This document shows, piece after piece, positions 1 to 64,000 of a stretch of DNA of 64,000 nt. Location: the UHGV virus genome UHGV-1375844; one strand, written 5' to 3'. How positions within the stretch are numbered: the stretch's first letter is position 1; each line of letters opens with the position of its first letter. A program made the position numbers and the translations under genes. Source of the stretch: a virus. The notes beneath the pieces were generated by a model that did no database searches, had not been told where the DNA came from, and was given only the letters and a program-made list of their open reading frames with translations.

Positions 1-125
1 TTTTTACTGGCAAACTTTATCAGCAACCATTTCACAATAAATTGGCCTGCAGCGAATGCGCACGCAACGCCAGCTGCCGTAAAGTAGGCGACCAGCCACC
101 AGTCGAGTGAGGTCAGTTCCGTCAT
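1..125 (-). CDS. small hydrophobic protein, truncated by window edge
   Basis: ATG at 125-123 overlaps stop of upstream ORF (ATGA); translation MTELTSLDWWLVAYFTAAGVACAFAAGQFIVKWLL is one predicted TM helix; ORF runs off the window. Confidence 0.3.
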   Translation of the reverse strand, partial: MTELTSLDWWLVAYFTAAGVACAFAAGQFIVKWLLIKFASK

Positions 126-274
126 TTTGGCGCCCCTGTTTCATGAACTACACGATATACACGCTTGCCTATGCGCATAGATTTTGTTTTAAGCTGCTGC
201 TTAACCAGATGTCGATGTGCGATGAAGCCGAGGCTCGCGCCAACAATCAAAGCTAATGTGATGTATGGAATCAT
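122..274 (-). CDS. small membrane protein (50 aa)
   Basis: Hand-translated MIPYITLALIVGASLGFIAHRHLVKQQLKTKSMRIGKRVYRVVHETGAPK; start and stop both overlap neighbours by ATGA; below ORF-track size cutoff. Confidence 0.3.
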   Translation of the reverse strand: MIPYITLALIVGASLGFIAHRHLVKQQLKTKSMRIGKRVYRVVHETGAPK

Positions 275-480
275 GAGTAAGCACCTGTTTCCGTCAGTTG
301 TTTCAGTAATTCTCGGCCTTTTTTGGTCAACTGATAGTTCTCTGTTTTGCCCTCTGGCTCGACGTTGGCGACAAGGTTCATCCTCTCAAGTTTGGCACGC
401 GTTTTTGGCTGCCAGTGTGCGTAGAAACACGACCATTTGCTGATTTCTCGAAGGGTGTCTCGTTCCCGCTTACTAAGCAT
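271..480 (-). CDS. hypothetical protein (69 aa)
   Basis: ORF 271..519 trimmed to internal ATG at 480 that overlaps stop of upstream small ORF; charged hydrophilic sequence. Confidence 0.45.
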   Translation of the reverse strand: MLSKRERDTLREISKWSCFYAHWQPKTRAKLERMNLVANVEPEGKTENYQLTKKGRELLKQLTETGAYS

Positions 481-649
481 GATCATCATTAACCCCCTGC
501 AACTTATCAGTAATATCAATGATGCGATAAATGCGCCCTCTTCTCTGCATGATGCCCTCTTTCACGTAATCATTGAGACAACTACTCATCACCATGCTGC
601 CGATAACAATCCCCAACCCCAAAAAAGCAATCATCCAGCCAAGCATCAT
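473..649 (-). CDS. small membrane protein (58 aa)
   Basis: Hand-translated MMLGWMIAFLGLGIVIGSMVMSSCLNDYVKEG...; GGAGACAAGGA upstream; ATG overlaps ligase stop (ATGA). Confidence 0.35.
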   Translation of the reverse strand: MMLGWMIAFLGLGIVIGSMVMSSCLNDYVKEGIMQRRGRIYRIIDITDKLQGVNDDHA

Positions 650-1968
650 TCCTTGTCTCCTATGCGATCTTCCGTATCACGTAAGCAGCGCGGCCACTTC
701 AATCGAGGGTGACGCAAACTACCGTCTGGCGTTTTCTCGTGACAGTGAACCTCTACAATGCGCCCGCGATACTTCTCCTGATTGTTCCAAATTTCATCCA
801 GGTAACGGTGCTTTATGCCACTGGCTCGAACGACAACTCCATTCTCCAGCCGGATAACGATTTTCCCCAATGTATGTGCAAAACCAGAGTCCGGATCGCC
901 TGGCTCGAAGTCGATAATTTCCCCGTCTTCAGAGTCTTCGTCTTTTAGCTTCCACCAGCTGCGGGAGCGCTTAAACTCATAAACAGAATCCGGATCTTTG
1001 CCCATCTCCCCTTCTTCATTGTCATCGAGGCGTTTCATAAAGCGCTCAATGAAGTCTTCATGGCTATGGATTATGTAGAACGGGTGCAAATGGATGTCCG
1101 GTGCATAGTCTTCACCGCGGGTGTTTCTGAACCATGCCACCAGCGAGGACAGGCGTTCTTTCAGCTTCATGCCCGTCTTCGCATATTCTTTTGACTTAGC
1201 CAGAGAGCGCCATTCCGGCAAGAAGAAGTCAAAAATGTGATAGACCGCGCCGATCGCTTTTACGTTTTTCTTCCGCAGCGCGGAAACAGACTGATTGAAC
1301 GAACCTGCAGTTCCCTCTCCATCAAAGAAAATGTGTTTGTGGCCAGTGAGTCTCCCCAGCTCTAACATGGCCGGCTTTAAGTGATCGAGCGAAGTGATCG
1401 GGTTGCCTGTACGTGAAAGGAAATTAACCTCTTCCTCATCGACAATGACCTCACAAATGACGCGCAGCCCATCCAGCTTGAGGCTGCCGATCATTGGCCA
1501 TTTTGCCTTCGGATTTGGCTTGAACGGATATTTGTCGCCTTTCTCCTTATATGCTGTTGCCAGCTGCACCTCGAACTTGGGAATTGGGGTTTCAAATACC
1601 TTGTTGCATAAACTTATGCCAACGCCGGCTTTCGGATCTTTGAGCAGAAAGCGGCGAAAAACATCCTGCCCATCAGCGCACATCGAGGCCACAATAGACT
1701 CAACGGCAGTGATGGCCGCATTACCGGTTAGTTCGCGTGCTGCGAGTTTCTCCAGTAACTCAACTGCCTTTTCATCGCTTGGAACCGACTGTTCCAGCGG
1801 CATGGCCACTTTATATTTCTTTACCCCGAATCGAATAAACGGGTTGAGCATCAGCGAAACCATGCTCTGTTCGAAAGCATCCATGCTGGCCAATGCCTCT
1901 TTTTTGGCATTGGTTCCCATCGTTTTAATGGCATCCAGCTTATGCTTCAAGGCGATCAATTTTTCCAT
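646..1968 (-). CDS. ATP-dependent DNA ligase
   Basis: 440 aa; adenylation motif KLDG in SLKLDGLRV; GGAGG RBS upstream of ATG at 1968. Confidence 0.8.
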   Translation of the reverse strand: MEKLIALKHKLDAIKTMGTNAKKEALASMDAFEQSMVSLMLNPFIRFGVKKYKVAMPLEQSVPSDEKAVELLEKLAARELTGNAAITAVESIVASMCADGQDVFRRFLLKDPKAGVGISLCNKVFETPIPKFEVQLATAYKEKGDKYPFKPNPKAKWPMIGSLKLDGLRVICEVIVDEEEVNFLSRTGNPITSLDHLKPAMLELGRLTGHKHIFFDGEGTAGSFNQSVSALRKKNVKAIGAVYHIFDFFLPEWRSLAKSKEYAKTGMKLKERLSSLVAWFRNTRGEDYAPDIHLHPFYIIHSHEDFIERFMKRLDDNEEGEMGKDPDSVYEFKRSRSWWKLKDEDSEDGEIIDFEPGDPDSGFAHTLGKIVIRLENGVVVRASGIKHRYLDEIWNNQEKYRGRIVEVHCHEKTPDGSLRHPRLKWPRCLRDTEDRIGDKE

Positions 1969-2002
1969 AGCTATTCAACCTCCATCGGTCGCTCGGGAGT
2001 TC

Positions 2003-2470
2003 TCATGTGTTTTCTTTTGTTGCTTCTTCAACAAGTGCCGCGTACACGTCAGTGACGGGCGCCAGTGATTCTTTAGATGTGGTATCTGGGTTCGCTTTCT
2101 TAGTACGCTTGACCAGACTGTTTATGTTTGTGGAATTGCGTTTGCGGTGGTTGGTTGTGGCGTTCCTGTTGCGCTCTTCAACTTCCTTAATGAGAGCTGC
2201 CATATCGACGAAGTAGATGGGTTCCCCTTTGCGGATCTCCTCAACCATCATCTTTACCGCTTTGCATTTGCCAGCGGCAATAGCCGTGGCGCAGGATGTA
2301 AAGGACGTTGCCGGCAAACGCTTCTCTTTGTAAGCGAGTATGGTGTGCTGGCAGACGGTGTAGCTGCAATGCGCATCATCACCGCCTATCTTCACTTCGG
2401 GACAGCGAAGCGAATAGCCGTTGTTTCCGGAGATGGACGGGATTTTAGAAAAATCTGTTCTTGTGGACAT
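2003..2470 (-). CDS. hypothetical Cys/His-rich protein with basic C-terminus
   Basis: ORF 2003..2518 trimmed to MSTRTDFSK start; C..C..HC..C pattern suggests metal binding; motif A just upstream. Confidence 0.5.
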   Translation of the reverse strand: MSTRTDFSKIPSISGNNGYSLRCPEVKIGGDDAHCSYTVCQHTILAYKEKRLPATSFTSCATAIAAGKCKAVKMMVEEIRKGEPIYFVDMAALIKEVEERNRNATTNHRKRNSTNINSLVKRTKKANPDTTSKESLAPVTDVYAALVEEATKENT

Positions 2471-2490
2471 ATAACAAACCGTAGTCTTGT

Positions 2491-2506
2491 ACTTACTTAA
2501 TAAGTG
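2491..2506. promoter_or_regulatory. motif A palindrome copy (variant)
   Basis: ACTTACTTAATAAGTG between primase-side gene and 2003..2470. Confidence 0.4.
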
Positions 2507-2551
2507 GATTCTAAACAAGCCCCATCAGGGGGCTAAGTGTTTAAGTAAGGC

Positions 2552-3346
2552 TTACCAGGTCGCCCAGCCGGTCATCTTGCCTTGTGCGGCCTCGAATCTA
2601 AACGGCTCAAGTAGTTCATTGGCGTGGTGGACGGCATATGATTTGGCCTCCTGCTTAACCATTGGGAGATCATTAGCCAGACGGACAACCTGCCCCGCAA
2701 AGCTCGCGAGGACGCCATCGCAAGCCTGTCCTGCATCGACAATGATGCGCACCAGGTCAAGGTCGCTATGACACATATCGCAGATGGTGCCGTATTCAAC
2801 CTCACGAACACGCTCCACAGCCTTCTTGGTGTCAGCATTTACAACTAAATCCAGCAGACCAGGCGGGGTCTTCAGCTCAGAAGAACGTTCCATTACTTCA
2901 GGCAATTCGATGATGCTTAAGAATGCGGCGCAGGCTGTGTCCTCTTCCGTTTCCGCTCTGTTTTTGATCGCTCTTAGGGTGATGTCTACGACACTAAGAA
3001 GATCTTCACCATGCAGGCATTGGGCGTAATTTGTGAAGACGATACGGCCGTCGTACCAGGCACCGGTACGTATCTCCATCGCTCCATTCTCAGCCTTCTT
3101 CATGAAAGCCACCAACGCGGCACGCTTCGGTTTAATGCCCGGTAATTCAGGGGACTCTCCAAAGCGAACCCACACCCGCATGTAAGAAGAACCTTCAGCA
3201 AGCGATACGGTCTTTAGCACCTGTGCAATATGCTTCAACGCCGCATCGATGGCTTCACCAACAATTTTCTGGCGTTCGTCAGCGTCGATTTCCACGCCCG
3301 ATTTATCAATCATCTCTGTCACGGATTTTTGAATGTCTTCTTTCAT
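2552..3346 (-). CDS. hypothetical protein (264 aa)
   Basis: Long ORF in replication block; no recognisable motif. Confidence 0.55.
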   Translation of the reverse strand: MKEDIQKSVTEMIDKSGVEIDADERQKIVGEAIDAALKHIAQVLKTVSLAEGSSYMRVWVRFGESPELPGIKPKRAALVAFMKKAENGAMEIRTGAWYDGRIVFTNYAQCLHGEDLLSVVDITLRAIKNRAETEEDTACAAFLSIIELPEVMERSSELKTPPGLLDLVVNADTKKAVERVREVEYGTICDMCHSDLDLVRIIVDAGQACDGVLASFAGQVVRLANDLPMVKQEAKSYAVHHANELLEPFRFEAAQGKMTGWATW

Positions 3347-3387
3347 CGGTATTCCTCACTCAACAATGCGCTTATTCTTACAGAAAT

Positions 3388-3407
3388 ATAAGTAAGCATC
3401 TACTTAT
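3388..3407. promoter_or_regulatory. motif A palindrome copy
   Basis: ATAAGTAAGCATCTACTTAT in the primase / 2552..3346 intergenic gap. Confidence 0.45.
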
Positions 3408-3424
3408 CATAAAGGCTATAAAAC

Positions 3425-4540
3425 CTACACGAGAGCTTTGATGCCAAGCACCTTGCTTTGCAGTTCAAGCTGTCTTGTGTAGGGTTTCGCACGATAATAG
3501 GCTTTGAGGATTTGCTCTGGCGTCGCGTCGCCCGGGTCAAGTCCTTCCTCTCCTAAGCAGGCGACTTTAACGTTGATGCCCAGACTGGCGAGTCGTCTGG
3601 CCGCCGACATCGTGTTGCGGATCGCTTGCTTCTCGCTATCCCACATCATAATGACGTTTCGCAGACCACGGGCCTTCAGTGTCAGGAACGCGCCCAGCTG
3701 GTCTTCTGCATCTTCCGTTGTATTTCCGGATAAGTGCATCCCGAACGTACCTATTGGCTCGACGTACTCTCGCAACGTCTCTTCTTCGAATATGGCGCGC
3801 TTAACCCCCATGACATCAAACGCACCTTCACACACGACGACCGTCTGCTTTCCGACCGCGTTATGGCCGTTGTAGAGAAACTTTCCGGAGGCTGGCAGCT
3901 GCATGGGGAAAAGGTAGCGACGTTCTGCTGTGCCGGTGACATCACGCCCCTGGAATGTCTTCATGACACCATCCAGATCGTAAACCGGTATGAGAATGCG
4001 CATGTCAAACACCTGCCCCTTCACCTGGTCGGTGTAGGGATCGACATACGCGTGCTTGCCTTCCACGCAATAACGAAGGTCAAAGTATCTGGCCATTTCC
4101 GGCGTTATGAGACGCTTAACGAGATAATCAGGAAGTCGCCCATCGATAGGCAGTTCATAGTGGCGCGGAAGAGCAACTGGCCCCTCAAGCTCAACACCAC
4201 TGGATAACACCACTTCTTCTTTCTTCGGCGCCCACCCCTGCGAGATTAAGGCATTCTGAACGTATGCCTCGAAATCCCGGCGTGATTTGCCACTGTAGTG
4301 CTTGAGAAAAACCAGCTTGTTAAACTGAATCTCTTCGGGGTGATCGCCCGCAAAACATTTACCTACGCCATGAGAGAGGTTGAAATACACTTTCCAGTTT
4401 GAGCTGCCGCATACCGGACACTCTTTGATGTTAATTTCTCGTCCGCGCGTACTCACTCCGCCGCGACGATAGATAACGCCTTCAGTATCGAGCCATTGTT
4501 CAAAATCCAGCTCGGTCAGTAACTCTTTCAGGTCGCTCAC
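3425..4540 (-). CDS. DNA primase (zinc-ribbon + TOPRIM)
   Basis: CPVCGSSNW...GKCFAGDH zinc ribbon; TOPRIM-like VVVCEGAFDVMG and MMWDSEKQ. Confidence 0.75.
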   Translation of the reverse strand: MSDLKELLTELDFEQWLDTEGVIYRRGGVSTRGREINIKECPVCGSSNWKVYFNLSHGVGKCFAGDHPEEIQFNKLVFLKHYSGKSRRDFEAYVQNALISQGWAPKKEEVVLSSGVELEGPVALPRHYELPIDGRLPDYLVKRLITPEMARYFDLRYCVEGKHAYVDPYTDQVKGQVFDMRILIPVYDLDGVMKTFQGRDVTGTAERRYLFPMQLPASGKFLYNGHNAVGKQTVVVCEGAFDVMGVKRAIFEEETLREYVEPIGTFGMHLSGNTTEDAEDQLGAFLTLKARGLRNVIMMWDSEKQAIRNTMSAARRLASLGINVKVACLGEEGLDPGDATPEQILKAYYRAKPYTRQLELQSKVLGIKALV

Positions 4541-4690
4541 GTTTAAACCTACTTTTTTCAGGCAATATTTTGATTACTCTCGGTTTTTAGTTACCATAGA
4601 GGCTCATGTGTTTTTCTTTTGTGGTTTTGGCAAAAGAAAACTTAAATCTCTGATGGATTAAGGCGTGGAGAGACTTTCCACGCCTGTTTT

Positions 4691-6031
4691 TTATAAAACA
4701 TCCATGATTCTTTCGATAAACCGCATTTGTTCCAGGTTCTGTTTGACACGGATGCTCACCCCGCCCTTCTGGTTACGTGAACCAGCAAAGTAGAGTCTTG
4801 CCTCGCCTTTTGCTTCTTCCTCTTCCGTTTTGTTGATAGTGATGACCAGGTCAGCGATACGCACCTTCTCGATGTTGTCTGCTGCGTGCATCATGGTCGC
4901 CACTTCCGATGCCCCACCTTCCCTGTTTGTTTGGGATGCGGTGATGCCGGCAACGTTGTGCTTGTCGTACAGCGCACGAAGATCGGTGTAAATGCTTCGT
5001 ATGTTTGCCCGGTCATCACGGAGGTCGTAGCTCGGCCGCATCAGATCGGCATAATCGACAACCACCATATCCGGGATCATGCCATTTGCCTTCATGCCAC
5101 CCAGCATACGGTCAAGATCTGCAGGCGATACGCTTCCGGATGGCCGCTCAACAATCCACAAGCTCCCAACCCCTTTCGTCGCCCCCAGCTCCGCCAGTTT
5201 GCGGTGGACGTCGTCGCGGCGCTCCACCAGCTTGGACATTTCCGTCTCGGACAGACGGGCGTCGAAACGGTCTGACAGAATAGAGGTGTGTACTTCCAGC
5301 GACAGATACAGGACGTTGTAACCGGCAAGCGTGGCGTTGACAGAGAACTCACCCATCGCCGTCGATTTACCAGACTTCGCGAAGCCCATGAACAGCACCA
5401 TTTCACGCTTGGCCCAGCCTTTCTGGTAAAGCAGTTTATCGAGCAGGGGGAGACCCGTTGTGATGCTGTTTGGCACGTAATCGTCAGATGCCTCGTACTC
5501 ACGCGTCTTGTAACGCTCTGCTGACTCAGAGAAGTAATCGTAGATGCCGGTCGCTTCGTTAGAGCCGATTTGCTGGACTTTGGCCATGATTGCCATCGCG
5601 CCCTGGAAATCGCCCTTCTCCTTCATCTCAGCCGCTTTGATTAGCGCGTCGTCGAACGCCACGCTTTTGGCGAACGTCGCGACCTGGTCGACCATGTACG
5701 CCGTGTCTGACAGCTTCTCAGCGAGAATCCGCTTAAACGCCTCAACAACATCGGGGAACAGCTCTTCGCGGATCGTCTTATCGCGTTTGGCGCGTTTGAG
5801 CATGTCGAGGATGGCCGACGACGAAGGTGCGCTTTTGTACATTCTGTAATAGCCAGACACCATATTCACCAGCAGGGCATTGGCCGCGTTGGAGAACTGG
5901 TTAGGTGCAACCAAATCGCCTGCACGAGTCAGAAACTCATGGTCGCGACAGAAATAGGCTGCGAGCCGGTTCTGGAAGTCGTCATCGAACTCTTCTGACA
6001 ACCCTCGTCCTGTGTGGCAAAGTTCGGTCAT
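4691..6031 (-). CDS. DnaB-like replicative DNA helicase
   Basis: Walker A GFAKSGKST, Walker B-like VVVDYADLM, RecA-type C-terminal domain, 446 aa. Confidence 0.75.
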   Translation of the reverse strand: MTELCHTGRGLSEEFDDDFQNRLAAYFCRDHEFLTRAGDLVAPNQFSNAANALLVNMVSGYYRMYKSAPSSSAILDMLKRAKRDKTIREELFPDVVEAFKRILAEKLSDTAYMVDQVATFAKSVAFDDALIKAAEMKEKGDFQGAMAIMAKVQQIGSNEATGIYDYFSESAERYKTREYEASDDYVPNSITTGLPLLDKLLYQKGWAKREMVLFMGFAKSGKSTAMGEFSVNATLAGYNVLYLSLEVHTSILSDRFDARLSETEMSKLVERRDDVHRKLAELGATKGVGSLWIVERPSGSVSPADLDRMLGGMKANGMIPDMVVVDYADLMRPSYDLRDDRANIRSIYTDLRALYDKHNVAGITASQTNREGGASEVATMMHAADNIEKVRIADLVITINKTEEEEAKGEARLYFAGSRNQKGGVSIRVKQNLEQMRFIERIMDVL

Positions 6032-6050
6032 GTGCTTTCCTTTAGTTCTT

Positions 6051-6066
6051 AAACAAATTGTTTTCT
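6051..6066. promoter_or_regulatory. motif B core copy
   Basis: AAACAAATTGTTTTCT about 20 nt upstream of helicase ATG. Confidence 0.45.
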
Positions 6067-6091
6067 AATGCTAAAAAAGCCAGATAGGGGA

Positions 6092-6817
6092 TCAACAGAA
6101 ACGCCGCGCTTCTTCCAGCTCTTCCGGAAAGTGGGCGTAGATAACTCGCTCAGGCACAACTTCCATGAGCCAGATGGCAGAAAAAATTATGCGTATGCGC
6201 TTATCCCGGGTGATGCCACGTAAACGCTCCAGAACCCACTCAAAATAGCTTTCCTGAATCGGGTCGTGCTGCATGTCTCCCATATGCTTAAAACTCACCA
6301 GAGAGTCATCCAGACGGGTTACAGCGCGTTTAGCTAACTTCTCTTCGAATATCTCGATTAGCTCTGGCTGCCAGAGATGTTGTGGGCGAGGTAATTTGTC
6401 CCACAACCGGCGTGCAGCTGCGGAGAGAACGGTGGAGATGAAGTAGTCATAAGAGCAGCAATAACGATCTGCGAACTGCCTGGCTTTCCAGAGAGAAGTC
6501 TTATTGGCTGTGGATAGCTCCTGATATGGCAAACGCTTCAGGCCAGTTGTAAACGGTGCTGTCTCGAAGTGTTCACGTCCATGCGACAGCATGATGTAGG
6601 AGTACTGCCGCTTGTATGCTTCGGTGAACAGACATGTCGCCATTAGCGGGTGCATATCGCGGTAGTCGAACCACTTGGAGTCATACAACTCGGCCTCATC
6701 CTTACAGCGCGAAAGACCGATGTTTTCGGCCACCCACTTGTCCATGACAGCGGTGTCCCACTCCTTCATGAAGGCGTACTGGTCGTTGTCGATAGTGTTG
6801 AAGAAAATCTGGCTCAT
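6092..6817 (-). CDS. hypothetical protein (241 aa)
   Basis: ORF adjacent to helicase; no recognisable motif. Confidence 0.55.
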   Translation of the reverse strand: MSQIFFNTIDNDQYAFMKEWDTAVMDKWVAENIGLSRCKDEAELYDSKWFDYRDMHPLMATCLFTEAYKRQYSYIMLSHGREHFETAPFTTGLKRLPYQELSTANKTSLWKARQFADRYCCSYDYFISTVLSAAARRLWDKLPRPQHLWQPELIEIFEEKLAKRAVTRLDDSLVSFKHMGDMQHDPIQESYFEWVLERLRGITRDKRIRIIFSAIWLMEVVPERVIYAHFPEELEEARRFC

Positions 6818-6831
6818 GTGATCCGCTATGG

Positions 6832-6850
6832 TAGGTAGTTACTTACTTAT
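6832..6850. promoter_or_regulatory. motif A palindrome copy
   Basis: TAGGTAGTTACTTACTTAT immediately upstream of ATG at 6817. Confidence 0.45.
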
Positions 6851-6936
6851 CAAAGTGAGCGAATCATAACGACTGGAGACAGCTTTTGGAAGTGGCAACT
6901 GAAGGGAATGTGTCTGGGAAGCTCGTTGTGAAAAGA

Positions 6937-6990
6937 CCTGCTTCCGTATAAATAATAATAAGTAACTTAGTATTTATATACAGAAGCAGG
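6937..6990. repeat. long inverted repeat H1 (18-20 bp arms)
   Basis: CCTGCTTCCGTATAAATA ... TATTTATATACAGAAGCAGG; loop carries a motif-A-like palindrome; near-identical copy at 40995..41049. Confidence 0.7.
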
Positions 6991-7006
6991 TTATAAAATC
7001 CTTTAT

Positions 7007-7417
7007 CTATTTTTCGATAACTCTTTGTTCAACTTCTTGCATCTGCTTTTCAGTGAGACTAGAAATGTGTTGATTCAGCAACAGATTGCGGTAGAAACTT
7101 TTTTGAGCCTCCGATAAATCCTGTCGCTTATCAATGTTTCTCAAAGCATTGCCGTAACTCTCGCTGATCGCATCACCATTGAATGCCTCAATAATGGTTT
7201 TCACATTCATAGCCAAGACGCCAAAGATAAAACAACCAGTGTTGTATACCCAGTCTACAACAAACCCTTTGGCGTACAAGAAAGGGGTTAAAATGTGAAG
7301 AATAACCCAAAGCAAAGCGCCAATTATTATTCCAAAAGCAGTTCTAAGCGGATAGCCCAAAAACAGAATATCTATTGCCCGATTTAAATTCCGACTAAAG
7401 AAATCATGATCTGGCAT
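7007..7417 (-). CDS. membrane protein (136 aa), AT-rich gene
   Basis: Hydrophobic helices (ILFLGYPLRTAFGIIIGALLWVILHILTPFLY); visibly AT-rich coding sequence. Confidence 0.5.
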   Translation of the reverse strand: MPDHDFFSRNLNRAIDILFLGYPLRTAFGIIIGALLWVILHILTPFLYAKGFVVDWVYNTGCFIFGVLAMNVKTIIEAFNGDAISESYGNALRNIDKRQDLSEAQKSFYRNLLLNQHISSLTEKQMQEVEQRVIEK

Positions 7418-8048
7418 CTAAAACCCCCTTTCCCAATTCTTCCCCTGGAATTTCTTCCGAGGCAGGGGTATTAAATATTTTACGCCTTCTGCCGCTTCCA
7501 CCATCATCGATCTTGTCGATATTATTTTCGATGAACTTTAAAAGCTGTATAGCCTCTGTACTATTGTTGCCGTAAAACCCTTTGGAAATACGATATGTCA
7601 GAACGCGCTCTTTCAGCTCAAGTAAAACAAAGACAACAATCCCGATAATAGTTACAATGGGGCTAAAGCCCCAAAAGTAACCCATTGAAGCACCAAGAAA
7701 AATCATCAGCACCGATAAAAACTTAACCTTAAGGAAGGTTTTTTTCTCATATAAAAGATAAAGCTCGGAAATAGTTTTCCTTTTCAAAAACTCTTGCTCT
7801 TTCTTTAAATTGTCCTCATGTTTTGCTTTTATCTCTTGTAATTTTATTCTGTACTCTTCTGATTTTATATAACTCAATGTATTACGATACAAGAAACTAC
7901 ATACCATACCTATCATTGAGCCAATAACAGAAATGACACCTTGGTTTGAAATTCCCAACAACCCCATAACCTTTCCAAAGATCACGGCGGCTATAATGGC
8001 TAACATTAGACCTACGAACCATCCGAAATGTCTATTCAGGAATTTCAT
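7404..8048 (-). CDS. membrane protein (214 aa), AT-rich gene
   Basis: N-terminal TM helices, lysine-rich coiled middle, second TM block; AT-rich; overlaps next gene by 14 nt. Confidence 0.5.
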   Translation of the reverse strand: MKFLNRHFGWFVGLMLAIIAAVIFGKVMGLLGISNQGVISVIGSMIGMVCSFLYRNTLSYIKSEEYRIKLQEIKAKHEDNLKKEQEFLKRKTISELYLLYEKKTFLKVKFLSVLMIFLGASMGYFWGFSPIVTIIGIVVFVLLELKERVLTYRISKGFYGNNSTEAIQLLKFIENNIDKIDDGGSGRRRKIFNTPASEEIPGEELGKGVLDARS

Positions 8049-8052
8049 TATA

Positions 8053-8412
8053 TTAGCCTTTCTTCATCAGCTCGCGCTTGATCTCGTCTGTGCGCATCGT
8101 GACGTCAGCAGCGGTGATCGCCTCGTTCAGTTTCACAATGTCCTCGATTTCCTGCGGCGACTTCTCTGCCAGATGGTAAATGGCTGCACGAATCACGTCA
8201 GAACGGGTGAACTTCTCAAAGCGAGGGATGAATTTCATCATCTCCAGCAGATCGAAGTATTCGTCCTCCAGCGACATGGTACGGCTCTTTATTTTCTCTT
8301 TCCCACGAGTCGGGCGGCCCTGTGGTCTGACTGGCTGGCGCAACGGCGTGCTGTTTTTGGCCGGAGCATCCGGTTCTTTGCGCTTGGCAAGGTCTCCCAT
8401 CTTCATGGACAT
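8053..8412 (-). CDS. ParG-like ribbon-helix-helix partition protein (putative centromere-binding)
   Basis: Basic disordered N-terminus then RHH-like segment (KSRTMSL / EDEYFDLLEMM / RSDVIRAAIYHLAE); immediately downstream of ParA-like gene. Confidence 0.5.
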   Translation of the reverse strand: MSMKMGDLAKRKEPDAPAKNSTPLRQPVRPQGRPTRGKEKIKSRTMSLEDEYFDLLEMMKFIPRFEKFTRSDVIRAAIYHLAEKSPQEIEDIVKLNEAITAADVTMRTDEIKRELMKKG

Positions 8413-9077
8413 TACTCTTCCTCCAGACTCAAGATATAATCAACAAACTGTTCAAACTCGGCTTCTGCCTTCTTGTCGCGTTCGGCGCCAGTCATTTCAA
8501 AGATAGAGCGACCAGCCTCTTCTGCATCATCGTAAACGTTACGGTTGTACAAATTGACCGGTGCAGCTTCGATACCAAACGTCTCAACGATTTCTTTGGC
8601 GGCCAGAATACGCGACACCTGGGAAGGTAGTGACGGGCACTGGTTGATAACGGCACGTATTTTCACCTTCTCGTTCACATTGCGTACATTGTCGATAATC
8701 GGGTCGATGTCGCGCAGCGATTTCAGGTCACGACGTTTAGGGCGCAGCGGTATGACGATAACATCAGCCATCAGCATAGCTTGTCGCTGGATTTCGGAGT
8801 CGAAGCCCCCTGCGTCTACAACCACGTAATCGAAGCGCCCCTGAAGCGATTTGAGATGCTTAACGACGTCTTCCTGAACGTAAGCGAAAGGAATGAGATC
8901 GAGATCTTCATTCTGTCGACGGTCTTCGCACCAGCTGGTAGTGGTGCGCTGGATGTCGATGTCGGTAACTTGGATTTTCTTTTTCTTTTTGACTTTCAGG
9001 CAAACCGCTATTTGCTGGGCAACGGTCGATTTACCCGGGCCACCCTTCGTGCCGCCAACCACAATGATCCTAGTCAT
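8412..9077 (-). CDS. ParA/ParF-family partition ATPase
   Basis: Deviant Walker A GGTKGGPGKST, 221 aa. Confidence 0.8.
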   Translation of the reverse strand: MTRIIVVGGTKGGPGKSTVAQQIAVCLKVKKKKKIQVTDIDIQRTTTSWCEDRRQNEDLDLIPFAYVQEDVVKHLKSLQGRFDYVVVDAGGFDSEIQRQAMLMADVIVIPLRPKRRDLKSLRDIDPIIDNVRNVNEKVKIRAVINQCPSLPSQVSRILAAKEIVETFGIEAAPVNLYNRNVYDDAEEAGRSIFEMTGAERDKKAEAEFEQFVDYILSLEEE

Positions 9078-9111
9078 TGAATAGTTCCCTTTGCGTGAAT
9101 TATTGTCGTAT

Positions 9112-9130
9112 GAAACAACTTGTTTTCTTA
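9112..9130. promoter_or_regulatory. motif B copy upstream of ParA-like gene
   Basis: GAAACAACTTGTTTTCTTA followed by TATGCGATAT. Confidence 0.45.
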
Positions 9131-9272
9131 TATGCGATATAGCCTAAATGCCTACGGCTGCGGTGTAAAGGTGAAATGGTAGGTATTATCGAGATAGAGA
9201 GGGTCTTGAGATTAAGAATGAGAAGAGGTAAACAACTTTTGGCGAGAAGGCGGCACATAGCCGCCAGACTGT

Positions 9273-10022
9273 TTATTTAGTGTATAGGCCGACAGGTGCT
9301 CTTGAGCAACGAGAGATGATTAGAACAATGAACTTCTGTACATTGACCTGAACTTTGTTAGGCAGCCATGAACTGAGTTCGGGATCGAGCAGTAACCCAC
9401 GATTCCAAGGTAAAAAACCCGTGTTCTTGCCCATGCCGTATTCACCCAGCACGTCCTCGAACGTTTCTGTTTTGGCATTGTATATACGCACATCGCCGGT
9501 ACGCATGAGAGGGCCAGCCCAGATCTTAGCGCCAGGAATGGTTTGTTTATCGTCGCAGACTAAATGCTCGTACCAATGAAGAAGGAAAAGATAGGTACGG
9601 TGACACAATCCTCGCTGACGAAGCGCTCTGACGGTTTCGACCCCTGCTACCTGGTAACAGTCAATCTCGTTGCCGTCTTCAATAAAACTATATCCACGCA
9701 GAGCTATCCTGCCGGCGATCGTGTTTTTGCTTTCGTCCAGCAGTCCGGACTGGAGCGCCTCTTTGATGATCTCTTCTTCAGGGGCATCTTCATCAGCTCG
9801 ATCTAAGATAAATTCACTCAGGTCGCCCTGGTCGTGCGCGCCGACTCGCTCCATAGAGACATACAGGCAAATGTCATCTTCTGGCTCGATGATTTCAATT
9901 TCTGAGATTTTATAGAGGGAGGCTTCGTTGATGAGAAAGCCAAAACGAGCAACACGAGTCTCCCCTTGATGAGGAAACTCGCTTAGATCTTTTGAATATG
10001 CGGTATCTAGTGTAGGAGCCAT
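9273..10022 (-). CDS. hypothetical protein (249 aa)
   Basis: Long ORF; no recognisable motif. Confidence 0.5.
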   Translation of the reverse strand: MAPTLDTAYSKDLSEFPHQGETRVARFGFLINEASLYKISEIEIIEPEDDICLYVSMERVGAHDQGDLSEFILDRADEDAPEEEIIKEALQSGLLDESKNTIAGRIALRGYSFIEDGNEIDCYQVAGVETVRALRQRGLCHRTYLFLLHWYEHLVCDDKQTIPGAKIWAGPLMRTGDVRIYNAKTETFEDVLGEYGMGKNTGFLPWNRGLLLDPELSSWLPNKVQVNVQKFIVLIISRCSRAPVGLYTK

Positions 10023-10390
10023 CTTGTAGCAGAGTCATCAGCCTTAACCGTACTGACAATGCTACCATGATTACGTAAGAAGCGGCGAATAGAATGTTCA
10101 ATAACCTCCGAAAAAGCCTCGATAAAACGAGACAGCTCAGGGTACTGTTTGGCTGGCTTCACTACAAAACGAACACGACCATTCAGGTAAATTGCTTCAG
10201 CCAACGGTTTCACGCTTGCACCGGCGCGCTCGACATCGTCTTTAAAGGTAACGATGAAGCGTGAGTCTTCAGGTTCAATAGCGTCGTTATTGAGCTTACG
10301 TACTTCGAGCTTGTGCTGATGCAGCACATGAGTCTCGATAATACTCGTGCAATCGCGAATAGTTTGTATAGAACGTTTCTCGTTCAGCAT
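10007..10390 (-). CDS. hypothetical protein (127 aa)
   Basis: ORF overlapping downstream gene by 16 nt. Confidence 0.45.
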   Translation of the reverse strand: MLNEKRSIQTIRDCTSIIETHVLHQHKLEVRKLNNDAIEPEDSRFIVTFKDDVERAGASVKPLAEAIYLNGRVRFVVKPAKQYPELSRFIEAFSEVIEHSIRRFLRNHGSIVSTVKADDSATRWLLH

Positions 10391-10576
10391 GTGTCCACCT
10401 TAGCCGTTAACACAAGTGTCATTGCGGCACCCCTTCCGGGGTTAAAGGCTACGAGTATGCGTAGCTTGTATGTGTCCCACTTACGTGGATGCCTAATAAA
10501 TCTACATCAAATTGCTAAATGGTTCAACATGAGGTTGCGTGAACAGGCGTGTATACGGGTGAAGATGCCATCTTTA

Positions 10577-10618
10577 GGATAAAAGGTAAATTGGAGGCGC
10601 CACATAATTTCTGGCGCC
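10577..10618 (-). terminator. intrinsic terminator after lysis cassette
   Basis: GGCGCC-loop-GGCGCC stem followed on the minus strand by CCTTTTAT. Confidence 0.45.
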
Positions 10619-10632
10619 CATAAATCACCAAC

Positions 10633-10860
10633 TCAGCTCCGGTGCTCCCACTTACACAACCTTTCACCTATCGTATTGTGGATAAGCAGCTGTCGCTCTG
10701 TTTCCTCGGTCATAAAATCCTCTCTACTCACATAGATAGGATTTGCGGCATCGCAGAATTGTACGCCCAAGGTCTGGGGTTTAATCACGCATCCACTTAT
10801 CGCGAAGCTCGCGATGAATGGCAGAAGCATCCTTAGCCCTGACTTCATTAATCGTTTCAT
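10633..10860 (-). CDS. outer-membrane lipoprotein, o-spanin-like
   Basis: Signal peptide with lipobox (FAISGC); 5' end embedded out of frame in the i-spanin gene. Confidence 0.55.
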   Translation of the reverse strand: MKRLMKSGLRMLLPFIASFAISGCVIKPQTLGVQFCDAANPIYVSREDFMTEETERQLLIHNTIGERLCKWEHRS

Positions 10861-11032
10861 TTTTCACATCCACTGTGTTCTGAAGCCGTTTCCTGTCGTC
10901 TTGCCGCGCCTTTTCTTCCATTGCTTGCCGCGCCGCACGACCACCCATCGTATAGGCGCCTGCAAGCACTAAAAGAACGGCAGCCGCGGTAATCAGAGCA
11001 ATCTTTAGCTTCGAAAATAGGCTGCCGAACAT
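10781..11032 (-). CDS. i-spanin-like protein
   Basis: ORF trimmed to MFGSLFSKLKIALITAAAVLLVLAGAY (N-terminal TM) then charged coiled region. Confidence 0.5.
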   Translation of the reverse strand: MFGSLFSKLKIALITAAAVLLVLAGAYTMGGRAARQAMEEKARQDDRKRLQNTVDVKNETINEVRAKDASAIHRELRDKWMRD

Positions 11033-11033
11033 A

Positions 11034-11726
11034 TCAGACGATTCCTTTCTGATGCTTTCTGACCTGCGACCAGGCAATGAAGCCGGCCACGACGATAGTT
11101 GCGATCCCGAAGACGATGCGGATCGTGTCACCGCTGGTAATGTGGCCCTGTGCCTTGTCCATTGCCACCGATACCTGTGGCATGACATCGGCCAGCTGCG
11201 CCAGGCCAATACCTGCCGTAACGGTCGCACCGGCAGTCTCTTTGGTAACGGGAACAGCTTTTACAGTCTTTACCGGTTTGACAATGCCGGCACGTCGCAG
11301 ACCTTCTTCGATAAGCTCGGATGCATACCAGGTATTTGGTGTTTTCAGCGGACCTCGACCATTTTCGTGTCTGATGATCGCCTCTACCAGCGGTCTTAGG
11401 GTCTCGTAGTCATGTAAATCGATCACCATGTCCGGCGTGACACCAACAGCTTTGGCCACCTCATTCACGTAAGCCACAGTGTTGTTCTCATGTGGAGGCG
11501 CCCAGCGCTCAATAACTTCGCGGATCGTGTCGATGCTTGAGCCGTCTTTGGCTCGACGTTTGTCATGGTAGGTGATGAGCGTAACTGCCAATGCGCGAAT
11601 CCCCCATACGGGATCTTTGAAAGTGCAGAAGCGCGGTTCTGAAGGGTTGTCGACTAAGCCCTGCCACGGCGAACCTTTATCAAGATTGCCAGGGTTGTTG
11701 TTGCGAATACCTCTTGGAGTTTTCAT
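11034..11726 (-). CDS. putative cell-wall hydrolase / endolysin (by position), C-terminal TM helix
   Basis: 230 aa between holin-like gene and spanins; RNNNPGN motif near N-terminus; catalytic family not identified. Confidence 0.4.
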   Translation of the reverse strand: MKTPRGIRNNNPGNLDKGSPWQGLVDNPSEPRFCTFKDPVWGIRALAVTLITYHDKRRAKDGSSIDTIREVIERWAPPHENNTVAYVNEVAKAVGVTPDMVIDLHDYETLRPLVEAIIRHENGRGPLKTPNTWYASELIEEGLRRAGIVKPVKTVKAVPVTKETAGATVTAGIGLAQLADVMPQVSVAMDKAQGHITSGDTIRIVFGIATIVVAGFIAWSQVRKHQKGIV

Positions 11727-11737
11727 CCTTGATCTCC

Positions 11738-12073
11738 TTATTGCAGTCCATTTTTAACGCCGTAAGCGGCCAGCCCCAACAGCAGTACGGTAATCAGGAA
11801 CGACGTAATCTTTGAGACAATGCCGCCAAAAAACCCGCTGGAGATGGAGTCGAGCCGATTAAGAAGTTTGTCCAGATTTGAATGCTGGATGCTGTGTTGT
11901 GCCGGGGTCATATCGCCAAAGTAGGTCTTGAGCTGATCGTTAACTTCCTGACCAATCTCCTCGCGCAGTTCTTTGCCCAATTTGCCGACTACCTCGCGGG
12001 CAACAATCGCGGCAATGCGCTCTACCTGCTCTGGCGTTACGCCTGCCATCTCGTTCGACATTATTTCCTCCAT
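11738..12073 (-). CDS. putative holin / membrane protein
   Basis: 111 aa with C-terminal TM helix (ITSFLITVLLLGLAAYGV); first gene of presumed lysis cassette. Confidence 0.4.
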   Translation of the reverse strand: MEEIMSNEMAGVTPEQVERIAAIVAREVVGKLGKELREEIGQEVNDQLKTYFGDMTPAQHSIQHSNLDKLLNRLDSISSGFFGGIVSKITSFLITVLLLGLAAYGVKNGLQ

Positions 12074-12124
12074 GAAAAGTCAAATCGGGATGGCAGGGTT
12101 ATAACACATTAGCAAACAATTTTG

Positions 12125-12143
12125 TAGGTAAGCACTTACTTAT
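12125..12143. promoter_or_regulatory. motif A palindrome copy
   Basis: TAGGTAAGCACTTACTTAT between Gly-rich gene stop and holin-like gene. Confidence 0.45.
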
Positions 12144-12151
12144 TAATGCAT

Positions 12152-12976
12152 TTAAACACGGGTGCCATGAATTGTGCCAACCGTCACCCACGTTGGGGCA
12201 TTACCATTAACAGCAGCGCCACCAGCCCCACCTGCATACGGGGTGATATTCTTCCCCCCTCCAGACTGCGAAGCAGCTGCACCAGCGGAACCCAAGTCAC
12301 CACCTTTCCCGCCAACAGATGTTCCAAGGCTTGTGGAGGTATTCCCTGCACCTGGAGCCGTAAGCGAAGCATTGCTGCCGTTGCCACCGCCGCCGCTGGG
12401 GTAGGTTTTTGTACCACCGACGCCAAATGGTCGCCCGCCGCCGCCGCCTGAATAAGTTGGTTTATTATTACCAGCCCCAACAGCGCCGCCGCCTCCACCA
12501 CCGCCTCCAATAATGCCGTTATTTTGGATGCGCAGTTTGCTTCCGATGGCATTGGTGATCGCAGGACCGCCCGGCTTACCTTTGTTGGCATCGCCGTTTC
12601 CTCCACCGCCGCCATTTCCCCCACGGCCAAGCACCATTTGTCCCGAGTTAATCACAAGCAAGATATAAGCGCAGCTGGCAAGCTCGCTTGTAAAATTGAG
12701 ACAGGGCGCACTGGCAGAACTCGACACAATGGTACCGGTGATGTTGACTCTGATGGCGTTGTCCTTCACGCCTAAAGACTTAATCTGATTGACTAGAGTA
12801 GACCAGGAATAGTTGTTGTTCGCTGAAACATTGATGACCTGCTCTCTGGACTTGCCTACCAGGGTTTTCATCCAGAAAGGGGCGCCAACCCGTACAGATC
12901 TGCCGGCAGCTGACATCCATCGTTGCCCAGTCTCACTTACTGCGGAGGAGCCAACCCATCCGGAGTTGATGGTCAT
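12152..12976 (-). CDS. glycine-rich putative tail fibre / receptor-binding protein
   Basis: Start trimmed to MTINSGWVGSSAVS; N-terminal ~45 aa paralogous to 14410..14967; C-terminus is poly-Gly rich. Confidence 0.5.
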   Translation of the reverse strand: MTINSGWVGSSAVSETGQRWMSAAGRSVRVGAPFWMKTLVGKSREQVINVSANNNYSWSTLVNQIKSLGVKDNAIRVNITGTIVSSSASAPCLNFTSELASCAYILLVINSGQMVLGRGGNGGGGGNGDANKGKPGGPAITNAIGSKLRIQNNGIIGGGGGGGGAVGAGNNKPTYSGGGGGRPFGVGGTKTYPSGGGGNGSNASLTAPGAGNTSTSLGTSVGGKGGDLGSAGAAASQSGGGKNITPYAGGAGGAAVNGNAPTWVTVGTIHGTRV

Positions 12977-13227
12977 TTTCTCATCTCCTTGAGTTCCATA
13001 ACCTCTTTTTCGACGCTTTAACAGCTTCGACCATAATCCCAATGATACCGTTACATTTCAGACGAAGGCGTTCTTCTCCTGAATGGTCGTTTTTATCGGC
13101 TGTAACCAGCTCTGGTTGCAACTTTTACATCTCGGGCGGTCAAGCTACCCGCCATCTTGCCCGACATCATTTCCTTAATGAAAGTCAGTTCAGATGGCAG
13201 GTAATACTATACTTTTTTTACCGGTCT

Positions 13228-13247
13228 ATAGGTAAGCACTTACCTAT
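13228..13247. promoter_or_regulatory. motif A palindrome copy
   Basis: ATAGGTAAGCACTTACCTAT just downstream of lipoprotein gene stop. Confidence 0.45.
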
Positions 13248-13261
13248 ATAACAAGCTAATT

Positions 13262-13507
13262 TTAGGATTTTGGGCAGTTGATGGAGGTGAACGCCCCTTG
13301 CCCCACCCAACGCCAGTTAAAAATACTCCCGGCCCGATAAAGCGTATACTTACCTTCTTTCTTGATCGCATAAATTGGCACACTCGTTGACGAACCGCCA
13401 ACCATTGCCTTCCCATAGCAAACAGGCTCTGGTAATTTTTGACAGGCGCTCAATGTAAGTGTTACGCCTAGTAATAAAACTAATTTCTTCATTTTATATT
13501 CCATCAT
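13262..13507 (-). CDS. lipoprotein (candidate superinfection-exclusion / receptor-masking protein)
   Basis: Signal peptide plus lipobox LSAC; located inside the RBP-like cluster; AT-rich; start overlaps upstream stop. Confidence 0.5.
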   Translation of the reverse strand: MMEYKMKKLVLLLGVTLTLSACQKLPEPVCYGKAMVGGSSTSVPIYAIKKEGKYTLYRAGSIFNWRWVGQGAFTSINCPKS

Positions 13508-14112
13508 CCGTAGAGATTTCTGTTTAAGACTGGAACTCGGTTGTTGATAGCAAGGCTCGCCCCTCCATTAATTTCATTAACAAGGATAGAACTCACGGTA
13601 TTTCCGTAGCATGTGTAGCCGTAAACCAGCGTCTTAGCGCCACCCGGCATTGGAATAGCAAAGGCGTTAGCGTAAGTTGGCACAACCGCTACCGGATAAT
13701 TGAATACGTGCTTATCATTACTGTTCCAGCTATTATTATCAAGAAATGTGAAAGACAGTGGGATATTTGCCGTGTTATAGATCTCAACCCCTGAAGAATT
13801 GAAAAAACTCATTCCCCATTTTTCTTTTCTGGTTATGCCCGTAGCGAAAACATACACAGTTACGTTTGAATCACTCCCACGTCCACCGAAGCTGTAAATA
13901 ACCTGGTTATTGCGAACTATACGATTCGCAAGCAGTGAAACAGCTTTTGTATACGCCACGAAGACCATAGGGGACCGATCAGGAGATAGTCCCGTATTGA
14001 ACTCGCTCCCCCCTTTCAGTGAGACAACATGTTTGCTCTGGAAAACCAGAGGCGTAAGGCTTGGAGACATCCAGACCTTTCCATCAGATCGAACGATTTT
14101 GCTTCCGTACAT
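13504..14112 (-). CDS. hypothetical tail-fibre-associated protein (202 aa)
   Basis: AT-rich ORF coupled to neighbours by overlapping stop/start. Confidence 0.45.
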   Translation of the reverse strand: MYGSKIVRSDGKVWMSPSLTPLVFQSKHVVSLKGGSEFNTGLSPDRSPMVFVAYTKAVSLLANRIVRNNQVIYSFGGRGSDSNVTVYVFATGITRKEKWGMSFFNSSGVEIYNTANIPLSFTFLDNNSWNSNDKHVFNYPVAVVPTYANAFAIPMPGGAKTLVYGYTCYGNTVSSILVNEINGGASLAINNRVPVLNRNLYG

Positions 14113-14366
14113 TATTTCTGAAACACCATTAGGTAGATGGTTCCGTATGCATTTGTCCAGTTAATCTGGTTTCCTGAAATGGTTACACTGCCAATGTTGC
14201 CATTCAGTGTTTCCATAATGTAGTAATCAAGAGACATCCCCGACTCGACAGCATACCTTCTGCTGCCGCTACCGGTTGGCTGAAAATAATCCAGATAATA
14301 AATTGGCGCTAAGGCGTCGACCATTTCCTGTCTGCTCGGCGACCAAATTTTTGCTCCATAACTCAT
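14112..14366 (-). CDS. hypothetical protein (84 aa)
   Basis: Small ORF, TAATG overlap with next gene. Confidence 0.4.
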   Translation of the reverse strand: MSYGAKIWSPSRQEMVDALAPIYYLDYFQPTGSGSRRYAVESGMSLDYYIMETLNGNIGSVTISGNQINWTNAYGTIYLMVFQK

Positions 14367-14409
14367 ATATCATCCTTGATTATGTAAGGCGCTTGTGGGC
14401 GCCTTCTAA

Positions 14410-14967
14410 TTAAATTTTAGTTACGGCAATCGTTTTGCCATTTTGATTGTAAAGCCAGCCTCCTGCTGTACTCGCTCTATAATGCCTGGTGTTATATGCA
14501 AAGTGGCTCGGAGTGAAGGTAAAATTAGTTCCACCAAAAGAAAGCGTGAAATTTTGGTTCGGCCCATTAGTTAAACCTATATACATGGTTGTCGCATTTT
14601 GAACCTGGGAAACATGCGTAATAGCACACCCCAATAATGTTCCACTAACAGAGCCTGTTGCGTTAATCGAGAGCGGTTGTTGCGCACCGCTTACGACTGT
14701 TGCAGCAATGGCTCCTGTTTGAACGGAGTTATTTGAAAAACCACCATACGAGGATGTCCCTTGAATGAATTGACCGTTCGAAATCTGCGCTCTGAAAGCG
14801 TATGTGTTCCGGCCAACCACCACCGTGAAGTCCTGCATCGCTTTTCCAACCAGAGAACTCATCCAAAACGGAGTGCCAACCTTAACTTTGGAGCCAGCGG
14901 CAGACATCCACCGCTGGCCAGTAGTTGATACGGCTGACGACCCGACCCATCCTGAGCCAATCGCCAT
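14410..14967 (-). CDS. putative receptor-binding / tail fibre protein sharing N-terminal domain with 12152..12976
   Basis: MAIGSGWVGSSAVSTTGQRWMSAAG...VGTPFWM closely matches N-terminus of the Gly-rich protein. Confidence 0.5.
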   Translation of the reverse strand: MAIGSGWVGSSAVSTTGQRWMSAAGSKVKVGTPFWMSSLVGKAMQDFTVVVGRNTYAFRAQISNGQFIQGTSSYGGFSNNSVQTGAIAATVVSGAQQPLSINATGSVSGTLLGCAITHVSQVQNATTMYIGLTNGPNQNFTLSFGGTNFTFTPSHFAYNTRHYRASTAGGWLYNQNGKTIAVTKI

Positions 14968-17900
14968 TATCTGTTCTCCTTGATTTCACGGATTTCGTCA
15001 CGCAGCTCTTTCACCGCTTCGACCAGCAGTCCAATGACGCCGTTATAGTTCAGACGCAGACGCTCTTCCCCGGATTGGTCATTTTTATCAACCGTTACCA
15101 GTTCTGGCTGTACCTTCTGAACATCCTGAGCGATCAGGCCACCAGACTGCTCGTATCGATCATGTACCTGAATCTCATACAGAACCCCTTCAATCTGCCC
15201 CAGCTTGTCGAGTGCGCTCTCGATTTTGCGGATATTCCGCTTACTTCTACGGTCAGAACGGATATATACGTCGTTGAAGCTACCATTACCGCCACATACC
15301 CAAGTGCCATCGTTTTGCAGATATGCCTGGGCATCCGTACCGTTGGCCGTCCGTGAGTTGTTGATCATGTAAAAACCAAACTGGCTGTTACCCAGACCGC
15401 CGACGAAAAACTTACGATCGGCATGATCTTGTCTCAACAACGCTTGGGCCGAGCTGGTTGACACGGCATTCCGTCCAAAAATAACGTTCTGATCACGCAT
15501 GTTAATCCACGAGCCAGAGCCGCTATTGATGGCGAAGCGACCTGCGTAGACCCACGCACTTGAAGTAATGTCTCCTGACACAGAAAGGGGCTTATTGCTT
15601 TGCAACGTCCCGTTGACGAATCGGAACACATGAGCGCTATTGGCGTAGACATCCAGTACGCCATCCCCATTTTGCTTAAACCCGGTATCGTTATCTCCCA
15701 GAACAATAGAGTTCCCACCTAATCCATTCGTTACGCCTAAACCGAGGCTGCCGGCAATAGTTGCGCCACCAGCGATATCAAGGCCGTTAGCCATCGACGC
15801 ACGACCAGAAGTGTTGTTAATGGTCAGCGGTCGAAGGCCGTTCCATCCACCAAACTTGTCGCCTGATGCCGTTAAAAGGAAATAGGTGCTGCTGCCATCG
15901 TTTCGGATGAAGAAGCCAAAGTTACCGTAAGCAGCTCGCAGAGCATTGGCGCTTAATGAGGTGATCTCATTTCTTGCACGAACACCATATCCAGTGTTGA
16001 TAATGAGTTCCTCTTGCGCGTCAGTATTCCCTGTCGCCCAACGGATAGTTCCACCCTGAACCGTCTCGTGCCAGATTGTGTCGCTACTTCCCCCGCGGTA
16101 TTTGCGGAGATATTTCTTACCCCCTGTCGTGCCTCCACATAAAGCGGTGGCCATGTACGTGCCCTGGGCGCCGCCATCCTGATTAATGGTTCCGGTAACT
16201 GCTCCACCGCCTGTAGGGAGTGCCCCAACCTCAGCGGCGCTCGGTTTGTTAGCCGTGGTGTAGATCTGCGCCCAACCAGACCAATTGGCGTCAGTGGTAT
16301 CACGACGAGAGCGGATGTAAGCTGGGGCATGGCCACCGCTGGTGCCACTCCAGCCGAGTAACAACTCGCCTTCGCCTGCAGCAGACCCTCCTTTAAAATG
16401 AAGAACGTTGCCGTAAGTTGTTGGATAGCCGTTGTTGTAGGCTTCATACATCTGGATACCCGGCATGGCCCCCTGCGTACTTCCGGCCAGCGCGGTAACG
16501 CGACCGCGAGATACCAGAGTAGGGATGCTGATATTCGCGGTACCATCAAAAGCGACATTGTTGATCGATCTTGCCGTCTGCAATTTGCTCGCTGAGACCG
16601 CATTAGCACCTGAAGCAAGAGCGCCAATATCGGCAGGCGTTGGCTTATTACGGGTGTTATATAAGCGACGCCAGCCTGGTCCATAGCCGTCACCATTATT
16701 TACGTAAATAAACTCGGCGTTAGTTACCCCACCATGACCTGTCGTCGTTGGTGTGGTAATGCGGATCGTGTAGTTACCTGAGTTTCCATTGCTGAAAACT
16801 TCAATAACTGAACCAGAGAGATCAATCCTGCCGCATCCAGTGTCGTCAATGTAGTTATTGCTGGCGTAAGACCATGAGCAACGCGCGATCCAACATTTAT
16901 ACCCAAAAGCACCTTGTTCATTAAGCCAGGTAACAAACTGAGCTGTGGTAAAGGCCGCACCACTGCCACTATTCAGCCAACCACTAACTGCTGCCGCAGC
17001 ATTGATGTTTGCCGGGCTAATGTTAATGTCAGAAGAACCGTCGAAGTTTACACCTGCGATTTTACGTGCGGTTTGTAGCTTAGTTGCAGTCGCTGCGTTG
17101 CCTGTCGTGCTTTGATTTCCCTGGGTGTTAACACCAGGCAAGTTGATATCGGCGGAACCGTCAAAATTCACCCCACCAATTTTTCGGGGCGTCCTGAGCT
17201 TGCTGGCCGTACCCGCATTCCCTGATGTTGACTGGTTCCCCTCGGCATTCACACCCGGAAGATTGATGTCCTGGCTGCCATCGAACAGCACCCCACCAAT
17301 ACGACGTCCCGTCTGGAGTACCGTCGCAGTACTCGCATTGCCCACCAGTGAGCCTGTAATAGCACCATTGATGTCTGAAAGTACTCGATGATATACCGTT
17401 CCCTCTACGGCGCCTTCAGGCAACGAGTCAACCGATTCGATCACTTCCAGCGATTCAACCGCGGCGCCGGAGAATTGCAGGTTCACAATTAACTTTTGAG
17501 CGCCCGCGCCCACGCGAAGGTAGATGTCGTAATTTTCTTCGTCGGTATTAACGGTGGCCACGCTATTTACAGCGGAGTCCTGCGTTAAATAGGCAACAGC
17601 ATTGAGACCTTTGGGATCGCCCCCCGCTGTGCGAAGAACAATGTCAGCCATCGCAGCCTGGCCTGGGCTATCGGTATCATAGCCAGCGCCACCGATCACT
17701 TCGATGTAGACAGTGCTGGTCGCTTGCGGCATACGCGCACGCGAGACTTTTACCCACTTGGGCGTATCAGAGGTCAAGTCCAGTTCGGCGGACGTACCTT
17801 TCCATTTCACGCTGGCGATACTGGACTGCGCATTCTGCGCATATTCGTATGCCTTGTCCTCAGACGCTTTCGCTTTCGTCTGGGATGCTTTGGCCTCAGC

Positions 17901-19166
17901 TGCCGAAGTCGAGGCCTCGGACGCTTTTGCTGTCGCGAGTGTGGCCGACTCAGCGGCTTCTGTTGCCTTTGCTTCAATACCTGCCAGCGCGTCAGTTGCG
18001 GTGGTCGCAGATGCGGCTGCGCTTGCCTCAGACTTCTTCGCTTCGCCAGCACTTGATGCAGCTGCATCTTTGCTGGCCTCTGCCGCATCAGCATATTCGC
18101 CAGCTGTAGTGGCGCTCCCCGCCGCCGCGTCAGCGCTTAAACCGGCAGCCACTTTACTCGCGGCGGCGGCTGTTTCCGAGGCGGCAGCGTTGGTTTCAGA
18201 CACTTTAGCCGCGGCAGCGCTGGCGGCCGACCCGTCGGCGCTCTGCGCCGCGTTTGTTTCAGATGTTTTGGCTGCGTTCTGAGATGCAAGTGCGGCAGCT
18301 GCACTACCCGCTGCTGCGTTTTCCGATGCGGCGGCATTGCTCTCAGAAACTTCAGCAGCCGCAGCGGAATTAGATGCTGCGGTCGCAGAATCCGCAGCAG
18401 AGACAGCGCTGCCAGCAGCGTTAGTTTCTGAGGCTTTCGCGGCATTTTTGGACGCTGCGGCACTCGAAGCAGATGCCCCTGCTTCGGCGGCTTTCTCCGT
18501 TGCGGTGGCAGCTGAAGCTACAGCAGTCTCTTTATAGCTTTCTGCATTCGTTTCGGAGGTCTTTGCACCCTTAGCGGCTTCGCTGGCAACGCTTTCGGAT
18601 GCAGCAGCTGCGGCAGCACTTTTACTGGCCTCAGTCGCCTTTGTTCCGGCAGTGCTTGCGCTATTGGCAGCTGCTGCTGCGCTGGCGGCTGCCTGTTTAG
18701 CTTTGTCACCCGCGGCATCGATTGCATCCGTATTGTCTCTGTACCATTGCTGGTTGGCATTGTGCTCATTGACGATTTGGGTGAGCGATTTGACTGTCAC
18801 CTCAGTGCCGTCCTCGCGTTCGAGTGTCACTTCATCAATGGCAGTTAACCAGCTTCGCATTGTCTTCGAGTCGGCTGACATTCGAGTCATCAATGCCGTG
18901 AAGCGAGCACTGAACTGTGTCAGATCGCCTTCATAGGTAGTGATGATGCGGCATGGGACATCATTCTGGGTCTCACCCGAGTACTGCTCCATAAGTGTCA
19001 GGCGGGTGTCATTTAGCACACGCTTAATTTCGTACAGCTTGTTATCGGGGCCGATGACAATCATGCCCGGCAACACGCCATTGGCAGTGACGTTCCAAAA
19101 CGTGCCAGTGCCCTCAAGCGTGTCACTTCCCTGTGTAAATGTGATAGTACCTTCCCTGTACCACAT
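14967..19166 (-). CDS. lateral (L-shaped-type) tail fibre with C-terminal intramolecular chaperone domain
   Basis: 1399 aa; C-terminal DVYIRSDRRSKRNIRKIE matches the self-cleaving chaperone signature of tail fibres/endosialidases; Ala-rich region; repeated FDGS.DIN units. Confidence 0.75.
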   Translation of the reverse strand: MWYREGTITFTQGSDTLEGTGTFWNVTANGVLPGMIVIGPDNKLYEIKRVLNDTRLTLMEQYSGETQNDVPCRIITTYEGDLTQFSARFTALMTRMSADSKTMRSWLTAIDEVTLEREDGTEVTVKSLTQIVNEHNANQQWYRDNTDAIDAAGDKAKQAAASAAAAANSASTAGTKATEASKSAAAAAASESVASEAAKGAKTSETNAESYKETAVASAATATEKAAEAGASASSAAASKNAAKASETNAAGSAVSAADSATAASNSAAAAEVSESNAAASENAAAGSAAAALASQNAAKTSETNAAQSADGSAASAAAAKVSETNAAASETAAAASKVAAGLSADAAAGSATTAGEYADAAEASKDAAASSAGEAKKSEASAAASATTATDALAGIEAKATEAAESATLATAKASEASTSAAEAKASQTKAKASEDKAYEYAQNAQSSIASVKWKGTSAELDLTSDTPKWVKVSRARMPQATSTVYIEVIGGAGYDTDSPGQAAMADIVLRTAGGDPKGLNAVAYLTQDSAVNSVATVNTDEENYDIYLRVGAGAQKLIVNLQFSGAAVESLEVIESVDSLPEGAVEGTVYHRVLSDINGAITGSLVGNASTATVLQTGRRIGGVLFDGSQDINLPGVNAEGNQSTSGNAGTASKLRTPRKIGGVNFDGSADINLPGVNTQGNQSTTGNAATATKLQTARKIAGVNFDGSSDINISPANINAAAAVSGWLNSGSGAAFTTAQFVTWLNEQGAFGYKCWIARCSWSYASNNYIDDTGCGRIDLSGSVIEVFSNGNSGNYTIRITTPTTTGHGGVTNAEFIYVNNGDGYGPGWRRLYNTRNKPTPADIGALASGANAVSASKLQTARSINNVAFDGTANISIPTLVSRGRVTALAGSTQGAMPGIQMYEAYNNGYPTTYGNVLHFKGGSAAGEGELLLGWSGTSGGHAPAYIRSRRDTTDANWSGWAQIYTTANKPSAAEVGALPTGGGAVTGTINQDGGAQGTYMATALCGGTTGGKKYLRKYRGGSSDTIWHETVQGGTIRWATGNTDAQEELIINTGYGVRARNEITSLSANALRAAYGNFGFFIRNDGSSTYFLLTASGDKFGGWNGLRPLTINNTSGRASMANGLDIAGGATIAGSLGLGVTNGLGGNSIVLGDNDTGFKQNGDGVLDVYANSAHVFRFVNGTLQSNKPLSVSGDITSSAWVYAGRFAINSGSGSWINMRDQNVIFGRNAVSTSSAQALLRQDHADRKFFVGGLGNSQFGFYMINNSRTANGTDAQAYLQNDGTWVCGGNGSFNDVYIRSDRRSKRNIRKIESALDKLGQIEGVLYEIQVHDRYEQSGGLIAQDVQKVQPELVTVDKNDQSGEERLRLNYNGVIGLLVEAVKELRDEIREIKENR

Positions 19167-19203
19167 ATTCGCTCCTTGAAAGGACGGGCATCCTTGCCCG
19201 TCA

Positions 19204-19223
19204 TTAAGTAAGTACCTACTTAT
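19204..19223. promoter_or_regulatory. motif A palindrome copy
   Basis: TTAAGTAAGTACCTACTTAT between J-like stop and fibre start. Confidence 0.45.
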
Positions 19224-19253
19224 TTTTACCGATATAAAGAAATATTTCTACTA

Positions 19254-22200
19254 TCAAAGCAAGCCAATGCGCACCCGGAGAACATTGTTGTCATCATAAA
19301 CATCAATGCGCTGACCATTAATGACCAAACGACCGTTGCCACCGCTGTTGCCGTTAATCTCCAGAACTCCGTTTTTGCCAAACCGCCACCCAGAGCGCCC
19401 GGAAACAAAATTCGTAGACTGGAGATCGCCCACTTTGGCATTGGTAATCGTGCCATCCTTGATATAGGCGCCATTCATGTAAGCAATGCTGTTTTCAACC
19501 ACGAACGGCGTTGTAACCTTCCCGTTCACTGAGTTCACCAATCCAAAACGGTCGGCTTGAACAAGGAATTGAGACAGGCCAGTGCTGTCGATCCCCAGCG
19601 CGATGCCGGCAACATACTTCTGCCCGCCGCTGGTGGATGTCTCCATCTTAAGTGTCCAAGCTGTAGAGACCTTTTTATTGGTATCTGCAATAGCTGTCGC
19701 CTGTTGCCTAATCGTTGCAGAGTTACCGTCAACAGAGGCTTTTAGCGTGTCGATACGTGACCCCAACGCCCCATCAGCATTAGCCCTGGCGTTCGCCTCG
19801 GACGTAATCGCTGCATTAATGTCCTTGCCAGTCTGGGCTTTCAGGCTTGTGATCTGCCCGGCCAGCGCCGAATCGGCATCAGTACGAGCTTTAGTCTCAG
19901 TAGCAACCGCTGCTTTGATGTCCTGTGCAGTCTGGGCCTTTAACGTGCTGATCTGGGTTGCCAGTGCGCTATCCGCGTCAGTACGCGCTTTCGTTTCACT
20001 GGCAACTGCCGCCTTAATATCCTCCCCCGTCTGAGCCTTGAGGCTGGTAATTTGTTTGGATAATGCCTCATCCCCTGAAGCTCGTGCGGTCTGCTCTTCC
20101 GTAAGAGCCGCACTAATGTCACCTTCTACCTTCGCCTGCAGTGACGTAATCTGCCTGGAAAGCGATTCATCCGCAGTCGCTCGGGCCTCCTGCTCAGAAA
20201 CAATGGCCGCAGAAATATCATCATTGATCTGGGCTTCCAGCTTGGTGATTTGTGTTGCGATCGCCTTATCAGCTTCAACACGAGCTGTCGTCTCTTCGGT
20301 AATAGATGCCCGGATGTCCTCACCAATCTCTGCGCGGATCTCTTCCACTTTGGAGGCCATCGCAGACATATCGTCAGCAAAGGTCTTTTGAGTGGTGGCG
20401 ATCTTCGCATTATTGACCATCTGCTTATGCTGGTCTTCGTCCTGTCGCAGTGCGAGGTCGATGTTGGTTTTGGCCAATGCCTCGATATTAGTCGTCACTT
20501 CCGCGCTGGCACGTTCGACTTCGGCAACGGTCTTTTTCATCTCTTCGACAGCGGCTACGCTATCATCGACAGAAGACTTAATCGCCTCGATCTGTTTGGC
20601 GTTCGCCTTGTCACCCTCTACTCTGGCCTCTCGCTCTTCAGCAATTAAGGCAGATGAATTGTCCAGGGCCGCTTGAGCCGCTTCAACCGCGCCGGCCACT
20701 GCTTTGCCCTGTTCAGACACAGTCTCCTGCAATTCAACCAGGGCGGCGTTTGAGTCTTCGACTTGACTCAGCGCCTCGTTAACCTTATCGAGCGTGCCAG
20801 ACACCTCTGTTTTCAGGTCATTCTGGGCCTGCTCAAGTCTGTCGCTGGTCTCTGACAGCTTCCCGTCCAGATCGGAAACAGACTGGTCGAGTTCTTTGAG
20901 GCTTTCCTCCATCTGCTTATTGATAGCGTCAACGGCTTCTTGAGAGGCTTTGGTGTCAATTTCCTCCAACAGTTCCTGCCCCAGCTCAGAAGACGTGATC
21001 TTACCTGTCAGGAAAGAAAGCACGTCTTTCGTCATAGCCTCTGTACCCAGATTAGAGTTAGGCGGACTTAACATGCCTCGTTTATTGGCTGCACGTACCC
21101 AATAGAACCAGGTCTCGCTATCCCCTAAACCCGCATGGGTAAAGGTCGTGCTGGCCGACTCAGCGATCAGCTTGGCTGTGTCCAGATTGTTAGTCTGGGA
21201 TGCATATACGTTGATATGGTCGAGGTCGATTGAGTCTGGGTTTACCCAATTCAAAATCACATTTCGGTAGTCGCCAACGGCCGTCAAAGCAGTCGGGGCG
21301 TCAGGCGGAGTCATCGTTCCCTGCACTTTGTATACGGTGCTGATAATCTCCGTCTTCTTACCGCTAAACGACACTGCGTACAGCTGGATGTCGTACTGCC
21401 CGTTTTCAGCAATATTGATGATCTCATATTGCTCTTCCGTTACGCGTGCCGACTGCCAGTTAGAAACGTTGTTAGCATCAGAACGTCGCCAGCTGATCCA
21501 GTATTCAGCAGATTTACCTTCCCACGTAGCAATGAGCTTGATTGAAAGGTTGCCCGGGCTGGAAATATACGTCCCTTCCGTAACCTGCAAATTTGTCGGC
21601 TTCGAGAAAGTCGGGTCAAGAACAGTATTGTTTTCCGGAATCAACGTCGCCCCGTTGTCGATGGCTTCGTATTTCGATGGGTTGTTCTGGACAACCGTAA
21701 CATCGAAAGATCCCTGGGCATCACCTTGCGCAACGTTAATAACACGCACACGCATTGGCTCCAGATCTGGCTCGGTGATAGTCCAGACGCCGTTCAACAC
21801 AGGCATATCGCCTGACGACAGCGATTTTGAGAAGGTAACTTTGGTAAGGTTCTCACCGGTCTCAAGAATGTCTCTCTCGACGATTTTACCTTCCTGATTC
21901 ATGACACGGATGTAGCTGCCGCCTTTCTTCAGCGTTACCGGCGCATCGAGCGTGATGCTGTTCTTGTTGAACGCCATAATGCGCCCGGAATTGCGTTTGC
22001 CGGCGCGATATTTGTTCTGAATCAGAACAGTCTCGCCAGGCATTAAGAAAGAGGCATCCAGACCTGCAGTAAAGGTGATTACGTCAGATTCCATGCGAGC
22101 GGTATACAGGAGCCACAGCCCGACTCGATGCGCCTGGCCACGACTGGTGCAGCCAAACGCCACGACTTCAGTTTTGCGCTCGCCATAGCGACGCATCGCC

Positions 22201-23537
22201 TCCTGGTCTTCAACGTATTCGATGTTCTGCTTATAGCCATCTTCCTTGTTGTTGTAGGTTACAAGTGCAACGGAAGGACGGTCTTTGCGAGCAGATCCTT
22301 TGTAGCTGAATAAACCATCTTTGACGTTGGCATTAGTGAACATCATTACCGGATCAGATGGGCTATCCTGCATGACATTAACCATACCACCAGCCCAGAA
22401 AACCATACCGCGGAACGCTCCAGCGATGTCCTGAATCAGTCGGTAAGCGTCCTGTCGGCTCGTGATCTGAGTGTTGATAGCGAAGCGTTTTTCTTTACCG
22501 CCGAAACCATCGTCGATCTCTTCATCGCAATAGCGGCCAATTTGGTAGAGCTGCCCCAGGTCGATCATGGATTCGGAAACGAACTGCCCGAGGCCGTAAC
22601 GTGCGTTTGTCAGTACGTCGAAAAGAATCCACGCCGGGTTCGAAGATGACAACAGCTTAAAGGTGCCATCCCAGATGCCTTCATAGGTGTTAGTTTTTTC
22701 GTTGTAGTTTGACGGCACACGAATTTTTAAACCGCGAACCAGATACGAACGAGAAGGCATAGAACTACCAAACTGCTCGGAGTTAACCTTAAGCCCCACC
22801 AGAGCGGAGTTCGGGTAGTTCATTGGCGTATCAACGATCTCACCGATCGAGTCAACCCAGGTGTCGTTATACAGATACTGAGTTTTACTGTCGTCAGTAA
22901 GCCGGATGACGCGAACCTTATATGCCCGGCCAGGTTTCGGCAGCTTCAGCTCATAGCTGCGGTAGTAAACGCCTGTTTTCTTCGCTGTCAGCGCGATCTC
23001 AACGTTTTTCTCTCCTTCGGCAACCACGTCAGAGAATGTTCCGTCGCCGTTGGCGATCTGAAACTTGTACTGGACGGTCGTACCATTGGTATCCCCGGAT
23101 TTTTTATCCACGCTACGCAATGAAGGAAACTTGAGGATGACGCGAACGCGATCGGCTTCGTCGTTGTCGATGGAGACCGTAACGTCATGCGTTTTTTTCA
23201 ACTGAATGTTGATGGACTTCGGCGTCTCGACGAAATCAAAACCGGCCATAGGCGTCTGGTCTTGCGAGCCATCGCGAAAATCCCATGTAATGCCGCTGTA
23301 GTTTGCAGAGCCGTCTTCGTTGAGGATCGGCAGATCGTCGATAAAAATCGACTTCGCGCCATCTACCAAGCCACCAATAACACCTTCCCCGAGCAGATCG
23401 AGGATGGATGCCATAGCACGCGAGTTAACGGTATCATCCGCTTCAACCGGTGTGCGGCTTGAGCCACTGCTTTTCTTACCGCCTGCACCTGCGATCAGGA
23501 GAGGAAGTCTTTTCTTCTTGAACTGTTCCATGTTCAA
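19254..23537 (-). CDS. J: tail tip / host-specificity protein, lambda J-like
   Basis: 1427 aa; N-terminus aligns by eye with lambda gpJ (LLGEGVIGGLVDGAKSIFIDD vs gpJ ISEGPIEGPVDG); follows I/K/L/M-like genes. Confidence 0.85.
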   Translation of the reverse strand: MNMEQFKKKRLPLLIAGAGGKKSSGSSRTPVEADDTVNSRAMASILDLLGEGVIGGLVDGAKSIFIDDLPILNEDGSANYSGITWDFRDGSQDQTPMAGFDFVETPKSINIQLKKTHDVTVSIDNDEADRVRVILKFPSLRSVDKKSGDTNGTTVQYKFQIANGDGTFSDVVAEGEKNVEIALTAKKTGVYYRSYELKLPKPGRAYKVRVIRLTDDSKTQYLYNDTWVDSIGEIVDTPMNYPNSALVGLKVNSEQFGSSMPSRSYLVRGLKIRVPSNYNEKTNTYEGIWDGTFKLLSSSNPAWILFDVLTNARYGLGQFVSESMIDLGQLYQIGRYCDEEIDDGFGGKEKRFAINTQITSRQDAYRLIQDIAGAFRGMVFWAGGMVNVMQDSPSDPVMMFTNANVKDGLFSYKGSARKDRPSVALVTYNNKEDGYKQNIEYVEDQEAMRRYGERKTEVVAFGCTSRGQAHRVGLWLLYTARMESDVITFTAGLDASFLMPGETVLIQNKYRAGKRNSGRIMAFNKNSITLDAPVTLKKGGSYIRVMNQEGKIVERDILETGENLTKVTFSKSLSSGDMPVLNGVWTITEPDLEPMRVRVINVAQGDAQGSFDVTVVQNNPSKYEAIDNGATLIPENNTVLDPTFSKPTNLQVTEGTYISSPGNLSIKLIATWEGKSAEYWISWRRSDANNVSNWQSARVTEEQYEIINIAENGQYDIQLYAVSFSGKKTEIISTVYKVQGTMTPPDAPTALTAVGDYRNVILNWVNPDSIDLDHINVYASQTNNLDTAKLIAESASTTFTHAGLGDSETWFYWVRAANKRGMLSPPNSNLGTEAMTKDVLSFLTGKITSSELGQELLEEIDTKASQEAVDAINKQMEESLKELDQSVSDLDGKLSETSDRLEQAQNDLKTEVSGTLDKVNEALSQVEDSNAALVELQETVSEQGKAVAGAVEAAQAALDNSSALIAEEREARVEGDKANAKQIEAIKSSVDDSVAAVEEMKKTVAEVERASAEVTTNIEALAKTNIDLALRQDEDQHKQMVNNAKIATTQKTFADDMSAMASKVEEIRAEIGEDIRASITEETTARVEADKAIATQITKLEAQINDDISAAIVSEQEARATADESLSRQITSLQAKVEGDISAALTEEQTARASGDEALSKQITSLKAQTGEDIKAAVASETKARTDADSALATQISTLKAQTAQDIKAAVATETKARTDADSALAGQITSLKAQTGKDINAAITSEANARANADGALGSRIDTLKASVDGNSATIRQQATAIADTNKKVSTAWTLKMETSTSGGQKYVAGIALGIDSTGLSQFLVQADRFGLVNSVNGKVTTPFVVENSIAYMNGAYIKDGTITNAKVGDLQSTNFVSGRSGWRFGKNGVLEINGNSGGNGRLVINGQRIDVYDDNNVLRVRIGLL
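19700..20350 (-). repeat. tandem ~81-bp (27-aa) coding repeats inside J-like gene
   Basis: About 7 units of E.ARTDADSAL..QITSLKAQTG.DIKAAV; boundaries approximate. Confidence 0.6.
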
Positions 23538-23547
23538 AAATCCCTTA

Positions 23548-24138
23548 TTACATAAGCTGGTCGATAGTGATTGAAGAACTCACAACCTGCGAACCAACCA
23601 AAATTTCTTCTCCGTAGATGAGCTGCACCGGATTGCCCTGATTGGTGGTGTTTTGCGGCCCATCGAAATAAAACGAGTTGGAATTGTCTGCCTGCCGAAC
23701 GCTATCGTTCGTAGCCTGTGGGGAGATCAGCTGCGCCACCCCCCCCATCATCAGAGACAATCCCAACGGTGCTAGGGCGGGAACCCAGATTGAGGCAACT
23801 AGCAGGACTGCGCCGACAACGGTCTGAAACCACCCAAATGCAGAGCCGCCGCTACCGCGAGGAACTGGCGTGATGCGGATCTTCGCGATGTTTTCAGACT
23901 GCCCCATCATCTGGTACTCACCTTCGTCGACAGACCATTTGTGGCCTTGTTTGTTGGTGATCTGGATGTGGTAACTGTCATATCGTTTAATGTTGCGCTT
24001 CATCCAGGCTTTAAATCCCGGTCGGTTTGCGTCGATTAAATCCAGCGCCTGCTTGGTATTACGCACCTTCAAATGCCAGTGGCGGCCAAAGTGTTTGGCC
24101 ATCGGGCCGCCAAGTTGAACATGAACTAACTCAGACAC
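23548..24138 (-). CDS. I: tail assembly protein, lambda I-like
   Basis: 196 aa, position between K-like and J-like genes. Confidence 0.65.
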   Translation of the reverse strand: MSELVHVQLGGPMAKHFGRHWHLKVRNTKQALDLIDANRPGFKAWMKRNIKRYDSYHIQITNKQGHKWSVDEGEYQMMGQSENIAKIRITPVPRGSGGSAFGWFQTVVGAVLLVASIWVPALAPLGLSLMMGGVAQLISPQATNDSVRQADNSNSFYFDGPQNTTNQGNPVQLIYGEEILVGSQVVSSSITIDQLM

Positions 24139-24923
24139 GTCTCATCTCCCTTGAGTAAGTCTCTATGACGCAGGTGATGCGTCGTATGTTTCTGGTACAT
24201 TCCTCCGTAATAAGCCCGGCAGCTAAGACGGTCGATTTGGTGATGGAGAATCATTCCCTCTCCGATATAGACCGCGCAGTGATCAGGCATCTTCCCGTAC
24301 TGGATGAAGAAGATGTCTCCTGGCTGTGGTTCCGTCCCTGGTGCCAGGCGCACTAACCCTTCTTTGCGATAGTTCTGATCAAGAATGTCGTTGTCGCCCG
24401 TGTACCACGATGGAATGTGCAAATGAGCATTGGGGTTAAGGTCGACGCCGAACTCGCGCTTAAGGTAGTCGCGGCACAACATCCAGCAATCGAAAACGCC
24501 AAACACATACGGCCGGCCTACATAGGGCATTTCGAAGCCATCCGGGGTGATCACGTTCATCTCGCTAAAGTGGAAAGAAGCATCCCCCTCAACATTCTTG
24601 CGAACAGCCAGAATCATCCACGGTACCTCCGTGGCTTCGCAGCCTGCACGATCGGCATCTGACGCTTCCGCAGACTCATCAGTATGTGAATGCCAGATAG
24701 CAATCACCTCGCCTGCATCTTCTGCGGCCATGATGTCGTCGACGTGCATAACGAAAGTGTTTTGCGGGTTTTCCGACACGTTCCGAGCTTCCATAAAGCG
24801 ATATTTATCGCCATGAGTACGCACCAGAAAGCCACACGCTTCGTTAGGGTAGCGATTGATGGCGCAGAGATAGATTTGCTGCATAACGTCCGAACCAAGT
24901 TCAGGGAGCGCTTTATTACCCAT
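24126..24923 (-). CDS. K: tail protein, lambda K-like (MPN/JAMM + NlpC/P60)
   Basis: JAMM motif HSH-x7-S-x2-D (HSHTDESAEASDAD); C-terminal Cys/His hydrolase-like region. Confidence 0.75.
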   Translation of the reverse strand: MGNKALPELGSDVMQQIYLCAINRYPNEACGFLVRTHGDKYRFMEARNVSENPQNTFVMHVDDIMAAEDAGEVIAIWHSHTDESAEASDADRAGCEATEVPWMILAVRKNVEGDASFHFSEMNVITPDGFEMPYVGRPYVFGVFDCWMLCRDYLKREFGVDLNPNAHLHIPSWYTGDNDILDQNYRKEGLVRLAPGTEPQPGDIFFIQYGKMPDHCAVYIGEGMILHHQIDRLSCRAYYGGMYQKHTTHHLRHRDLLKGDETCLS

Positions 24924-25647
24924 AACGCGTTGCTCCTATAAACCCGCCAAAATGGATAACGCCATTGGCGAAGAAATTTCGACGAGCGTTGCATGAGTCG
25001 TAGCGTTTCGTGCAGTAATCCGCGCCTGACATCGTGGTTTGCTGGTTGTTCTTGTCGAAGTACGGACCGGTGTAGCCGCATTCGGGGCCACGGTACTTCC
25101 ACGGACAGGTATTTTTGATAATCTGGCGATACGGCAGCTGCACGCCCATTAGATCGAACACACTGGACAACTCGAACTCGACAACCTCATGTGTTTCGAG
25201 AGTTTTTTGTTCGATAAACCACATTTCATCCGGGAAATGCTGGTTTGGATCGGCGGTGGGATTGCCGTCTTTGAAGTTGGCCGCATCGAGGAAACGGGCC
25301 AGCGTCATCTTGCGAATTACACGACACCCAACCAGATCATCATTGGCCTGGACTTCAGCCGAGACGGTTCCTGCAAAGTTGGAAACCTGAATTTTTGGAC
25401 GCGGCAAAGTACCCTGACCAGTCTTATCAAAGCCTGATGCTTTGATTGGCCACGGTTCATAGGTCACCCCCTGCCAAACGACTGGCTCCATCAGTTCGTT
25501 CGTGCCGGCGTGAAAATACAGCTTGCCCCCAGAAGTGGTGTTCGACATATCCAGCTCGAACAGCTCAATGAGCGCGGAGGGTGACAAGCTTTGAATATCA
25601 GCTTTAATACCCATTGTTTCATCCTTGAAATTAACAGGCGCCAACAT
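24916..25647 (-). CDS. L: tail tip protein, lambda L-like
   Basis: 243 aa with C-terminal conserved Cys cluster; synteny. Confidence 0.7.
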   Translation of the reverse strand: MLAPVNFKDETMGIKADIQSLSPSALIELFELDMSNTTSGGKLYFHAGTNELMEPVVWQGVTYEPWPIKASGFDKTGQGTLPRPKIQVSNFAGTVSAEVQANDDLVGCRVIRKMTLARFLDAANFKDGNPTADPNQHFPDEMWFIEQKTLETHEVVEFELSSVFDLMGVQLPYRQIIKNTCPWKYRGPECGYTGPYFDKNNQQTTMSGADYCTKRYDSCNARRNFFANGVIHFGGFIGATRYG

Positions 25648-25671
25648 CCTGTCAGCGCCTACAAATAATAG

Positions 25672-25690
25672 TAAATAAGCACTTACTTAT
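25672..25690. promoter_or_regulatory. motif A palindrome copy
   Basis: TAAATAAGCACTTACTTAT between M-like and L-like genes. Confidence 0.45.
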
Positions 25691-25703
25691 CCAGTAGGAT
25701 AAA

Positions 25704-26075
25704 TCAACCCTCAAACACTTGTCTGAACGTAGCTGTGAGTAAGAGATGCCCCTGATAGCGTTTCACCGTGTGGCTGTCGCACACCACAATGATTTTCTTG
25801 CCTCTCGGGTTCGTCCAATAAAATGACTCGACCGCGGCCCGCTCTGTCAGGAAATCGTCAATGGCGTTAATCACATCATGTGTTCTTGTGAAGGTTAGAG
25901 ACCACTCTTCTTTAATGCGATTAAGCCCTTTGCTCTGGCGCTGCTCATAATCGTCGCCAAAATTTAAAACTGTCACATTCGGTTTGACGGTTTTTTCAGA
26001 CTCGTAATCCGGGTACCAAGTGAAGGTTTTTCTTTCCATTTCACGTCCTTGTGATGCTGCCCGCCAGGGCAGCAA
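25704..26075 (-). CDS. M: minor tail protein, lambda M-like
   Basis: 123 aa; immediately downstream of tape measure. Confidence 0.6.
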   Translation of the reverse strand: MLPWRAASQGREMERKTFTWYPDYESEKTVKPNVTVLNFGDDYEQRQSKGLNRIKEEWSLTFTRTHDVINAIDDFLTERAAVESFYWTNPRGKKIIVVCDSHTVKRYQGHLLLTATFRQVFEG

Positions 26076-26079
26076 TTGG

Positions 26080-29000
26080 TTAGTTACGTTTCGAGTTCGG
26101 GTTAAGTGATCCGCCAGGTCTCTTTTCCTGAGCGATGGTTTCGAGTGCGATCGCTTTCATTCGCTGTGCGGCATTGTTCCATGCACTCTCTGTGTTAGCG
26201 CTCTCTGTTGTGCTTCCATCGCTGTTGACGTTGATCGCAATGGAAACCGGGGACACAACGCTTCCACCACCTTTAAACCCATCGGTGTTAAGCGTAACCG
26301 GAATGGTTCGTCCATCAGGCAGAGGTACGTATGCTTCGTTCATATCCCCTTCGCCAAACAGCGCAAGCTGCGGTGAATTGGCAATCCCGCCGTTCCGATA
26401 TGCGCGAAGCGGAACAACGCCGTCCTTGCCGAAAATGCCACCGTTAGCGAACTTAGGAATATCAGGAATACCACTCGTTCCATCCGCGGCTGAACCGGTC
26501 AGGTTGTTAAAACCTGATGTTGAGCTGGATGAGCCAGAAGATGTGCTGTCAAACCCACCTCCTGCCCAGGCAGACGCCAGCCCAGAGGCGATGGTCATAC
26601 CAAAGCCCAACCACTTGTTACCTGAACCCGATGCATTCGCGCCCAGCATGGCAAATGCGGCAGAAAGAGCGCCGGTTACAGAACTGAGGTTTTGCATAGA
26701 GAAGATGGAAGTCTTCACCGCTTTGGTTTCGGCATCTTTGGCCTCAGTACTGGTGAACAATCCATTTACCCAGCTGCCGATCGCGTTCGTTGCCGAGCCG
26801 ATCGCATTTGCTGTCTCCTGGGTCGTCTGCCCCAGACCGGACACAGAGCTGGAGGTCTCCTTCGTTGCTTCACCTACAGATTTGTCACCATTGACAGCGT
26901 TCATACGGACGCCCTGGTTCGCGACGGCTGAAGATACGCCTGTCAGCAGGTTTCCGCTTTGAGAGCTGCCGGGCGCCGTCGTCCCCATGCCCAGCATGTT
27001 CATAAGCGGCAGAGTGATCTGCGTCTTAATAACCATGTTGGTGATGTCACGGAGAATGGATTCGGCCAGGCTGGAGAAATCCATTTTCCCCTTCATGACA
27101 AAGTCGGTGAGCGTGTCTGTCAGGCTACTGAAGAGATTGCTCCAGCTGCTTTCCAGCTGCTCGGCCAGGTTCTCATATTCAAGCGCCAGCTTTTGTGTAG
27201 CAGTCCCGGTCTCTTTAATGAGCGCGGTATTACCAGCGGCAACAAGCTGGTTGATCTGCTTCGTATACAGGGCCACGATTTTCGGGTCGGAAGCCTGTTC
27301 GCGCAGATCCATCAGAGCTTTCAGATTACGATTGTAGGTGTCGTTGAAATCAGCCACCTTCTCTTCACGAGACTTCGTATACCCTGCGCTAATGATGGAG
27401 TCGGACTCCGGCGCCCAGGTAGAGATCATCTGCTCGACGTTGCGGCGATTGAACATCTCACGATAGTCGTCGCTCGCATTCGCCAGATCAGCCAGGCGAG
27501 ATTTTGCCTTGTCGATCATCTCCTGAGTGATGAACTCGTTCGGAACAGCGTTAGCAAGGTCAGTCAGTGATTTTGTGGTATTTCGAAGAGACTGATCAAA
27601 CGACACGGTCGCTTTAGAGCTTTCACCCATTTGCCCCATCAGCTGATCGGCTTTATCCAATGCTTTCTGGTAGCCGGCCGCCAGTTTACGCTGCGCACTC
27701 TCTTCTTTCTTCGCTGCACGCTGGGCAGCGTTTGCTGTACGCTGGCCCGCTTTTTCTGCTGCTGCTGCGTCCTGCTCACGCGCTTTGGTAAGAGCGGCAA
27801 TAGCTGCGGTTCGCTCCTCATCGCTCATTTTCTCCAGAGAACTGGCACTTGAGGCTTTTTGCAGGTTCAGCTGAGTCTTGAGCTGCTTAGGCCCAATAAT
27901 CGGCTTACCCTCAAAGTCCATCATCGGTGTGCCGTCTGGCAAGGTTCGCTGGTACGTTCCAGAATCCATCTGGTTGCGCATAAACTGAGCCACAGCTTTC
28001 TGAGCAGCTTTATCGGTCGTCCCCAGGCCCAGAACCGTCCCCTGGTTGGAAAGGACGCCCTTACCAGTTTTGGCCGCATTATCACGCTCAAACTCTGCCT
28101 GAGTCAGTTCCTGAGCAACCGCCTCCAGATGCTCCTGATAGCCGCGAATACTCCCTTGCAGCTTCTGTACCTGCTCGGTATTACCCTCCTTTTTGGCTTT
28201 CTCCAGCAGGTCGCTAAAATGTGCAATCTGCTTTTCGGTAGCAGTCTTACGTGATGACAAAGAGTCGACCAGCTTTTGTGCTGGTTCCAGATAGGACTTG
28301 TTTACCGTTTCGCGAAGCGGTTTGAGCAGGTTGTTCTTCTCTTCGTCAGAGAGAGATTTGTCGTCATTGATTTTCTGGATCTGTTCCAGTGCATCCTGAC
28401 GCGCCTTCACGAATGTCGCGGAAAATACCTGGTTATCCGCACGGATTTTTTCAATCTGGGATTCGGCAGCCTCTTTTGCCAGACGCTTCGCTACAGCGCC
28501 ATCCCCAAGCGCGATCGTGCCGGTGAGCGTTTTGTACTCTTCCTGATTCTTTTTCAGGCGAGCCTCAATATCAGCCTTCGACTCAGTAACGGTCACAGCA
28601 CCGACAGTGCGAGAGACATAGTTCAGCCCTTGCCCTGTTTTCAGGGCTTGCTGGTCTGCCTGAATTTCTTTTTCAAGTTTGCCTGCACGTTCTGCCATCT
28701 GCGCACGTTTGGCCGCCGTCATCGCTTCCGGGATCTTGCGAATCTCGTCCACAACTTTTGACGTTTCGCTGCGGAGCATGGTCATATACGTGATCAGCCC
28801 GGCAACAGCTACGGTAGCAACGGTAAAAGCTGCACCAATGGGGTTGGCTGCGATGAACGCAGTCAGTCCGGCGAAAGCTCCCTGCAGACCCGTAATCGCA
28901 CCACGAATGGCAAAAATGAGTGATGGGATCGGGGCCAGGCCCAACCGAGCTGCGCGGTTGAATCGGGTAATGGCCGTCGCGCCAAGATTGAACGGCGCCT

Positions 29001-30681
29001 GGAGAACAGTCGACATCGTCGCGAACGTATTCACCATCTGTCCGGCTGTGCCGATCACGCCCATGATGCCGGCTCGCATCAGTTTGAAAGCCACCATCGC
29101 GGCCACAACCTTACCGAGATTGATGATCAGTTCCTGATTCTTCGCCAACCACTGAGCCAGCTCTCTCAGGGCGTCAATAGCAGTGGAAAGACCAGCTCCC
29201 AGAGAATTAGCAAAGGAAATGCCTTCTGCGCTGTTCATGATGGAAGCCAGCTCTTTCATCCCCTTGGAAAGAGAATCCAGATAGCCCGCCTGACCGATGC
29301 GATCAGCAAACAACGTGAAGGAGGTTTGCAGCTGCGCCAGCGCACCGGTGTAGGTTTGCATCATGTCTTTGGCCGCGTTTTCGTTTTCAGCACGCAGCCC
29401 AACAAACATCAGCGATAGCGCCTGTTTCGCTTCCACTGTACCGGTGGAAACTGCTTTGGTCAGTTCCCCCATAGTGATACCGGCAGCGTCTGCCATCGCT
29501 TTCATCGCGTTAGGAACGGCTTCACCCAATTGCTGACGCAGTTCTTCCATCGACACGACGCCCTTACCGGACATCTGCTGGACAGCTACGGCTGCACGTT
29601 TAAGTAGTTCACTGTCCCCGCCAAAACGTGCGACCGAGTCCACCAGCGCTTTCAAAGAGCCGTCAGTAGGATCAAGACCAGCCGAACGGAATTTGACGAA
29701 GGAGTCGGTCAGCGCCTGCATAGCGAACGGGGCATTTTGTGCCATATTGACGATGTACTGCATATCGTCAGCGGCCGCCTGGCCAGGGTTGGCCTTGTCC
29801 TTATTCAGACCGCGCAGCATGACGCGCATACGCTCCATCTCGGCAGCGGCTTCAATAATCGGCTTCTGCCAACCGAAAAGAATGTCGGTTACTGTTCGGG
29901 CCGCATCACCGATCTCACCCAACAGAAAAATGTTACCGCGCAGCCCGGAGAACATGCCTCCTTCATAGCTTCTGCCGCCATGACCGGAAGACCAGCCGCG
30001 GCGACCATTTCCGCCATAACCAGAGCCATTCCCATCGCCCGTCGCCCGGACACGTACCGGTTTGCTAATGAGCTGCTGGCGACTGATAACCGCATCCATC
30101 TGATCGCGGACCTTTTTAAGCCCTTCGGCAGCCTGGTTGGTCGTGACGCCCCAATTACTTAATCGCTTAGTTGTGGTGTTAAGGCGTGTATTCATGCCGC
30201 TGACGGATGCAGAGGCTTCCTTTACCTCCGTACCAAAGCGGCCAGCGCTTTTGCTCGCAAACGTTGCCCAATCTGAAAACTCATTGAGTTCAGACTGAAC
30301 CTTTCGCAGCGAGGAAGTCAGTTTGTTGACGGATGAGATTGTGTGGTCGACTCTTTCAACCAGGGTTTTTAAGCCTGAGTTGAGACTGGTGATGTTGCTA
30401 CGCGTTTTACGAGAAGCATCAGAAACAAGCTCGAAGCCGGCAGCTACGTCCTGTAGTTTGTCTGCCGTGGCATCGAGCTTAGATTCAAGAACGCCGATGA
30501 TGCGGGAGACCGAACCCAGCGAGCGTTCCAGACTATTAATTTTTTGAGCTGGCTTAGTGGCCTGCTCTCCGAATCTGGTAAGTAGCTTACCCGCCCGGTC
30601 AATTGACGCTGTAAACTGTTTGTCTTCCAGCGACAGGATAAACTCTACGTTTTGTGACATTCCCTTGTCATCCTCTGCCAA
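26080..30681 (-). CDS. H: tail tape measure protein
   Basis: 1533 aa, coiled-coil rich with hydrophobic segment and Gly-rich C-terminal region; follows G/GT chaperone. Confidence 0.85.
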   Translation of the reverse strand: MAEDDKGMSQNVEFILSLEDKQFTASIDRAGKLLTRFGEQATKPAQKINSLERSLGSVSRIIGVLESKLDATADKLQDVAAGFELVSDASRKTRSNITSLNSGLKTLVERVDHTISSVNKLTSSLRKVQSELNEFSDWATFASKSAGRFGTEVKEASASVSGMNTRLNTTTKRLSNWGVTTNQAAEGLKKVRDQMDAVISRQQLISKPVRVRATGDGNGSGYGGNGRRGWSSGHGGRSYEGGMFSGLRGNIFLLGEIGDAARTVTDILFGWQKPIIEAAAEMERMRVMLRGLNKDKANPGQAAADDMQYIVNMAQNAPFAMQALTDSFVKFRSAGLDPTDGSLKALVDSVARFGGDSELLKRAAVAVQQMSGKGVVSMEELRQQLGEAVPNAMKAMADAAGITMGELTKAVSTGTVEAKQALSLMFVGLRAENENAAKDMMQTYTGALAQLQTSFTLFADRIGQAGYLDSLSKGMKELASIMNSAEGISFANSLGAGLSTAIDALRELAQWLAKNQELIINLGKVVAAMVAFKLMRAGIMGVIGTAGQMVNTFATMSTVLQAPFNLGATAITRFNRAARLGLAPIPSLIFAIRGAITGLQGAFAGLTAFIAANPIGAAFTVATVAVAGLITYMTMLRSETSKVVDEIRKIPEAMTAAKRAQMAERAGKLEKEIQADQQALKTGQGLNYVSRTVGAVTVTESKADIEARLKKNQEEYKTLTGTIALGDGAVAKRLAKEAAESQIEKIRADNQVFSATFVKARQDALEQIQKINDDKSLSDEEKNNLLKPLRETVNKSYLEPAQKLVDSLSSRKTATEKQIAHFSDLLEKAKKEGNTEQVQKLQGSIRGYQEHLEAVAQELTQAEFERDNAAKTGKGVLSNQGTVLGLGTTDKAAQKAVAQFMRNQMDSGTYQRTLPDGTPMMDFEGKPIIGPKQLKTQLNLQKASSASSLEKMSDEERTAAIAALTKAREQDAAAAEKAGQRTANAAQRAAKKEESAQRKLAAGYQKALDKADQLMGQMGESSKATVSFDQSLRNTTKSLTDLANAVPNEFITQEMIDKAKSRLADLANASDDYREMFNRRNVEQMISTWAPESDSIISAGYTKSREEKVADFNDTYNRNLKALMDLREQASDPKIVALYTKQINQLVAAGNTALIKETGTATQKLALEYENLAEQLESSWSNLFSSLTDTLTDFVMKGKMDFSSLAESILRDITNMVIKTQITLPLMNMLGMGTTAPGSSQSGNLLTGVSSAVANQGVRMNAVNGDKSVGEATKETSSSVSGLGQTTQETANAIGSATNAIGSWVNGLFTSTEAKDAETKAVKTSIFSMQNLSSVTGALSAAFAMLGANASGSGNKWLGFGMTIASGLASAWAGGGFDSTSSGSSSSTSGFNNLTGSAADGTSGIPDIPKFANGGIFGKDGVVPLRAYRNGGIANSPQLALFGEGDMNEAYVPLPDGRTIPVTLNTDGFKGGGSVVSPVSIAINVNSDGSTTESANTESAWNNAAQRMKAIALETIAQEKRPGGSLNPNSKRN

Positions 30682-31030
30682 AAATTTGCATCAGTTGCTC
30701 TTTGGCGTCAGGGTCTGCCTTATCCTTACGTGGATCGTAGACTTTATCGGTAACGACTGGTCTTCCAATCCTGAGTTGCAAACCCTCCATGAACGCCTTC
30801 ACGCCCTCGCCATCTGCCTGGGCAGCGCGAGCGACTTGTAGGTTGCGGACATCCTCTTCCGCACGTAGACGGTCGATGTTGCGACTGAGCATCCAGAACA
30901 TCGTGAGAGGGACGCCCAGCAGCTCTATTGGCGACACGGCGTAGTGAGCAACTACACGACTGAAATAGAACCCGAGATCTATCGAGACGGTCTTTATCCC
31001 GGATTCATCGCGGGAAACTACTTTGCCCCT
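30668..31030 (-). CDS. T-frame extension of tail assembly chaperone (putative -1 frameshift product G-T)
   Basis: -1 frame relative to G-like ORF opens right after a TGA at 31033..31031 and runs to 30668; overlaps the last codons GGG GCA AAG TAG of G. Confidence 0.4.
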   Translation of the reverse strand, partial: RGKVVSRDESGIKTVSIDLGFYFSRVVAHYAVSPIELLGVPLTMFWMLSRNIDRLRAEEDVRNLQVARAAQADGEGVKAFMEGLQLRIGRPVVTDKVYDPRKDKADPDAKEQLMQIFGRG

Positions 31031-31335
31031 TCACCAGCCGCTTTTTCGTTCTCTTCATCAATCACTTCCATAGCGAAGGTGAAGATCTGCTGAAGCTGCG
31101 GAACAGTTAGTTTTTCCAGCACTGCATCAGGTACGGATGGGATGACCTTGCGCACAAGATCGGCATAGGCAGTAACCTGCTCTACCGGGGACATGTTCTG
31201 AAGGTCTTTCCCTTCCATTTGTTTGATGGAAACGAACAGGCCAACAGTCATTTCAACGATGGGGTATTCCTGACCGCCGAATTTGATGCTTTTCTTCGGA
31301 GGCAGAATGGAGTCGAGATCGAGTAATTTGGTCAT
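31018..31335 (-). CDS. tail assembly chaperone, lambda G-like
   Basis: 105 aa acidic protein between major tail and tape measure genes. Confidence 0.6.
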   Translation of the reverse strand: MTKLLDLDSILPPKKSIKFGGQEYPIVEMTVGLFVSIKQMEGKDLQNMSPVEQVTAYADLVRKVIPSVPDAVLEKLTVPQLQQIFTFAMEVIDEENEKAAGEGAK

Positions 31336-31395
31336 TGGTTAAAATCCTTTTTGAAGAGAGGCTCTTCCTGAGCCTCTGCTTAATTAACACCACGA

Positions 31396-32181
31396 TTAAC
31401 TGGCAGCAGTCACCGTTACAGATTTGGTGGCCTTCTTGCCGCCGCTATTAGCAGTAAACGAAATGTTGACTGCGCCTTCTGCAACACCGCGAACCAGTCC
31501 GGACTGGTCTACGGTTGCTTTTTGTGGATCTTCTGATGCCCAGACACCGGTTTTGTCTGCAACATCATCTGGTTGAACTTGCGCCGAAAGTTGAACCGTA
31601 GCCCCTACTTTGCAGGTCGGTGAACCCGGAGAGATGGTTACGGTTTTAACCGGCTTTGGGCCGCTCATTTTCCCCAGAACGCCGTTGTCATCCGGATATG
31701 CGGTGAACTGAACGGAGAAAACGCGAACATCATCAGACTGGTAGGTCATGGTGAAGTTGCCTGCGGTTGCGGCTTTCGGGATTGTCAGAACGTAGTCGGT
31801 CGTATCCTGCGGGGTCAGAATCAACTCTTTAGCAACGTCGATCAGGTTGACGCCCTGGGCAGAGGTAATGGTCACAGAATTGTCTTCTTCGCTCATGGTT
31901 GAACCAGGCATAAGATCGACCATGTTCTGCAACACGGACTCGGCCAGCGGCGCAGTGATGGTAATGTTACGACCCTGTACCAATTCTGAGATGGTGGTCT
32001 GCCCCAACTGGTCGACGGTCACTTTGAGGGTCTCTGTCGCAACTTCGACCTGAACGCCGCCTTTGGTGTAACCCAGATCCACGCCACCAAACGACACTTT
32101 ACAAGCGCCAAGTTTGATGTTTTTTACATGGGTATTGGACATTGTTGGAAAACTCCTTTTTCCGTTAATCGGCACCGTCAT
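31396..32181 (-). CDS. V: major tail protein with C-terminal Ig-like domain, lambda V-like
   Basis: 261 aa; C-terminal Big_2-like segment (TVTISPGSPTCKVGATVQLSAQVQP...). Confidence 0.75.
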   Translation of the reverse strand: MTVPINGKRSFPTMSNTHVKNIKLGACKVSFGGVDLGYTKGGVQVEVATETLKVTVDQLGQTTISELVQGRNITITAPLAESVLQNMVDLMPGSTMSEEDNSVTITSAQGVNLIDVAKELILTPQDTTDYVLTIPKAATAGNFTMTYQSDDVRVFSVQFTAYPDDNGVLGKMSGPKPVKTVTISPGSPTCKVGATVQLSAQVQPDDVADKTGVWASEDPQKATVDQSGLVRGVAEGAVNISFTANSGGKKATKSVTVTAAS

Positions 32182-32191
32182 CGTGCCAATG

Positions 32192-32211
32192 ATAAGTATA
32201 TACTTACTTAT
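32192..32211. promoter_or_regulatory. motif A palindrome copy
   Basis: ATAAGTATATACTTACTTAT immediately upstream of major tail gene. Confidence 0.45.
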
Positions 32212-32215
32212 TTTA

Positions 32216-32665
32216 TTAATTCAACAAATAGCCAGCAAATTCAACGGGGATGCCGGCTTCAATTAGCGCCCCATCGTTTTTGGGATAGGTTATTGGCATC
32301 GTCATTGGGCGCACCAACCGAAAATGAACGCCTTCCGACTCAGTTTCCTCTACGGGCAGCATGGCCATAATTTTATTGGCCTTTTCCATAGTCTTTGTGA
32401 TCGTCGCGTTTCTCACAATGATGGTAAAAGACTCATAGAAGAAACCCTGTAACTCGTGGTCAATACCAATGCCGCTGTTGGGGTTGATCAGCAGAACGCC
32501 TGACTTCACATTGGCCGGCATAAAATGACAAAAAATGTCTGTTCCTACTTTCCCGATCTTCGCCTTTTGCATCAGGCTCGCAAATGCTTCAATAAACACA
32601 TTAACCTCTCGTAAAACCGGCTTTCCTTGCCGCGTCTGCAATTGTCTGCGAGAAACGCTTCTCAC
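32216..32665 (-). CDS. putative tail terminator protein (U-like by position)
   Basis: 149-aa ORF preceding major tail gene; true start may be an internal ATG. Confidence 0.4.
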   Translation of the reverse strand: MRSVSRRQLQTRQGKPVLREVNVFIEAFASLMQKAKIGKVGTDIFCHFMPANVKSGVLLINPNSGIGIDHELQGFFYESFTIIVRNATITKTMEKANKIMAMLPVEETESEGVHFRLVRPMTMPITYPKNDGALIEAGIPVEFAGYLLN

Positions 32666-33074
32666 TAATCAACGCTGCCCTTTCGAGGAAGAAAGGCCCA
32701 ACACGAGGCTGCACGCCAGCTACGGGCGGGTTGGTAACACTTTTCATGCGGGAAAGGTACCCGAGACGATATTTACCCAGCTCCATATATTCTGCGTAGT
32801 CGCCCACTTCCACGCCCGGGTGCCCCTCACGCGACTTTGCCCCTGAAACAGACAGCTCGATCCGCAACCCTGAATATCCCTCTTTAACAACGCGAGCAAA
32901 TATGGCGCTTTCCAACGAACCGGTCTCGATCGGTGCCATAGCACGCGCCAGACGCTCGACAAGCCTGGCCAGTTTCTCCATATCGCGGATCAAATAGCGT
33001 TTGAAGGCTTTTTGACTGTTGTTAAGTCGCTCACCAGCGCGTTTAAACTGGTGTGCGTCATAGCTTAAACCCAT
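32601..33074 (-). CDS. putative tail completion protein (Z-like by position)
   Basis: 157 aa; synteny only. Confidence 0.4.
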   Translation of the reverse strand: MGLSYDAHQFKRAGERLNNSQKAFKRYLIRDMEKLARLVERLARAMAPIETGSLESAIFARVVKEGYSGLRIELSVSGAKSREGHPGVEVGDYAEYMELGKYRLGYLSRMKSVTNPPVAGVQPRVGPFFLERAALISEKRFSQTIADAARKAGFTRG

Positions 33075-33523
33075 ACGTTTGCCCCCACTTCAAAATGCCC
33101 TGGGCGCTCACGGAGTCCCCAGCGGCGATGCACGCTTGATACTTTCAACTTTTGCCCTTCAAGTATCAGTACATCATCCAGCTGAACAGTGGCTTCAAGA
33201 GGTAGTACCAAGACCGCATCGAACAATTCCAGATTCGCTTTGCCGCGGCTGCCTGAGCTATCGGCACGCACTGATGACTTCTCGTTGCTCTGCTCAAACT
33301 TAACAATACCGGCGCTCGTCTTTCTGACGAACTGCAACTGTGCCTCGCCGTAGACGTTTTTTGCACCGAAACGGTAGATTGCTAATTCAGCTTGCCATGA
33401 AATATTCATCCACTCTCCCTCGTGATGATCGCCACACTCAAAACCAGGCGAAGGCGCGATTCCTCGTCTTAAGCCTTTCGACCAGAAGTAGATCATGCGG
33501 CGAGCGTTACGCACGGCGTACAA
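33065..33523 (-). CDS. putative head-tail joining protein
   Basis: 152 aa; synteny only. Confidence 0.35.
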   Translation of the reverse strand: MYAVRNARRMIYFWSKGLRRGIAPSPGFECGDHHEGEWMNISWQAELAIYRFGAKNVYGEAQLQFVRKTSAGIVKFEQSNEKSSVRADSSGSRGKANLELFDAVLVLPLEATVQLDDVLILEGQKLKVSSVHRRWGLRERPGHFEVGANVWV

Positions 33524-34340
33524 TCATTCGATTGTTAATGTAACTGGTCAGCAGCCGCCAGGTACTGCGTGCCACTCGTACATTTGCCGCTTTACCGGTT
33601 CGATACATATTGGTGGTTTCACCAATAGACTCAGACAAGATGCCGTCCTCGCGGGCTGCCGCCACGTCATTACCGTTAGCGATCTCGCAGGCTTCATTTA
33701 CCACGGCCAGCATCAGTGCCTCTTTGAAGTAGTCCGGTAACTCATCAAATTTTTCCTGTGTCATTCGCTCCCAATCGACAATATCGTGACGGTATACACC
33801 GTCAGCGCCCCACGGAATGTCATAGACGTTCAGCATATTCTGGGGTCGATCGTAACGGTCAAAGTCGATGCGCAGAATCTTGCGAATGGAGAACGGGAGC
33901 GTTTTGACTCGCCTGGTGGCCTCGATGAGCCGTTTGCGCATTAGTCCTTCGCCATCGGCCAGCAAAGTGTCGCCATTCAGCATATCAATGGCTTGCATCT
34001 GAGCATCAGCCACTGTTGCGAATGACTGATCGGGAATAGCCAGCTCGAAACTGTTCAGGAGAACGTACATCTGTCGCTCTTCATGCGTCAGCCCTGCAGC
34101 AGTAGCTTTGACGATGACATAGCGCAAATCTCGCTCTTTATCGATCAGCTGGTTGTGCTCGGCCGACACGACAACCGGAATGGACATCTGGCCTTCACTA
34201 ATTTCGATTGGCTCGCCATCAACGAGGGTAGTCCCAGAGCTGTCTTTGACGGTGAAAGTGGCCGACTGAATATCGAGCACATTAAACGCAAACGACAGTG
34301 AAACAGGTTCACCACTACGGTACGTGTCGATCTGAGCCAT
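33507..34340 (-). CDS. hypothetical head/connector protein (277 aa)
   Basis: ORF in head-to-tail junction block. Confidence 0.4.
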   Translation of the reverse strand: MAQIDTYRSGEPVSLSFAFNVLDIQSATFTVKDSSGTTLVDGEPIEISEGQMSIPVVVSAEHNQLIDKERDLRYVIVKATAAGLTHEERQMYVLLNSFELAIPDQSFATVADAQMQAIDMLNGDTLLADGEGLMRKRLIEATRRVKTLPFSIRKILRIDFDRYDRPQNMLNVYDIPWGADGVYRHDIVDWERMTQEKFDELPDYFKEALMLAVVNEACEIANGNDVAAAREDGILSESIGETTNMYRTGKAANVRVARSTWRLLTSYINNRMIVRRA

Positions 34341-34771
34341 TATTCACCGCCTTGCGCTTTAAGAATGCCTTCGATCATTTCGACAATGCCTTTGGCTTTC
34401 ACACCAATGGAGTTCCCAATCTGGCGAAGACCGGCGATACCTTCGCAGTCTGCAATGGACTCCAGCTCTTCCCGGGTAAACCGTTGCATTGGCTTGGCAA
34501 CCTCTTCAGAGCCGCGTTTCAACGGGACAATATCAGGGGCAGTCTGCTCGACAATCTGATCGGCCACCAATTCATTACGGCGACTGTATGCGGCAGAGGG
34601 GGAAACGTTCGTCCCTTCTACGGTAGAGGCGCGCATAGACGCACAAATTCGTTGCTGATCTACGAATGGCAGTTCAGACACCGATACGCCCTCCACGAAC
34701 TGAACGCCGCATAAAATGCCCGTATAGCCTACGAATTGGGGTTCTAATAAACGAATTTTTGCTGGTTTCAT
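34340..34771 (-). CDS. hypothetical head protein (143 aa)
   Basis: ORF coupled to downstream gene. Confidence 0.4.
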   Translation of the reverse strand: MKPAKIRLLEPQFVGYTGILCGVQFVEGVSVSELPFVDQQRICASMRASTVEGTNVSPSAAYSRRNELVADQIVEQTAPDIVPLKRGSEEVAKPMQRFTREELESIADCEGIAGLRQIGNSIGVKAKGIVEMIEGILKAQGGE

Positions 34772-34810
34772 AATTTCTCACTTATGGGCGGCCTGGCCGC
34801 CCATGTGTTG

Positions 34811-35473
34811 TTACGCGTCTGGAGATTCGGTCACTTGCAAAGATGCAGTGGCCTTATGGCTTCCGTCTTCTGAGACGATTTCAATGGTTGCAACACCAGC
34901 TGCGACACCCGTTGCCAAGCCTGACTGATCGATGGTTGCGAACTCTGGATTCTTCGAAGCCCAGGTCACTTTTTTATTCGATGCATTGGCTGGCAGGACA
35001 TTAGCGGCCAGTCTTACGGTCGCGCCTTTCTCCACTGTGGCGGAATCCGGTTTAATGGATACCGACTCAACGGAAACAGGTTTCACGGTTAACTCAACTG
35101 TCGCTGATAGATTCGTTTCCGAATCCGTCGCGGTGATCTGCACTTTCCCTGCCGCTACGCCTGTCACCAAGCCAGCGGTATTAACGGTAGCAATCGCGTT
35201 GTCGGCGCTTTTCCATGTAAATGAACCCGCACCTTCGCTCATAGTGATAGCTGCACGTAGCTGTACAGTTTTCCCTACCAAAACAGAGGGCGAAGCCGGT
35301 GTGATTGACACGGTCTGACTGAATGGAACGGCCTGGAGACAAGCGGCAAGATGGCCCTGCTGACGCTCACTTAAAGGCTCGTTGGAAATGGAGTTAGTGA
35401 ATCCGGCTCGGCACATATGGCCAGTAAAATCCGAAAACGCCTCTTCCATAATTTTCATCTTTTGCTCTGGCAT
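34811..35473 (-). CDS. Ig-like (Big_2-type) domain protein, candidate capsid decoration
   Basis: Two tandem Ig-like segments (VSITPASPSVLVGKTVQL..., VSIKPDSATVEKGATVRL...); directly after major capsid gene. Confidence 0.5.
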   Translation of the reverse strand: MPEQKMKIMEEAFSDFTGHMCRAGFTNSISNEPLSERQQGHLAACLQAVPFSQTVSITPASPSVLVGKTVQLRAAITMSEGAGSFTWKSADNAIATVNTAGLVTGVAAGKVQITATDSETNLSATVELTVKPVSVESVSIKPDSATVEKGATVRLAANVLPANASNKKVTWASKNPEFATIDQSGLATGVAAGVATIEIVSEDGSHKATASLQVTESPDA

Positions 35474-35483
35474 TCTTCTGCTC

Positions 35484-35515
35484 CTACAAAAAGGGTGGGC
35501 GTATAGCCCACCCTT
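35484..35515 (-). terminator. intrinsic terminator downstream of major capsid gene
   Basis: AAGGGTGGGC-loop-GCCCACCCTT stem followed on minus strand by TTTTTG. Confidence 0.6.
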
Positions 35516-35520
35516 AACAG

Positions 35521-35539
35521 TAGATAACTACTTACCTAC
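35521..35539. promoter_or_regulatory. motif A palindrome copy (variant)
   Basis: TAGATAACTACTTACCTAC adjacent to the capsid terminator. Confidence 0.4.
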
Positions 35540-35547
35540 TACACTGA

Positions 35548-36429
35548 TCAAATTTTGACGTTTTTCAGTGCCGCGATAGCTTTATCGTGCTTATTCGCCA
35601 GCGAGCAGTACCATTTAACACGGGTACGAACTGCGTCTTTGTTCTGAACAGTGCCGATATTTTCCACAACGATACCGGCATTCTCGCCACCGTACAGGCC
35701 AGTCACACCGTTTTCTTCAGACAGATGCAGACAGTAAATGTCAGCCGCATCATTCTCTTCAGTTTTAGGAATGAAGTCGTTGATGATGAACGGAATACCG
35801 TTGTGGCACAGCATCGGGCGACCGAAGTTTTCCAGCATAATTTCGGACGGACCGACATTTACGGTACGCAGCAGTGCTCGGTATGCACGCAGGTGCTCAG
35901 AACGCATCATGATGCAGTCAGCGCCCAGATCCTTCACTGCGTCGACCAGCTCATCGAACATAGAGAAGGTCATGGAAGCCTTCGCAATGTCAATTTTCTG
36001 ATCGTCGTGCATCAGCTTAGGAATGCCGTCGAACGCTTTGGTGTTCTCGGTAGAGTTACCAAGAATCAGGTTACGACGGAAAGCACGCGCCAGGCCTTTT
36101 ACCTTCTGACGAACCTGAATTGCGAGCTGGCTGTTGGTGTCAGACATAGTGGTCGCCAGGAATTTGTCGACGTCTACGTCGCCTGCCAGAATACGCAGCT
36201 TCGCCACATGCTCGGTGAAGGTTGCCGCGCCTTCGGAGATGGTGTCGTTCACATCAATGAAGGTCGCTTCGCTCAGGGTAGCTTCACGGTTGTAAAGGTA
36301 CGCTTTGGAGTCGATCTTCATGAACGGCAGAATGGCGAACAGATCATCGCGGTCAATAATAGTTTCGATCACGCCCTGTTCGAGTTCGTTGTTAGACAGC
36401 TTTTCAGCTTCTTCACGCAGTAATGGCAT
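35548..36429 (-). CDS. major capsid protein
   Basis: 293 aa; position after scaffold and before strong terminator. Confidence 0.65.
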   Translation of the reverse strand: MPLLREEAEKLSNNELEQGVIETIIDRDDLFAILPFMKIDSKAYLYNREATLSEATFIDVNDTISEGAATFTEHVAKLRILAGDVDVDKFLATTMSDTNSQLAIQVRQKVKGLARAFRRNLILGNSTENTKAFDGIPKLMHDDQKIDIAKASMTFSMFDELVDAVKDLGADCIMMRSEHLRAYRALLRTVNVGPSEIMLENFGRPMLCHNGIPFIINDFIPKTEENDAADIYCLHLSEENGVTGLYGGENAGIVVENIGTVQNKDAVRTRVKWYCSLANKHDKAIAALKNVKI

Positions 36430-36454
36430 CTTTCATTTCCCTATGATTAAGATG

Positions 36455-37351
36455 TTACTTGAGTCCGATTTTCCCCAGACCGGAAGTCAACTTATCCATT
36501 GTCGACCTGTTCTTCGGCTGGTTAACTTTATGGGTCGGTTTGCTGTTTGAACCGGCACCCTGCTTGGCTTCGCTGCGCATCAATGCGTCAGCCTCCGGAT
36601 CAGCACGCAGAATGCGCTCAATCGCGGATTCGAACGGTAACGGCTTACCTTCGCCGTCAACCAGAACTGCACGTTCCTTCTGACCGGCCGGCTTGTCATA
36701 GCCAACAACGCTACCGTCTTCACCCACTTCAAAATGAGAGCCGTAGATAACGCGTGCTTTTGCCGGTGTCATCAGAACCTTTTCACGCAGGAAGGTAGAG
36801 CCGCTGAATGACGCGCCGACAGTCATTTCGACCAGCTGGGCTTTTAAGGCGGCGTTTTCACTCTCCAAAGCGGAGAATCGTTCGTCACGCTGTGCCAGCT
36901 CATGCTGATGCGCTTCGATCATCTGCTTTTTGACAGCGTCGAACTCGCCTCGGCGTTCCAGTTCAGCTTGCTCCGCCTCACGGCGTGCATTTTCTGCGGC
37001 TTGTTCAGCTTCCAGAAGCTGACGAGCACGCGCCGGGTCAATGTCACCGTACTGAGCAAGCTGATCGGATAAAGAGCGCTCTTTTTCCTTGCGCTTCATA
37101 TTCTCTTTCAGCAGGTCAGCGCCAGCTTTCTTAGACTTACGCAGTTCGGCCAGCAACTCTTCAGGAGTCAAACCAGCTAAATCGTCGTCTTCACCCTTCG
37201 GCTGCTCTTTTTGCTCACCCTGTTTGCCTGGGTCTTGAGTACCCTGCTCGTTATCACCAGCAGGAGCACCAGCACCTGCGCCGCCACGCTCATGCGATTC
37301 GGCTACATCCATCAGGCCACGACGGGCCATAAGCATTTGCCACAGATTCAT
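36455..37351 (-). CDS. scaffolding protein
   Basis: 298 aa, highly charged coiled-coil-like, between portal and capsid genes. Confidence 0.55.
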   Translation of the reverse strand: MNLWQMLMARRGLMDVAESHERGGAGAGAPAGDNEQGTQDPGKQGEQKEQPKGEDDDLAGLTPEELLAELRKSKKAGADLLKENMKRKEKERSLSDQLAQYGDIDPARARQLLEAEQAAENARREAEQAELERRGEFDAVKKQMIEAHQHELAQRDERFSALESENAALKAQLVEMTVGASFSGSTFLREKVLMTPAKARVIYGSHFEVGEDGSVVGYDKPAGQKERAVLVDGEGKPLPFESAIERILRADPEADALMRSEAKQGAGSNSKPTHKVNQPKNRSTMDKLTSGLGKIGLK

Positions 37352-37372
37352 AGAAATTCCTTTTGTTACTTA

Positions 37373-38947
37373 TCACTCGGTCTCTTGAGTAGATGAGTCC
37401 CCATTCCCTCGGGGTTGATCTTGCCCGCTCTCTTGGGCTGCATCTCGATCATAAGTAAGTACTGACTTATTTTCAAGGGTGTTTAGATCATTTTTTAGAG
37501 GAAATTTCAAGAGGTCTTTATCAAATTCCTTTTTCATCGCTTCGGAAATGTTAGGGAAGACTTTCTCGATAAGCATTTCCATCTGGTGCCGACGAACAGA
37601 ATCTGGCGCCTGCAGCAATGCGAGTTTCTCAGCAACAGCAAATTCGTCAGTCAGCCCGCGAATATCGAAACTCTCCGGGTAAGCAATTAAAGAGTGGTCT
37701 TCGTCCAGTTCGACACCCATCCACTTCGCGGCCAGCATCATCATTTGGCGCTCGGCTCTTTCGAGACGTTCAGCCTTTGTCACCAGCAGACTGTTAACTC
37801 TCTGGAAGTCGTACATTTTGGCTGCGCCTGATGAGTTATCGATACCCTGCGCGTTATCCTGCTTGGTTCGCTCTCCTGCAACACCAACGGAGTGGTAGAT
37901 CTCATTAATCACGGTCTTAATCGTGGTAATGATCATCTGCGCTTGTTTTGGGTCAGGCGAAAGGTAAAACGGCTGGTTCCCGCCCTCGGAATCGTAGGTG
38001 AAAACACGCTTCGTCCCCATCTCCAGCACCTTGTCGTGATTTTCATCGCCCGGCAGTAGAGACTGAACAGGGATAGCAAGCTGGCTAAATGTCTGATCCT
38101 GAATGATGGCGTCCAGGTTCGAGAGATAGTTAGCGACGGCCCGATCGAGATAGGCAATATCATCAATGAGTGACGGGCTGAAATAAGGTGATTCACTTTC
38201 CCCGATGCAATCTACCGGGAATACCGGTACCGCGCCCAACTTGTGCTCACCGTAGTCCTCCAGCACGACTTTTGCCTGCCTGCGACCTGCGCCACCGGAA
38301 CTCTTTTTCACCTCTTCACGGAAGAGATACCATTCATTTTGTGTCCATAGACGATAACGCTGGTATTCCTGACCAGTTGAGGTGAAAGGGTCCGTATCGT
38401 CACGCGCAATTTCTACGATCAGCGCCCACAGCATATTGCCATCTTCGTCCCAGGCCACATCAAGCAGCTGCTGCGGCGAAATCCAGTAGGCATAGGCTCG
38501 CGCCCCCTTCTGTTTCTCGTCAGCAACGGACTCAACGTCACCGTTCATTGTGCTATCGACCACAACCCAGATGCGGCCGTAAATAGACGACTGAAGATCG
38601 ATTGCCGCCATGAACGCATCAATGGAAGCATTCTGCCGTGTGGCTCGTTTCCAGAAATTGCGGATCTGCTCGGGCGCCTCTTCGATATTGCGATGAATAT
38701 CCTCTTTGAAGAGATATTTGTTGATCAGGTTTACCACTTCGCGAGTGTGGTTAAAGCGATACGCTCGCTCAAGGCGCTCCTTGAACTCCTGATCACCCTC
38801 TTTGAAGTAACGAAAGATATTTTCGCTGAACCAGGCTCGCCCGCCAGCGTAAGTGCTGGCGAGAAAATCCCAATGTTCTTTTTTCTTCTCATATTCGGGG
38901 TGGCGCCGGGCCACCAGATCTTTGATTTGCTTATCAGTCAATTCCAT
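37373..38947 (-). CDS. portal protein
   Basis: 524 aa directly downstream of terminase large subunit. Confidence 0.7.
   Translation of the reverse strand: MELTDKQIKDLVARRHPEYEKKKEHWDFLASTYAGGRAWFSENIFRYFKEGDQEFKERLERAYRFNHTREVVNLINKYLFKEDIHRNIEEAPEQIRNFWKRATRQNASIDAFMAAIDLQSSIYGRIWVVVDSTMNGDVESVADEKQKGARAYAYWISPQQLLDVAWDEDGNMLWALIVEIARDDTDPFTSTGQEYQRYRLWTQNEWYLFREEVKKSSGGAGRRQAKVVLEDYGEHKLGAVPVFPVDCIGESESPYFSPSLIDDIAYLDRAVANYLSNLDAIIQDQTFSQLAIPVQSLLPGDENHDKVLEMGTKRVFTYDSEGGNQPFYLSPDPKQAQMIITTIKTVINEIYHSVGVAGERTKQDNAQGIDNSSGAAKMYDFQRVNSLLVTKAERLERAERQMMMLAAKWMGVELDEDHSLIAYPESFDIRGLTDEFAVAEKLALLQAPDSVRRHQMEMLIEKVFPNISEAMKKEFDKDLLKFPLKNDLNTLENKSVLTYDRDAAQESGQDQPRGNGDSSTQETE
37451..37470. promoter_or_regulatory. 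motif A palindrome copy inside portal 3' coding region
   Basis: ATAAGTAAGTACTGACTTAT about 100 nt upstream of scaffold start. Confidence 0.4.
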
Positions 38948-38963
38948 TTGCTTTACTCTCCTG

Positions 38964-38983
38964 ATAGGTAAGCACTTACTTAT
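38964..38983. promoter_or_regulatory. motif A palindrome copy
   Basis: ATAGGTAAGCACTTACTTAT spans terminase large subunit stop; AGGAGA RBS and portal ATG follow. Confidence 0.5.
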
Positions 38984-40242
38984 CTTGATCCGCCAAGAAT
39001 AACACGATTTTTAACCGGATACCTACGATGAACTGGATAACCTAATGCATCCGCGCTGTGCTCAATGCCACCACTCTTATCCATATCCCGTGAGCCAGGT
39101 TTATAAATTACTTTTTCAAGCGAATCGATAAGGTGTTTGCATTTCGGGTCGATATAAAGCCGCGTTTCGCCAGATGCGCTTAACAGCATACGGTTTACGG
39201 CATTCACACGATCCGCTATTGGCGGGTGCTTCTTCGGAAAATCAACCCGTAGAAAACCCTTTTCCTTAAAAATGTCTACGTCTGACTCACCACGAGCGTG
39301 CTGACGATACGCGCCGGCAGGGTCGGGGAAAATGGTCACATGTGATTTCCATCGCCAGTAACGGCGCTCCAGCTCATCACACACTTCTGCCGTGTTGGAT
39401 GAGAAAAGCACCAACTCGTCAACCGCCCACAACTCGCCATTTGGCTGTGGCTGGAGAATGACAGAAGACATCGGATCGATGTTGAAGTCCTGACCAACCC
39501 AGATCGGCAGCTTTGGATTGAACTGCAACGGCTTCACATGCACGCTTCGGTCGAAAGGATAGTAAACACGACCGGACATGTTTTCGAAGCTGGCCAGGTA
39601 CTCCTGAGCGAACGACTTAGGGTCCATATCATTCTTCGCGGCTTCGATTTCAGCGGTCGGAACAAACGGAGAGTCAGCAGTAACAAACTGCCAGCTCTTC
39701 CACTGGCCTTTACGCTGTAGCTCTTTGTTCTGGCCGATCGTCCACAGCTTATGGAACTCAGAGAAGCCTTTCGGCGTACCGATGATCAGCGCCCCGCCCC
39801 GGGTGGATGACAACGTCGGTCGAAGAACCTTATACCAGGTGTCCGGCTTCATATCCTGAAACTCGTCGAGTACCACGAAGTGAAGCGCAACACCACGGAG
39901 CGTATCGGGCTTATCGGCGCCTTTGAGCGCGATCTCAGAGCCGTTCTTCAGCACGATTGTCATCGTGGTATCGTTTTTCTTACGAATCCATTTCCGGGGT
40001 AAAACTTCCTGCAGGTCATCCCACAAAATCTGGCGTGCCATCTGATAAGTCGGCGCGACATACCAGACACGTTGTTTTTTCTCTTTGGCCGCGGCTCGGA
40101 TAATGGTGGAAATCGACAACCGGGATTTACCCCAGCGTCGACCCGCACATACCACCTTGAATCGATGTGGCGACTGGAAGACTTTCATCTGTCCAGAATG
40201 CAGCTGTACGAGACTCAGAGACGACGGGATGCTCATAATCAA
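38980..40242 (-). CDS. terminase large subunit
   Basis: Walker A CAGRRWGKS, Walker B VVLDEFQ, 420 aa. Confidence 0.85.
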   Translation of the reverse strand: MIMSIPSSLSLVQLHSGQMKVFQSPHRFKVVCAGRRWGKSRLSISTIIRAAAKEKKQRVWYVAPTYQMARQILWDDLQEVLPRKWIRKKNDTTMTIVLKNGSEIALKGADKPDTLRGVALHFVVLDEFQDMKPDTWYKVLRPTLSSTRGGALIIGTPKGFSEFHKLWTIGQNKELQRKGQWKSWQFVTADSPFVPTAEIEAAKNDMDPKSFAQEYLASFENMSGRVYYPFDRSVHVKPLQFNPKLPIWVGQDFNIDPMSSVILQPQPNGELWAVDELVLFSSNTAEVCDELERRYWRWKSHVTIFPDPAGAYRQHARGESDVDIFKEKGFLRVDFPKKHPPIADRVNAVNRMLLSASGETRLYIDPKCKHLIDSLEKVIYKPGSRDMDKSGGIEHSADALGYPVHRRYPVKNRVILGGSR

Positions 40243-40880
40243 ACACTCCCATCACTTTCATCGTCCGACGCGTCAGAATCGATTTCAGCTTCGCTCAGCG
40301 CTTCCTCTTCCAGCGACTCAAGCAGTTCATCATCGATCAACTCAGGCTCATCGTCTTCCTTACGCAGCTGCGCAACCTGTGAAGGTGTAAGTTCGCCAAA
40401 CACCAGGTTCGGAATTTCATCTTCCTCATTTTCGGCGCGATCCATGCCGAGCGCTTTCGAAGAGATTTCGAAGCACTTGGCCAGTGTGCCGCTGGCTCGC
40501 TGGAGACTTTTAAGGTCATCTTCTATAGCTGCGAGAGGTCTGCCATCCTTTTTGGCAGTGGCAACTTCGTGCATGACCATGCGCCCGAGTGCAAACGCCC
40601 AATCGTCGTAGCGAGTACGCCGCTCTTCAATTTTGTCTGCTCTCGCTTTGGCACGAAGCTCCGCATCGGATTTGAGCGATTCGCGAACCATCTTTCCAAC
40701 AGAGTCAGCGCCCTTCTCTAATCCACGCTTTTTGAAATGTCTGGAGAGCGTTTCACGACGAATGCCGTACTCTTCCTCCAGTTTTGAGAGCGTATACTCG
40801 CCTGAAGTCCACTTCGCTTCGGCTTCTGCCCACTCAGCTGGCGTCAGGCGAGTTTTGGTCTCGTCTTTTTCTACCGTCAT
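40239..40880 (-). CDS. terminase small subunit
   Basis: 213 aa with N-terminal HTH-like segment and acidic C-terminus; overlaps large-subunit start by 4 nt. Confidence 0.6.
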   Translation of the reverse strand: MTVEKDETKTRLTPAEWAEAEAKWTSGEYTLSKLEEEYGIRRETLSRHFKKRGLEKGADSVGKMVRESLKSDAELRAKARADKIEERRTRYDDWAFALGRMVMHEVATAKKDGRPLAAIEDDLKSLQRASGTLAKCFEISSKALGMDRAENEEDEIPNLVFGELTPSQVAQLRKEDDEPELIDDELLESLEEEALSEAEIDSDASDDESDGSV

Positions 40881-40920
40881 AGATCCCTCTAAAACACGCA
40901 GAGCGCATCCTTGCGCCCTC

Positions 40921-40965
40921 TAAACAATTTGTTTAAATCTCTGTCTAACCAATTTGTTTTCTGGG
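40921..40965. promoter_or_regulatory. motif B copies (two half-elements) upstream of terminase small subunit
   Basis: TAAACAATTTGTTTAAA and AACCAATTTGTTTTCTGG. Confidence 0.45.
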
Positions 40966-40994
40966 TGGTTTATCAAAACTTGAGAGTTGCAGAA

Positions 40995-41049
40995 CCTGCT
41001 TCCGTATATAATTAATAAGTGACTTAATATTTATTTATACGGAAGCAGG
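40995..41049. repeat. long inverted repeat H2 (about 20 bp arms)
   Basis: CCTGCTTCCGTATATAA ... TTATACGGAAGCAGG; arms nearly identical to H1 at 6937..6990. Confidence 0.7.
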
Positions 41050-41074
41050 CTCCACATCTGACTCCCAGACCTGC

Positions 41075-41341
41075 TTACATCACCAGTAACTTGGCCCTTG
41101 CTCGACCCAATGCAGTCAGCCCCAGCGTGCGGCGGTGATAGCCTGAATCCCCGCGCTGCCGACACATTCCCTTCTCCACCAGCCCCTTTTTCACCAGTGC
41201 GCGGATAGAGAACTGCATACTCTGCTTGGTCGTTTTGTACGGCAGGACTTCAAGCAGCTCGTCCAGATCAAGCAGATTCCCTCGCTCGTGCCCTAAATTG
41301 ATGGTTTTAATGATGTCTTTCTGTTTGTCGGTCAAAGTCAT
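41075..41341 (-). CDS. small winged-helix-like DNA-binding protein
   Basis: 88 aa basic protein; last gene of the coupled operon. Confidence 0.4.
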   Translation of the reverse strand: MTLTDKQKDIIKTINLGHERGNLLDLDELLEVLPYKTTKQSMQFSIRALVKKGLVEKGMCRQRGDSGYHRRTLGLTALGRARAKLLVM

Positions 41342-41350
41342 GGCAAATCC

Positions 41351-42250
41351 TTATGCCGGTAAAGCAATTTCAAGTGGTTTATCCAAAGGCTGTTTGTCGA
41401 ACGCCAGCAGCGGCAGAGTTTCTGGCAACGAGCGACCAAAATCCGGGTTGCGGTACACCCCATATAACGGTGAGGTGAAGCTCAGGTTATGAATATCTTT
41501 GAGTAGCTTCACGATGCTGGCTTCATCCACCAGGCTGTCGGCAATATCCTGAATGGTAGTGCCTCGGTTACGCCCGGCTTTGGCCAGTGAACTGTTCTTG
41601 TGGTAGTCGGCAACCAGATCACGCAGCGCACGACGACGGCGAGATTCGCTCATGGCGAACAGCTCTTTGACGATCGCTTCGTTGTCGCCAGGGTCGGAAC
41701 GAAAATGACGCTGGAAGACGCGCAGCGCACTCTCATAGCTCTTCGGACGCTCCGGACGGATGAACTGGAACCCTGCTTTCATGGCGAACGGGTTGTATTT
41801 GCTCATCGATGACTGGATCTCGATGATTGGCCGGTCATGCATCCTGCTAACCAGGTTAATCATTCGATAGGAGACGCCGACACCGCGATACTGCGTATCC
41901 ACTACAGAACGGCTGATCACTGCAAAGTTATTGTTCACGTACCGGCCCCAATACTGGTTGGCCACAGTGGTATTGGTCGTTGGCTTCAGCTTAGGAAACA
42001 TGCGATGGCGAGGTGCCAGTAGAAGTTTCGGATAGGCCATGACCACGACGCCCACCAGCCGGCCGTCCAGCTCGCAGCGATAATACGTGGGCGCGAACGG
42101 TTTACCGTCCGTCTTGTAGTGCAGCGACTTCAGCGCGTGCCAGTCTTCAACAGTGCCTTTGGATACGGTCATTCGTTCCAGAAAGTCCAGATGCCGCGGG
42201 AACTCTTCCGGACGGTAGCGTTTGATGATGATGTCTGCCATGTCGATCAC
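41351..42250 (-). CDS. GNAT-like fold protein (tentative)
   Basis: 299 aa; segment AVISRSVVDTQYRGVGVSYRMINLV resembles GNAT motif A. Confidence 0.35.
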   Translation of the reverse strand: MIDMADIIIKRYRPEEFPRHLDFLERMTVSKGTVEDWHALKSLHYKTDGKPFAPTYYRCELDGRLVGVVVMAYPKLLLAPRHRMFPKLKPTTNTTVANQYWGRYVNNNFAVISRSVVDTQYRGVGVSYRMINLVSRMHDRPIIEIQSSMSKYNPFAMKAGFQFIRPERPKSYESALRVFQRHFRSDPGDNEAIVKELFAMSESRRRRALRDLVADYHKNSSLAKAGRNRGTTIQDIADSLVDEASIVKLLKDIHNLSFTSPLYGVYRNPDFGRSLPETLPLLAFDKQPLDKPLEIALPA

Positions 42251-42501
42251 CTGCGCTCGATATTGGCATTAATGAAATCCAGGCGAAGAGATTCCATCGC
42301 TCCCACCATGACATACGGGCGCCCGCCGTTATGCCAGCAATCAAGAACACTGCCGTCATTGTTGATCATCAGCAGCGCCAGGCTCTGGCTTTTGCCTTCT
42401 CTGGCGTACTGAAGTGCTTCTTCCAGCAGGCGGATGACTTCAACGTTATTGTTGTCAGCCTCTTTCGATGGCTTCAGCTCTACGATCTTCAAATCAGGCA
42501 T
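42247..42501 (-). CDS. hypothetical protein (84 aa)
   Basis: Coupled by overlaps to both neighbours. Confidence 0.4.
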   Translation of the reverse strand: MPDLKIVELKPSKEADNNNVEVIRLLEEALQYAREGKSQSLALLMINNDGSVLDCWHNGGRPYVMVGAMESLRLDFINANIERR

Positions 42502-43132
42502 ATTCCACCTTCACGCGTTCTTTGTAGTGCTTGGTGATCTGCATATCCGGCCGCAGGGCGTTCTTCAGATCTTCGTGTGTCGTCGCCACCATTACCGTCG
42601 CGCCAACCTTACGAGCGGCACGCTGGAGGTTCGACGCAACAACCTGAGCGGTTACACGGTCGAGTACGGCACCAAATTCGTCGGCCGCCCACACTTTCGC
42701 GCCGGACTCGATTAGCTTGGCGATTTTGAGACGGTATTTCTGGCCGTCAGACATTTCGGATGGCTTGCGCACAAAGAGATAGGCGTCATTCAATCCGGCC
42801 ATAGACAACAGCCCCAGCGCTTCGCTGGTGGTTTTGCCCAGCTGGTCGATGACGTTAACCTCATTGTCGAAAGCAAAATCATCGATTGAGGCCACAGAAA
42901 GACCTTCATCCTTCATCTGGCGTTGCAGCTCGCGCAGCACAACGGATTTGCCTGAACCGGATTGTCCGGTGATGTACACAACATCACCCTGCTTCACTTC
43001 CAGCTCCAGATTGTCGTAAAGCGTCCACTCTTTTTCGTCCAGACCAAGACCGAACGATTCGGCAATTTCCAGCGTTCGCGTGGTTTTGTTCACGCGGGTC
43101 TGGAACGACACGTTGATGGTGTACTTACTCAT
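42494..43132 (-). CDS. ABC-type ATPase, nucleotide-binding domain only
   Basis: Walker A GQSGSGKS, signature-like MSDGQKYRL, Walker B VWAADEFG, H-loop ATTHED; 212 aa, no membrane domain. Confidence 0.65.
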   Translation of the reverse strand: MSKYTINVSFQTRVNKTTRTLEIAESFGLGLDEKEWTLYDNLELEVKQGDVVYITGQSGSGKSVVLRELQRQMKDEGLSVASIDDFAFDNEVNVIDQLGKTTSEALGLLSMAGLNDAYLFVRKPSEMSDGQKYRLKIAKLIESGAKVWAADEFGAVLDRVTAQVVASNLQRAARKVGATVMVATTHEDLKNALRPDMQITKHYKERVKVEYA

Positions 43133-43830
43133 GCAGCCAGCTCCCCGGAGGACACTTTCTCCGCATACGCCACGAAAGCGTTCACCCCGCGCTCTCCCGT
43201 GATTTCTTCCATGTGGGCGAGCAAATCCCCAACCACAATGGCAGAGCCAGCAGGAAGCGTTTTAAAGCCCAATACGTCGATGACACGGACTTCTTCAGCG
43301 GCCACTTCGCGACTGATCTCGGTGTGCTCTTCTTTCTGGCGTTCCGTCTCTTCGCCCAGATCGAGCACCAGAGAGCCGGTTTCCATCTCTTCGGTCATGC
43401 TGCCGACAAGCACATTCAGTTCACGCTCTTCAAAACCGAAGACCTCGACGTCGCCCAGCACCAGGGATTCCAGTTCCTGCTGCAATTTGATGGCGTCGTA
43501 ATCGATACTGGCAAGGCGGTTGTCTTCCAGACGCTTCGCCTTCACCTCTTCTTCATTCAGATCGTCGCGAACAATGACCGGCACACGCTCCAGACCAGCC
43601 AGAAGCGCCGCCTCGCGACGACCATGACCAGTAATGATGACGCCGTTCTTGTCGATCGTGATCGGCTGGTCAAAACCGCGCTTTTTGATGGCGGCAGCCA
43701 GATCGCGGATCTGCTGTTCATCATGTTTTTTGGCGTTCATCTCATACGGGATGAGTTCAGCCGGGTTTCGATAGACGATTTCAAAGTTCTTGGTCATTAC
43801 ATACGCTCCTTGTAGTAGTCGACCAGCCAC
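43129..43830 (-). CDS. ParB-like nuclease-domain protein
   Basis: ParB/Srx-like N-terminal region (ITGHGRREAALLAGLERVPVIV), acidic C-terminus. Confidence 0.55.
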   Translation of the reverse strand: MAGRLLQGAYVMTKNFEIVYRNPAELIPYEMNAKKHDEQQIRDLAAAIKKRGFDQPITIDKNGVIITGHGRREAALLAGLERVPVIVRDDLNEEEVKAKRLEDNRLASIDYDAIKLQQELESLVLGDVEVFGFEERELNVLVGSMTEEMETGSLVLDLGEETERQKEEHTEISREVAAEEVRVIDVLGFKTLPAGSAIVVGDLLAHMEEITGERGVNAFVAYAEKVSSGELAA

Positions 43831-44495
43831 ACCAGGGCTTCCCCGGCGTTCTCCATTTCGTTACCGGTGTTGATCCCCTGCTCTTTGATGATGGTTTTGA
43901 TGGTGTCGGCGACGCGATCTGACGCATCAAACGTCACTTTGAAGCGCATCGTCTGGTGTTCTGCGCCAACACGCTCCGTTTTCTCGCGGCGATCGTCGTC
44001 AGCTGGCTCATCATCGCCGCGGGAAAGCGCTTCCAGCGCTTCGAGATCAATGGCAGAGGCTTTGGCAAGGGTGGCCGCCATTTCATCGTCATAGGGGGCA
44101 ATATCGGAAAGCCGGTAGTCGATTTCAGACTGGATTTCTTCGATCAGTCGCTGCAAAGCGATCTGATCGTCTTCGCCGTAACGTTCGTTATCGACAAGTG
44201 ACATCTGCTTGGCCACCAGGTCGTTGATTTTGCCAACCGAGATGACAGGAACAGTCGAAATTCCCTGCTCTATCGCAGCCCGCCAGCGATGTTCGCCGCC
44301 GAGGATCTGGAAAGTGCCACCGTCCAGCTCACGGGCCAAAATTGGCTTAAAAAAGCCCAGCTTCTCGATAGAACCTTTCAGTTTTTCGAAGTTTTGCGCC
44401 CCCACCGAGTTGGTGTTCCAGGGATTCGGACACAGTTTCGCAACTTCAACCTGCAAAATCGTAATTTTCACATCCATTTTCTTGATACAATCCAT
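43797..44495 (-). CDS. ParB-like nuclease-domain protein
   Basis: Classic ParB box GGEHRWRAA; first gene of operon. Confidence 0.65.
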   Translation of the reverse strand: MDCIKKMDVKITILQVEVAKLCPNPWNTNSVGAQNFEKLKGSIEKLGFFKPILARELDGGTFQILGGEHRWRAAIEQGISTVPVISVGKINDLVAKQMSLVDNERYGEDDQIALQRLIEEIQSEIDYRLSDIAPYDDEMAATLAKASAIDLEALEALSRGDDEPADDDRREKTERVGAEHQTMRFKVTFDASDRVADTIKTIIKEQGINTGNEMENAGEALVWLVDYYKERM

Positions 44496-44497
44496 TG

Positions 44498-44514
44498 TAT
44501 AAGTACTTACTTAT
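44498..44514. promoter_or_regulatory. motif A palindrome copy in divergent control region
   Basis: TATAAGTACTTACTTAT between minus-strand operon start (44495) and plus-strand helicase (44560). Confidence 0.45.
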
Positions 44515-44559
44515 TATAATAGCCAATTAACACACAAAAGGCACGAAGGAAAGAGGTTT

Positions 44560-46119
44560 ATGACAGTTCGTATTGTATCGAATGCCGTCAATGCACTTAT
44601 TTCGGGTGCAGATGACAATGTAAAAAGGCTCGTTCAGGAAATGTTGAGCTACGAAGTAGAGGCTGGTGACTGGAAAGGCACCAGCACGATGTTCAACTGG
44701 AGCAAAAATGCGTTCCCGGCCGGCTTCGCCAAGCCAGTGGCAGCCAACCTTCTCAAAGCGGGCATCAAATGCGTCCACGTTCGTAAGGATAAAGCGACGC
44801 CGCTTGGCAAGCCTAATCCAGTCGTTAATCCGTTTCCGTACAACCCAGACTATGCCTATCAAGATCAGACTGTCGAAACGCTCGTTCGCGAGGGGATGAT
44901 GATCGCGCAAATTGCGACAGGGGGCGGGAAGTCTAACGTAGCGTGTAAAGCAGCAGCACGTATTGGGCGAATGACGTTGTTTTTAACCACGCGTTCTGTT
45001 TTGATGTTCCAGATGGCTGAAAATTTCCAAAAATCTATCGATTATCGAGCTGAAAACGGAGAACCGTGGCTTAAAGGCCAGAAGGTGGGCGTAATAGGAT
45101 CTGGTCAGTGTCAGGTTTCACGCCATATCAACGTCGCAACGGTGCAAACCCTGGCCAGCTTCCTTGAAGAACCGCCACGCGATGCTTCACCGGAAAAGAG
45201 GAATCACCACCTTAGACGTCAGGGGCTTGTTAAGCGGTTCCTTTCCAGCGTTTCCCTCCTGATTCTGGAAGAAGCCCACGAATCATCAGGCTCCAATTTC
45301 TACGATATAGCGCGGTTATGCATTAATGCTGATTATCGACTGGCTCTGACAGCTACACCGTTCATGAAGGATTCGACGGAAGCGAACATGCGTCTCATGG
45401 CAGTGGCCGGGCGAATTGAGATCAAAGTCACCGAAAAATACTTGATCGACCGAGGTATTTTAGCAAAGCCCTACTTTCTTTATCATAAGATCTCGTACAC
45501 TCCGGATGAGGTACGAATCCGGGCCGAACTAGCTTCAAAACATCTCAATTTCAGGGTCGGAATGAGCACTGCGTATCAGAAAGCCTATCAATTAGGTATT
45601 GTCTACAATCTGGCTCGCAACGAAGCCATTGTGCGTGAGGCGCTCATGTACAAAAGCCACGGCCTGAACTGTATGACACTGGTGCGTCTGAAAAGGCATG
45701 GACAGATCCTGATGGAAATGATGAGAGAGAGCGGCCTTAACGTCGACTTTATCTATGGGGAGTCAAATCAGTCTACCCGGCAAGCCAAACTGAGCAGCTT
45801 AGCGGCAGGCAAGATAGACGTTTTGATTGGCTCAACCATACTGGATGTAGGCGTCGACGTTCCTAGCGTCGGGGCGGTAATTCTGGGTGGTGGAGGAAAG
45901 GCCGAAGTTGAAATGCGTCAGCGCGTAGGACGTGGCCTTCGAGCCAAAAAAAATCAGGCGAATGTGTGTTTTGTTACCGACTTCATCGATGTGAGCAACA
46001 AATATCTCATGTCGCACTCATATGAACGGAAAAACATCATCGACACTACGCCTGGGTTTGCCGAGGGCGTATTGCCAGTGGGTAGCACCTTCGATTTTAC
46101 TGTTTTAAATAGAGAGTAA
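44560..46119 (+). CDS. superfamily 2 DNA/RNA helicase (DEAH-box)
   Basis: Walker A ATGGGKS, motif II LEEAHE, motif VI QRVGRGLR. Confidence 0.75.
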   Translation: MTVRIVSNAVNALISGADDNVKRLVQEMLSYEVEAGDWKGTSTMFNWSKNAFPAGFAKPVAANLLKAGIKCVHVRKDKATPLGKPNPVVNPFPYNPDYAYQDQTVETLVREGMMIAQIATGGGKSNVACKAAARIGRMTLFLTTRSVLMFQMAENFQKSIDYRAENGEPWLKGQKVGVIGSGQCQVSRHINVATVQTLASFLEEPPRDASPEKRNHHLRRQGLVKRFLSSVSLLILEEAHESSGSNFYDIARLCINADYRLALTATPFMKDSTEANMRLMAVAGRIEIKVTEKYLIDRGILAKPYFLYHKISYTPDEVRIRAELASKHLNFRVGMSTAYQKAYQLGIVYNLARNEAIVREALMYKSHGLNCMTLVRLKRHGQILMEMMRESGLNVDFIYGESNQSTRQAKLSSLAAGKIDVLIGSTILDVGVDVPSVGAVILGGGGKAEVEMRQRVGRGLRAKKNQANVCFVTDFIDVSNKYLMSHSYERKNIIDTTPGFAEGVLPVGSTFDFTVLNRE

Positions 46120-46121
46120 TA

Positions 46122-46400
46122 ATGAGCGATAAACGCGCTATACATTGCCAGGTGCAACTGACCGAGAAGGCCAACGACAAGCTGGAAAACTTTCAAAATC
46201 GTCTTCGTGAACGCAACATTAAGTTGTCAAAGGCAGACATCATCAATCTGGTGCTGGCCAACATGACAGTTGCCGATTTTGATAAGGCAGCGACATCTCT
46301 GGAGGCGTCAGCGAAAGCTCGTGAAAAAGTCATGAAAATTTACGAGAACTCGGGGATGACCAAAGAAGATTTGGCCGATATTCTAAAACGTCTCGACTGA
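46122..46400 (+). CDS. hypothetical protein (92 aa)
   Basis: ORF coupled to helicase stop. Confidence 0.5.
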   Translation: MSDKRAIHCQVQLTEKANDKLENFQNRLRERNIKLSKADIINLVLANMTVADFDKAATSLEASAKAREKVMKIYENSGMTKEDLADILKRLD

Positions 46401-46406
46401 ATCAAG

Positions 46407-46432
46407 ATGGCGCCTTTAGGCGCCATGTTTTA
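46407..46432 (+). terminator. intrinsic terminator
   Basis: ATGGCGCC-loop-GGCGCCAT followed by GTTTTA. Confidence 0.55.
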
Positions 46433-46462
46433 ATGAACTGATAAGGACTTTGTTCAGGTACG

Positions 46463-46885
46463 ATGAAATACGTAATAATTCCACTAATCACCACCTCTGC
46501 TTTACTTCTTTCCGCATGTCAGTCCCGTCCTGTTTCTGTTTCTGATGCAAAACCCGCGCCGCAGGCCAGAGTATTCAAATATCAGACTCCAGAAGCCTCC
46601 ACCCTGGTGGTCTTACGTGATAAAGGCATGGTCGGCTCTGGATGTGACGCTTCCATCTTCATCAATGGGGAAACCGTCGCAAAACTGGAGACAGGTGAAA
46701 AAGCCACTTTCCATCTTGCAGCTGGAGAATGGATCGTCGGAGCCTCGCTTGAAGGTTCCGGACTGTGCGCACTTAACCCGGCACGACAGGAGCGTGAAAC
46801 AATTACCAAAGCCGGTGACACGAAAGTGTTCAGGGTGTTTACCAGCAATGCTGGTGACATAGATATTCTTCCAACGACGCTGTAA
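46463..46885 (+). CDS. lipoprotein (140 aa)
   Basis: Signal peptide with lipobox LSAC. Confidence 0.55.
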   Translation: MKYVIIPLITTSALLLSACQSRPVSVSDAKPAPQARVFKYQTPEASTLVVLRDKGMVGSGCDASIFINGETVAKLETGEKATFHLAAGEWIVGASLEGSGLCALNPARQERETITKAGDTKVFRVFTSNAGDIDILPTTL

Positions 46886-46889
46886 TGAC

Positions 46890-47417
46890 ATGACGAACAT
46901 AACTGACATCACCTACGGTATACCTGCAGAAGTCTGGCCGCGGGATTATTCTAACGTCGAGAAGGCACTCATGTTCTGGCGTAAATCCCTCATTCCTGTA
47001 AGGGTCACGATGGAGGATGGTCAGGTGTTCTGCATGTATGTGCAGGGTCTCATGTCATCCCGCAATAAGGTTGATCTTTGCTCTGCCCCGTTCGACAAAG
47101 AAAATCGTATAAGGCTCCCACTTGAGCGGATCAGCACGATTGAGTCGGGTGTGACAGAAAGTATTGGACACGACTTCAAGGGGCGAATCACGATTAACCC
47201 CGAATATGTTGATAATCGGCCATCTCGCCGGGACTTCTTCAAAATCTGTCGGCAGGCTCATGCGTCTCAGAAGTCTATAAGGGTGTACATGGCGGATGGC
47301 CGTGAAATTGAAGGTGTGTCATTAGGCGTTGACGCTTGCCAGGTCACGATCGGCATTGGTGAAGGTCGCAAGATGGTGGTCTTGTTCGATTGGGTCGAAA
47401 GGATTATACCGTTTTAA
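46890..47417 (+). CDS. hypothetical protein (175 aa)
   Basis: ORF directly after lipoprotein gene. Confidence 0.5.
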   Translation: MTNITDITYGIPAEVWPRDYSNVEKALMFWRKSLIPVRVTMEDGQVFCMYVQGLMSSRNKVDLCSAPFDKENRIRLPLERISTIESGVTESIGHDFKGRITINPEYVDNRPSRRDFFKICRQAHASQKSIRVYMADGREIEGVSLGVDACQVTIGIGEGRKMVVLFDWVERIIPF

Positions 47418-47430
47418 ATCTATAAGGGTA

Positions 47431-47460
47431 ATAACCGGCTAAGTCCGGTTATTATTTTAT
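47431..47460 (+). terminator. intrinsic terminator
   Basis: AATAACCGG-loop-CCGGTTATT followed by ATTTTATGG. Confidence 0.55.
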
Positions 47461-47632
47461 GGGTCACTTCTTCACTATATATTCCTTACAGCCAATTCCC
47501 GCCAATAATATATAAGGGCAATCTCACAATTGCGTTATTTATTTAGGGAACACCTTCAAGAAAAACGGATTTATTTCTAAGACTTTGATTTTTATTGAAT
47601 AAAATTTTTTCCTGCTACCTTACAAAAAATAC

Positions 47633-47660
47633 TTGCTTTTAAAATTCATATAGCGATAAT
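47633..47660 (+). promoter_or_regulatory. sigma70-like promoter
   Basis: TTGCTT, 16-nt spacer, GATAAT; in AT-rich UP-like region about 80 nt upstream of ATG 47739. Confidence 0.5.
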
Positions 47661-47738
47661 TACACACATCGAAAGCGAACACGCTAACGATAAATAAAAA
47701 ACAAATTAATTTTCAATATTACATAAGGATTAAATATT

Positions 47739-48386
47739 ATGTCTAACGTTATCTCTAAAAAAGCTATCATCGACGCTGCTGTAGTTATCACTGAAGAGCT
47801 TCAGATCAAAGCAAATGAAGCAAGCCAGACACGCGAACAACGCGCTAAAAATGGAACTGCTACCAAAGCAGATAAAGCTAACGAGCTTGCAGCCACTACT
47901 AAACTTGCATACTTCACTAACAACGTATTAAACGCGCTTAAAGATGAAAAATTAGCTGGTGTCTTTTACTACGCGATTAAAGCCAGCAAGCAAGATCCAG
48001 AAGTATTTTTCCGTGAAGCGATGACTAATAGCTACTCTCTCGAAAAGCTGGTTTATCTGGTGAAGTCTATTAAGTCTGGCAAATGTGTTTATTCAGTCGC
48101 TGATATGTCAGGATCTCGCGTATTCGCATTAATCGAAATGATTAATGATGAAATGGAAACTTTTACTAATGGCGCTGTATTCGATTTAATGAATGAAGCT
48201 AAAAAAGCATGTGAGATTAAATTAGACGCTGGCTACACTCAAGCCAATCAGCTTATCAATTTGTGTGAACGTCTGGGACTGGTCGAGAAGATCAAAGGAA
48301 TGGGCGCTGCTAAAAACGGATCTCAGCAATATCGCTTTATCAAGAATGATTTTTATAACTATCTGGCTGAAGCGTTCAAAGCGTAA
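47739..48386 (+). CDS. hypothetical protein (215 aa), AT-rich cassette gene
   Basis: Own promoter and terminator; AT-rich codon usage. Confidence 0.55.
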   Translation: MSNVISKKAIIDAAVVITEELQIKANEASQTREQRAKNGTATKADKANELAATTKLAYFTNNVLNALKDEKLAGVFYYAIKASKQDPEVFFREAMTNSYSLEKLVYLVKSIKSGKCVYSVADMSGSRVFALIEMINDEMETFTNGAVFDLMNEAKKACEIKLDAGYTQANQLINLCERLGLVEKIKGMGAAKNGSQQYRFIKNDFYNYLAEAFKA

Positions 48387-48397
48387 TTAGATGGATA

Positions 48398-48424
48398 TAG
48401 CGCCCACTATGGGCGCTAGTTTTA
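48398..48424 (+). terminator. intrinsic terminator
   Basis: AGCGCCCACTATGGGCGCT hairpin plus GTTTTA. Confidence 0.5.
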
Positions 48425-48436
48425 AGGATAAAAATC

Positions 48437-48640
48437 ATGACAAGCTATGACCAGATCCTCGCGGAGTATCGCGCAAAATATCGCGCTTATAAACTTGAAT
48501 TAATCGACGATCTAAAAGCGCAACGCGATAAACTAAATTTTACTTTTGCTGATTTGCTTAACAGTAAAAGAGACTGTAAACGCAAGCGTGAATATTTGCG
48601 CTTGTCTGAAATGATCGGAAAACTGCAAAACAGCATTTAA
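48437..48640 (+). CDS. hypothetical small protein (67 aa)
   Basis: ORF between two copies of the same terminator hairpin. Confidence 0.45.
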   Translation: MTSYDQILAEYRAKYRAYKLELIDDLKAQRDKLNFTFADLLNSKRDCKRKREYLRLSEMIGKLQNSI

Positions 48641-48643
48641 ACA

Positions 48644-48670
48644 AAAGCGCCCACTATGGGCGCTTTTTTC
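48644..48670 (+). terminator. intrinsic terminator (second copy of GCGCCCACTATGGGCGC hairpin)
   Basis: Hairpin followed by TTTTTTCG. Confidence 0.65.
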
Positions 48671-49149
48671 GTTTCAGGATCTCCACCATAACGCGCCAAC
48701 AATGGCGCGTTTTCTTTTGTCTGGCGTTCACTCATTCACAACAAAAATAAGCTCCATAAAAACGCCACTGCGACGCGTTTTAACGTGTGGCAATACGTAC
48801 CCATAGCTAAAACAAAAAAGCGCTCAGAATGCGAGGTGTGGCGTTTTAGTGTATGGCTTATTTTATGCTGTCGTGGGCGTGATCGTCTGGCGTTATCTGG
48901 CGACGTGATCCGCGCCATCCTTCGGGACGTGTCGGCAATAATGGCGTGATCCGTGGGCGCTCGCGTATAGTCTCCACGTTGGCGCAACGTGTACGCGCTT
49001 ACAGTCTCGTTTATTCAGTGATTCATAATCACATAGCGAAAGCTATCCGGATGGCTCAGGGGCTGAAAAGCCCACCAGCACCACCCCAGCGCCTCTGTGC
49101 ATTTTCTGGTGTGATTCTGAGCGTCTCCCGCTCGGTTTCTACATAGAGG

Positions 49150-49262
49150 CAAACCCAGCCGTTTCCCGAAAATTCCCTGGCCGTTTCCCTACGGCTGCCC
49201 GAATCGCTCTCTGGCCGTTCCTGAAGTTTTCCCCTGCGGCAGCGGGCGTCCAAAAAGAAAGG
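49150..49262. repeat. iteron-like direct repeats (GCCGTTTCCC family), 4 copies
   Basis: CCAGCCGTTTCCC, CTGGCCGTTTCCC, CTGGCCGTTCC, GGGCCGTTTCC at roughly 25-35 bp spacing. Confidence 0.6.
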
Positions 49263-49284
49263 GCCGTTTCCAGCCCCTCCCCTC

Positions 49285-49767
49285 TCACACGCCAGGCAGG
49301 ATATGAATGCGGTTGCTGACATACATCTCTTTCACGAAGTCCCCGCATGTGACTTTCCATTCACTGACACCGGCTTCATAAACCACGTTTTTGCATTTAA
49401 GTGCATTGTCAGCGATACGCACACCCTGCGCTGTTGCTTCCTGGTCGGTGAAGTCGAACCCGGATTCAGTTTTGACCCACACGGCAATTTGTGTTGCCAG
49501 CTCGATGAGTTTTGACTGGCAGAAGCGACCGCGTCGTACCGGGAAGATAAATACCCCGAACCCCGCGGTGGTAACGTAGGCTTTTTCGAATACGCGTTTA
49601 TGTCGACGGTTACAGATAATGTTGCTGGCGATCTGCTGCTTCTCTTTCCCTGACAACTCAATGGTCTCATTGCCACGCCAGGCGCCCAGCACGCTTTTTT
49701 CAATGTCAGAGTAAGTCACGGAGATCGTGCCATGCTCGGGAGTGTTCACAGTAGCGATATAGTTCAT
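49285..49767 (-). CDS. hypothetical protein (160 aa)
   Basis: ORF with motif B immediately upstream. Confidence 0.5.
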   Translation of the reverse strand: MNYIATVNTPEHGTISVTYSDIEKSVLGAWRGNETIELSGKEKQQIASNIICNRRHKRVFEKAYVTTAGFGVFIFPVRRGRFCQSKLIELATQIAVWVKTESGFDFTDQEATAQGVRIADNALKCKNVVYEAGVSEWKVTCGDFVKEMYVSNRIHILPGV

Positions 49768-49780
49768 CGAGATAATCCTT

Positions 49781-49816
49781 TAAACAATTTGTTTTCTTGA
49801 TGGTTTAATTATCGCT
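49781..49816 (-). promoter_or_regulatory. motif B promoter/operator copy
   Basis: Minus strand reads GCGATAATTAAACCATCAAGAAAACAAATTGTTTAAAGGA then ATG. Confidence 0.5.
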
Positions 49817-49990
49817 ACGCGTATCAGGCGTCCAAGCGCTCTATTCCGGCATCTGTTTGCCTGAAGGGAGTCAGAGGGTCGTTCGGTAGCCTGGCGGTAA
49901 GAGGTGGGTGTTTTGCCTGATGTGATGAGGTTGGTATATCTGGCGGGCAAGCGGTGCTATCTTGGCCGCAGGTAACTCAGGAGACTCAAG

Positions 49991-50179
49991 ATGTTAGATA
50001 AACTGGATAATCTGCAATTAAGCGAAGAAGAGGCAACGGCTCTGGCCCAGCTCGTCAAACGACTCACCTGGACTGATATGCGAGGCTGTGCCGTTGACGA
50101 TGATGAGGCGTATACCATCAGTGATGCGGTCGCCAAATTGCAGAAGAGTCTCGCTGAAGCAGGCTTCGCTCCGCGATAG
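49991..50179 (+). CDS. hypothetical small protein (62 aa)
   Basis: AGGAG RBS 6 nt before ATG. Confidence 0.4.
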   Translation: MLDKLDNLQLSEEEATALAQLVKRLTWTDMRGCAVDDDEAYTISDAVAKLQKSLAEAGFAPR

Positions 50180-50206
50180 GCCACCAGCAAGGGTGGCCCC
50201 GTTCTC

Positions 50207-50488
50207 TTAGTGGAGCAGACCGACGTCGATGGTGTCGCCGGAGTCTGTGATGCGGATCATCAGCATGGCGAAGGCATTTAACGGATAGCCTGCGTGCCAC
50301 TCCGGGAAACGATCGTCTCGCATGAAATCGGCAATGTCATACACGCTGTCCTGAAAACGGAAGAAGCGGGTGGCGCTCTGCTCGTCGTATTCAACATGAT
50401 CCATCTCCTGCTGTTCTGCCGGCGACAGGTCCAGCCAGGACTCCAGGTAAACATTTTCAGCTTTAGGGGTAATTGTAAAATCGGTCAT
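50207..50488 (-). CDS. hypothetical acidic protein (93 aa)
   Basis: ORF with motif B upstream and GAGGA RBS. Confidence 0.5.
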   Translation of the reverse strand: MTDFTITPKAENVYLESWLDLSPAEQQEMDHVEYDEQSATRFFRFQDSVYDIADFMRDDRFPEWHAGYPLNAFAMLMIRITDSGDTIDVGLLH

Positions 50489-50506
50489 GTGCTTAATCCT
50501 CAGTGC

Positions 50507-50542
50507 GTAAACAATTTGTTTTCTTGTTGGTGTAATTATCGC
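50507..50542 (-). promoter_or_regulatory. motif B promoter/operator copy
   Basis: Minus strand TGCGATAATTACACCAACAAGAAAACAAATTGTTTAC. Confidence 0.5.
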
Positions 50543-50615
50543 AGTGTGAATAAGGCAGAAAACATTTTGTTATCGGGGGCAAGTAAGTGGCGCGGGATTC
50601 GCGCCACTGGCGGGA

Positions 50616-51008
50616 TTAGGCGAACACGCTTTCAGGGATGTAATCATCAATGAGTGCGCCGGAGTTAATGCGCAAACCGTACTGACCCATCCAGGTGCTG
50701 TTAGGGTTAAGATCTGAGGTGAACAGCGCGTTCACTTTCGTCATAAGCGATTCGAACATCGTACTATCGACGGTGCGGAAGTAGGCTTCCAGTTTGAGCA
50801 GTAGCGGATCTGATGCGTCGCTAATGTTCTGGTAGCCAATGGCGTATGTGCTCTTATCAGTACCCTTACGCACTAAGGTGCTGGTATGTACCTCAGTTCC
50901 GGTGGTGTTATCACGCACAACAACGGTCAGTTTGGCAGTGGCTTCGCCGGAGGTGGTCTCAGATGCATAATGCAGATCGAGTACCAGATTTTCACGTAAA
51001 ACAGTCAT
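50616..51008 (-). CDS. hypothetical protein (130 aa)
   Basis: ORF preceded by motif A copy. Confidence 0.5.
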   Translation of the reverse strand: MTVLRENLVLDLHYASETTSGEATAKLTVVVRDNTTGTEVHTSTLVRKGTDKSTYAIGYQNISDASDPLLLKLEAYFRTVDSTMFESLMTKVNALFTSDLNPNSTWMGQYGLRINSGALIDDYIPESVFA

Positions 51009-51047
51009 TATCTTCTCCCTGTGTTAGACCCCTTTTATATTATTGTC

Positions 51048-51063
51048 ATAAGTAACTACTTAC
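51048..51063. promoter_or_regulatory. motif A palindrome copy (variant)
   Basis: ATAAGTAACTACTTAC upstream of 50616..51008. Confidence 0.4.
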
Positions 51064-51138
51064 AATACAGAGTAGCCAAAAAAGCCCCGAAGGATGGACG
51101 GGGCTGTCGTAAATTCGACTAAACGCTTTTGCACATGG

Positions 51139-51450
51139 TCAGGCTGTGGCTTGAAGAGAGACGCGCTGTATTTCCTGCTGGGCTGCTTTATTGGCTTCAA
51201 GTAATGCCAGCTCAAGCTCCCCTTCTGGCCATATCATTTGTTTGGACACCCATCCTGTTTTCCCCTGGCGTCTGACACTCATCACATAGCGCGAGCGGGC
51301 GCCATTTTCGAACGTGACAAGTGTCTCCTTGAAGAGCCTGATGGATGTACCGTTTGCGATAACATCAAGGAGAGTCAGTTGCTTCAGTATTGTTGGCTTG
51401 GCCTTTTTTGGCTGCCCAACACTCAGTCTGGAAATCATCCCGATATTCAT
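51139..51450 (-). CDS. hypothetical protein (104 aa)
   Basis: ORF 51139..51516 trimmed to MNIGMISRL; the upstream 22 codons are the motif B element read in frame. Confidence 0.45.
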   Translation of the reverse strand: MNIGMISRLSVGQPKKAKPTILKQLTLLDVIANGTSIRLFKETLVTFENGARSRYVMSVRRQGKTGWVSKQMIWPEGELELALLEANKAAQQEIQRVSLQATA

Positions 51451-51460
51451 ACACAACTCC

Positions 51461-51497
51461 GTAAACAATTTGTTTTCTTGATGGCGTAAATAATACC
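51461..51497 (-). promoter_or_regulatory. motif B promoter/operator copy
   Basis: GTAAACAATTTGTTTTCTTGATGGCGTAAATAATACC on plus strand. Confidence 0.5.
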
Positions 51498-51590
51498 AGT
51501 GTGAAAACGGTGACAAAGCGTGTCGTTACGGCGCTGCGCTGCCCCGGAGGTGGCAAACAACAAAAAGCCACCGTGCTGGTGGCCTCACTC

Positions 51591-51809
51591 TTAATCTTCT
51601 TCGTCCGGGAACTCGCTGTGTACCGCGTCCACCAGCTGCCGCTTTTCATCTTCACTCAGCAGGTGCCAGATATCCTTCCCTTTGGGCGATTCCCCTTCTG
51701 CCGGGACGAACGACCATAGCTTGCGGTGCAGTTCCGGCCCTACAGCATCCAGACATTCGGCCAGCGAATCCACACTCCACACCTCAACCAGCACAGGCAT
51801 CTTAATCAT
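51591..51809 (-). CDS. hypothetical acidic protein (72 aa)
   Basis: ORF trimmed to MIKMPVLVEV start to avoid overlap with the next gene. Confidence 0.4.
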   Translation of the reverse strand: MIKMPVLVEVWSVDSLAECLDAVGPELHRKLWSFVPAEGESPKGKDIWHLLSEDEKRQLVDAVHSEFPDEED

Positions 51810-51819
51810 CTCTTCGCCC

Positions 51820-52038
51820 TCACTTCGTTTCTGACGTTGTGCAGTTCCACGCGACGGACATTGGGCTGTCCTCGATATGGAAATCAAACGTCCCTTCTCT
51901 GTACCCTTCAGAGATAAGCGTCGCTACGCGAGTAGTGACATCCTGGGAACGGATAACGTCATCGAGGGAGATCTGGAGTTCGTCAGTGCATGTCTCTTCT
52001 CCGCAAAGGGTGATGCTGATATTAAGATGCTTGTACAT
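51820..52038 (-). CDS. hypothetical protein (72 aa)
   Basis: ORF with motif B upstream. Confidence 0.45.
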   Translation of the reverse strand: MYKHLNISITLCGEETCTDELQISLDDVIRSQDVTTRVATLISEGYREGTFDFHIEDSPMSVAWNCTTSETK

Positions 52039-52053
52039 GTGTTTCTCCTTTGT

Positions 52054-52089
52054 CTAAACACGTTGTTTTCTTATTGGTGTTATTATCGC
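52054..52089 (-). promoter_or_regulatory. motif B copy in divergent region
   Basis: CTAAACACGTTGTTTTCTTATTGGTGTTATTATCGC between minus gene start 52038 and plus gene start 52181. Confidence 0.5.
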
Positions 52090-52180
52090 AATAAGAAAAC
52101 GGGGAAAAAGCATTCATTAAAGGCTGATGTGTTTGTGTCGATTTATTGCTATGTATGTATCTGGCTAACTCAGAGGGAAT

Positions 52181-52426
52181 GTGATGAGCACTAACAACTA
52201 CACAGACGGCTACTTCAGCATCGATGTCGAGAGAGGCGAACTGCTACATGGCGGCGCCTCTGTTGGACGCATTATTCTGGTCAACGGCCAGATTTACACA
52301 GAGCTGGACGATAGCAGTGCAGACACACCTGTCGTCTCCGGTCCCTTCGGGACAAGAGAGGAGGCGTTAGATGATTTGTGGGACAACAGGGATGATGCAA
52401 ATCAGGGCAGCGAGATTTTCGAATAA
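52181..52426 (+). CDS. hypothetical acidic protein (81 aa)
   Basis: GAGGGA RBS before ATG. Confidence 0.45.
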   Translation: MMSTNNYTDGYFSIDVERGELLHGGASVGRIILVNGQIYTELDDSSADTPVVSGPFGTREEALDDLWDNRDDANQGSEIFE

Positions 52427-52604
52427 ACGTCCTCGGCAATTTCGCCACCAAAACCCTTAACCCTTTACACTAGCTCTGGCTTCCCGACATGAGCGTGCGA
52501 AGCTAGTCTGGTCTCAACACTCAATTGCGGGACTCACAAGTTCCCGCAATATTCAGGTTAACGAGAAGCAAGACACACTCCCGCAGCGCTCCCTCGCTCT
52601 TTAC

Positions 52605-52750
52605 CGGGATGCATCCGTTTCCTGACCTGAAGCCAGCCTTTTCCCGGTTCGCATGACGGGATTCTCCCCGTTTCCCTGAAAAACCCAGCCGTTTCCCTGC
52701 GGCGATGCTCCCGTTTTCCAGTAGGGATGCAGCCTTTTCTCTGGATGGCC
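52605..52750. repeat. iteron-like direct repeats (GCCGTTTCCC family), about 6 copies
   Basis: CATCCGTTTCC, CAGCCTTTTCCC, CCCCGTTTCCC, CAGCCGTTTCCC, CCCGTTTTCC, CAGCCTTTTCTC at about 22-28 bp spacing. Confidence 0.6.
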
Positions 52751-52979
52751 CGCAGGTTGACCGTAGGGGTGGGGAGGGACGTTACGGGAGATAAAATCAT
52801 GGCTTGAATAAATACGGGAAAAGTAGCGATCCCCCTCTTCCCCTTCCCACTTATACCTCCAGTTAAATCTCTGCGTTCCTCTCTCCTTTAATCGAATCTG
52901 TCTTCCCTCCGATAAGGCTCAATACGATGACTACCTCTGTACGTGAAATGGGTGGTTCGTACTCTCTGCCGGCATATGT

Positions 52980-53470
52980 CTTTTTGCGCTTCTTGAGGCT
53001 GTTCTTCTATGCGTTTTCTTCTGGGTTGTTTTCGTCTCTTTGGGTGTTCTTCTTCTCTGGGTATTGAGTAATGGCAGGTGTGCTTTCCTCTTCGTTTACT
53101 TGCTGAGAAGGAAGTGTGGGGAATGGCAGTAGGGCGCTTTAGTTGTTCTCTGCATATCAAGTAATAGCGTTCCCTGCTTTTCAGGACTTTGCGCTCTCTT
53201 CAGGGGTAATGGTGGGTAAGTAAGATTGCAACGGCTCCTGTTCTGGTCTGGGTTTGCCCGGGGTTGCATTCTGAGCGCTGTTCTCTGTGTTTTGGGTAAT
53301 GGCATGTAGAGGATTGCGTGCGCGAGCTGCGTCTCGGTTGCCTGGTGGCATTAGGTGGGTGGTCGGTAGCCTGGGGTCAAGAGGTGGGTCTATTCCATAG
53401 CCTGGTGGTAAGAGGTGGGTAGTTTCCGGGGGTTGTGGGCAATGGCGCCTCTGGGTTTCCCGCGGGTGGG
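52980..53470. repeat. degenerate tandem direct repeats in ORF-free region
   Basis: Recurring TTCTCTGGGT...GGTAATGGC units (period roughly 75-80 bp) and 3 copies of TAGCCTGG.GGT.AAGAGGTGGGT; a fourth copy of the latter lies at about 49871. Confidence 0.55.
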
Positions 53471-53510
53471 ATTAATTTGTTTTCTTGCTGTAGAAAACAA
53501 CTTGTTTAAA
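53471..53510. promoter_or_regulatory. motif B copies in both orientations
   Basis: ATTAATTTGTTTTCTTGC and GAAAACAACTTGTTTAAA. Confidence 0.4.
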
Positions 53511-53706
53511 TGGGCAATTTAACGCAATCAGAGCGCTTTTGAGCGTGTCTGTTTTTGGGTGGTGTGTTGAGTCGTTAGAGATGCTTTCGTCGCGAGGTGA
53601 TTGATTCTGGTGGGCAGGATAGCGGGTATAAGAGATGGCATGTGAAAACGTCAACTTTTTAGACTAAATCGGGAGAATGCATTGACATTTCTTTGATGTG
53701 TTATTT

Positions 53707-53731
53707 ATTTGTTTTCTCATATGCGTAATTA
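53707..53731. promoter_or_regulatory. motif B-like copy
   Basis: ATTTGTTTTCTCATATGCGTAATTA (compare 9112..9130). Confidence 0.35.
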
Positions 53732-54075
53732 ACTGAAAGCCCTTGTCACGCCTGGTCTGGTGTAGGTTGGGAGAGTGGAGAAAGTGGCGATCAACGGACT
53801 CTTATAGAAATCCTCATTTTGTGACCGCCAATGTCAACGATTTGACTAAATCAGATGGTCGAGTTCATCGTTGATTTGCTCTCTCAGGGAGGAATCGTTT
53901 ACACCCCACGCGTCAATCCTTTGCCTCAACTCTGGACTGAATTGCATATAGATGCTGTGGATGATTTGTGGGGTAGGGGTTAAACCTCTCATCGCAATGC
54001 ACTGGTACAGGTATGACTTTTCACTGAACACTGTTAAATGCCCTCATTTGATTGAAAAGTGCATTTTAACCTTAG

Positions 54076-54393
54076 TCACCAGTCCCATGAGGTAAGTCCG
54101 TCCACCAGCTCGGCATCACGGTCGAAATGTACCGAATCGAAGCCAGCATCGAGTACTGCCTGAATATTCGTTATCGTCTCTTCGGAGATATTGTAGGCAC
54201 GCAGTTCTTCCTTCCAGTCATTCCCCCGTAATCCGGCCCGGACAATCCATCCGTACTTGCTACCGTGTACCCAATTCAGCCCGCGGTCTGTGATTGGGTC
54301 GAAACTTACGACAGGCAGACGTTCAGAGTCTTCGCCCGTTACGTGAGCGGTGCTGATCACCGCCGTCTTATAGGACTCGGTGATTTTCAGCAT
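54076..54393 (-). CDS. hypothetical protein (105 aa)
   Basis: ORF coupled to the upstream gene. Confidence 0.5.
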   Translation of the reverse strand: MLKITESYKTAVISTAHVTGEDSERLPVVSFDPITDRGLNWVHGSKYGWIVRAGLRGNDWKEELRAYNISEETITNIQAVLDAGFDSVHFDRDAELVDGLTSWDW

Positions 54394-54629
54394 GATGACT
54401 TCTCCTTCGGAAAGAGGGTTTCAGCCGTGTCAGAGATAACATCCCAATTCACGCCCACATTAGCATCATGGCAATCCTTGATTTTACGCATCACCTGTAC
54501 GCACTGCTCGTCTGTCAGATCCGGTCGAACCTGGCTTACGTCTTCCTTGTGCCACATGACCATCAGCAGCGGCTCATCTTCCGGGTAGTTCTCCAGTTTT
54601 TCGGTTATCTCTTTAGCGGTTCCGAACAT
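54387..54629 (-). CDS. hypothetical protein (80 aa)
   Basis: ORF trimmed to second ATG, which has AAGGAG RBS lying within motif B. Confidence 0.45.
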   Translation of the reverse strand: MFGTAKEITEKLENYPEDEPLLMVMWHKEDVSQVRPDLTDEQCVQVMRKIKDCHDANVGVNWDVISDTAETLFPKEKSSC

Positions 54630-54639
54630 TATTAACTCC

Positions 54640-54675
54640 TTAAACATCTTGTTTTCTTGTTGGTGTTATTATCTC
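54640..54675 (-). promoter_or_regulatory. motif B promoter/operator copy
   Basis: TTAAACATCTTGTTTTCTTGTTGGTGTTATTATCTC. Confidence 0.5.
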
Positions 54676-54713
54676 AATTTACAAGAGGCAGAAAACAAAA
54701 TGTTTAAGGGGAG

Positions 54714-54980
54714 TCAGGTCAGACTGAAGTCGTCCATATCATCCACAAACTCCATGAACCTTGCTTCAACATCAGCCAGTATAAGGAGATAGGCCAGACC
54801 TTCGCTCAGCGAAACAGGCTTTTCTATAACAAACTCAAAGCCGTCGATATGGGTTTTGCCCAACCAATACCCCCCGCCATATTTCTTTAGCCGTTGAAAG
54901 AAAACGTATCCTCCCGGAACGAAATTGTTTAGCGTCTCGCCTCTGTATACGATCTGGTAATTTGAATCTTTGCCGCCCAT
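54714..54980 (-). CDS. hypothetical protein (88 aa)
   Basis: GGGAGG RBS before ATG. Confidence 0.45.
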   Translation of the reverse strand: MGGKDSNYQIVYRGETLNNFVPGGYVFFQRLKKYGGGYWLGKTHIDGFEFVIEKPVSLSEGLAYLLILADVEARFMEFVDDMDDFSLT

Positions 54981-55050
54981 TTTTACCTCCCAAACAACTG
55001 TATATATTTACAGTAGTATTAAGGCAAAAATCAGTCAATTTAGAAGGGTG

Positions 55051-55087
55051 TGATAATAACTTATGTGTGAAAACAAATTGTTTAAGG
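55051..55087 (+). promoter_or_regulatory. motif B copy in plus orientation
   Basis: TGATAATAACTTATGTGTGAAAACAAATTGTTTAAGG, orientation opposite to flanking genes. Confidence 0.4.
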
Positions 55088-55103
55088 CCACAACAGTGGC
55101 CTT
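55068..55103 (-). terminator. intrinsic terminator
   Basis: AAGGCCAC-loop-GTGGCCTT; on minus strand followed by AAACAATTTGTTTTC, so the motif B core doubles as U-tract. Confidence 0.45.
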
Positions 55104-55110
55104 AATATGA

Positions 55111-55296
55111 TCATTCGCCGTGGTTGTTTTCGGTTTGTCTCAACTCTTCGTTAATCATGCGCTTACTCTGCTGTCGCGCTCGATGCTTACAGGCCCGAAG
55201 TTCCGAGTCGTAACCGTTCCCCTTTCTGTAACCACGAGAACGACATAACGAGCAGGTACACCCATCGGCTGAATAGAATTTACCAAAGGGCTGCAT
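55111..55296 (-). CDS. small Cys-rich basic protein (61 aa)
   Basis: C.C..C...C..H pattern suggests zinc binding. Confidence 0.4.
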   Translation of the reverse strand: MQPFGKFYSADGCTCSLCRSRGYRKGNGYDSELRACKHRARQQSKRMINEELRQTENNHGE

Positions 55297-55514
55297 TATT
55301 CTCCCCCTGTAAGCTGTTTTGTCTGCTTAGCCTCAAGAGCTGCCAAACGCTTCTCTAAGTCGTCCACCTCATCAAGCAAAGCGAGGACGATGACTGGAGT
55401 GGCCAGGGCATCGAACTTTAATCTCGCAGCCCGGCCCCGGAGATGATTTTCTACACCGCCGAGTTCATCTGCTCTTTCAGCTGCCTTACGCAGCGCCTTT
55501 TTGTCAACTTTCAT
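55296..55514 (-). CDS. hypothetical coiled-coil protein (72 aa)
   Basis: Small ORF in early-gene run; start overlaps stop of the upstream gene, stop abuts start of the next. Confidence 0.4.
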   Translation of the reverse strand: MKVDKKALRKAAERADELGGVENHLRGRAARLKFDALATPVIVLALLDEVDDLEKRLAALEAKQTKQLTGGE

Positions 55515-56068
55515 GCAGCTCGCTCCATCTCAACCAGCCCGGTGCGGACAACGTTTAAGATCCGCTCCAGGTATTCGTATTCGGGGTTTGGTACAGAAGG
55601 CCAGTTTGCATACCACGGCTCATCTCCGAACAGATCCATCAGCTCATTTCCAATACCGAAACCGCAACAGTTTTCTTTCACATCATCGGCGTTTTCAGGC
55701 TCGTCCCACATGTCCCGAGCCTTTGATGAGTCAATCTCACGTTCTCTGCGGAGCTTCAAAATCTCCGATTTAACAAAGCGAAGGTTGGCCTCATTGTCGT
55801 CGTCGACCGTTTTACGAAGATGTGCGTCCAGACAACCGATAAGATAGTCATTACTTACCCGCTTAATGAACTCCTGCACCGTATCGCCTCCCATTGCAGA
55901 CCACGCGCCAGTCCATACTTTCCCGAAACAAGTAATAGTGATGCGACCTTTGCCCGGCTCGTAGTTTTCAATCATGACGCGTACCGGGTCGAGACGTTCC
56001 AGGTCTGTCAGAACGAATGACAGAACATCTATCTTTTCGACTTTCACATGGCCTCCCATGCATTCCAT
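55511..56068 (-). CDS. hypothetical protein (185 aa)
   Basis: ORF overlapping the upstream gene by 25 nt. Confidence 0.5.
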   Translation of the reverse strand: MECMGGHVKVEKIDVLSFVLTDLERLDPVRVMIENYEPGKGRITITCFGKVWTGAWSAMGGDTVQEFIKRVSNDYLIGCLDAHLRKTVDDDNEANLRFVKSEILKLRREREIDSSKARDMWDEPENADDVKENCCGFGIGNELMDLFGDEPWYANWPSVPNPEYEYLERILNVVRTGLVEMERAA

Positions 56069-56697
56069 ATCAGCGCTTTATGCTTCTCGTAACGTTTAGC
56101 GTGTACCGGTTGCAGACTGGCAATGCCGGCCGTCACCATCGTCCGCGCATTTGTCAGCAGAGTGTGTTCCATGCCTTTCTTCTCCAGGTACTCGACAACA
56201 CCTGCATCTGCGCCGATCTCTTTACCCATAAAGAGTACGGCCAGCATTAATTCTTTCTCAGCGAGGTAGATAGCGGAAAACTCAGGATCGCGGCTAACAA
56301 TGGATGAGGTATTGTCCAGCAAATCCGCGAGCTTAATCACACGCGTCTGCATATCGAGGCTTTGCTCCAGCTCCCGAACGTTGATAATGAATCGCTGGAT
56401 GCGATTACCGTCTTCTGGCCTGGCGACGTTGGTCAGTGCCAGCACCATTTCAGCGACACGCTCACCGAAGTGTTCCCGTACCATTTCGATAGTGACTTTG
56501 GTGTCTTCAACTACGTCATGCAGTAACGCGGCGATCTGCATATCAATACTTCCACCATGCCACGCAACAATTTCGCGAACCGCGACTGGATGATTAATGT
56601 AATCCTCGCCGGTGTATTTGCGCTTCTGGCCTATACCTCCATGAGCACCAGCGGCAAACATATGAGCTTTGGTAATACTGGACATACTTAACTCCAT
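56044..56697 (-). CDS. HD-domain (p)ppGpp-hydrolase-like protein (small alarmone hydrolase candidate)
   Basis: SpoT/RelA-type HD signature: YINHPVAV, AALLHDVVEDT, KLADLLDN; true start may be ATG at 56685 which has a GGAG RBS. Confidence 0.65.
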   Translation of the reverse strand: MELSMSSITKAHMFAAGAHGGIGQKRKYTGEDYINHPVAVREIVAWHGGSIDMQIAALLHDVVEDTKVTIEMVREHFGERVAEMVLALTNVARPEDGNRIQRFIINVRELEQSLDMQTRVIKLADLLDNTSSIVSRDPEFSAIYLAEKELMLAVLFMGKEIGADAGVVEYLEKKGMEHTLLTNARTMVTAGIASLQPVHAKRYEKHKALIWNAWEAM

Positions 56698-56714
56698 TGT
56701 TTTCTCGATGTGGT

Positions 56715-56758
56715 TATTTTCACATACAAGAAAATGCAGAAAACAAATTGTTAAAGGC
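56715..56758. promoter_or_regulatory. motif B copy
   Basis: TTATTTTCACATACAAGAAAATGCAGAAAACAAATTGTTAAAGG; element readable in both orientations. Confidence 0.45.
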
Positions 56759-56772
56759 CACTACTGTGGCCC
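56738..56772 (-). terminator. intrinsic terminator
   Basis: GGCCAC-loop-GTGGCC hairpin then AACAATTTGTTTTCT on the minus strand. Confidence 0.4.
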
Positions 56773-56777
56773 TAAAT

Positions 56778-57149
56778 TTATTCAGCAAGCAGCGTCTTCA
56801 TCATTACTTGCATCTCGCTTTCCCGCTCTTTGGCGATACGTGCATTCTCTTCTTCCACAAGACGCTTCAATCTTTCCATCGTGGCAAAAGACGCTCGACG
56901 CCTGGCGCTCTCATCAATAGCGTGAGCATCCATTGAGATAAGGAAACCAAAGTGCTGGAAGCCCATGCCGACGAAAATCTCATAGAGCCTTGAGTCACAC
57001 TCGAACAAAGCGATGCCGTTCCGAACCTCAAGCAGCACTCCCTCTTCCATCAGCTTCGCCAACCCTCTGTCCCAGACAGGGCAGTAGCGATAATGGAAAC
57101 CGTCAAACAGTGCGGTACAAAACAGTGAAATGGCGTTTCCAAACTTCAT
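56778..57149 (-). CDS. hypothetical protein (123 aa)
   Basis: ORF, no recognisable motif. Confidence 0.45.
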   Translation of the reverse strand: MKFGNAISLFCTALFDGFHYRYCPVWDRGLAKLMEEGVLLEVRNGIALFECDSRLYEIFVGMGFQHFGFLISMDAHAIDESARRRASFATMERLKRLVEEENARIAKERESEMQVMMKTLLAE

Positions 57150-57151
57150 GA

Positions 57152-57433
57152 TTACTCTCCCTTACTACTTGCTCTGTTCGCCTGAACTTCCTTAGCCAGA
57201 TCGTAAGTAATTTTGCATGGCACAATCATCGCCCAGCCTTTTTCGTGGCTGTTAATCACCTGCTGGATATGACCATCTGTAATAGGGATATCCGGCAGTG
57301 CTTTGAACGTGGCGATCTGCTCCTGTATCTCCAAAAAGAACTGCGCCAGCTCCATCTGTTCGCCGCGGGTTAAGGGGTGTTCCAGTGGACATCGGACAAA
57401 ATCCGCGACACGTTTGATGCTGAGATCACTCAT
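57152..57433 (-). CDS. hypothetical protein (93 aa)
   Basis: ORF, coupled to the upstream gene. Confidence 0.45.
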   Translation of the reverse strand: MSDLSIKRVADFVRCPLEHPLTRGEQMELAQFFLEIQEQIATFKALPDIPITDGHIQQVINSHEKGWAMIVPCKITYDLAKEVQANRASSKGE

Positions 57434-58119
57434 GCCGAGGCCTCTTTAGCCTTTGCTTCCAAATCGCGAACATATTGCACAAGCGAGCCACCTGGTGGGA
57501 TCTGGCACTCTTCTACCAGCTGGAAGTAGATATCGGCTGCGGCTCGGGTGTTTGAACCTTTTGTCAGCTTTTCTTCGCGCAGTGCGGCGCATTCGTTAAT
57601 AAGACGATCACACTCGCCATTGCGCTGATCAATCACGGCTTCCAGTTCTGCAATTCGCTCGCCTGGCGTTTTGCCTTCCTTACGTTGAGTCGTCACGGTA
57701 AAGTCACCCAGCTCCGGCACGCTGTAAGTTAGCTCCAGGTAGTTACTGGCGCCGTGACGAACAAACTCGCCGGCGAACATGGTGCCGAACATTGCAGAGG
57801 CCAGCTCGCCATTAAAAAGCGACTCCAGATCTAACGGAGTACCGGCAGCCAGCGCCTCTTTAGCTGTTTCCATTGCGTCCATGAACCGATCGAACTCATT
57901 AGCGCGTTTTTCCAGGTTTCTCCATTGCTGACTCCAACGTTTTGCAACGTGTTCCACGAACACCTGGGCAGCGGAATCAAACTCGCCGGTGAACGTCACT
58001 TTGTCTTTGTCGATGGTAATCTTGCCGACCTGTTTGTTCGAGTTGCCCTGAAGCACCAAGTTGAATGGCGTGTCAGCTACACTCGCAGAGGCTATAAATG
58101 GCGCTACTGTATTTTTCAT
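57430..58119 (-). CDS. hypothetical protein (229 aa)
   Basis: ORF with motif A upstream. Confidence 0.5.
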   Translation of the reverse strand: MKNTVAPFIASASVADTPFNLVLQGNSNKQVGKITIDKDKVTFTGEFDSAAQVFVEHVAKRWSQQWRNLEKRANEFDRFMDAMETAKEALAAGTPLDLESLFNGELASAMFGTMFAGEFVRHGASNYLELTYSVPELGDFTVTTQRKEGKTPGERIAELEAVIDQRNGECDRLINECAALREEKLTKGSNTRAAADIYFQLVEECQIPPGGSLVQYVRDLEAKAKEASA

Positions 58120-58157
58120 TTTTCTCCCTCAGTCATCTGTTCCAATTCTTACACAAA

Positions 58158-58177
58158 ATAAGTAAGTATTTACCTAT
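58158..58177. promoter_or_regulatory. motif A palindrome copy
   Basis: ATAAGTAAGTATTTACCTAT abutting the methyltransferase stop codon. Confidence 0.45.
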
Positions 58178-59880
58178 CATTTAATGCGTTTGAAAACGTA
58201 CACGCTTACAGTGATCCCCGTGTCCTCAAACTCATCAGTGAATGACTTGCCTTTGGCGTAGACGTAATTGTCCAGCGTCATCCAGTTTAGAATTGATGAG
58301 TCTCCCGGTAATACTGCTACCAGGCGCCCACCGACTTTCAGATGCCCCAGCCCGGCCAGCGTGTGCTCTTTGTGGCGGCCGAGAGAGTAGGGTGGGTTCA
58401 TGACAATCTTGTCGAATTGATAACCTGCATTATCGGCAGACCATTTCATGAAGTCACAGCAGACCGTGTTTACGTAGCCTTTGCCAACAAGGATGTCAGC
58501 GAAGAGCGGGGCAATCTCAATACAGGTGACGTCTTCAGGATTGGTCTCGATATAAGCAAGCAGATCTCCGCGACCAGCTTCCGGCTCCAGCAATGTTTCA
58601 CCGGATTTCAAATCAACGGCTTTGGCTACGTACTCAGCGATTACGCGTGGGGTAGGGTAAAATTGATGTGATTTTGCATCTGGGATCAGACCCGTGGCCA
58701 CAATCGTATTGAGCGTATGACCGATCTCATACGGGAACTGCCAGTGCCCCTTCTCCTGCACGCCGCCAATGAAGCTCAGTGTGCGCACCAGCTCTTCCAC
58801 CTGCGACTTCTGAAGGCTCGAATCTGAGAAGTACCAGACACCTTTGTCTTTGCTGAATCGCCCGTCACGCAACGTGGTGCGAACAGGTTCAGAGATGGTC
58901 TTTTGGATGAGGCCAAACTCTTTAGGCGCTCGGGCTTTTGGCGCTGTTCTGCAAGGGGCAGGGATAGCAGCAGGCATACTGTACGCCAGCACTTCATTTA
59001 GTTTCCAGGCCACATCCGGATGGATCTCAAAATGTACGTTGCCGTTCTTGAACATCTTCACACGCATCAGGTTTCCGTCGACATTCATCCAGTCACCGGT
59101 CTGGCAGTCGTTCGCCCGGTACGCAGCTGATAGCATCTCCGTTGTGCGGTTGATGGTGATGAACTCTTTGTGCGCAAAAAAATGAAGCATAACGCGCAGG
59201 TCGTCGATGTAGTCTTCCTTCCGATAGTTCACGCTGACGCTGTCCCTCCAGAACTCGGAAATGCAGCTGGCGATGATCAGACGCTCGCTGAAGCCGTTCG
59301 TCTTATTGGTCTTGTGCGCAGGACTCAGCGCCTTAAACAAGCCATACACGCGCTCGGAAAGATATTTATGCCTGTCATTCAGCAAATTAAGCATCGTTGG
59401 GATGACCGTCTCTGCCTTGAACTCCGGCACACCAACGAACTCCTTAACCTTCATCTGGTAACCGGTTCTGTCTGTCTTGATAGTTTCCTGTTTGCCTTCT
59501 ATGAACTGTTCGCGCCACTCGTCACGGCGTGAAGCTGGCATGATCAGCAGAACGTTGGTCATATCCGTAACCTTCTTCCAGTACTCGGCCCAGATATTCT
59601 GTTTCACCCATTCCAGGTCGACTTTATCCAGCCAGGCTCTGTTAAAACGCGTGCGCTCATCATCCGGCCGGTGGTTGAGTCGCAGCAGACGGTTGATCAT
59701 GTTGTGGCGTTCGTCGCCATAAACGAAGTCGTGAACCTGATACATGAAGGCGATCTCTTTCTCGCACTCGGCCACAATTTCGTGGATGACGTTCATTTCC
59801 TGGCGATAGTCGATTTCAGTATTGGGCGTTACGGAGTCAATGATAGAAAGGGCTGTACTCATAATTGCACCATTAAACAA
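58177..59880 (-). CDS. N6-adenine DNA methyltransferase with ~390-aa N-terminal domain of unknown function
   Basis: C-terminal FYPTP, motif I-like EPEAGRGDL, catalytic NPPY (IVMNPPYS). Confidence 0.75.
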   Translation of the reverse strand: MFNGAIMSTALSIIDSVTPNTEIDYRQEMNVIHEIVAECEKEIAFMYQVHDFVYGDERHNMINRLLRLNHRPDDERTRFNRAWLDKVDLEWVKQNIWAEYWKKVTDMTNVLLIMPASRRDEWREQFIEGKQETIKTDRTGYQMKVKEFVGVPEFKAETVIPTMLNLLNDRHKYLSERVYGLFKALSPAHKTNKTNGFSERLIIASCISEFWRDSVSVNYRKEDYIDDLRVMLHFFAHKEFITINRTTEMLSAAYRANDCQTGDWMNVDGNLMRVKMFKNGNVHFEIHPDVAWKLNEVLAYSMPAAIPAPCRTAPKARAPKEFGLIQKTISEPVRTTLRDGRFSKDKGVWYFSDSSLQKSQVEELVRTLSFIGGVQEKGHWQFPYEIGHTLNTIVATGLIPDAKSHQFYPTPRVIAEYVAKAVDLKSGETLLEPEAGRGDLLAYIETNPEDVTCIEIAPLFADILVGKGYVNTVCCDFMKWSADNAGYQFDKIVMNPPYSLGRHKEHTLAGLGHLKVGGRLVAVLPGDSSILNWMTLDNYVYAKGKSFTDEFEDTGITVSVYVFKRIK

Positions 59881-59908
59881 ATTGTTTTCTTATTGGTGTT
59901 ATTTTCGC
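59873..59908 (-). promoter_or_regulatory. motif B promoter/operator copy
   Basis: TTAAACAAATTGTTTTCTTATTGGTGTTATTTTCGC immediately upstream of methyltransferase ATG. Confidence 0.5.
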
Positions 59909-59961
59909 AAAGCTGAAAAGGCGTAAAAGCTGTATTTGCAGGCGTTGCAGCATAGTGAGGG

Positions 59962-59985
59962 CAAAAAAGGGGGCTTTCGCCCCCT
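59962..59985 (-). terminator. intrinsic terminator
   Basis: GGGGGC-loop-GCCCCC followed on the minus strand by TTTTTTG. Confidence 0.6.
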
Positions 59986-60001
59986 GAATGTTGATACTGA
60001 G

Positions 60002-60571
60002 TTAGTGGCTTGCACTTAAATCTTTCTGAGGCTGCTTATTCAGGTCATGGCGGTGGGTAAGCTCGCGCATCATGTCCTCAAGGCGACTTTTGGTGGAGTC
60101 TAACTGGTCGGCCATAGAGCCGAGCATTTGACGAACGGCCATTGGATCATCGCTCTGCAGATCAGGCATCTTGAAACCTGTCTGGGTGGTCATCAACTTA
60201 AAGGCAGAAATAAGTATGGCCATCGAGGATTTCAGGCCGGCAATTTCGCGGTCTTTACTGGCGACAGTTTCGTCAGCTTTGATGGCGCTCGGTGCGCATT
60301 TCTGCTCGCTGACCATATTCAGTGTGGATTGCATTTTATCAGCGCGATCTTTCTCTGCGAGATAGTGAACACCCAGGTGGTGCGCCAGGCCGATAATTTC
60401 CATTGGGTCATCAAAAATTGAAGCGAATTTAACGACAGTAATCAGTCTTTCAGGCGCTGAAGACTGTTCTGTGCCGCGCACTATACCAAGCATTTTTACC
60501 AGATCCGCGACTTCCATCTCTTCAAATTTTGCATTCATCTCTGCGGCTTTAGCTTTGCAATTCTGACACAT
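60002..60571 (-). CDS. hypothetical protein (189 aa)
   Basis: ORF with motif B upstream. Confidence 0.5.
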   Translation of the reverse strand: MCQNCKAKAAEMNAKFEEMEVADLVKMLGIVRGTEQSSAPERLITVVKFASIFDDPMEIIGLAHHLGVHYLAEKDRADKMQSTLNMVSEQKCAPSAIKADETVASKDREIAGLKSSMAILISAFKLMTTQTGFKMPDLQSDDPMAVRQMLGSMADQLDSTKSRLEDMMRELTHRHDLNKQPQKDLSASH

Positions 60572-60589
60572 GTGTTTTTCCTTATTGGT

Positions 60590-60626
60590 TTAAACAAATT
60601 GTTTTGTGGATGGCTGTATTGTTACG
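60590..60626 (-). promoter_or_regulatory. motif B promoter/operator copy
   Basis: TTAAACAAATTGTTTTGTGGATGGCTGTATTGTTACG; leader AATAAGGAAAAACAC-ATG shared with copy at 62141. Confidence 0.5.
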
Positions 60627-60678
60627 TGACAGAGAAGGTGAGCAAGCGCCATGACAAGGGAAATGTCTGCGCTCACGG

Positions 60679-61491
60679 TTAATGAAGACGTGTGGTCTCC
60701 TCCATCTCGCGCTCAACATGCACACGACACGGTTCGTATTCGATACCGCTTACGCTAATTTTCCCGGCAGCGATCAGCTTCACAGCAGCGAAGCAGAGTC
60801 CTTTGAAGGTGTACTTGGCCTGATTGTGGCCATTGCCGGATACAACGTTTTTGCCATATCCGCGGTCGATAAAGATCTTCAGAAATTGACGGTTAGTTGT
60901 TGTGTACTTACGTTTAACGTACACATCGCCCAACGAATCCATTAAAGCCCCCAGAACTGCACCCGAGGTTCCGAGTATGCGTCCGGCTTCATTTAGCCCG
61001 TAAAGCTCATCAGCAGCCCCGCAGATTGTGTCCATGAGAATGGCTTTTGGTTTAGCGTGAGAGAGCGCAACGCCCAGAGCTTCGTTCTCTTTTTCAAGTC
61101 GTTCATTTTCTTCGACCTGGCGGAGCAAGTGGACGAGCGCTTCTTTATAGGTATGCGGGATAGCGGGAGTTACCCGATCGGCATACAGGGTCTCCAGTTC
61201 CTTCCATCGATCGACAAGTCGTGCGGTAAACTCAGGGGATAGCTGCGCCACAACAATGATACTGTCACGTTTGCCCTGTTCGTTTTCAAACAGGTAGATC
61301 GTCACGGGGCGCCCGGCCGTGGGCTTTTCCACCGTTGGTGGAGAAGCTATAACGCCCGATTTCGCCAGTCTTTCAATGGTGCGCTTTACACTGTCGTGCC
61401 GACTACCAACCAACTCGGCGATCTCCAGGCTGGTCATGGATGGTTTCGCGTGTATGCCGGTGGTGGGGGTGAGGGAAGCTATTTCAAACAT
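60679..61491 (-). CDS. Rha-family regulatory protein / antirepressor
   Basis: Trimmed to MFEIASLTP start; N-terminal Rha-like HTH (MTSLEIAELVGSRHDSVKRTIERL). Confidence 0.6.
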   Translation of the reverse strand: MFEIASLTPTTGIHAKPSMTSLEIAELVGSRHDSVKRTIERLAKSGVIASPPTVEKPTAGRPVTIYLFENEQGKRDSIIVVAQLSPEFTARLVDRWKELETLYADRVTPAIPHTYKEALVHLLRQVEENERLEKENEALGVALSHAKPKAILMDTICGAADELYGLNEAGRILGTSGAVLGALMDSLGDVYVKRKYTTTNRQFLKIFIDRGYGKNVVSGNGHNQAKYTFKGLCFAAVKLIAAGKISVSGIEYEPCRVHVEREMEETTRLH

Positions 61492-61502
61492 ATTCGCTCC
61501 GT

Positions 61503-61529
61503 GAAAGAAAAGGGCCATCACTGGCCCTT
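61503..61529 (-). terminator. intrinsic terminator
   Basis: AAGGGCCA-loop-TGGCCCTT followed on minus strand by TTCTTTC. Confidence 0.45.
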
Positions 61530-61691
61530 GTTGTTGACTGATTTCTTCTTTAGCAATGGACTGGCGAAATAGAACGCCAGCCCAACCAACACGCCATCAG
61601 CCGCAACTGACATCAACTTGCCGGTGAAATCCACCAGAACGGTCAATACCAGCAGCGCGATAACTGCCGCAAATCTGAAGTTCTCTAACAT
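61518..61691 (-). CDS. small membrane protein (57 aa)
   Basis: Hand-translated MLENFRFAAVIALLVLTVLVDFTGKLMSVAADGVLVGLAFYFASPLLKKK...; ATG overlaps upstream stop (TAATG). Confidence 0.35.
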   Translation of the reverse strand: MLENFRFAAVIALLVLTVLVDFTGKLMSVAADGVLVGLAFYFASPLLKKKSVNNKGQ

Positions 61692-62116
61692 TACAGATAA
61701 GGGTCCAAAGACAGCTGAAGCGCCTGGGCAATTTTGCGAAGGGCTTTCTCTTCCTGCTCCCCGATGCCGTCCTGATCAGCAATATCGATGCAGAGGCACA
61801 GCACATCCACGGCATCACTGGTACCGGCAATGTCTTCCAGTTCACGAAGAGCCTGGGCAGCTGCTCGGCGTGCGCTGGCTTCAAACTGCTGGCGAACGTT
61901 GGTGCTCAGTTGAGCGATTTCGCTGGCGAAAGGTGTAAATGCAGGCGTGGCCTGAATAGCTTTTTCAAGAATGGAAACTTCTTCTGCGGTGCATTCACCA
62001 TCAAAGTAGGAAATGTAGTACCCGCCCCACACTGTTGCTTCAACGGCGTCACGGTTTTCCATTTTTTTCACTTCAACAACCGCTTTACGGGTCTTCTTTC
62101 TTAAAAAACCTAACAT
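61691..62116 (-). CDS. hypothetical protein (141 aa)
   Basis: ORF with motif B and AATAAGGAAAACAC leader upstream. Confidence 0.45.
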   Translation of the reverse strand: MLGFLRKKTRKAVVEVKKMENRDAVEATVWGGYYISYFDGECTAEEVSILEKAIQATPAFTPFASEIAQLSTNVRQQFEASARRAAAQALRELEDIAGTSDAVDVLCLCIDIADQDGIGEQEEKALRKIAQALQLSLDPYL

Positions 62117-62140
62117 GTGTTTTCCTTATTAGTTATTTGG

Positions 62141-62158
62141 CTTAACAAATTGTTTAAG
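62141..62158 (-). promoter_or_regulatory. motif B core copy
   Basis: CTTAACAAATTGTTTAAG. Confidence 0.45.
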
Positions 62159-62181
62159 TAGTGATGAAACCTAAATAAGCG

Positions 62182-62370
62182 TTAAAAAAATCCGAGTACG
62201 CTTCCGAGCGGTACGATGAAAATGCCCACCACTCGCGCCAGAGTCATGCCGGCGTTGAAATGGAGATCTCCGCTCGCAATGAGCTTCACCAGATTCATTA
62301 CCCACCCACCTAACAGAACGATGCACAGGCCGATCCAAATAGATGTGATTTTTTGGAAACTTAGCGTCAT
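62182..62370 (-). CDS. small membrane protein (62 aa)
   Basis: Two hydrophobic helices. Confidence 0.4.
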   Translation of the reverse strand: MTLSFQKITSIWIGLCIVLLGGWVMNLVKLIASGDLHFNAGMTLARVVGIFIVPLGSVLGFF

Positions 62371-62621
62371 GCCACTACCTCAATCACAGCAGGAGGAAGA
62401 TCCGGTATCGCAGGACGCGCCGGAATAGTGTCCAGAGACATCCCATCCAGAGAAACAGGTGCTCTTTCGGGCTGGGGTGTCGTCTGTGACGGTGTGATGG
62501 GAGAAATGGTTGATTCCGGCATCAGTATGCTCTGACCGGTGGGAATTGCTGCGGCTGCCAGAGAAGCCAATATCAGACCGTAGGCCATTGGTTTCAGTCG
62601 CGTTCTTTGAAAGTTTTCCAT
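62367..62621 (-). CDS. putative secreted Pro-rich protein (84 aa)
   Basis: ORF 62367..62678 trimmed to MENFQ start; signal-peptide-like MAYGLILASLAAAAIP. Confidence 0.3.
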   Translation of the reverse strand: MENFQRTRLKPMAYGLILASLAAAAIPTGQSILMPESTISPITPSQTTPQPERAPVSLDGMSLDTIPARPAIPDLPPAVIEVVA

Positions 62622-62889
62622 CCGAACTCTCCATGTGCTTCTGGGATTGACGCAGCACGCGAGAAACCGTGGATTCACTTTTCTTTTTAACGGCTACAGT
62701 CGCCCCCAGATGGGCAATGGCGTCAGCCTGGGCATTAGCTCGATGCTCCAGTTCAGCCACTCGCTCTTCAAGCTCCACGAGACGTGCAAAAATTCCGCCG
62801 CTTAACAAATTGGCGAAAGCCAGACGTAATGAACGAGGTCGTTTTTTGAAAGAGGTGAGGGGCGTATGACGTGCCATTGAGGATTCCAT
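62380..62889 (-). CDS. hypothetical protein; only N-terminal coiled-coil part looks coding
   Basis: First ~90 codons coiled-coil-like; remainder low-complexity and overlaps 62367..62621 in another frame. Confidence 0.3.
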   Translation of the reverse strand: MESSMARHTPLTSFKKRPRSLRLAFANLLSGGIFARLVELEERVAELEHRANAQADAIAHLGATVAVKKKSESTVSRVLRQSQKHMESSDGKLSKNATETNGLRSDIGFSGSRSNSHRSEHTDAGINHFSHHTVTDDTPARKSTCFSGWDVSGHYSGASCDTGSSSCCD

Positions 62890-63007
62890 TCATTGTCAGA
62901 AAGAGTTGCGGCTGGCATGGCCAGCCGCCGTTTGGCGTTCCATCCTGGAACAGTGCCTACCGGCACTTCGTCATCCTGACGAATGGTAAGATAACTGATT
63001 TAATATG

Positions 63008-63027
63008 ATAGGTAAATACTTACTTAT
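63008..63027. promoter_or_regulatory. motif A palindrome copy
   Basis: ATAGGTAAATACTTACTTAT spanning the RNase H stop codon. Confidence 0.45.
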
Positions 63028-63628
63028 CATTTTGTGACAAAAAACCAATGTCACGCTTGTGAGGCATATCCGCTGCGGTGTGAGCCGCGATCTTCGCCAG
63101 ACGGTCACACATTTCGTTTTCGCGATGACCCGCATGGCCTTTAACCCACTTCCAGCGAACGTTGTGGCGGCTGGCGGCCGCGTCGAGACGTTTCCAGAGA
63201 TCGACGTTTTTGACTGGCTTCTTCTCGGACGTGATCCATCCGTTACGCTTCCAGCCTTTCATCCAGAGCGTCATGCCGTTTTTGAGATACTGGCTGTCTG
63301 AATGCAGGATCACGTTGCAGGAGTACTTCAGACGCTCCAGCGCAATCAGGGCGCCCATCATCTCCATACGATTGTTGGTCGTACTGTGGAAGCCCTCAGA
63401 AAGTTCACGCTCTTCGCCTCGATACTGGAGAACGATGCCGTAACCGCCCGGCCCGCCCGGATTTTTGAGGCAAGAGCCATCACTGAACACTTTTACGGTT
63501 TTGAGCTGGGGATTGAACTCGACTACGGGGGTTTTGAAGCTGGTACGGGAATGGTGGTGGGTTTGCTGTCTGGCTTTGGACTTCGGCCGGCAGCCAGTTT
63601 GTTGTCGGGCTGGGGTTTTAGTTGTCAT
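63020..63628 (-). CDS. rnhA: ribonuclease HI with basic ~40-aa N-terminal extension
   Basis: Catalytic core closely matches E. coli RnhA by eye ([56 protein letters not shown]); ATG at 63628 has GGAG RBS; longer ORF to 63685 starts on GTG. Confidence 0.8.
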
Positions 63629-63670
63629 TTTGACTCCAGAATCGCGCGCCGCGACGATTTTTTTTTCCCT

Positions 63671-63692
63671 CGCGCGTGTGCGCACGCGTGTG
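63671..63692. other. alternating purine-pyrimidine (CG/TG) tract
   Basis: CGCGCGTGTGCGCACGCGTGTG followed by A/T-rich region and small inverted repeats. Confidence 0.5.
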
Positions 63693-64000
63693 TTTAAATT
63701 TTAAAAATTTTTATGAAAGAAAAACTTACTTCCCAGAACAGGTTTTAATAAAACCTGAACTGAACGAACGAAGTGAGTGAAGTTCACCTCGAACGAAGTG
63801 AGAGGTTGTCTTTTCAGGTAATATCTTCCCAGGGAGGTGAGTACAGATCCTCACCAGCCTGGTCGTTACATAACCTGAAAAGTTATGGCCTAAGTCTACT
63901 GCCAGCTTAGGCTTGGGAAGTTATGGATGACAGCACCCCAGAACCGAGATCTTCCCACATTCTATGAAGGGGAGCTGGGAACACAACCTCTCGAAATCCC

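Follow-up and report, generated by a model that had tools for sequence, protein, structure and literature searches.

The window, by which we mean the whole stretch of 64,000 nucleotides analyzed here, is 88% coding and 99.6% identical to the Salmonella plasmid pSA20094620.2, a phage-plasmid of the SSU5/pHCM2 type. A position-weight scan of the window revealed 13 strong and about 4 weak copies of a palindrome with the consensus ATAAGTAAGTACTTACTTAT, where 0 would be expected (Table 1). The enrichment was confirmed by a pattern search allowing up to three mismatches, which gave 10 matches in the window and 0 in 100 dinucleotide-preserving shuffles. The first-pass annotation had listed 15 coordinates for a perfect 20-bp palindrome; each of them matches a copy within 1-10 nt, although those at 2491 and 51048 are weak or half sites. 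The 20-mer itself has to be regarded as a consensus, because no window copy is perfect and the best one, at 37451, still carries one mismatch.

Table 1. Palindrome copies and nearby features in the window. The first 13 rows are the strong copies; the four weaker ones start at 2481, 51048, 6958 (in H1) and 41015 (in H2).
Feature	Coordinates	Strand	Context
Palindrome copy, gene-strand reading ATAAGTAGATGCTTACTTAT	3388..3407		Gap between 371-aa and 264-aa genes
Palindrome copy	6831..6850		13 nt upstream of the ATG of the 241-aa gene preceding the DnaB-like helicase; ribosome site between motif and ATG
Palindrome copy	12124..12143		Upstream of lysis cassette (holin homolog 11738-12073)
Palindrome copy ATAGGTAAGTGCTTACCTAT	13228..13247		Immediately past lipoprotein gene
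Palindrome copy	19204..19223		Between tail protein J homolog and tail fibre gene; followed by GC-rich hairpin
Palindrome copy	25671..25690		Between tail genes M and L
Palindrome copy	32192..32211		Upstream of Ig-domain (major tail) gene; junction common to all relatives including Acinetobacter
Palindrome copy, weaker	35520..35539		8 nt past major capsid gene stop, then terminator-like hairpin with T run; arrangement common to all relatives
Palindrome copy, best (1 mismatch)	37451..37470		3' end of portal gene; 99 nt before DUF6651 (scaffold-like) gene; spacer of TTGAAA-N17-TATGAT
Palindrome copy	38964..38983		Terminase-large/portal junction; terminase stop inside; AGGAGA 2 nt after, portal ATG 16 nt after
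Palindrome copy, one half degenerate	44495..44514		Divergent gap between ParB-like gene and DEAD-box helicase operon
Palindrome copy	58158..58177		Abuts DUF4942 methyltransferase gene stop; 38 nt before next gene
Palindrome copy	63008..63027		RNase H stop codon inside
Weak copy	2481..2500		Gene-strand upstream half TTAAGTAAGT alone retained
Weak copy	51048..51067		Preceded by terminator-like hairpin; TTGTAA-N17-TAATAT readable across copy
H1 inverted repeat ACCTGCTTCCGTATA/TATACAGAAGCAGGT	6936..6991		AT-rich spacer with degenerate palindrome copy 6958-6977
H2, same inverted-repeat element as H1	40985..41059		Between 88-aa gene and small-terminase gene; degenerate copy 41015-41034
Orphan ParB-like gene	43797..44495	-	GEHRWRAA motif, Spo0J-like N-terminal and HTH region; rival binder candidate
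Full-length FljA-family (PF03614) regulator	46890..47417	+	Considered as binder and rejected

The location of the copies at gene junctions, noticed earlier, was borne out by the scan, since the centre of 16 of the 17 window copies is non-coding (binomial p = 4e-14), the sole coding-centred copy being that in the 3' end of the portal gene. The weak copies described within the H1 and H2 inverted repeats were also found. In the whole plasmid there are about 29 copies, which occupy some 25-30 gene gaps, and none lies in the accessory or maintenance regions. The motif stands ahead of early-type genes (nrdA, thyA, sbcCD and the dnaB operon) as well as of late genes for portal, capsid, tail and lysis. 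The next annotated start lies 11-130 nt away (251 nt in one case) rather than the 15-60 nt first given, and at least five copies have the start codon just 11-17 nt past the motif with the ribosome site in between, an arrangement also seen in Acinetobacter. Among the three stop codons said to fall inside the palindrome, those of the terminase large subunit (38980-38982) and RNase H (63020-63022) do so, whereas that of the methyltransferase overlaps it by 1 nt only. Some copies are directly preceded by terminator-like hairpins, and at two junctions a terminator lies 3' of the motif.

Copies were found at matching gene junctions in SSU5, Cyrano, two Klebsiella plasmids and an Acinetobacter relative, the conservation thus spanning two bacterial orders from Salmonella to Acinetobacter, and the motif persists where the flanking sequence diverges. 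There are about 24 copies (22-24) in SSU5, at least 22 in pJN2-26, 23 in Cyrano, about 24 in a distant Klebsiella plasmid whose proteins are mostly about 40-75% identical, and 24 copies of the variant ATTAGTAAGCGCTTACTAAT in Acinetobacter pAF-673 (0.2 expected). Two regions of Cyrano, of 20 kb and 14 kb, in which most of its accessory and lysogeny genes are located, are free of copies, as is the 44-64 kb region of the Acinetobacter relative. The Cyrano partition operon is expressed in the lysogen; H1 with a motif copy comes directly after it, and the replication genes come next. The lytic Pseudomonas relative nickie, whose gene order is that of the SSU5-type element, has no dispersed palindrome in 100 kb and no XRE homolog, and its gene gaps contain -10-type promoters in place of the motif. 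A scan covering 185,579 species genomes yielded 63 hits, a number close to our own chance estimate of about 35, and these were single copies in unrelated phyla except for Acinetobacter contigs and one two-copy contig of a gammaproteobacterial MAG (L126). Such near-chance hits, together with the orthologous positions across genera, argue against a host extragenic palindrome of the REP/BIME type. We found no earlier description of the motif in the literature that could be searched.

The two halves of the palindrome vary independently, and deviations on both sides occur at the rate expected under independence (20 observed versus 17.3 expected for the pair 4-17, and 6 versus 10 for the pair 9-12). 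No compensatory changes or covariation between the halves were seen among the copies compared, and the flanks of the motif are symmetric (aWR/YWt). These data bear on the possibility that the motif acts in RNA as a hairpin of polycistronic transcripts for processing or message stability, as already raised in the first-pass annotation, or for translation of the next gene. The ability of the palindrome to fold, its closeness to ribosome sites and the stop codons of upstream genes inside it would suit such a role. However, A.C mismatches occur on the sense strand as often as G.U, the predicted folds are weak (-0.2 to -6.6 kcal/mol) and inconsistent among copies, three of six tested copies fold no better than shuffles (four of six by z-score), and what is conserved across genera is the sequence rather than the pairing. 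In addition, a search of Rfam gave no match to the motif, and no T run of the kind a terminator would have directly follows the palindrome. An RNA hairpin is therefore very improbable. Because the halves are independent, compensatory changes are missing and the RNA hairpins are weak, the palindrome is, as judged from its sequence, a double-stranded DNA site rather than an RNA element, with a dimeric protein as its putative binder. The proposal that it is the target of a nuclease or methyltransferase is unsupported, because such enzymes do not need a site of 20-26 bp confined to gene gaps.

As a class, the copies have no conserved -35, in agreement with the earlier statement that the motif is not an ordinary sigma-70 promoter, but some copies are overlapped by a near-consensus promoter. 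At 37451 and at record position 4640, outside the window, the palindrome fills the exact 17-bp spacer of TTGAAA-N17-TAT(C/G)AT, so that promoters and motif are physically interleaved. The absence of a conserved -35 would also fit a model in which the palindrome is the activator-binding part of a -35-less phage promoter, like the late promoters of P1, with a phage activator on the palindrome and RNA polymerase using a TAT(C/T)AT formed by the last three motif bases and the next three. In P1, which has 11 Lpa-type late promoters (PMC10695390), the activator Lpa recognizes a 9-bp inverted repeat located around -22, with the -10 further downstream. Here, TATYAT at motif positions 18-23 scores at least 4/6 in 21 of 26 copies, and the motif centre AAGT/ACTT fits the P1 late-promoter box AAGTnACTT (AAGTTACTT in LPhot, ATGTGACTT in LPpac). 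At the copies directly preceded by terminator-like hairpins, the promoter must overlap the copy. The upstream flank is AT-rich. Of the two halves, the one upstream in gene direction is the better conserved, which together with a T at -11 conserved in one lineage hints at a directional, promoter-like role. The retention of all copies in SSU5 without XRE, and the conserved 88-aa gene just upstream of the small terminase, placed as P1 lpa is relative to pacA, point the same way.

Nevertheless, the mirror side offers a -10-like hexamer of the same quality (scores of 3.96 and 3.93 of 6 for the two sides), so that the hexamer may reflect the symmetric flank only, and a tblastn search with P1 Lpa found no homolog in the Salmonella plasmid, SSU5 or the distant Klebsiella plasmid (no hit below E = 0.18). 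Replication and nucleotide-metabolism genes also lie behind the motif, which is not what one temporal class would show, and at the five or more copies with 11-17 nt to the start codon a transcript starting about 10 nt past the motif would lose its ribosome site. The terminators after the motif at two junctions, and the core genes that nickie maintains without the motif, argue against this model as well, and we consider an activator of the Lpa type unlikely.

A different binder could be provided by the two orphan ParB-family proteins encoded beside the packaging genes, in which case the palindromes would be parS-like loading or binding sites and the proteins would serve, perhaps together with the neighbouring ABC-type ATPases, as a global regulator or DNA organizer. 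The protein encoded at 43797-44495 has a ParB N-terminal domain with GEHRWRAA and aligns to Spo0J over residues 13-161, a stretch that presumably takes in the HTH region. Its gene is not paired with the ParA gene of the element, located elsewhere, a motif copy abuts the gene start in both Enterobacterial and Acinetobacter members, and both ParB-like genes are retained wherever the motif is present. Precedents are offered by KorB on plasmid RK2, Noc in Bacillus and VirB in Shigella, and the palindromic sites of KorB and Noc are typically dispersed at 10-70 copies. However, nickie has both genes (34-39% identity) and the ATPases in the same order and lacks the dispersed palindrome, the site is 20-26 bp rather than 13-16 bp long, and the model would leave unexplained both the motif core at the XRE promoter and the lack of copies in accessory regions. 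Therefore, ParB-type sites appear improbable. Framed more broadly, the motif might, rather than being a repressor operator, be the recognition element of an unrecognized transcription system common to the whole SSU5 supergroup that switches about 30 operons, either Lpa-like with a small activator, e.g. the 88-aa protein, or parS-like for the pair of ParB-like CTPases and the ATPases; this broader alternative is somewhat unlikely.

The best candidate for the binder would be a 126-aa XRE/Cro-CI-type protein whose gene neighbours that of the integrase and lies outside the window (NZ_CP030187 17107-17487), as we infer from circumstantial links between this protein and the motif. The XRE gene is present in 1003 plasmids with the same host distribution, Acinetobacter included, as homologs of the SSU5-type capsid gene (954 plasmid records), and all listed hits on SSU5-sized plasmids place it at the integrase gene or beside it. 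Despite 33% overall identity, the helix-turn-helix residues Q26, G34, N37, N39, S42, I44 and G47 are invariant from Salmonella to Acinetobacter. The XRE promoter, TTTACA-16-TAATAT, carries the 12-bp motif core CAGTAAGCACTTACCAG at about +1, and likewise in Cyrano, where the ortholog CYRAN_45 is annotated as a putative repressor and is expressed in the lysogen (PMC9928086). Klebsiella and Acinetobacter relatives have only half sites upstream of the XRE gene.

The independent halves, the symmetric flanks, the positional conservation in distant relatives and the core at the promoter of the repressor candidate favour the earlier option of an operator for a dimeric regulator. Our preferred reading, to which we give slightly less than an even chance, is that the lysogeny repressor of the phage-plasmid uses the palindromes as dispersed operators or roadblocks; we infer both the repressing action of the bound protein and its identity as XRE. 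A single regulator encoded by the element would bind as one dimer or as two. While the element persists as a plasmid (prophage), this repressor would occupy the 25-30 or so sites heading the lytic operons for replication, nucleotide metabolism, packaging, head, tail and lysis. Where a site overlaps a promoter and fills its spacer and -10, it would exclude RNA polymerase, and where there is no room for a promoter it would act as a roadblock to read-through from plasmid-maintenance or accessory genes, as the 'stoperators' of L5 do. DNA-damage induction, probably through an antirepressor, would clear all sites together. Because the motif heads both early and late genes, one master switch fits better than a temporal promoter class.

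In agreement with what would be expected for the operators of a temperate lifestyle, the sites are kept in SSU5, which is without the XRE gene and the integrase, and are absent from the lytic nickie. That the 22-24 sites of SSU5 are fully intact without XRE counts at the same time against the repressor model, and these sites could be needed in lytic growth. Other points against it are that in the Salmonella plasmid and Cyrano the XRE promoter has, after its -10, the 12-bp core GTAAGCACTTAC without the outer ATA/TAT, that the motif centre is similar to the P1 Lpa box, and that 10 bp is a long half site for one helix-turn-helix.

Elements of the SSU5/pHCM2/pMT1 type count among the phage-plasmids most often met in Klebsiella, E. 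coli, Enterobacter, Salmonella, Yersinia pestis and, in the form of the AB-like group, Acinetobacter. They carry antibiotic-resistance genes and are inducible (PMC9600943), SSU5-like elements responding to mitomycin C or ciprofloxacin (PMC9600943; PMC9928086). How about 100 kb of lytic genes stay silent in them has no description in the searchable literature. A 20-bp site at every major operon head would offer a direct experimental handle on the lysogeny switch and a sequence signature by which their operon boundaries could be annotated. The repressor model also predicts that cells with the XRE protein would be immune to SSU5, a lytic phage employed in biocontrol.

The closest parallels come from phages and plasmids with dispersed binding sites. 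L5 has one operator and about 24 intergenic stoperators, and its lytic deletion derivative D29 lost the repressor and kept the sites (PMC5712189), as SSU5 does here. Like the gp71 sites of this Cluster A phage, the palindrome is a single site repeated about 24-30 times, mostly in short gaps of early and late operons (PMC5712189, PMC9283540). The L5 sites block transcription in the prophage, whereas such blocking is only proposed here; they are 13 bp, asymmetric, strictly oriented and bound by a monomer, unlike the 20-26-bp palindrome of a Gram-negative phage-plasmid, which implies a dimer. Streptomyces phage phiC31 also has a palindromic operator (CIR) repeated in intergenic regions, but it is 17 bp long, lies beside early promoters only, and is unrelated in host, sequence and repressor family. 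Ingham et al. (1994) reportedly described the palindromic phiC31 c repressor operator as tied to autoregulation of the repressor and as highly conserved in intergenic copies throughout the genome. P1 is likewise a plasmid prophage, in which the master repressor C1 governs many scattered operons from dispersed operators overlapping sigma-70 promoters (Olpa, OpmgT and Oc1a-e in the P1 annotation), but the C1 operators are 17-bp and asymmetric, and no C1 homolog was found in the element. The P1 late promoters share an AAGT/ACTT inverted repeat that replaces the -35 at multiple phage-plasmid promoters; their box is 9 bp, serves late genes only and has the -10 at a set distance, in contrast to the 20-bp motif, which serves early and late genes, has no Lpa homolog and in several copies leaves no room for a transcript start. 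The RK2 KorB OB and Noc sites are similarly palindromic ParB-family sites dispersed over a replicon for global silencing or organization, but they are shorter, and the ParB-like genes persist here in a relative without the motif.

The first 14 kb of the window are 99.6% identical to the Salmonella enterica plasmid pSA20094620.2 (NZ_CP030187.1; circular, 106,569 bp, IncFIB; hereafter the record, which has its own coordinates), and the Salmonella phage SSU5 matches the window at ~82-85% identity. Therefore, the window is part of a phage-plasmid of the SSU5/pHCM2 type. Almost every gene is on the minus strand; genes for DNA ligase, primase and helicase, a partition operon, and lysis, tail, head and packaging functions are followed by a region of small genes. 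One stretch of the window (see table) holds small ORFs only. Rfam and tRNA scans of the whole window were empty.

A dispersed, perfect 20-bp palindrome at gene junctions had been described in the first-pass annotation. Allowing up to 3 mismatches, ATAAGTAAGTACTTACTTAT gave 10 matches in the window and 0 in 100 shuffles, so that the motif is real and far above the shuffled expectation, although the word "perfect" has to be dropped, with 0 copies equal to the exact consensus. A weight-matrix scan detected 13 strong and ~4 weak copies in the window and ~29 across the whole plasmid. Their reported preference for gene gaps holds, as 16 of the 17 window copies are centred in non-coding DNA where 88% of the sequence is coding (p = 4e-14). 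The motif logo is aWR-ATAaGTAAGT-AcTTAC(c/t)TAt-YWt, and its aWR and YWt flanks show that the symmetry extends three bases past the 20-mer. The genes located 3' of the motif include those for replication and nucleotide metabolism and also structural and lysis genes.

All members examined share the positions of the motif, which stands at terminase/portal, within the 3' end of the portal gene, downstream of the capsid gene, and ahead of the major tail gene, tail gene L, the tail fibre, the lysis cassette, the dnaB operon, nrdA, thyA and sbcD. SSU5 carries 24 copies, the Klebsiella plasmid pJN2-26 at least 22, the E. coli element Cyrano 23, and the distant Klebsiella plasmid NZ_CP101792.1 ~24, the motif of the latter being unchanged while its proteins are mostly 40-75% identical. 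In Acinetobacter baumannii pAF-673, whose capsid protein is only 58% identical, 24 copies of the variant ATTAGTAAGCGCTTACTAAT were found (0.2 expected) at the same junctions and within diverged flanks. The half that lies upstream in the gene direction is the better conserved one, the bias being strong in the distant members from Klebsiella and Acinetobacter. The palindrome occurs across two bacterial orders, within a group of phage-plasmids that is very common and of clinical relevance. When viral contigs were scanned, nearly all of those with the motif measured 37-120 kb, a size range in which SSU5-type elements or parts of them would fall. Among 185,579 species genomes, we observed single matches in unrelated phyla, close in number to a rough chance estimate of ~35, plus Acinetobacter contigs, and no sign of a host regulon. 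A 3.7-kb contig of the metagenome-assembled Gammaproteobacteria genome COS1_bin_8 has two exact matches to the degenerate palindrome 837 bp apart and may represent a further relative of the family. The searchable literature contained neither the motif sequence nor any account of SSU5 or pHCM2 promoters or palindromes.

An RNA hairpin had been one of the roles initially proposed for the palindrome, and pairing was analyzed by a covariation test on a set of 90 distinct copies (five genomes). Would-be pairs deviated on both sides as often as expected of independent halves (20 observed and 17.3 expected for pair 4-17, 6 and 10 for pair 9-12), and A.C mismatches were about as frequent as G.U on the sense strand. 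The predicted sense-strand hairpins ranged from -0.2 to -6.6 kcal/mol, several being no better than shuffles, and the palindrome had no match in Rfam. Without compensatory changes, the hairpin option loses its ground, and an RNA role is highly improbable. Because the sequence is kept and the pairing is not, the palindrome is, as judged from its copies, a double-stranded DNA site made up of two half sites, and this implies a dimeric protein.

A conserved -35 box was not found near the motif. The last three bases of the motif and the three that follow read TAT(C/T)AT, a fair -10 box, but the mirror side scores the same, and this hexamer may therefore be merely the symmetric flank. Sigma-70 models were rejected in both arrangements tried: with the -10 at 18-23 and the -35 at -5 to 0, the gene direction did not exceed the mirrored one (p = 0.25), and with the -10 at -3 to +2, there was a weak asymmetry only and the -35 stayed at background (2.6 versus 2.44). 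A few copies fit exactly into the 17-bp spacer of a near-consensus promoter (see table). At the terminase/portal junction, the gene before dnaB and the methyltransferase gene, the start codon lies 11-17 nt past the motif, a spacing that Acinetobacter keeps, and a transcript starting downstream of the motif would lack the ribosome site located within this gap. A terminator-like hairpin stands 3' of the motif after the capsid gene and before nrdA in all lineages with that junction aligned. With some copies overlapping promoters of varied strength and others standing alone, these mixed contexts look like the operators of a master repressor rather than a single promoter class. The main rival, that the motif is the site of an activator like Lpa of phage P1 in promoters without a -35, is a less probable but serious possibility; it would account for the resemblance of AAGT/ACTT to the P1 late-promoter box, the directional conservation favouring the upstream half and the intact sites of SSU5, whereas tblastn gave no P1 Lpa homolog.

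In the lytic Pseudomonas phage nickie (NC_042091), the genes follow the order of SSU5 all along (helicase, ParB, ParB-like, ABC ATPases, terminase, portal, capsid, tail, lysis, PhoH, DnaB, primase, ligase, CobT/S, DnaE and onwards). Nickie encodes neither an integrase nor an XRE homolog, and the dispersed palindrome is missing from the 100 kb examined. The absence of the motif from this collinear phage indicates that it tracks the temperate plasmid lifestyle and not the core lytic machinery. Accessory and lysogeny-expressed regions of Cyrano and the Acinetobacter plasmid likewise lack the motif. The gene gaps of nickie carry -10 sequences of the TATACT, TATGAT or TACAAT type without a canonical -35; hairpins with -10-like loops were discarded as a systematic feature, being just 2 of 144 hairpins. 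Over the 100 kb examined, nickie-type lytic Pseudomonas phages run collinear with SSU5. A ParB-like homolog also occurs in phages of 105-122 kb of Rhizobium, Stenotrophomonas and Xanthomonas, which may be similar. Upstream of the packaging genes lies a conserved cluster of two orphan ParB-family genes (one with GEHRWRAA), an ABC-type ATPase, an 84-aa gene and a 299-aa ATPase, whose order is retained even in nickie and in the Acinetobacter plasmids. These ParB-family genes are not paired with the ParA of the element, and their conservation wherever the motif occurs would suit ParB/KorB-like sites; yet both proteins are also kept in nickie, which lacks the motif, and this explanation is unlikely.

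Among the candidate binders, the XRE protein, a Cro/CI-type helix-turn-helix (HTH) protein encoded outside the window, fits best, because of its distribution (it is present in 1003 plasmids, with the host spectrum of the SSU5-type capsid gene, Acinetobacter included), its HTH residues, invariant across genera at an overall identity down to 33%, its absence in nickie, its Cyrano ortholog, annotated as the putative repressor and expressed in the lysogen (PMC9928086), and a motif core at its own promoter. This promoter, TTTACA-16-TAATAT, is followed at ~+1 by CAGTAAGCACTTACCAG, a 12-bp core of the motif; the same arrangement is found in Cyrano, and half sites in other lineages. In SSU5, a ~7-kb deletion removes the XRE gene, the integrase and neighbours, and all motif sites are kept. 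Pfam, PHROG, NCBIfam and PDB sequence searches with XRE, an 88-aa and a 71-aa protein gave nothing informative beyond a generic HTH, and a large protein search with the 88-aa protein matched only SSU5-type "hypothetical proteins". A FljA-family regulator, the first lead, was rejected since its identity in the distant Klebsiella plasmid with the unchanged motif is only 37% and the searches detected no counterpart in the motif-bearing Acinetobacter plasmids. P1 C1 had no homolog by tblastn, and the sigma-70-region-2-like gene of the Acinetobacter plasmid is without homolog in Enterobacterial members. The sigma-like protein of pAF-673 matches region 2 weakly (E = 0.0026).

A second repeat element consists of the arms ACCTGCTTCCGTATA / TATAC(A/G)GAAGCAGGT around an AT-rich spacer of 26-27 nt which, as previously noted for the H1 and H2 inverted repeats of the window, holds a degenerate palindrome copy. 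The three copies found are located behind the partition operon, immediately upstream of the small terminase gene and near the adenine methyltransferase gene, and a pac site, an origin, a centromere or a strong terminator are possibilities for its role. FljA is the Salmonella repressor of phase-1 flagellin. The FljA-like gene is the last conserved gene of the sole plus-strand operon (DEAD-box helicase, 92 aa, lipoprotein, FljA-like) and occurs in 834 Enterobacterial plasmids, mostly SSU5-sized; it could be informative on where fljA came from, or hint that the element interferes with flagella.

Location of the features discussed in the text
Feature	Location	Strand	Description
Second repeat element	window 6936-6991 (H1); 40985-41059 (H2); record ~89560-89620 (outside window)		inverted arms
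Second repeat element, Cyrano	~31160-31215; ~78080-78140		
ParA of the element	window 8412-9077		
Cluster upstream of packaging genes	window 41351-44495	-	conserved
FljA homolog	window 46890-47417	+	full-length; PF03614, E = 2.7e-89
Small-ORF stretch	window 52430-54070		~1.6 kb; no gene annotated in the record
TTGAAA-N17-TATGAT			inside portal gene, upstream of scaffold and capsid genes
TTGAAA-N17-TATCAT	record position 4640 (outside window)		directly after strong terminator
XRE promoter and motif core	record 17000-17110 (outside window)		
XRE/Cro-CI-type protein	record 17107-17487 (outside window)		126 aa; WP_114050411.1; next to integrase
Annotated sigma-70 family factor	pAF-673 43891-44556		221 aa; between MoxR/CobS-like ATPase and dnaE

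Taken together, we tentatively favour the reading, drawn from comparative sequence evidence, that the palindrome may constitute a genome-wide set of operators or roadblocks for the lysogeny repressor of SSU5-type phage-plasmids, with XRE as the probable binder; such a repressor would block initiation where its sites overlap promoters, strong or weak, and would also occupy sites that stand by themselves. Systems of this kind are already known, namely the L5 stoperators, the P1 C1 operators and the phiC31 inverted repeats, and this instance, the 20-26 bp palindrome of SSU5-type elements, appears to be undescribed. Mycobacteriophage D29 has lost the L5-type repressor and kept the stoperators (PMC5712189), and SSU5 resembles it in having lost the XRE gene and yet retaining the sites.

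Follow-up and report, generated by a model that had tools for sequence, protein, structure and literature searches.

A portable early-promoter cassette with a conserved 13-bp palindrome in an SSU5/pHCM2-type phage-plasmid: a candidate repressor operator

In the phage-plasmid P1, one repressor, C1, acts through many operators dispersed over the prophage, and the operator is an asymmetric 17-mer. IncP plasmids carry the KorB/KorA global regulon with 13-bp palindromic OB sites, some of which are centred near -39. Operators of the CopG/Arc/Mnt ribbon-helix-helix (RHH) type are short (~13 bp) and symmetric, overlap the promoter, and serve as binding sites of a small dimer. In 2021, Warman and colleagues reportedly described symmetric bidirectional promoters whose -10 elements overlap. 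Here we analysed a 64,000-nt stretch of the virus genome UHGV-1375844 (the window), which shows 98.8% identity to the Salmonella plasmid pSA20094620.2 and is an SSU5/pHCM2-type phage-plasmid. About 20 early and accessory genes are preceded by copies of a single portable promoter cassette with a conserved 13-bp palindrome, designated motif B.

The 13-mer AAACAAnTTGTTT, searched as AAACAAWTTGTTT with at most one mismatch over the whole window, had 14 matches, where dinucleotide shuffles predict 0.14. Further copies, with one or two mismatches or the left half only, start at 50560, 52056, 54642, 53706, and 56692. On the whole matching plasmid, palindromes with at most two mismatches numbered 26 vs. 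4.0 in shuffles, and 19 of 20 distinct sites (at most three mismatches to the 17-mer) were intergenic, in a genome with only ~14% non-coding DNA. The immunity region (XRE/cro-like) carries no motif-B copy. The repeat reported in the original prediction is real: each coordinate given there is a true copy or its -10 box, and the long form, GCGATAATAACACCAACAAGAAAACAAATTGTTTAAGGA followed by ATG, reads correctly on the minus strand. The proposed order of extended -10, palindrome, and ribosome-binding site was also right, and the element does precede the DnaB-like helicase, ParA-like ATPase, and small-terminase-like genes and most small genes between 49 and 62 kb (Table 1).

The cassette spans ~75 bp and consists, from 5' to 3', of a weak -35, an extended -10 (TGcGATAAT), a 10-nt spacer, the 17-mer AGAAAACAAnTTGTTTA, an SD sequence, and ATG. 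The 13-bp palindrome is present as predicted, but it is embedded in an asymmetric core of 17–20 nt and does not define the element alone. Judged by sequence, the dyad is perfect and its central base is unconstrained, with an information content of ~1.4–1.8 bits at most half-site positions, 1.0 beside the centre, and 0.0 at the centre. The flanks are asymmetric and conserved in both orientation classes (AGA on one side, AAGG on the other), which a simple symmetric dimer does not explain. Of the 384 unique contexts collected from 80 related loci, 166 show a -10-like hexamer at exactly 13–14 nt upstream, and TGn is present in 132 of the 173 contexts with such a hexamer; random positions have any -10-like hexamer across nine spacings in only 12.6% of cases. 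The box TGCGATAAT by itself is not enriched in the window (14 vs. 15.7 expected); what makes it significant is solely its constant distance from the palindrome, 10 nt for the 17-mer and 13 nt for the 13-mer. The region has fewer canonical -35/-10 promoters than expected (2 vs. 13.8), indicating that the cassettes are its main promoters. In 149 of the 384 contexts, including the terminase leader, DnaB, and ParA-like sites, no -10 lies at the canonical distance.

Two arrangements were distinguished. In class A, the copy lies downstream of the -10, in the leader, with SD and ATG mostly 9–22 nt further downstream; in class B (68 contexts), an inverted copy lies over the -35, at a constant distance of 20 nt from the -10 of the opposite strand, and is centred near -38. 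The predicted position downstream of the -10 thus holds for class A but not for class B, which dominates in one lineage. Paired class A and inverted class B copies are ~51 bp apart.

Table 1. Motif-B copies and associated features in the window; genes named as driven are predicted targets.
Position	Strand	Feature	Context
6051, 9113, 40922, 40947, 49782, 50509, 51463		13-mer sites (at most 1 mismatch)	
53495, 54693, 55071, 56741, 59875, 60592, 62143		13-mer sites (at most 1 mismatch), list continued	
6050..6066	-	Perfect 17-mer	18 nt before ATG of DnaB-like helicase gene (4691-6031); in 60-nt intercistronic gap; no canonical -10
9112..9128	-	Copy	34 nt before ATG of ParA-like ATPase gene (8412-9077); no canonical -10 spacing
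40921..40962	-	Two tandem copies (40921-40937, 40946-40962)	Leader of small-terminase-like gene (40239-40880); no -10 at canonical spacing; followed by hairpin and T-run
46122..46400	+	hyp92, possible ribbon-helix-helix protein	Candidate DNA-level reader
46890..47417	+	FljA-family protein (PF03614)	Candidate RNA-level trans factor
47652..47690	+	Degenerate cassette relative AGCGATAATTACACACATCGAAAGCAAACACG, palindrome lost	Upstream of phrog_1513 gene (47739-48386)
49781..49797	-	Class A, 17-mer AGAAAACAAATTGTTTA, 0 mismatches	GATAAT -10 (box 49808-49816) ends 10 nt upstream; ATG of phrog_1641 gene (49285-49767) 13 nt downstream; copies at orthologous sites in SSU5, Klebsiella, Cyrano
50508..50524	-	Class A, 0 mismatches	TGCGATAAT (50535-50543) 10 nt upstream; drives phrog_1845 gene (50207-50488)
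50557..50573	+	Class B, inverted, degenerate	Over -35 region of 50508 promoter
51462..51478	-	Class A, 0 mismatches	TGG-TATTAT 11 nt upstream; ATG 11 nt downstream
52055..52071	-	Class A (AGAAAACAACGTGTTTA)	TGCGATAAT at 52082-52090; drives 72-aa gene 51820-52038
53477..53508	+	Half-motif hairpin TTGTTTTCT-TGCTGT-AGAAAACAA, then full copy (53492-53508)	Adjoins iteron-like repeats and terminator-like hairpin; no gene after; conserved in many lineages
53706..53718	-	Left-half-only copy GAGAAAACAAATA	
54641..54657	-	Class A (AGAAAACAAGATGTTTA)	TGAGATAAT at 54668-54676; drives DUF1380 gene (54387-54647)
54690..54706	+	Class B, inverted	Over -35 of 54641 promoter, 51 bp centre to centre; -25.4 kcal/mol fold-back with 54641 copy possible in read-through RNA
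55049..55084	+	Stand-alone module TGTGATAAT, 10 nt, TGAAAACAAATTGTTTA	Directed against minus-strand genes; no ORF after it
55084..55103	.	GC-rich hairpin AAGGCCAC-AACA-GTGGCCTT, 10 pairs, terminator-like	For minus-strand gene 55111-55296; palindrome supplies T-rich tail; compensatory change to GGCTAT..ATAGCC in Klebsiella
56692..56707	-	Left-half-only copy (CGAGAAAACAATGGAG)	Fused to SD of gene 56044-56697; -10 is GAAAAT; same arrangement in SSU5
56738..56754	+	Class B, inverted	Over -35 of HD-domain operon promoter; then hairpin 56754-56773
59874..59890	-	Class A, 0 mismatches	TGCGAAAAT at 59901-59909; drives DUF4942 methylase-like gene
60591..60607	-	Class A (ACAAAACAATTTGTTTA)	Drives 189-aa gene 60002-60571
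62143..62155	.	Palindrome TAACAAATTGTTT	27 nt before ATG of TerB-DUF3927-Rha/Ant operon; orientation ambiguous in window, sense in Klebsiella relative

SSU5, Klebsiella, E. coli (Cyrano), and a deeply diverged Klebsiella lineage all keep the palindrome unaltered, whereas flanks and cargo genes turn over. The diverged lineage, whose core proteins are 56–90% identical, keeps the 17-mer at orthologous promoters, and the tandem copies of the terminase leader are kept both there and in Klebsiella. Sequence comparison thus indicates that the 17-mer is under purifying selection at orthologous promoters. The cassette is portable, standing before variable, modular cargo genes, and the four genomes with 80 further loci strongly support a functional element common to one promoter class.

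Expression in a related lysogen bears on the nature of this element. In RNA-seq of the Cyrano lysogen, genes behind orthologous cassettes gave 6.7–25.5 against a background median of 9.8, and the putative repressor CYRAN_45 gave 95.8 (PMC9928086). Promoters with near-consensus extended -10 elements but background reads look strong and yet are off at the RNA level, and this fits a shared repressor operator. These silence data come from the relative Cyrano, not from the window's own element. We lean, with somewhat more confidence than doubt, towards motif B being an operator in the DNA to which a dimeric repressor binds. The shared operator of the original prediction is thus upheld as a common functional element whose conservation and silence fit a repressor; the part that sought its regulator in the window is not, as no regulator encoded there could be tied to motif B.

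From the observed element, geometry, and conservation, we infer transcription start, protein binding, and repression as follows. Motif B would be the operator part of a portable ~75-bp sigma70-type early-promoter cassette. With the start assumed 7 nt after the -10, the dyad would cover ~+8 to +20, and a second, inverted copy may cover ~-44 to -32. A dimeric repressor of the plasmid (lysogenic) state would bind the dyads and block RNA polymerase, and since copies 51 bp apart are separated by about five helical turns, binding may be cooperative. About 20 promoters would be held off together, namely those of small accessory and early genes, replication genes, the antirepressor operon, and the terminase leader, and induction would release them jointly. 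Early and accessory genes would accordingly be kept silent while the element lives as a plasmid. The contexts with no canonical -10 and the immunity region with no copy count against an operator.

The class B position raises the possibility that an element-encoded activator of the class II type uses the dyad over the -35 (centre ~-38) to bring in RNA polymerase, the promoters being "middle" promoters that fire only after induction. Weak -35 hexamers, a class B centre at the class II position, and silence of the genes in the Cyrano lysogen are consistent with this. Most window copies, however, lie at ~+8 to +20, where activators do not work; a TGn extended -10 should need no activator, and no candidate activator was found. 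We consider this the least probable of the explanations, and the activator option of the original prediction is unlikely for sites at ~+14.

Four types of regulator encoded by these elements are disfavoured as readers of motif B. The XRE repressor diverges to 42–67% identity while motif B is invariant, and it appears to pair with another motif, motif A. DUF7706 is present in only 4 of 57 loci, and Rha is missing from the Klebsiella phage. In the Cyrano lysogen, the two ParB-like genes do not rise above background (5.0 and 9.5 vs. 9.8); their own promoter carries motif A.

The best element-encoded lead for a repressor that reads motif B, and a putative one, is hyp92. It is small, universal in the family, and RHH-like in its sequence pattern, and the lysogen expresses the Cyrano orthologue strongly. 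Assignment to the RHH type is no more than suggestive (hhalign P = 0.006, probability 6%; low-confidence monomer model), and the predicted DNA-facing strand residues vary between lineages while motif B stays constant.

An RNA element in the 5' leader had been proposed as well. Structure does not support it: the folded palindrome yields only -0.7 kcal/mol, no compensatory substitutions occur in it among the compared relatives, and Rfam gave no match. A stand-alone RNA hairpin is therefore rejected. The main rival to the operator, which we nevertheless regard as unlikely, is that the FljA-like protein, which we find to be a tandem Sm/Hfq-like fold, an RNA-binding fold, binds the sense 17–20-mer (AGAAAACAAnUUGUUUAAGG) as single-stranded leader RNA, blocking ribosome access and destabilising the mRNA; the site stands at the 5' end of the leader and abuts or includes the SD. 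A full-length FljA-family gene lies 2.4 kb away and belongs to the core of the family (12 of 12 SSU5-like phages, 57 of 57 loci, and 831 plasmids, including 341 of Klebsiella and 62 of Yersinia), which makes flagellin an unlikely target. The leader position of class A sites and the conserved asymmetric flanks, AAGG included, also suit this protein. Acinetobacter relatives have neither the gene nor motif B, yet keep motif A, XRE, and ParB-like; the Cyrano orthologue reaches log2 7–8 in four of five conditions vs. 3–4 for late genes; and lineages with divergent FljA carry fewer full leader copies (~2 vs. ~4). However, a single-stranded RNA site leaves the exact reverse-complement symmetry and the free central base unexplained, and class B copies, upstream of the -10, are not transcribed from that promoter. 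In one lineage the protein's identity falls to 34% and the otherwise invariant AEVWPRDY block is lost, yet the motif is unchanged. Furthermore, the fliC leader shares only CAAGTTGT with the motif (matrix match not significant, p 0.14–0.36), the SD distance is variable, and the silence is observed at the RNA level.

The invariance of motif B could also point to a host DNA- or RNA-binding factor common to Enterobacterales, which would couple early and accessory expression to host physiology. The motif is invariant in Salmonella, E. coli, Klebsiella, Enterobacter, Citrobacter, and Yersinia lineages, every element-encoded regulator examined diverges, and the motif is missing from relatives in Acinetobacter, a host of another order. 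Motif A is equally invariant, even in Acinetobacter, so that invariance alone is weak evidence for a host reader. We know of no enterobacterial regulator site that matches AAACAAnTTGTTT; KdgR, CusR, NrdR, and 434-type sites have half-site letters in common with it but differ in spacing. The motif-B string likewise does not occur in the searchable literature. A host reader seems slightly less probable than the FljA-like protein.

The original prediction also placed terminators at 55.07 and 56.74 kb. These GC-rich hairpins are real, with compensatory changes in the Klebsiella relative; use of the palindrome as their U-tract is plausible for these two sites only, and plausible rather than proven because the tract begins ACAAUUUGUUUU. 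That two copies adjoin real terminator hairpins would suit a cassette with no dedicated trans factor, a self-contained bidirectional promoter and insulator in which a symmetric -10 sits between the inverted half-motifs TTGTTTTCT and AGAAAACAA. The arms would pair in read-through RNA, hiding the SD (fold-back inhibition) or forming a processing or termination site, and the A/U-rich leader would enhance translation. The pairing of the arms is worth -25.4 kcal/mol (z = -6.3) and buries AAGG, the inner halves are the parts retained in both lineages, the cargo genes are modular, and an opposite-strand TGn-TATTAT occurs in 64 of 167 class A promoters vs. ~6% expected. Nevertheless, most promoters have one full copy only, the centres of paired arms change from genome to genome independently of each other and are not compensated, and the outer half-sites, unneeded for pairing, are kept as exact complements of the inner ones. 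The lysogen silence is also left unexplained. We rate this explanation as improbable, a little below a host reader.

The closest known systems compare with motif B as follows. As with the C1 operators of P1, a plasmid prophage carries ~20 copies of one short site at scattered early promoters, where they overlap core promoter elements and plausibly hold many operons off in the plasmid state; motif B differs in its unrelated sequence and 13-bp dyad core, and the XRE repressor of the immunity region appears to belong with motif A instead. KorB/KorA of IncP likewise involves a 13-bp palindrome at many plasmid promoters, with one class just upstream of or over the -35, and ParB-family proteins are encoded in this phage-plasmid too. 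Unlike the IncP sites, however, motif B is unrelated in sequence and mostly downstream of the -10, and the ParB-like genes, whose own promoter has motif A, are silent in the Cyrano lysogen. The ~13-bp symmetric site over a promoter and the universal hyp92 recall CopG/Arc/Mnt operators, from which our case departs in its only suggestive RHH call and the variable predicted DNA-facing residues opposite a constant motif. At the RNA level, a small element protein would act at or beside the SD of many early leaders, as in FljA-fliC and T4 RegA; but RegA is unrelated to the FljA-like protein, the fliC leader is no significant match, many motif-B copies lie outside leaders, and dyad symmetry serves no role in an RNA site. 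Finally, GATAATA reads as TATTAT on the other strand with a one-base offset, as in symmetric bidirectional promoters, and ~40% of class A copies have the opposite-strand TGn too, although any GATAAT yields the opposite hexamer as a matter of course, and in that direction there is usually no gene.

The window is, judged by sequence, an SSU5/pHCM2-type phage-plasmid, since it is 98.8% identical to the Salmonella enterica plasmid pSA20094620.2 (106,569 bp, IncFIB) and since 57% of the length of a test region at 49–57 kb is approximately 83% identical to Salmonella phage SSU5. Annotation recovered replication/early genes, a tail and head module, a ParB-like/ABC operon, a helicase operon, and, at 49–63 kb, a block of small minus-strand genes; the entire plasmid was reassembled from four fetched pieces for a view beyond the window. 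Homologues of the element's genes are carried by over 800 sequenced plasmids (Klebsiella, E. coli, Salmonella, Enterobacter, and Yersinia), and the Yersinia plasmids among the matches listed were all from Y. pestis. Elements of this type are widespread, and their choice between the plasmid and lytic states is essentially unstudied.

Motif B, a 13-bp palindrome within an asymmetric 17-mer, was counted as AAACAAWTTGTTT: 14 copies with at most one mismatch were found in the window versus 0.14 expected, and, allowing up to two mismatches, 26 in the whole plasmid versus 4.0 in shuffles, the additional copies lying upstream of a cobT-like gene, nrdB, and an SPFH-region ORF. Nineteen of 20 distinct sites were intergenic, in a plasmid that is approximately 86% coding. 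All copy positions in the original prediction coincided with real copies or their -10 boxes. The TGCGATAAT box described there counts only by its spacing to the palindrome; it is not enriched by itself and was rejected as an independent repeated motif.

An alignment of seven paralogous promoters from four genomes revealed a cassette of approximately 75 bp with the layout gCTTTTnnGCCTTTTC - N4 - TTGCGATAAT - AACACCAACA - AGAAAACAAnTTGTTTA - SD - ATG. The core, the highly conserved asymmetric 17-mer, contains a 6-1-6 dyad whose central base carries no information (0.0 bits), and copies are oriented by the asymmetric flanks. The -10 hexamers at the window copies are GATAAT, TATTAT, or GAAAAT, with TGC, TGA, TGG, or TGT as the TGn extension, and three window promoters carry a second, inverted copy over the -35, 51 bp away (Table). 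Canonical sigma70 -35/-10 promoters are depleted between 48.5 and 63 kb (2 found versus 13.8 expected); thus, the motif-B cassettes are the main promoter candidates in this stretch.

The 17-mer also occurs at orthologous promoters of SSU5, the Klebsiella phage ST13-OXA48phi12.3 (13 copies versus 0.0 in shuffles), and the E. coli phage-plasmid Cyrano. A scan of viral contigs for the exact 17-mer returned mostly single, probably chance matches and was uninformative; instead, we used 80 related loci fetched with the conserved helicase as anchor, in which the palindrome has 384 unique contexts, falling into three classes. Class A (n = 167) comprises sense copies with a -10-like hexamer 13–14 nt upstream, a spacing found exactly in 166 of the 384 contexts, and an SD and start codon follow in 143 of the 167; TGn was present in 132 of the 173 contexts having a -10-like hexamer. 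Class B copies (n = 68) are inverted, lie over the -35 at a fixed 20 nt from an opposite-strand -10, and have strongly conserved flanks (AAAGGCAGAAAACAAnTTGTTTAAGG), and a gene with SD and start follows in only 25 of them. Class C (n = 149) holds other arrangements, including the terminase-leader double site, the DnaB and ParA-like sites, and the half-motif hairpin at 53.5 kb, which is conserved; many class C copies lack a leader position next to an SD. Assuming a start 7 nt past the -10, the class A dyad would occupy about +8 to +20 and the class B dyad about -44 to -32. A factor-free bidirectional promoter or insulator is a further reading, one that we consider very unlikely.

Individual genes behind the cassettes occur in anything from 0 to 55 of 57 loci, and the cassette persists, so that it behaves as a portable promoter before changing cargo. 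The cassettes look like a vehicle that plugs variable cargo genes into a common control circuit, and the high variation of these genes among related elements marks the 48,500–63,000 stretch as a cassette array. In the Klebsiella plasmid pfekpn2511-2, from a deeply diverged lineage, core proteins are 56–90% identical to those of the window and the palindrome is unchanged, mostly inverted and placed upstream; what follows the -10 is just its left half AGAAAACAA, fused to the SD. Acinetobacter plasmids of approximately 110 kb share common synteny, an XRE homologue (35–37%), and a ParB-like homologue (38%); motif B is absent from them, with 5 matches versus 4.2 expected. Two side observations concern these relatives. 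Cyrano CYRAN_110 is annotated from a start that precedes the gene's own motif-B promoter; the true start is probably the SD and ATG that follow the motif, and the public record looks mis-annotated. An Acinetobacter relative has repeat clusters in an accessory region without motif B, which could be that phage-plasmid's own operators or iterons.

Transcript levels were available for E. coli LF82 carrying Cyrano from a supplementary table of RNA-seq on overnight LB samples (PMC9928086). The genes behind orthologous cassettes, CYRAN_111, 110, 106, 105, and 101, gave 25.5, 6.7, 12.2, 12.8, and 7.5, against an element-wide background median of 9.8; the putative repressor CYRAN_45 gave 95.8 and CYRAN_43 gave 7084 (PMC9928086). 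Since the orthologous cassette genes are at background in these plasmid-state samples of a relative of the window's element, the strong-looking promoters appear to be turned off, as judged by RNA, during plasmid life, and transcriptional repression is therefore favored. An activator site, at which a bound protein would turn these promoters on, is the least probable reading and extremely unlikely. Ciprofloxacin induces Cyrano.

The RNA element in the 5′ leader, raised as a possibility in the original prediction, did not hold up as a structured RNA. Motif B alone has a negligible fold (-0.7 kcal/mol, z = 0.36), its half-site variants are uncompensated in the plasmid copies and in the diverged lineage, and Rfam returned nothing at the gathering threshold, the sole chance-level match (mir-3914, E = 0.36) being just the fold-back of paired arms. 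We therefore rejected a structured RNA element or known RNA family. The paired arms of one promoter would fold back at -25.4 kcal/mol (z = -6.3) and hide the SD in read-through RNA; most promoters, however, have a single full copy, and the central positions of two paired arms change independently of each other.

We lean towards the reading that motif B is a DNA operator for a repressor. The dyad is exactly symmetric around a free centre, either of its alternative positions overlaps core promoter elements, and the genes are silent at the RNA level, all of which argue for it. Against a simple symmetric dimer stand the asymmetric flanks conserved in classes A and B, the large number of copies without a recognisable -10 nearby, and the search for a reader, which gave none.

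The terminators claimed at 55.07 and 56.74 kb were partly borne out. Their hairpins have ten pairs, and a compensatory change in Klebsiella (GGCCAC/GTGGCC to GGCTAT/ATAGCC) supports the GC-rich hairpin; the tail that was to serve as U-tract, ACAAUUUGUUUU, passes a simple terminator scan though it begins with ACAA. Several further structures were observed at the nucleic acid level (Table). The full promoter module at 55 kb could yield a short motif-bearing or antisense RNA, and the gene-free stretch of iteron-like repeats, which adjoins the half-motif hairpin and a terminator-like hairpin, could serve as a second origin or as a locus for small RNA. The small-terminase leader, with a motif-A-like site further upstream, may control the late packaging operon in the manner of an attenuator. 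In locus L004, a perfect hairpin lies between a cro-like gene and the motif-B copy preceding the cobT-like gene, and a sequence resembling motif B minus its central five bases lies approximately 17 nt before the cro-like ATG.

Positions of the features discussed (window coordinates unless a comparison locus is named)
Feature	Position	Strand	Description
hyp92 gene	46122–46400	+	Small protein
FljA-like gene	46890–47417	+	PF03614 protein
Cassette array	48500–63000		Promoter, small gene, and terminator units
Second, inverted motif-B copies	50557, 54690, 56738		Over the -35
Promoter with paired arms	54641/54690		Fold-back
Motif-B promoter module	55049–55103	+	Full module opposing nearby genes; conserved hairpin next, no ORF after
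Gene-less module	53477–53560	+	
Half-motif hairpin	53477–53500		Class C
Terminator-like hairpin	53533–53546		
Iteron-like repeats	53333–53425, 49882–49914		TCGGTAGCCTGGnGGTAAGAGGTGGGT; three tandem (29–31 bp spacing) and one distant
Small-terminase leader	40880–40962		Two motif-B copies, then hairpin and T-run (GGGCGCAAGGATGCGCTC...GTGTTTT) just before ATG
Motif A copies	3389, 6828, 12125, 13222, 19205, 25665, 32193, 37452, 38965, 44496, 58159, 63009		
Motif A copy in L004	L004 17063–17081		
Hairpin in L004	L004 16571–16603		Perfect, 12 bp: CTGTACGAACAG-N9-CTGTTCGTACAG
Motif-B-like sequence in L004	L004 16870–16890		AGAAACGTTTAGAAAC
CYRAN_110 as annotated	L128 10127–10477		
CYRAN_110, likely start	L128, near 10405		
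Repeat clusters in Acinetobacter relative	L315 6490–7020, 12698–13329		TTTCTATATAGAAA / TCTACAT

Our search for a cognate motif-B binding protein found none among the XRE, DUF7706, Rha, and ParB-like proteins, and left the small protein hyp92 as a lead only. The CI-like XRE repressor was dismissed because the immunity/control region is without motif B; a motif-A-like palindrome stands immediately before its gene. Where XRE is only 42% identical, this palindrome changes but the motif-B copy at a distance of 0.5 kb stays the same (four lineages), so XRE goes with motif A. The 'repressor-like' DUF7706 protein is in only 4 of 57 loci. Rha/Ant is missing from the motif-bearing Klebsiella phage and is itself downstream of a motif-B copy. 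One ParB-like protein aligns with Spo0J through the HTH; the ParB-like proteins, considered by analogy with KorB, were set aside because their readings in the Cyrano lysogen were 5.0 and 9.5 versus a background of 9.8 and their own promoter has motif A. Approximately 30 neighbouring proteins showed no further DNA-binding domain in Pfam, PHROG, and NCBIfam profiles. We judge a reader encoded by the host decidedly unlikely; to our knowledge, the known regulator sites compared (KdgR, CusR, NrdR, Lrp, IHF, PhoP, and 434-type) all differ from motif B in half-site spacing or arrangement.

Motif A, ATA(A/G)GTAAGTACTTAC(T/C)TAT, is the second repeated palindrome. Late structural operons have it upstream, and further copies stand at the promoter that diverges between the ParB-like and helicase genes and directly ahead of the XRE repressor gene. 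Apart from the copy ahead of XRE, motif A hardly varies in any lineage, and the Acinetobacter plasmids retain it as TTAGTAAGCRCTTACTAA. Its core resembles the SlmA site, GTGAGTACTCAC.

The hyp92 gene is in 57 of 57 loci, and its Cyrano orthologue CYRAN_117, at 114 versus a background of 9.8, ranks with the element's most highly expressed genes in the lysogen (PMC9928086). The sequence has a ribbon-helix-helix-like pattern. HMMER gave no matches in PDB and Pfam, a monomer model of low confidence placed the helices correctly and was too weak for a fold search, and hhalign against ribbon-helix-helix domains was register-correct but weak (P = 0.006, probability 6%). The predicted DNA-facing strand residues differ from lineage to lineage, but neither motif A nor motif B varies, so that co-variation with either motif could not be seen. 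The positional equivalent in Acinetobacter has a ribbon-helix-helix-like look with a different strand.

The other conserved candidate is the FljA-like protein, a full-length member of the FljA family (PF03614, E = 3e-89). It is encoded in 12 of 12 SSU5-like phages, in 57 of 57 loci, and in 831 plasmids, including 341 of Klebsiella and 62 of Yersinia, which makes it core to the group; nothing at the Acinetobacter locus matched significantly. Its AlphaFold model (pLDDT 84.5, pTM 0.82) consists of two repeats, each with one helix and five strands, and gives the family a tandem Sm/Hfq-like fold. The predicted fold is that of a protein binding RNA or single strands and not duplex DNA, in agreement with the reported action of FljA on mRNA. 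In the Cyrano data, the FljA-like orthologue reached log2 7–8 in the other four conditions versus about 3–4 for late genes (PMC9928086).

Control of motif B at the RNA level by this protein is unlikely. Among 105 flagellin loci fetched for comparison, the Salmonella fliC leader shares only CAAGTTGT with motif B; its best score against the motif-B matrix was -10.0 versus 17–37 for true sites (p = 0.14–0.36), and this non-significant score ruled it out as a motif-B homologue. In the diverged lineage, the FljA-like protein is an outlier with 34% identity that has lost an otherwise invariant block, and motif B is unchanged. Loci with the divergent FljA type, all from a single clade, have approximately 2 full leader copies versus approximately 4, and the gene and motif B are both absent from Acinetobacter relatives, each of these comparisons being one evolutionary contrast.

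A two-layer control of the whole regulon by one operon, helicase-hyp92-FljA-like, is a speculative combination that we also regard as improbable. In the Cyrano lysogen, the operon's orthologues are expressed. Under this scheme, the DNA dyad would be recognised by a small ribbon-helix-helix protein, and the flagellin-repressor homologue, tandem Sm/Hfq-like in fold and co-opted by the phage-plasmid, would bind the motif as it emerges in the leader transcript and block the SD next to it. The two gene-less plus-strand modules would make short motif-bearing RNAs that titrate the FljA-like protein. If true, this would be a RegA-like translational regulon with decoy RNAs in a plasmid prophage, and the FljA family would have a general function beyond flagellar phase variation.

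Motif B offers an entry point to the plasmid/lytic decision, with one invariant 17-mer marking approximately 20 early promoters. The 17-mer can serve as regulator bait, supply a set of reporters, and tag early/accessory cassettes computationally in new genomes. The literature searched describes no operator or promoter class, motif B included, for SSU5-type phage-plasmids. Dispersed operators in families of paralogous promoters, the kind to which motif B would belong, are well known from P1 and IncP plasmids.

Follow-up and report, generated by a model that had tools for sequence, protein, structure and literature searches.

A triplicated hairpin at putative transcription-unit borders of SSU5-type phage-plasmids

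The sequence analysed here, a window of 64,000 nucleotides, belongs to an SSU5-type phage-plasmid with 99% identity to the Salmonella plasmid pSA20094620.2, and it contains two palindromic hairpins, H1 and H2, from a set of three unannotated elements that seem to delimit the main transcription units. SSU5 and pSA20094620.2, as complete replicons, each carry exactly three copies, the third one (H3) being located about 570 nt past the right end of the window. The initial annotation had described the repeats as a pair; both members do exist, but the family element is a triplet with one copy outside the window. We put forward tentatively, judging it somewhat short of an even chance, that the three copies constitute a transcript-level boundary hairpin, in which H1 and H3 would be intrinsic terminators and H2 a non-terminating copy, possibly processed by RNase III.

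Structure and genomic position of the hairpins

The two sites in the window comprise the following features:

6092-6817, minus strand: homologue of gene 038 (241 aa), with which the DnaB-helicase/primase operon begins
6912-6920, minus strand: outer motif TTCCCAGAC, 3' half of a nested inverted repeat (GTCTGGGAG...CTCCCAGAC in relatives)
6930-6936, minus strand: U-tract after H1, TCTTTTC on the coding strand
6937-6990, minus strand: H1 palindrome, arms 6937-6950 and 6977-6990, A+T spacer 6951-6976 (26 nt)
7007-7417, minus strand: last gene of the unit upstream of H1 (136 aa, phrog_17322), stop codon 16 nt before H1
38980-40242: terL, which follows terS
40239-40880, minus strand: terS (213 aa, phrog_867, DNA-binding)
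40900-40919, minus strand: terS leader, small terminator-like hairpin plus GUGUUUUAG, located between H2 and the start codon
40982-41067, minus strand: predicted extended H2 duplex, UGGGAGU...ACUCUCA outer stem plus 21 continuous pairs (-43.6 kcal/mol, z -8.6)
40995-41049, minus strand: H2 palindrome, arms 40995-41008 and 41036-41049, A+T spacer 41009-41035 (27 nt)
41075-41341, minus strand: last gene of the ParB-like/ABC-ATPase unit (88 aa, phrog_900), stop codon 25 nt before H2

H1 and H2 are near-identical inverted repeats, as had been recognised in the initial annotation. Their arms (CCTGCTTCCGTATA / TATAC(G/A)GAAGCAGG) form 14 perfect pairs in H2 and 14 pairs in H1, including one mismatch that corresponds to a G.U pair on the minus strand, and the spacers between them have an A+T content of 88-89%. 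An arm length of 18-20 bp, as given previously, requires imperfect A/T pairs or, at H2, seven extra flanking pairs including G.U; the real arms measure 14 bp. Copies of the arms, exact or with one mismatch, were found in the 64-kb window only at H1 and H2, and when the same 64 kb were scanned generically for A+T-rich spacers bounded by arms of 9 bp or more, H1 and H2 alone were recovered. The loop had also been said to resemble motif A, which is present in 12 copies; they do have ATAAGTnACTTAT in common, but the likeness is weak (15/20 positions).

The folding energies suggested as a check in the initial annotation yielded stable, GC-containing stem-loops on the coding strand at both sites, with z-scores of -5 to -9.7 for the H1 and H2 folds; in a comparison with 200 shuffles the z-scores were -7 to -9.7 and none of the shuffles was as stable. 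The minus-strand RNA of H1 folded at -23.6 kcal/mol (z -7.4), with 15 GC-containing pairs plus weak A/U pairs and no extended lower stem, and that of H2 at -34.8 to -43.6 kcal/mol, with about 28 predicted pairs and one small internal loop. H3 of SSU5 was predicted as nested stems of 11+5+8+8. Folds computed with DNA parameters were significant for both strands. Outside the stems, CCCAGAC-like motifs were found on the flanks of the element. At H2 the outer motif GTCTGGGAG occupies positions 41062-41070, while at H1 the 5' partner of TTCCCAGAC is missing from the window's mosaic upstream flank; GTCTGGGAG was not enriched in the window (13 found vs 11 expected).

The genes flanking H1 and H2 are all encoded on the minus strand. 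H2 had been placed directly upstream of terS and H1 upstream of the replication block, and both placements stand: the edge of H2 lies 114 nt from the terS ATG (40880), and that of H1 119 nt from the ATG of the first gene in the DnaB/primase block (6817). No recognisable domain was detected in this gene 038 homologue, nor any structural relative by sequence. H3 lies 28 nt after a stop codon, so that at all three sites the hairpin is found 16-28 nt past a stop codon and 114-120 nt ahead of the next ATG, a spacing that was constant in almost every one of some 220 related loci. H1 was located 116-120 nt upstream of the gene 038 homologue in 78 of 80 of them, H2 preceded terS by 95-117 nt in 73 of 74, and H3 was present in 57/69. 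The ParB/ABC-ATPase unit ends at the H2 boundary, where terS and the virion genes start; at H1, a virion/lysis/parA unit gives way to gene 038, DnaB and primase; H3 marks the end of a nucleotide-metabolism unit. The gene flank upstream of H1 varies among relatives, and homology to SSU5 stops at 6992, the mosaic breakpoint falling exactly at the H1 edge. The small hairpin in the terS leader is also kept in relatives, with a compensatory change.

Within E. coli genomes, 855 of the 857 places with the element corresponded to plasmids of about 100-114 kb and two were chromosomal, and about 5% of the complete E. coli genomes carried it. Phage-plasmids of the SSU5 type occur commonly in Salmonella, E. 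coli, Klebsiella, and Enterobacter, and plasmids of Yersinia pestis bear the same terS. A search of the window against Rfam 15 gave no match, the hairpin reaching only sub-threshold similarity to generic long-hairpin (microRNA precursor) families. Scanning viral contigs with a 14-mer from one arm returned chance matches only, a gapped-pattern search added one further chance locus (L349), and megablast of two distant loci (L222 and L224) against plasmids produced no match. In the literature we found no paper on the SSU5 termini, on these repeats or on RNA 3' ends at them, and no account of the regulation of SSU5-type phage-plasmids.

Strand specificity, divergence and concerted change

Taking a T-tract as at least five T among the first eight nucleotides past the stem, such a tract followed H1 on the sense strand in 73 of 78 loci (antisense, 11/78) and H3 in 50 of 57 (antisense, 0/57), whereas at H2 it was found in 0/73 on the sense strand and 1/73 on the antisense strand. 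In pSA20094620.2, the closest relative, H3 has no T-tract. The initial annotation, which examined the plus strand alone although the genes lie on the minus strand, had reported that neither repeat is followed by a U-tract and that they are not standard intrinsic terminators; both statements stand for H2, on either strand, whereas H1 is a hairpin followed by TCTTTTC on the coding strand, for which termination should not have been dismissed. Fold stability was less uniform: the sense-strand fold was more stable at H1 (26/30), the H2 core showed no bias, and at H3 the antisense fold was the more stable. Strand-specific tolerance of G.U pairs, which looked like strong proof of an RNA role at H1 and H2 (25 vs 4 positions), was dropped given the few positions, its reversal at H3 and a mixed energy comparison. 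A likeness of the arms (TATGGGAGCA, TATAGGAGCC) to T7-type promoter cores was likewise discarded, the annotation containing no gene for a single-subunit RNA polymerase. No sigma-70 promoter was called inside the hairpin by a scan of the coding strand, and manual checks of hexamers were poor.

Distant relatives show the same architecture, with complementary arms common to all copies within a genome. In Providencia pPROV236-2 and in loci L222 and L224 the arms are different (GCCGTGCTCCCATA / TATGGGAGCACGGC and similar), departing from those of SSU5 by complementary substitutions and indels, and the spacers measure 51 to 118 nt, the longest being the A+T spacer of the Providencia H1 equivalent. 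The Providencia H3 lies 45 nt ahead of the next ATG and has no U-tract. To judge from the complementary arms of these relatives, it is the pairing that is conserved. Within the clade, exchanges of T-A to G-C and of C-G to T-A were seen in the arms, but covariation was not above that of shuffles (95.5% of positions paired vs 95.3%).

In the clade of Klebsiella pCAVP366-109, one arm has decayed at two sites, canonical GC hairpins with T-tracts are found at the same positions, and the H2 copy of the clade has a T-tract, which argues that those positions need terminators. One arm and the A+T tract stay conserved in this clade without the partner arm. Among relatives in general, the two arms differ in conservation, one being nearly invariant and the other degenerate. 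The spacer core ATAAGTnACTTAT is absent from the H3 spacer, and it recurs in Acinetobacter relatives, where an A+T palindrome with this core lies upstream of terS. The lone arm with its A+T tract and the recurrence of ATAAGTnACTTAT point to a putative sequence-specific recognition at the DNA level.

The copies also change in concert. H1 and H2 were identical at 55/55 positions in several genomes, some spacer variants were private to one genome yet common to its three copies, and in different lineages the hairpin was flipped between its outer inverted repeats.

Proposed role and alternative explanations

As a transcript-level boundary hairpin, the element would act when RNA polymerase crosses it on the coding strand and the 14-bp arms pair in the transcript. 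At H1 and H3 the U-tract directly after the stem suggests an intrinsic terminator, by which the next operon would be insulated. H2, which lacks a U-tract and is predicted to form a duplex of about 28 bp, would probably not terminate; it may instead cause the polymerase to pause, or fold into a structure for RNase III-type processing or 3'-end protection at the junction of the upstream message with the packaging operon. RNase III processing, for which some 20 bp or more of double-stranded RNA would be expected, is plausible for H2 only, in view of that duplex and the missing U-tract. Gene conversion between copies would maintain their near-identity, possibly reinforced by a factor binding the conserved stem or spacer. 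The hairpin is an atypical terminator, 55 nt long with a weakly paired 27-nt A/U top, and a simple terminator scan does not call it. Moreover, H2 is the best conserved copy and lacks a U-tract in all 73 loci, so termination is not the whole function.

What the rest of the function might be is addressed by a second proposal, which we consider rather unlikely: the conserved arm and the A+T spacer with its motif-A-like core could form a DNA or hairpin site from which, through a phage-specific factor, packaging or lytic replication would begin at as many as three places, or a site for a dedicated antiterminator or regulator switching the three boundaries simultaneously, terminator-like behaviour being then only half of the function. 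If the conserved sequence is read by a phage factor, it would offer an initial entry point to the lysis/plasmid switch, the packaging or the replication of the SSU5-type family.

Among the alternatives to the boundary hairpin, it seems unlikely that all copies are pure cleavage or stabiliser hairpins for RNase III or a similar enzyme, splitting polycistronic transcripts with the U-tracts being incidental. The long, near-continuous duplexes predicted at H2 and at the nested stems of SSU5 H3 would suit such a role, as would the intercistronic position and common sequence of the copies, which recall the T7 sites, and the Providencia H3, close to the next ATG and without U-tract; but it leaves the strand-specific U-tract at H1 and H3 unexplained, the window's H1 has no extended lower stem, and no Rfam family was matched.

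A use of the sites as lytic origins or single-strand initiation sites appears slightly less probable still. The A+T spacer would unwind between the GC-containing arms, as a cruciform or single-stranded DNA hairpin, and serve the phage DnaB/primase/DnaE replisome at up to three places. Such a use would fit the architecture, which is like that of palindromic origins, the position of H1 directly upstream of the 038-DnaB-primase operon, the 118-nt A+T spacer of the Providencia H1 equivalent, the CCCAGAC-like flanking motifs, the significance of the DNA-parameter folds on both strands and the inconsistent transcript-strand bias. Nevertheless, an unwinding element would be expected to exceed the 23-29 nt of these spacers, no enrichment of the flanking motif was seen across the window, no initiator was identified (gene 038 having no recognisable domain), and neither the strand-specific U-tract nor the constant distance from the stop codon would be explained.

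We give a comparably low probability to the element being a double-stranded DNA platform for a phage regulator (e.g., a motif-A-recognising or ParB-like protein), an operator or insulator for downstream promoters whose hairpin is a by-product of the palindrome. Terminator palindromes doubling as transcription-factor sites have been described in a preprint, and the ATAAGTnACTTAT core is like that of the 12-copy motif A and kept as far as the Acinetobacter relatives; the asymmetry between an invariant and a degenerate arm, the survival of one arm with the A+T tract in the pCAVP366 clade and the constant distance to the next ATG agree with this explanation. Against it, the arm-to-arm spacing ranges from 23 to 118 nt, which a fixed dimer could not accommodate, the 51-118 nt spacers of the Providencia type arguing against fixed-geometry dimer binding; the H3 spacer has no core motif, the spacing of half-sites is unlike that of motif A, and no binding protein was identified.

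That H2 is a pac site or terminal-repeat boundary, at which the terminase would bind the arms and cut the A+T spacer, H1 and H3 being secondary or vestigial, is equally doubtful. The immediate upstream vicinity of terS is the classic position of a packaging site, and H2 lies 114 nt from this gene; the GenBank record of SSU5 begins and ends within the H2 spacer (...ACTTATTA/AATATATACGG), one arm is nearly invariant, and the Acinetobacter A+T palindrome with the same core is upstream of terS too. TerL belongs to the Terminase_6N/3 type and not to the lambda cos type; its relatives are headful and terminal-repeat packagers, with which extra sites would be tolerable. Yet each genome carries three near-identical copies, H2 alone being close to terS, some genomes have an H1 that is identical to H2, and other virion-derived records start elsewhere than H2. 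Two draft contigs (L124 and L137) also end within H1, and the termini of the SSU5 record may therefore have arisen where an assembly stopped at a repeat; the repeats explain assembly breaks at these sites, probably including that of the SSU5 reference record. The U-tracts would also be left unexplained. The H2 spacer is where the records of both SSU5 and Cyrano are broken, but a cos site deduced from these record ends was rejected, as the Cyrano record is plasmid pLF82, re-oriented and re-annotated alongside SSU5, and offers no independent evidence for cos.

Finally, a functionless recombination relic, a selfish or passively copied linker at module junctions, would account for the mosaic breakpoint at the H1 edge, the flipping between outer inverted repeats and the homogenised copies, but is very improbable, as the element has stayed at the same three syntenic sites, with compensatory changes in the arms, from Salmonella through to Providencia, and is never found elsewhere in the phage-plasmid genome, with only 2/857 E. 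coli places being chromosomal.

Whichever role applies, the positions of the hairpins provide testable operon boundaries, candidate safe insertion points and an aid to phage-plasmid annotation. The H1 border is at the same time a point of mosaic exchange, relatives differing there in their cargo genes; some SSU5-type phage-plasmids have been reported to carry resistance genes.

Comparison with known systems

The inverted arms flanking an A+T spacer, and the presence of several copies per genome with one beside replication genes, are shared with palindromic origins, such as oriS/oriL of herpes simplex, and with single-strand initiation hairpins, from which the element differs in having no known initiator, a short spacer and strand-specific U-tracts. 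As in lambda cosN-cosB and P1 pac, H2 is just upstream of terS, partly symmetric around an A+T centre and cut in the SSU5 record; unlike them, the hairpin occurs in three copies per genome and accompanies a TerL that is not lambda-like.

BIME/RIP elements of E. coli consist of two inverted REP units around an IHF site. These and ERIC repeats resemble the hairpin in their inverted GC-containing units around an A+T-rich centre that may bind protein, and in their location in 3' untranslated regions of operons, whereas the hairpin resides on phage-plasmids (855/857 E. coli places), is unrelated in sequence and has no IHF consensus. A host REP/BIME/ERIC repeat was rejected, with three copies per plasmid and two chromosomal places out of 857.

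The RNase III R sites of T7 and T3 and lambda sib/tI likewise form a set of similar intercistronic hairpins in one phage genome, with long imperfect duplexes (predicted ones in our case) that may serve either as terminators or as processing sites, according to read-through. The hairpin has neither sequence nor Rfam similarity to them, is present in three copies only, and lacks the extended lower stem at H1.

Rho-independent terminators have a short loop, unlike this 55-nt hairpin with its 27-nt A/U-rich top, whose sequence is also conserved and triplicated and whose H2 copy lacks a U-tract. The resemblance lies in the hairpin followed by a U-tract on the coding strand at H1 and H3, in the placement 16-28 nt past a stop codon at a co-directional operon end, ahead of the next promoter region, as in promoter-coupled terminators, and in the canonical terminators that relatives have at these sites. 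Transcription punctuation by the hairpin would not be a new kind of mechanism.

A palindrome in three copies

GC skew and annotation place genes on the minus strand from position 1 to about 44,000, so "upstream" and "downstream" are read here on that strand. The palindromes H1 and H2 were found at the coordinates assigned in the initial annotation, and their structure is far beyond chance, as they were the sole returns of a generic palindrome scan of the 64 kb and gave fold z-scores of -7 to -9.7. Their arms (CCTGCTTCCGTATA and its complement), described at first as 18–20 bp long, comprise only 14 pairs, all perfect in H2 and including in H1 one mismatch that corresponds to a G.U pair on the minus strand. 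These arms surround spacers of 27 nt (H2) and 26 nt (H1), with 88–89% A+T. No further exact or near-exact arm copies were detected in the window outside H1 and H2. The two near-identical repeats do exist, but they belong to a triplet, as alignment located a third copy, H3, ~570 nt past the window's right end (position 64,000).

Copies of the H element
6937-6990, minus strand: H1 palindrome
40995-41049, minus strand: H2 palindrome
89571-89626 in pSA20094620.2 and 78304-78360 in SSU5: H3, located 28 nt downstream of a Dam-like methyltransferase gene, with the next gene starting 116-119 nt further on

The Salmonella enterica plasmid pSA20094620.2, 99.2% identical to the window, presented copies at 31940, 65998 and 89571, and Salmonella phage SSU5 at about 0, 33.46 and 78.30 kb; this phage and related E. 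coli and Klebsiella phage-plasmids matched the H1 and H2 sites at 80-90% identity. Of 5,426 complete E. coli genomes, 260 carry the element, at a median of three places each. Membership of the REP, BIME or ERIC families was rejected, 855 of the 857 E. coli places being on plasmids of about 100-114 kb. The element was annotated at none of these 857 places, no Rfam family matched it, and our literature search found no paper describing these repeats. The H element is real, conserved and unannotated.

Operon boundaries, U-tracts and RNA folds

In the window, 16 nt separate H1 from the preceding stop codon (that of ORF 7007-7417) and 119 nt from the first ATG of the 038-DnaB-primase operon; the corresponding distances for H2 are 25 nt (ORF 41075-41341) and 114 nt (the terminase gene terS). 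This agrees with their original placement upstream of the replication block and of terS, respectively. Among IMG/VR relatives, H2 was found at 73 of 74 terS loci (95-117 nt upstream), H1 at 78 of 80 gene-038 loci (mostly 116-120 nt upstream) and H3 at 57 of 69 loci, ~30 nt past the Dam-like methylase gene. The sequence 5' of H1 is a mosaic that differs between relatives, and SSU5 homology ends exactly at 6992, the edge of H1. Right of this breakpoint (7007-8048), the genes upstream of H1 vary between relatives, which points to a hotspot of cargo exchange with the hairpin as its border.

The initial annotation, in which only the plus strand was read and thus no U-tract was seen, had considered that neither repeat was a standard intrinsic terminator. 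This holds for H2, with no U-tract on either strand, but H1 is directly followed by TCTTTTC on the coding strand. Defining a T-tract as at least 5 T within the first 8 nt after the element, we detected it after H1 on the coding strand of 73/78 loci (11/78 on the opposite strand) and after H3 in 50/57 (0/57), compared with 0/73 (1/73) after H2. The H3 of the closest relative, pSA20094620.2, also lacks a U-tract. An outer inverted repeat, GTCTGGGAG...CTCCCAGAC, encloses the hairpin; the predicted folds were of about 110 nt (-42.8 kcal/mol) for the sense RNA of SSU5 H3, an almost uninterrupted duplex of ~28 bp (-43.6 kcal/mol, z -8.6) for the window's H2, and the core hairpin only for its H1. The H2 core, together with its inner flanks, has flipped between the outer repeats from one lineage to another.

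Evolution of the element and other repeats in the window

Inside the SSU5 clade the arms are nearly constant; most changes are transitions preserving G.U, full pair exchanges (C-G to T-A, T-A to G-C) occur at a few arm pairs, and a formal covariation test gave 95.5%, not above the 95.3% of shuffles. Pairing is better supported across clades. Providencia pPROV236-2 (TerS 62% identical) carries the arms GCCGTGCTCCCATA / TATGGGAGCACGGC at four or more sites, and loci L222 and L224 have further arm variants. Relative to SSU5, all these arms show complementary substitutions and indels; their spacers are 51-118 nt long and their outer repeat is another one (CCGCAGTG/CACTGCGG). These complementary changes and long spacers argue that the conserved property is pairing, and not a double-stranded site of fixed geometry. 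Copies within a genome evolve in concert; H1 equals H2 at 55/55 positions in several genomes, and a private spacer variant is present in all three copies of one. In Klebsiella pCAVP366-109 and relatives (TerS 59%), two sites keep only the A+T tract and one arm (TATAGGAGCCAGGC), ordinary GC hairpin plus T-tract terminators adjoin these remnants, and the H2 copy has a T-tract.

Other repeats
Motif A (palindrome ATAAGTAAGTACTTACTTAT, 20 bp; at least 12 copies of about 20 nt): 3388, 6831, 12124, 13228, 19204, 25671, 32192, 37451, 38964, 44495, 58158, 63008
Motif B (TAAACAAnTTGTTT, often with TCTTGnTGG after it): 40921-40976; 49774-60621 (at least 9 copies); 9099-9140; 6036-6064

Most copies of motif A occupy short gaps that separate co-directional genes of the minus strand, usually 13-50 nt ahead of the following ATG; its plus-strand half ACTTACTTAT is nearly invariant and the other degenerate. 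A motif like it precedes terS in Aeromonas pVA7-1 (L360, about 1352-1370) and Acinetobacter pM164-3.1 (L361, about 826-845). Motif B, repeated in the accessory/regulatory region and with two copies between H2 and terS, has the look of an operator or promoter element used in common. In addition, three tandem repeats (53333-53425, spacing 29-31 nt, consensus about TCGGTAGCCTGGTGGTAAGAGGTGGGT), with a fourth copy 3.4 kb away at 49882-49914, resemble iterons and may be a site for replication or partition. The tail-fibre region contains a 109-nt direct repeat (13016-13124 and 15008-15116, 77% identity, 2 kb apart).

Possible roles of the element

Given where the copies lie, the strand specificity of the U-tracts and the canonical terminators that take the element's place in some relatives, we tentatively prefer a transcript-level boundary element as the best reading, with a probability somewhat short of even. 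H1 and H3 would be intrinsic terminators insulating the next operon, and H2 a copy without termination, possibly an RNase III-type or stabilising hairpin. Within the terS leader there are also copies of motif B and, immediately ahead of the gene, a small terminator-like hairpin that is conserved; therefore, the packaging operon may be regulated through read-through control. This hairpin (GAGCGCAAGGATGCGCTC, 40900-40919, minus strand) ends about 20 nt before the terS ATG, and a T-rich tail comes next (UGCGUGUUUUAG here, UGAGUGUUUUAG in SSU5). Relatives conserve the hairpin and show a compensatory change in it, GAGCACA/TGTGCTC; it could serve as an attenuator or as a terminator under read-through control.

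However, H2 is the best conserved copy and has no U-tract, the hairpin form is unusual for a terminator, the fold strand bias is uneven (towards the sense strand at H1 and the antisense strand at H3, absent from the H2 core), and one arm is nearly invariant and survives alone in the pCAVP366-109 clade. Moreover, the spacer core ATAAGTnACTTAT is similar to motif A (12 copies) and reappears in Acinetobacter relatives, both in an H-like palindrome and upstream of terS. These features leave room for DNA-level roles. One such role, less probable, would be a factor-binding platform; a recent preprint describes terminator palindromes doubling as transcription-factor sites. A lytic origin or single-strand initiation site fits in part: the architecture is compatible, and in Providencia a spacer of 118 nt adjoins the helicase operon. 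However, this role has no known initiator and leaves the U-tracts unexplained. A packaging (cos or pac) site would be another, less probable role: the SSU5 reference NC_018843 is linearised inside the H2 spacer (L002 1-20, L003 4960-5000; window about 41013), but draft contigs L124 and L137 terminate inside H1, assemblers evidently breaking at this repeat, the Cyrano record is not independent evidence, and there are three copies per genome. TerL, a Terminase_6N/3-type protein, shares ~26% identity with enzymes of the T5-like and Jersey-like kinds and is not lambda-like. A functionless relic is unlikely because the element is kept at syntenic sites.

In conclusion, the function of the element is probably ordinary and its form, triplicated and homogenised, unusual; among known systems, it would work most like an intrinsic terminator or a T7-type set of intercistronic hairpins.
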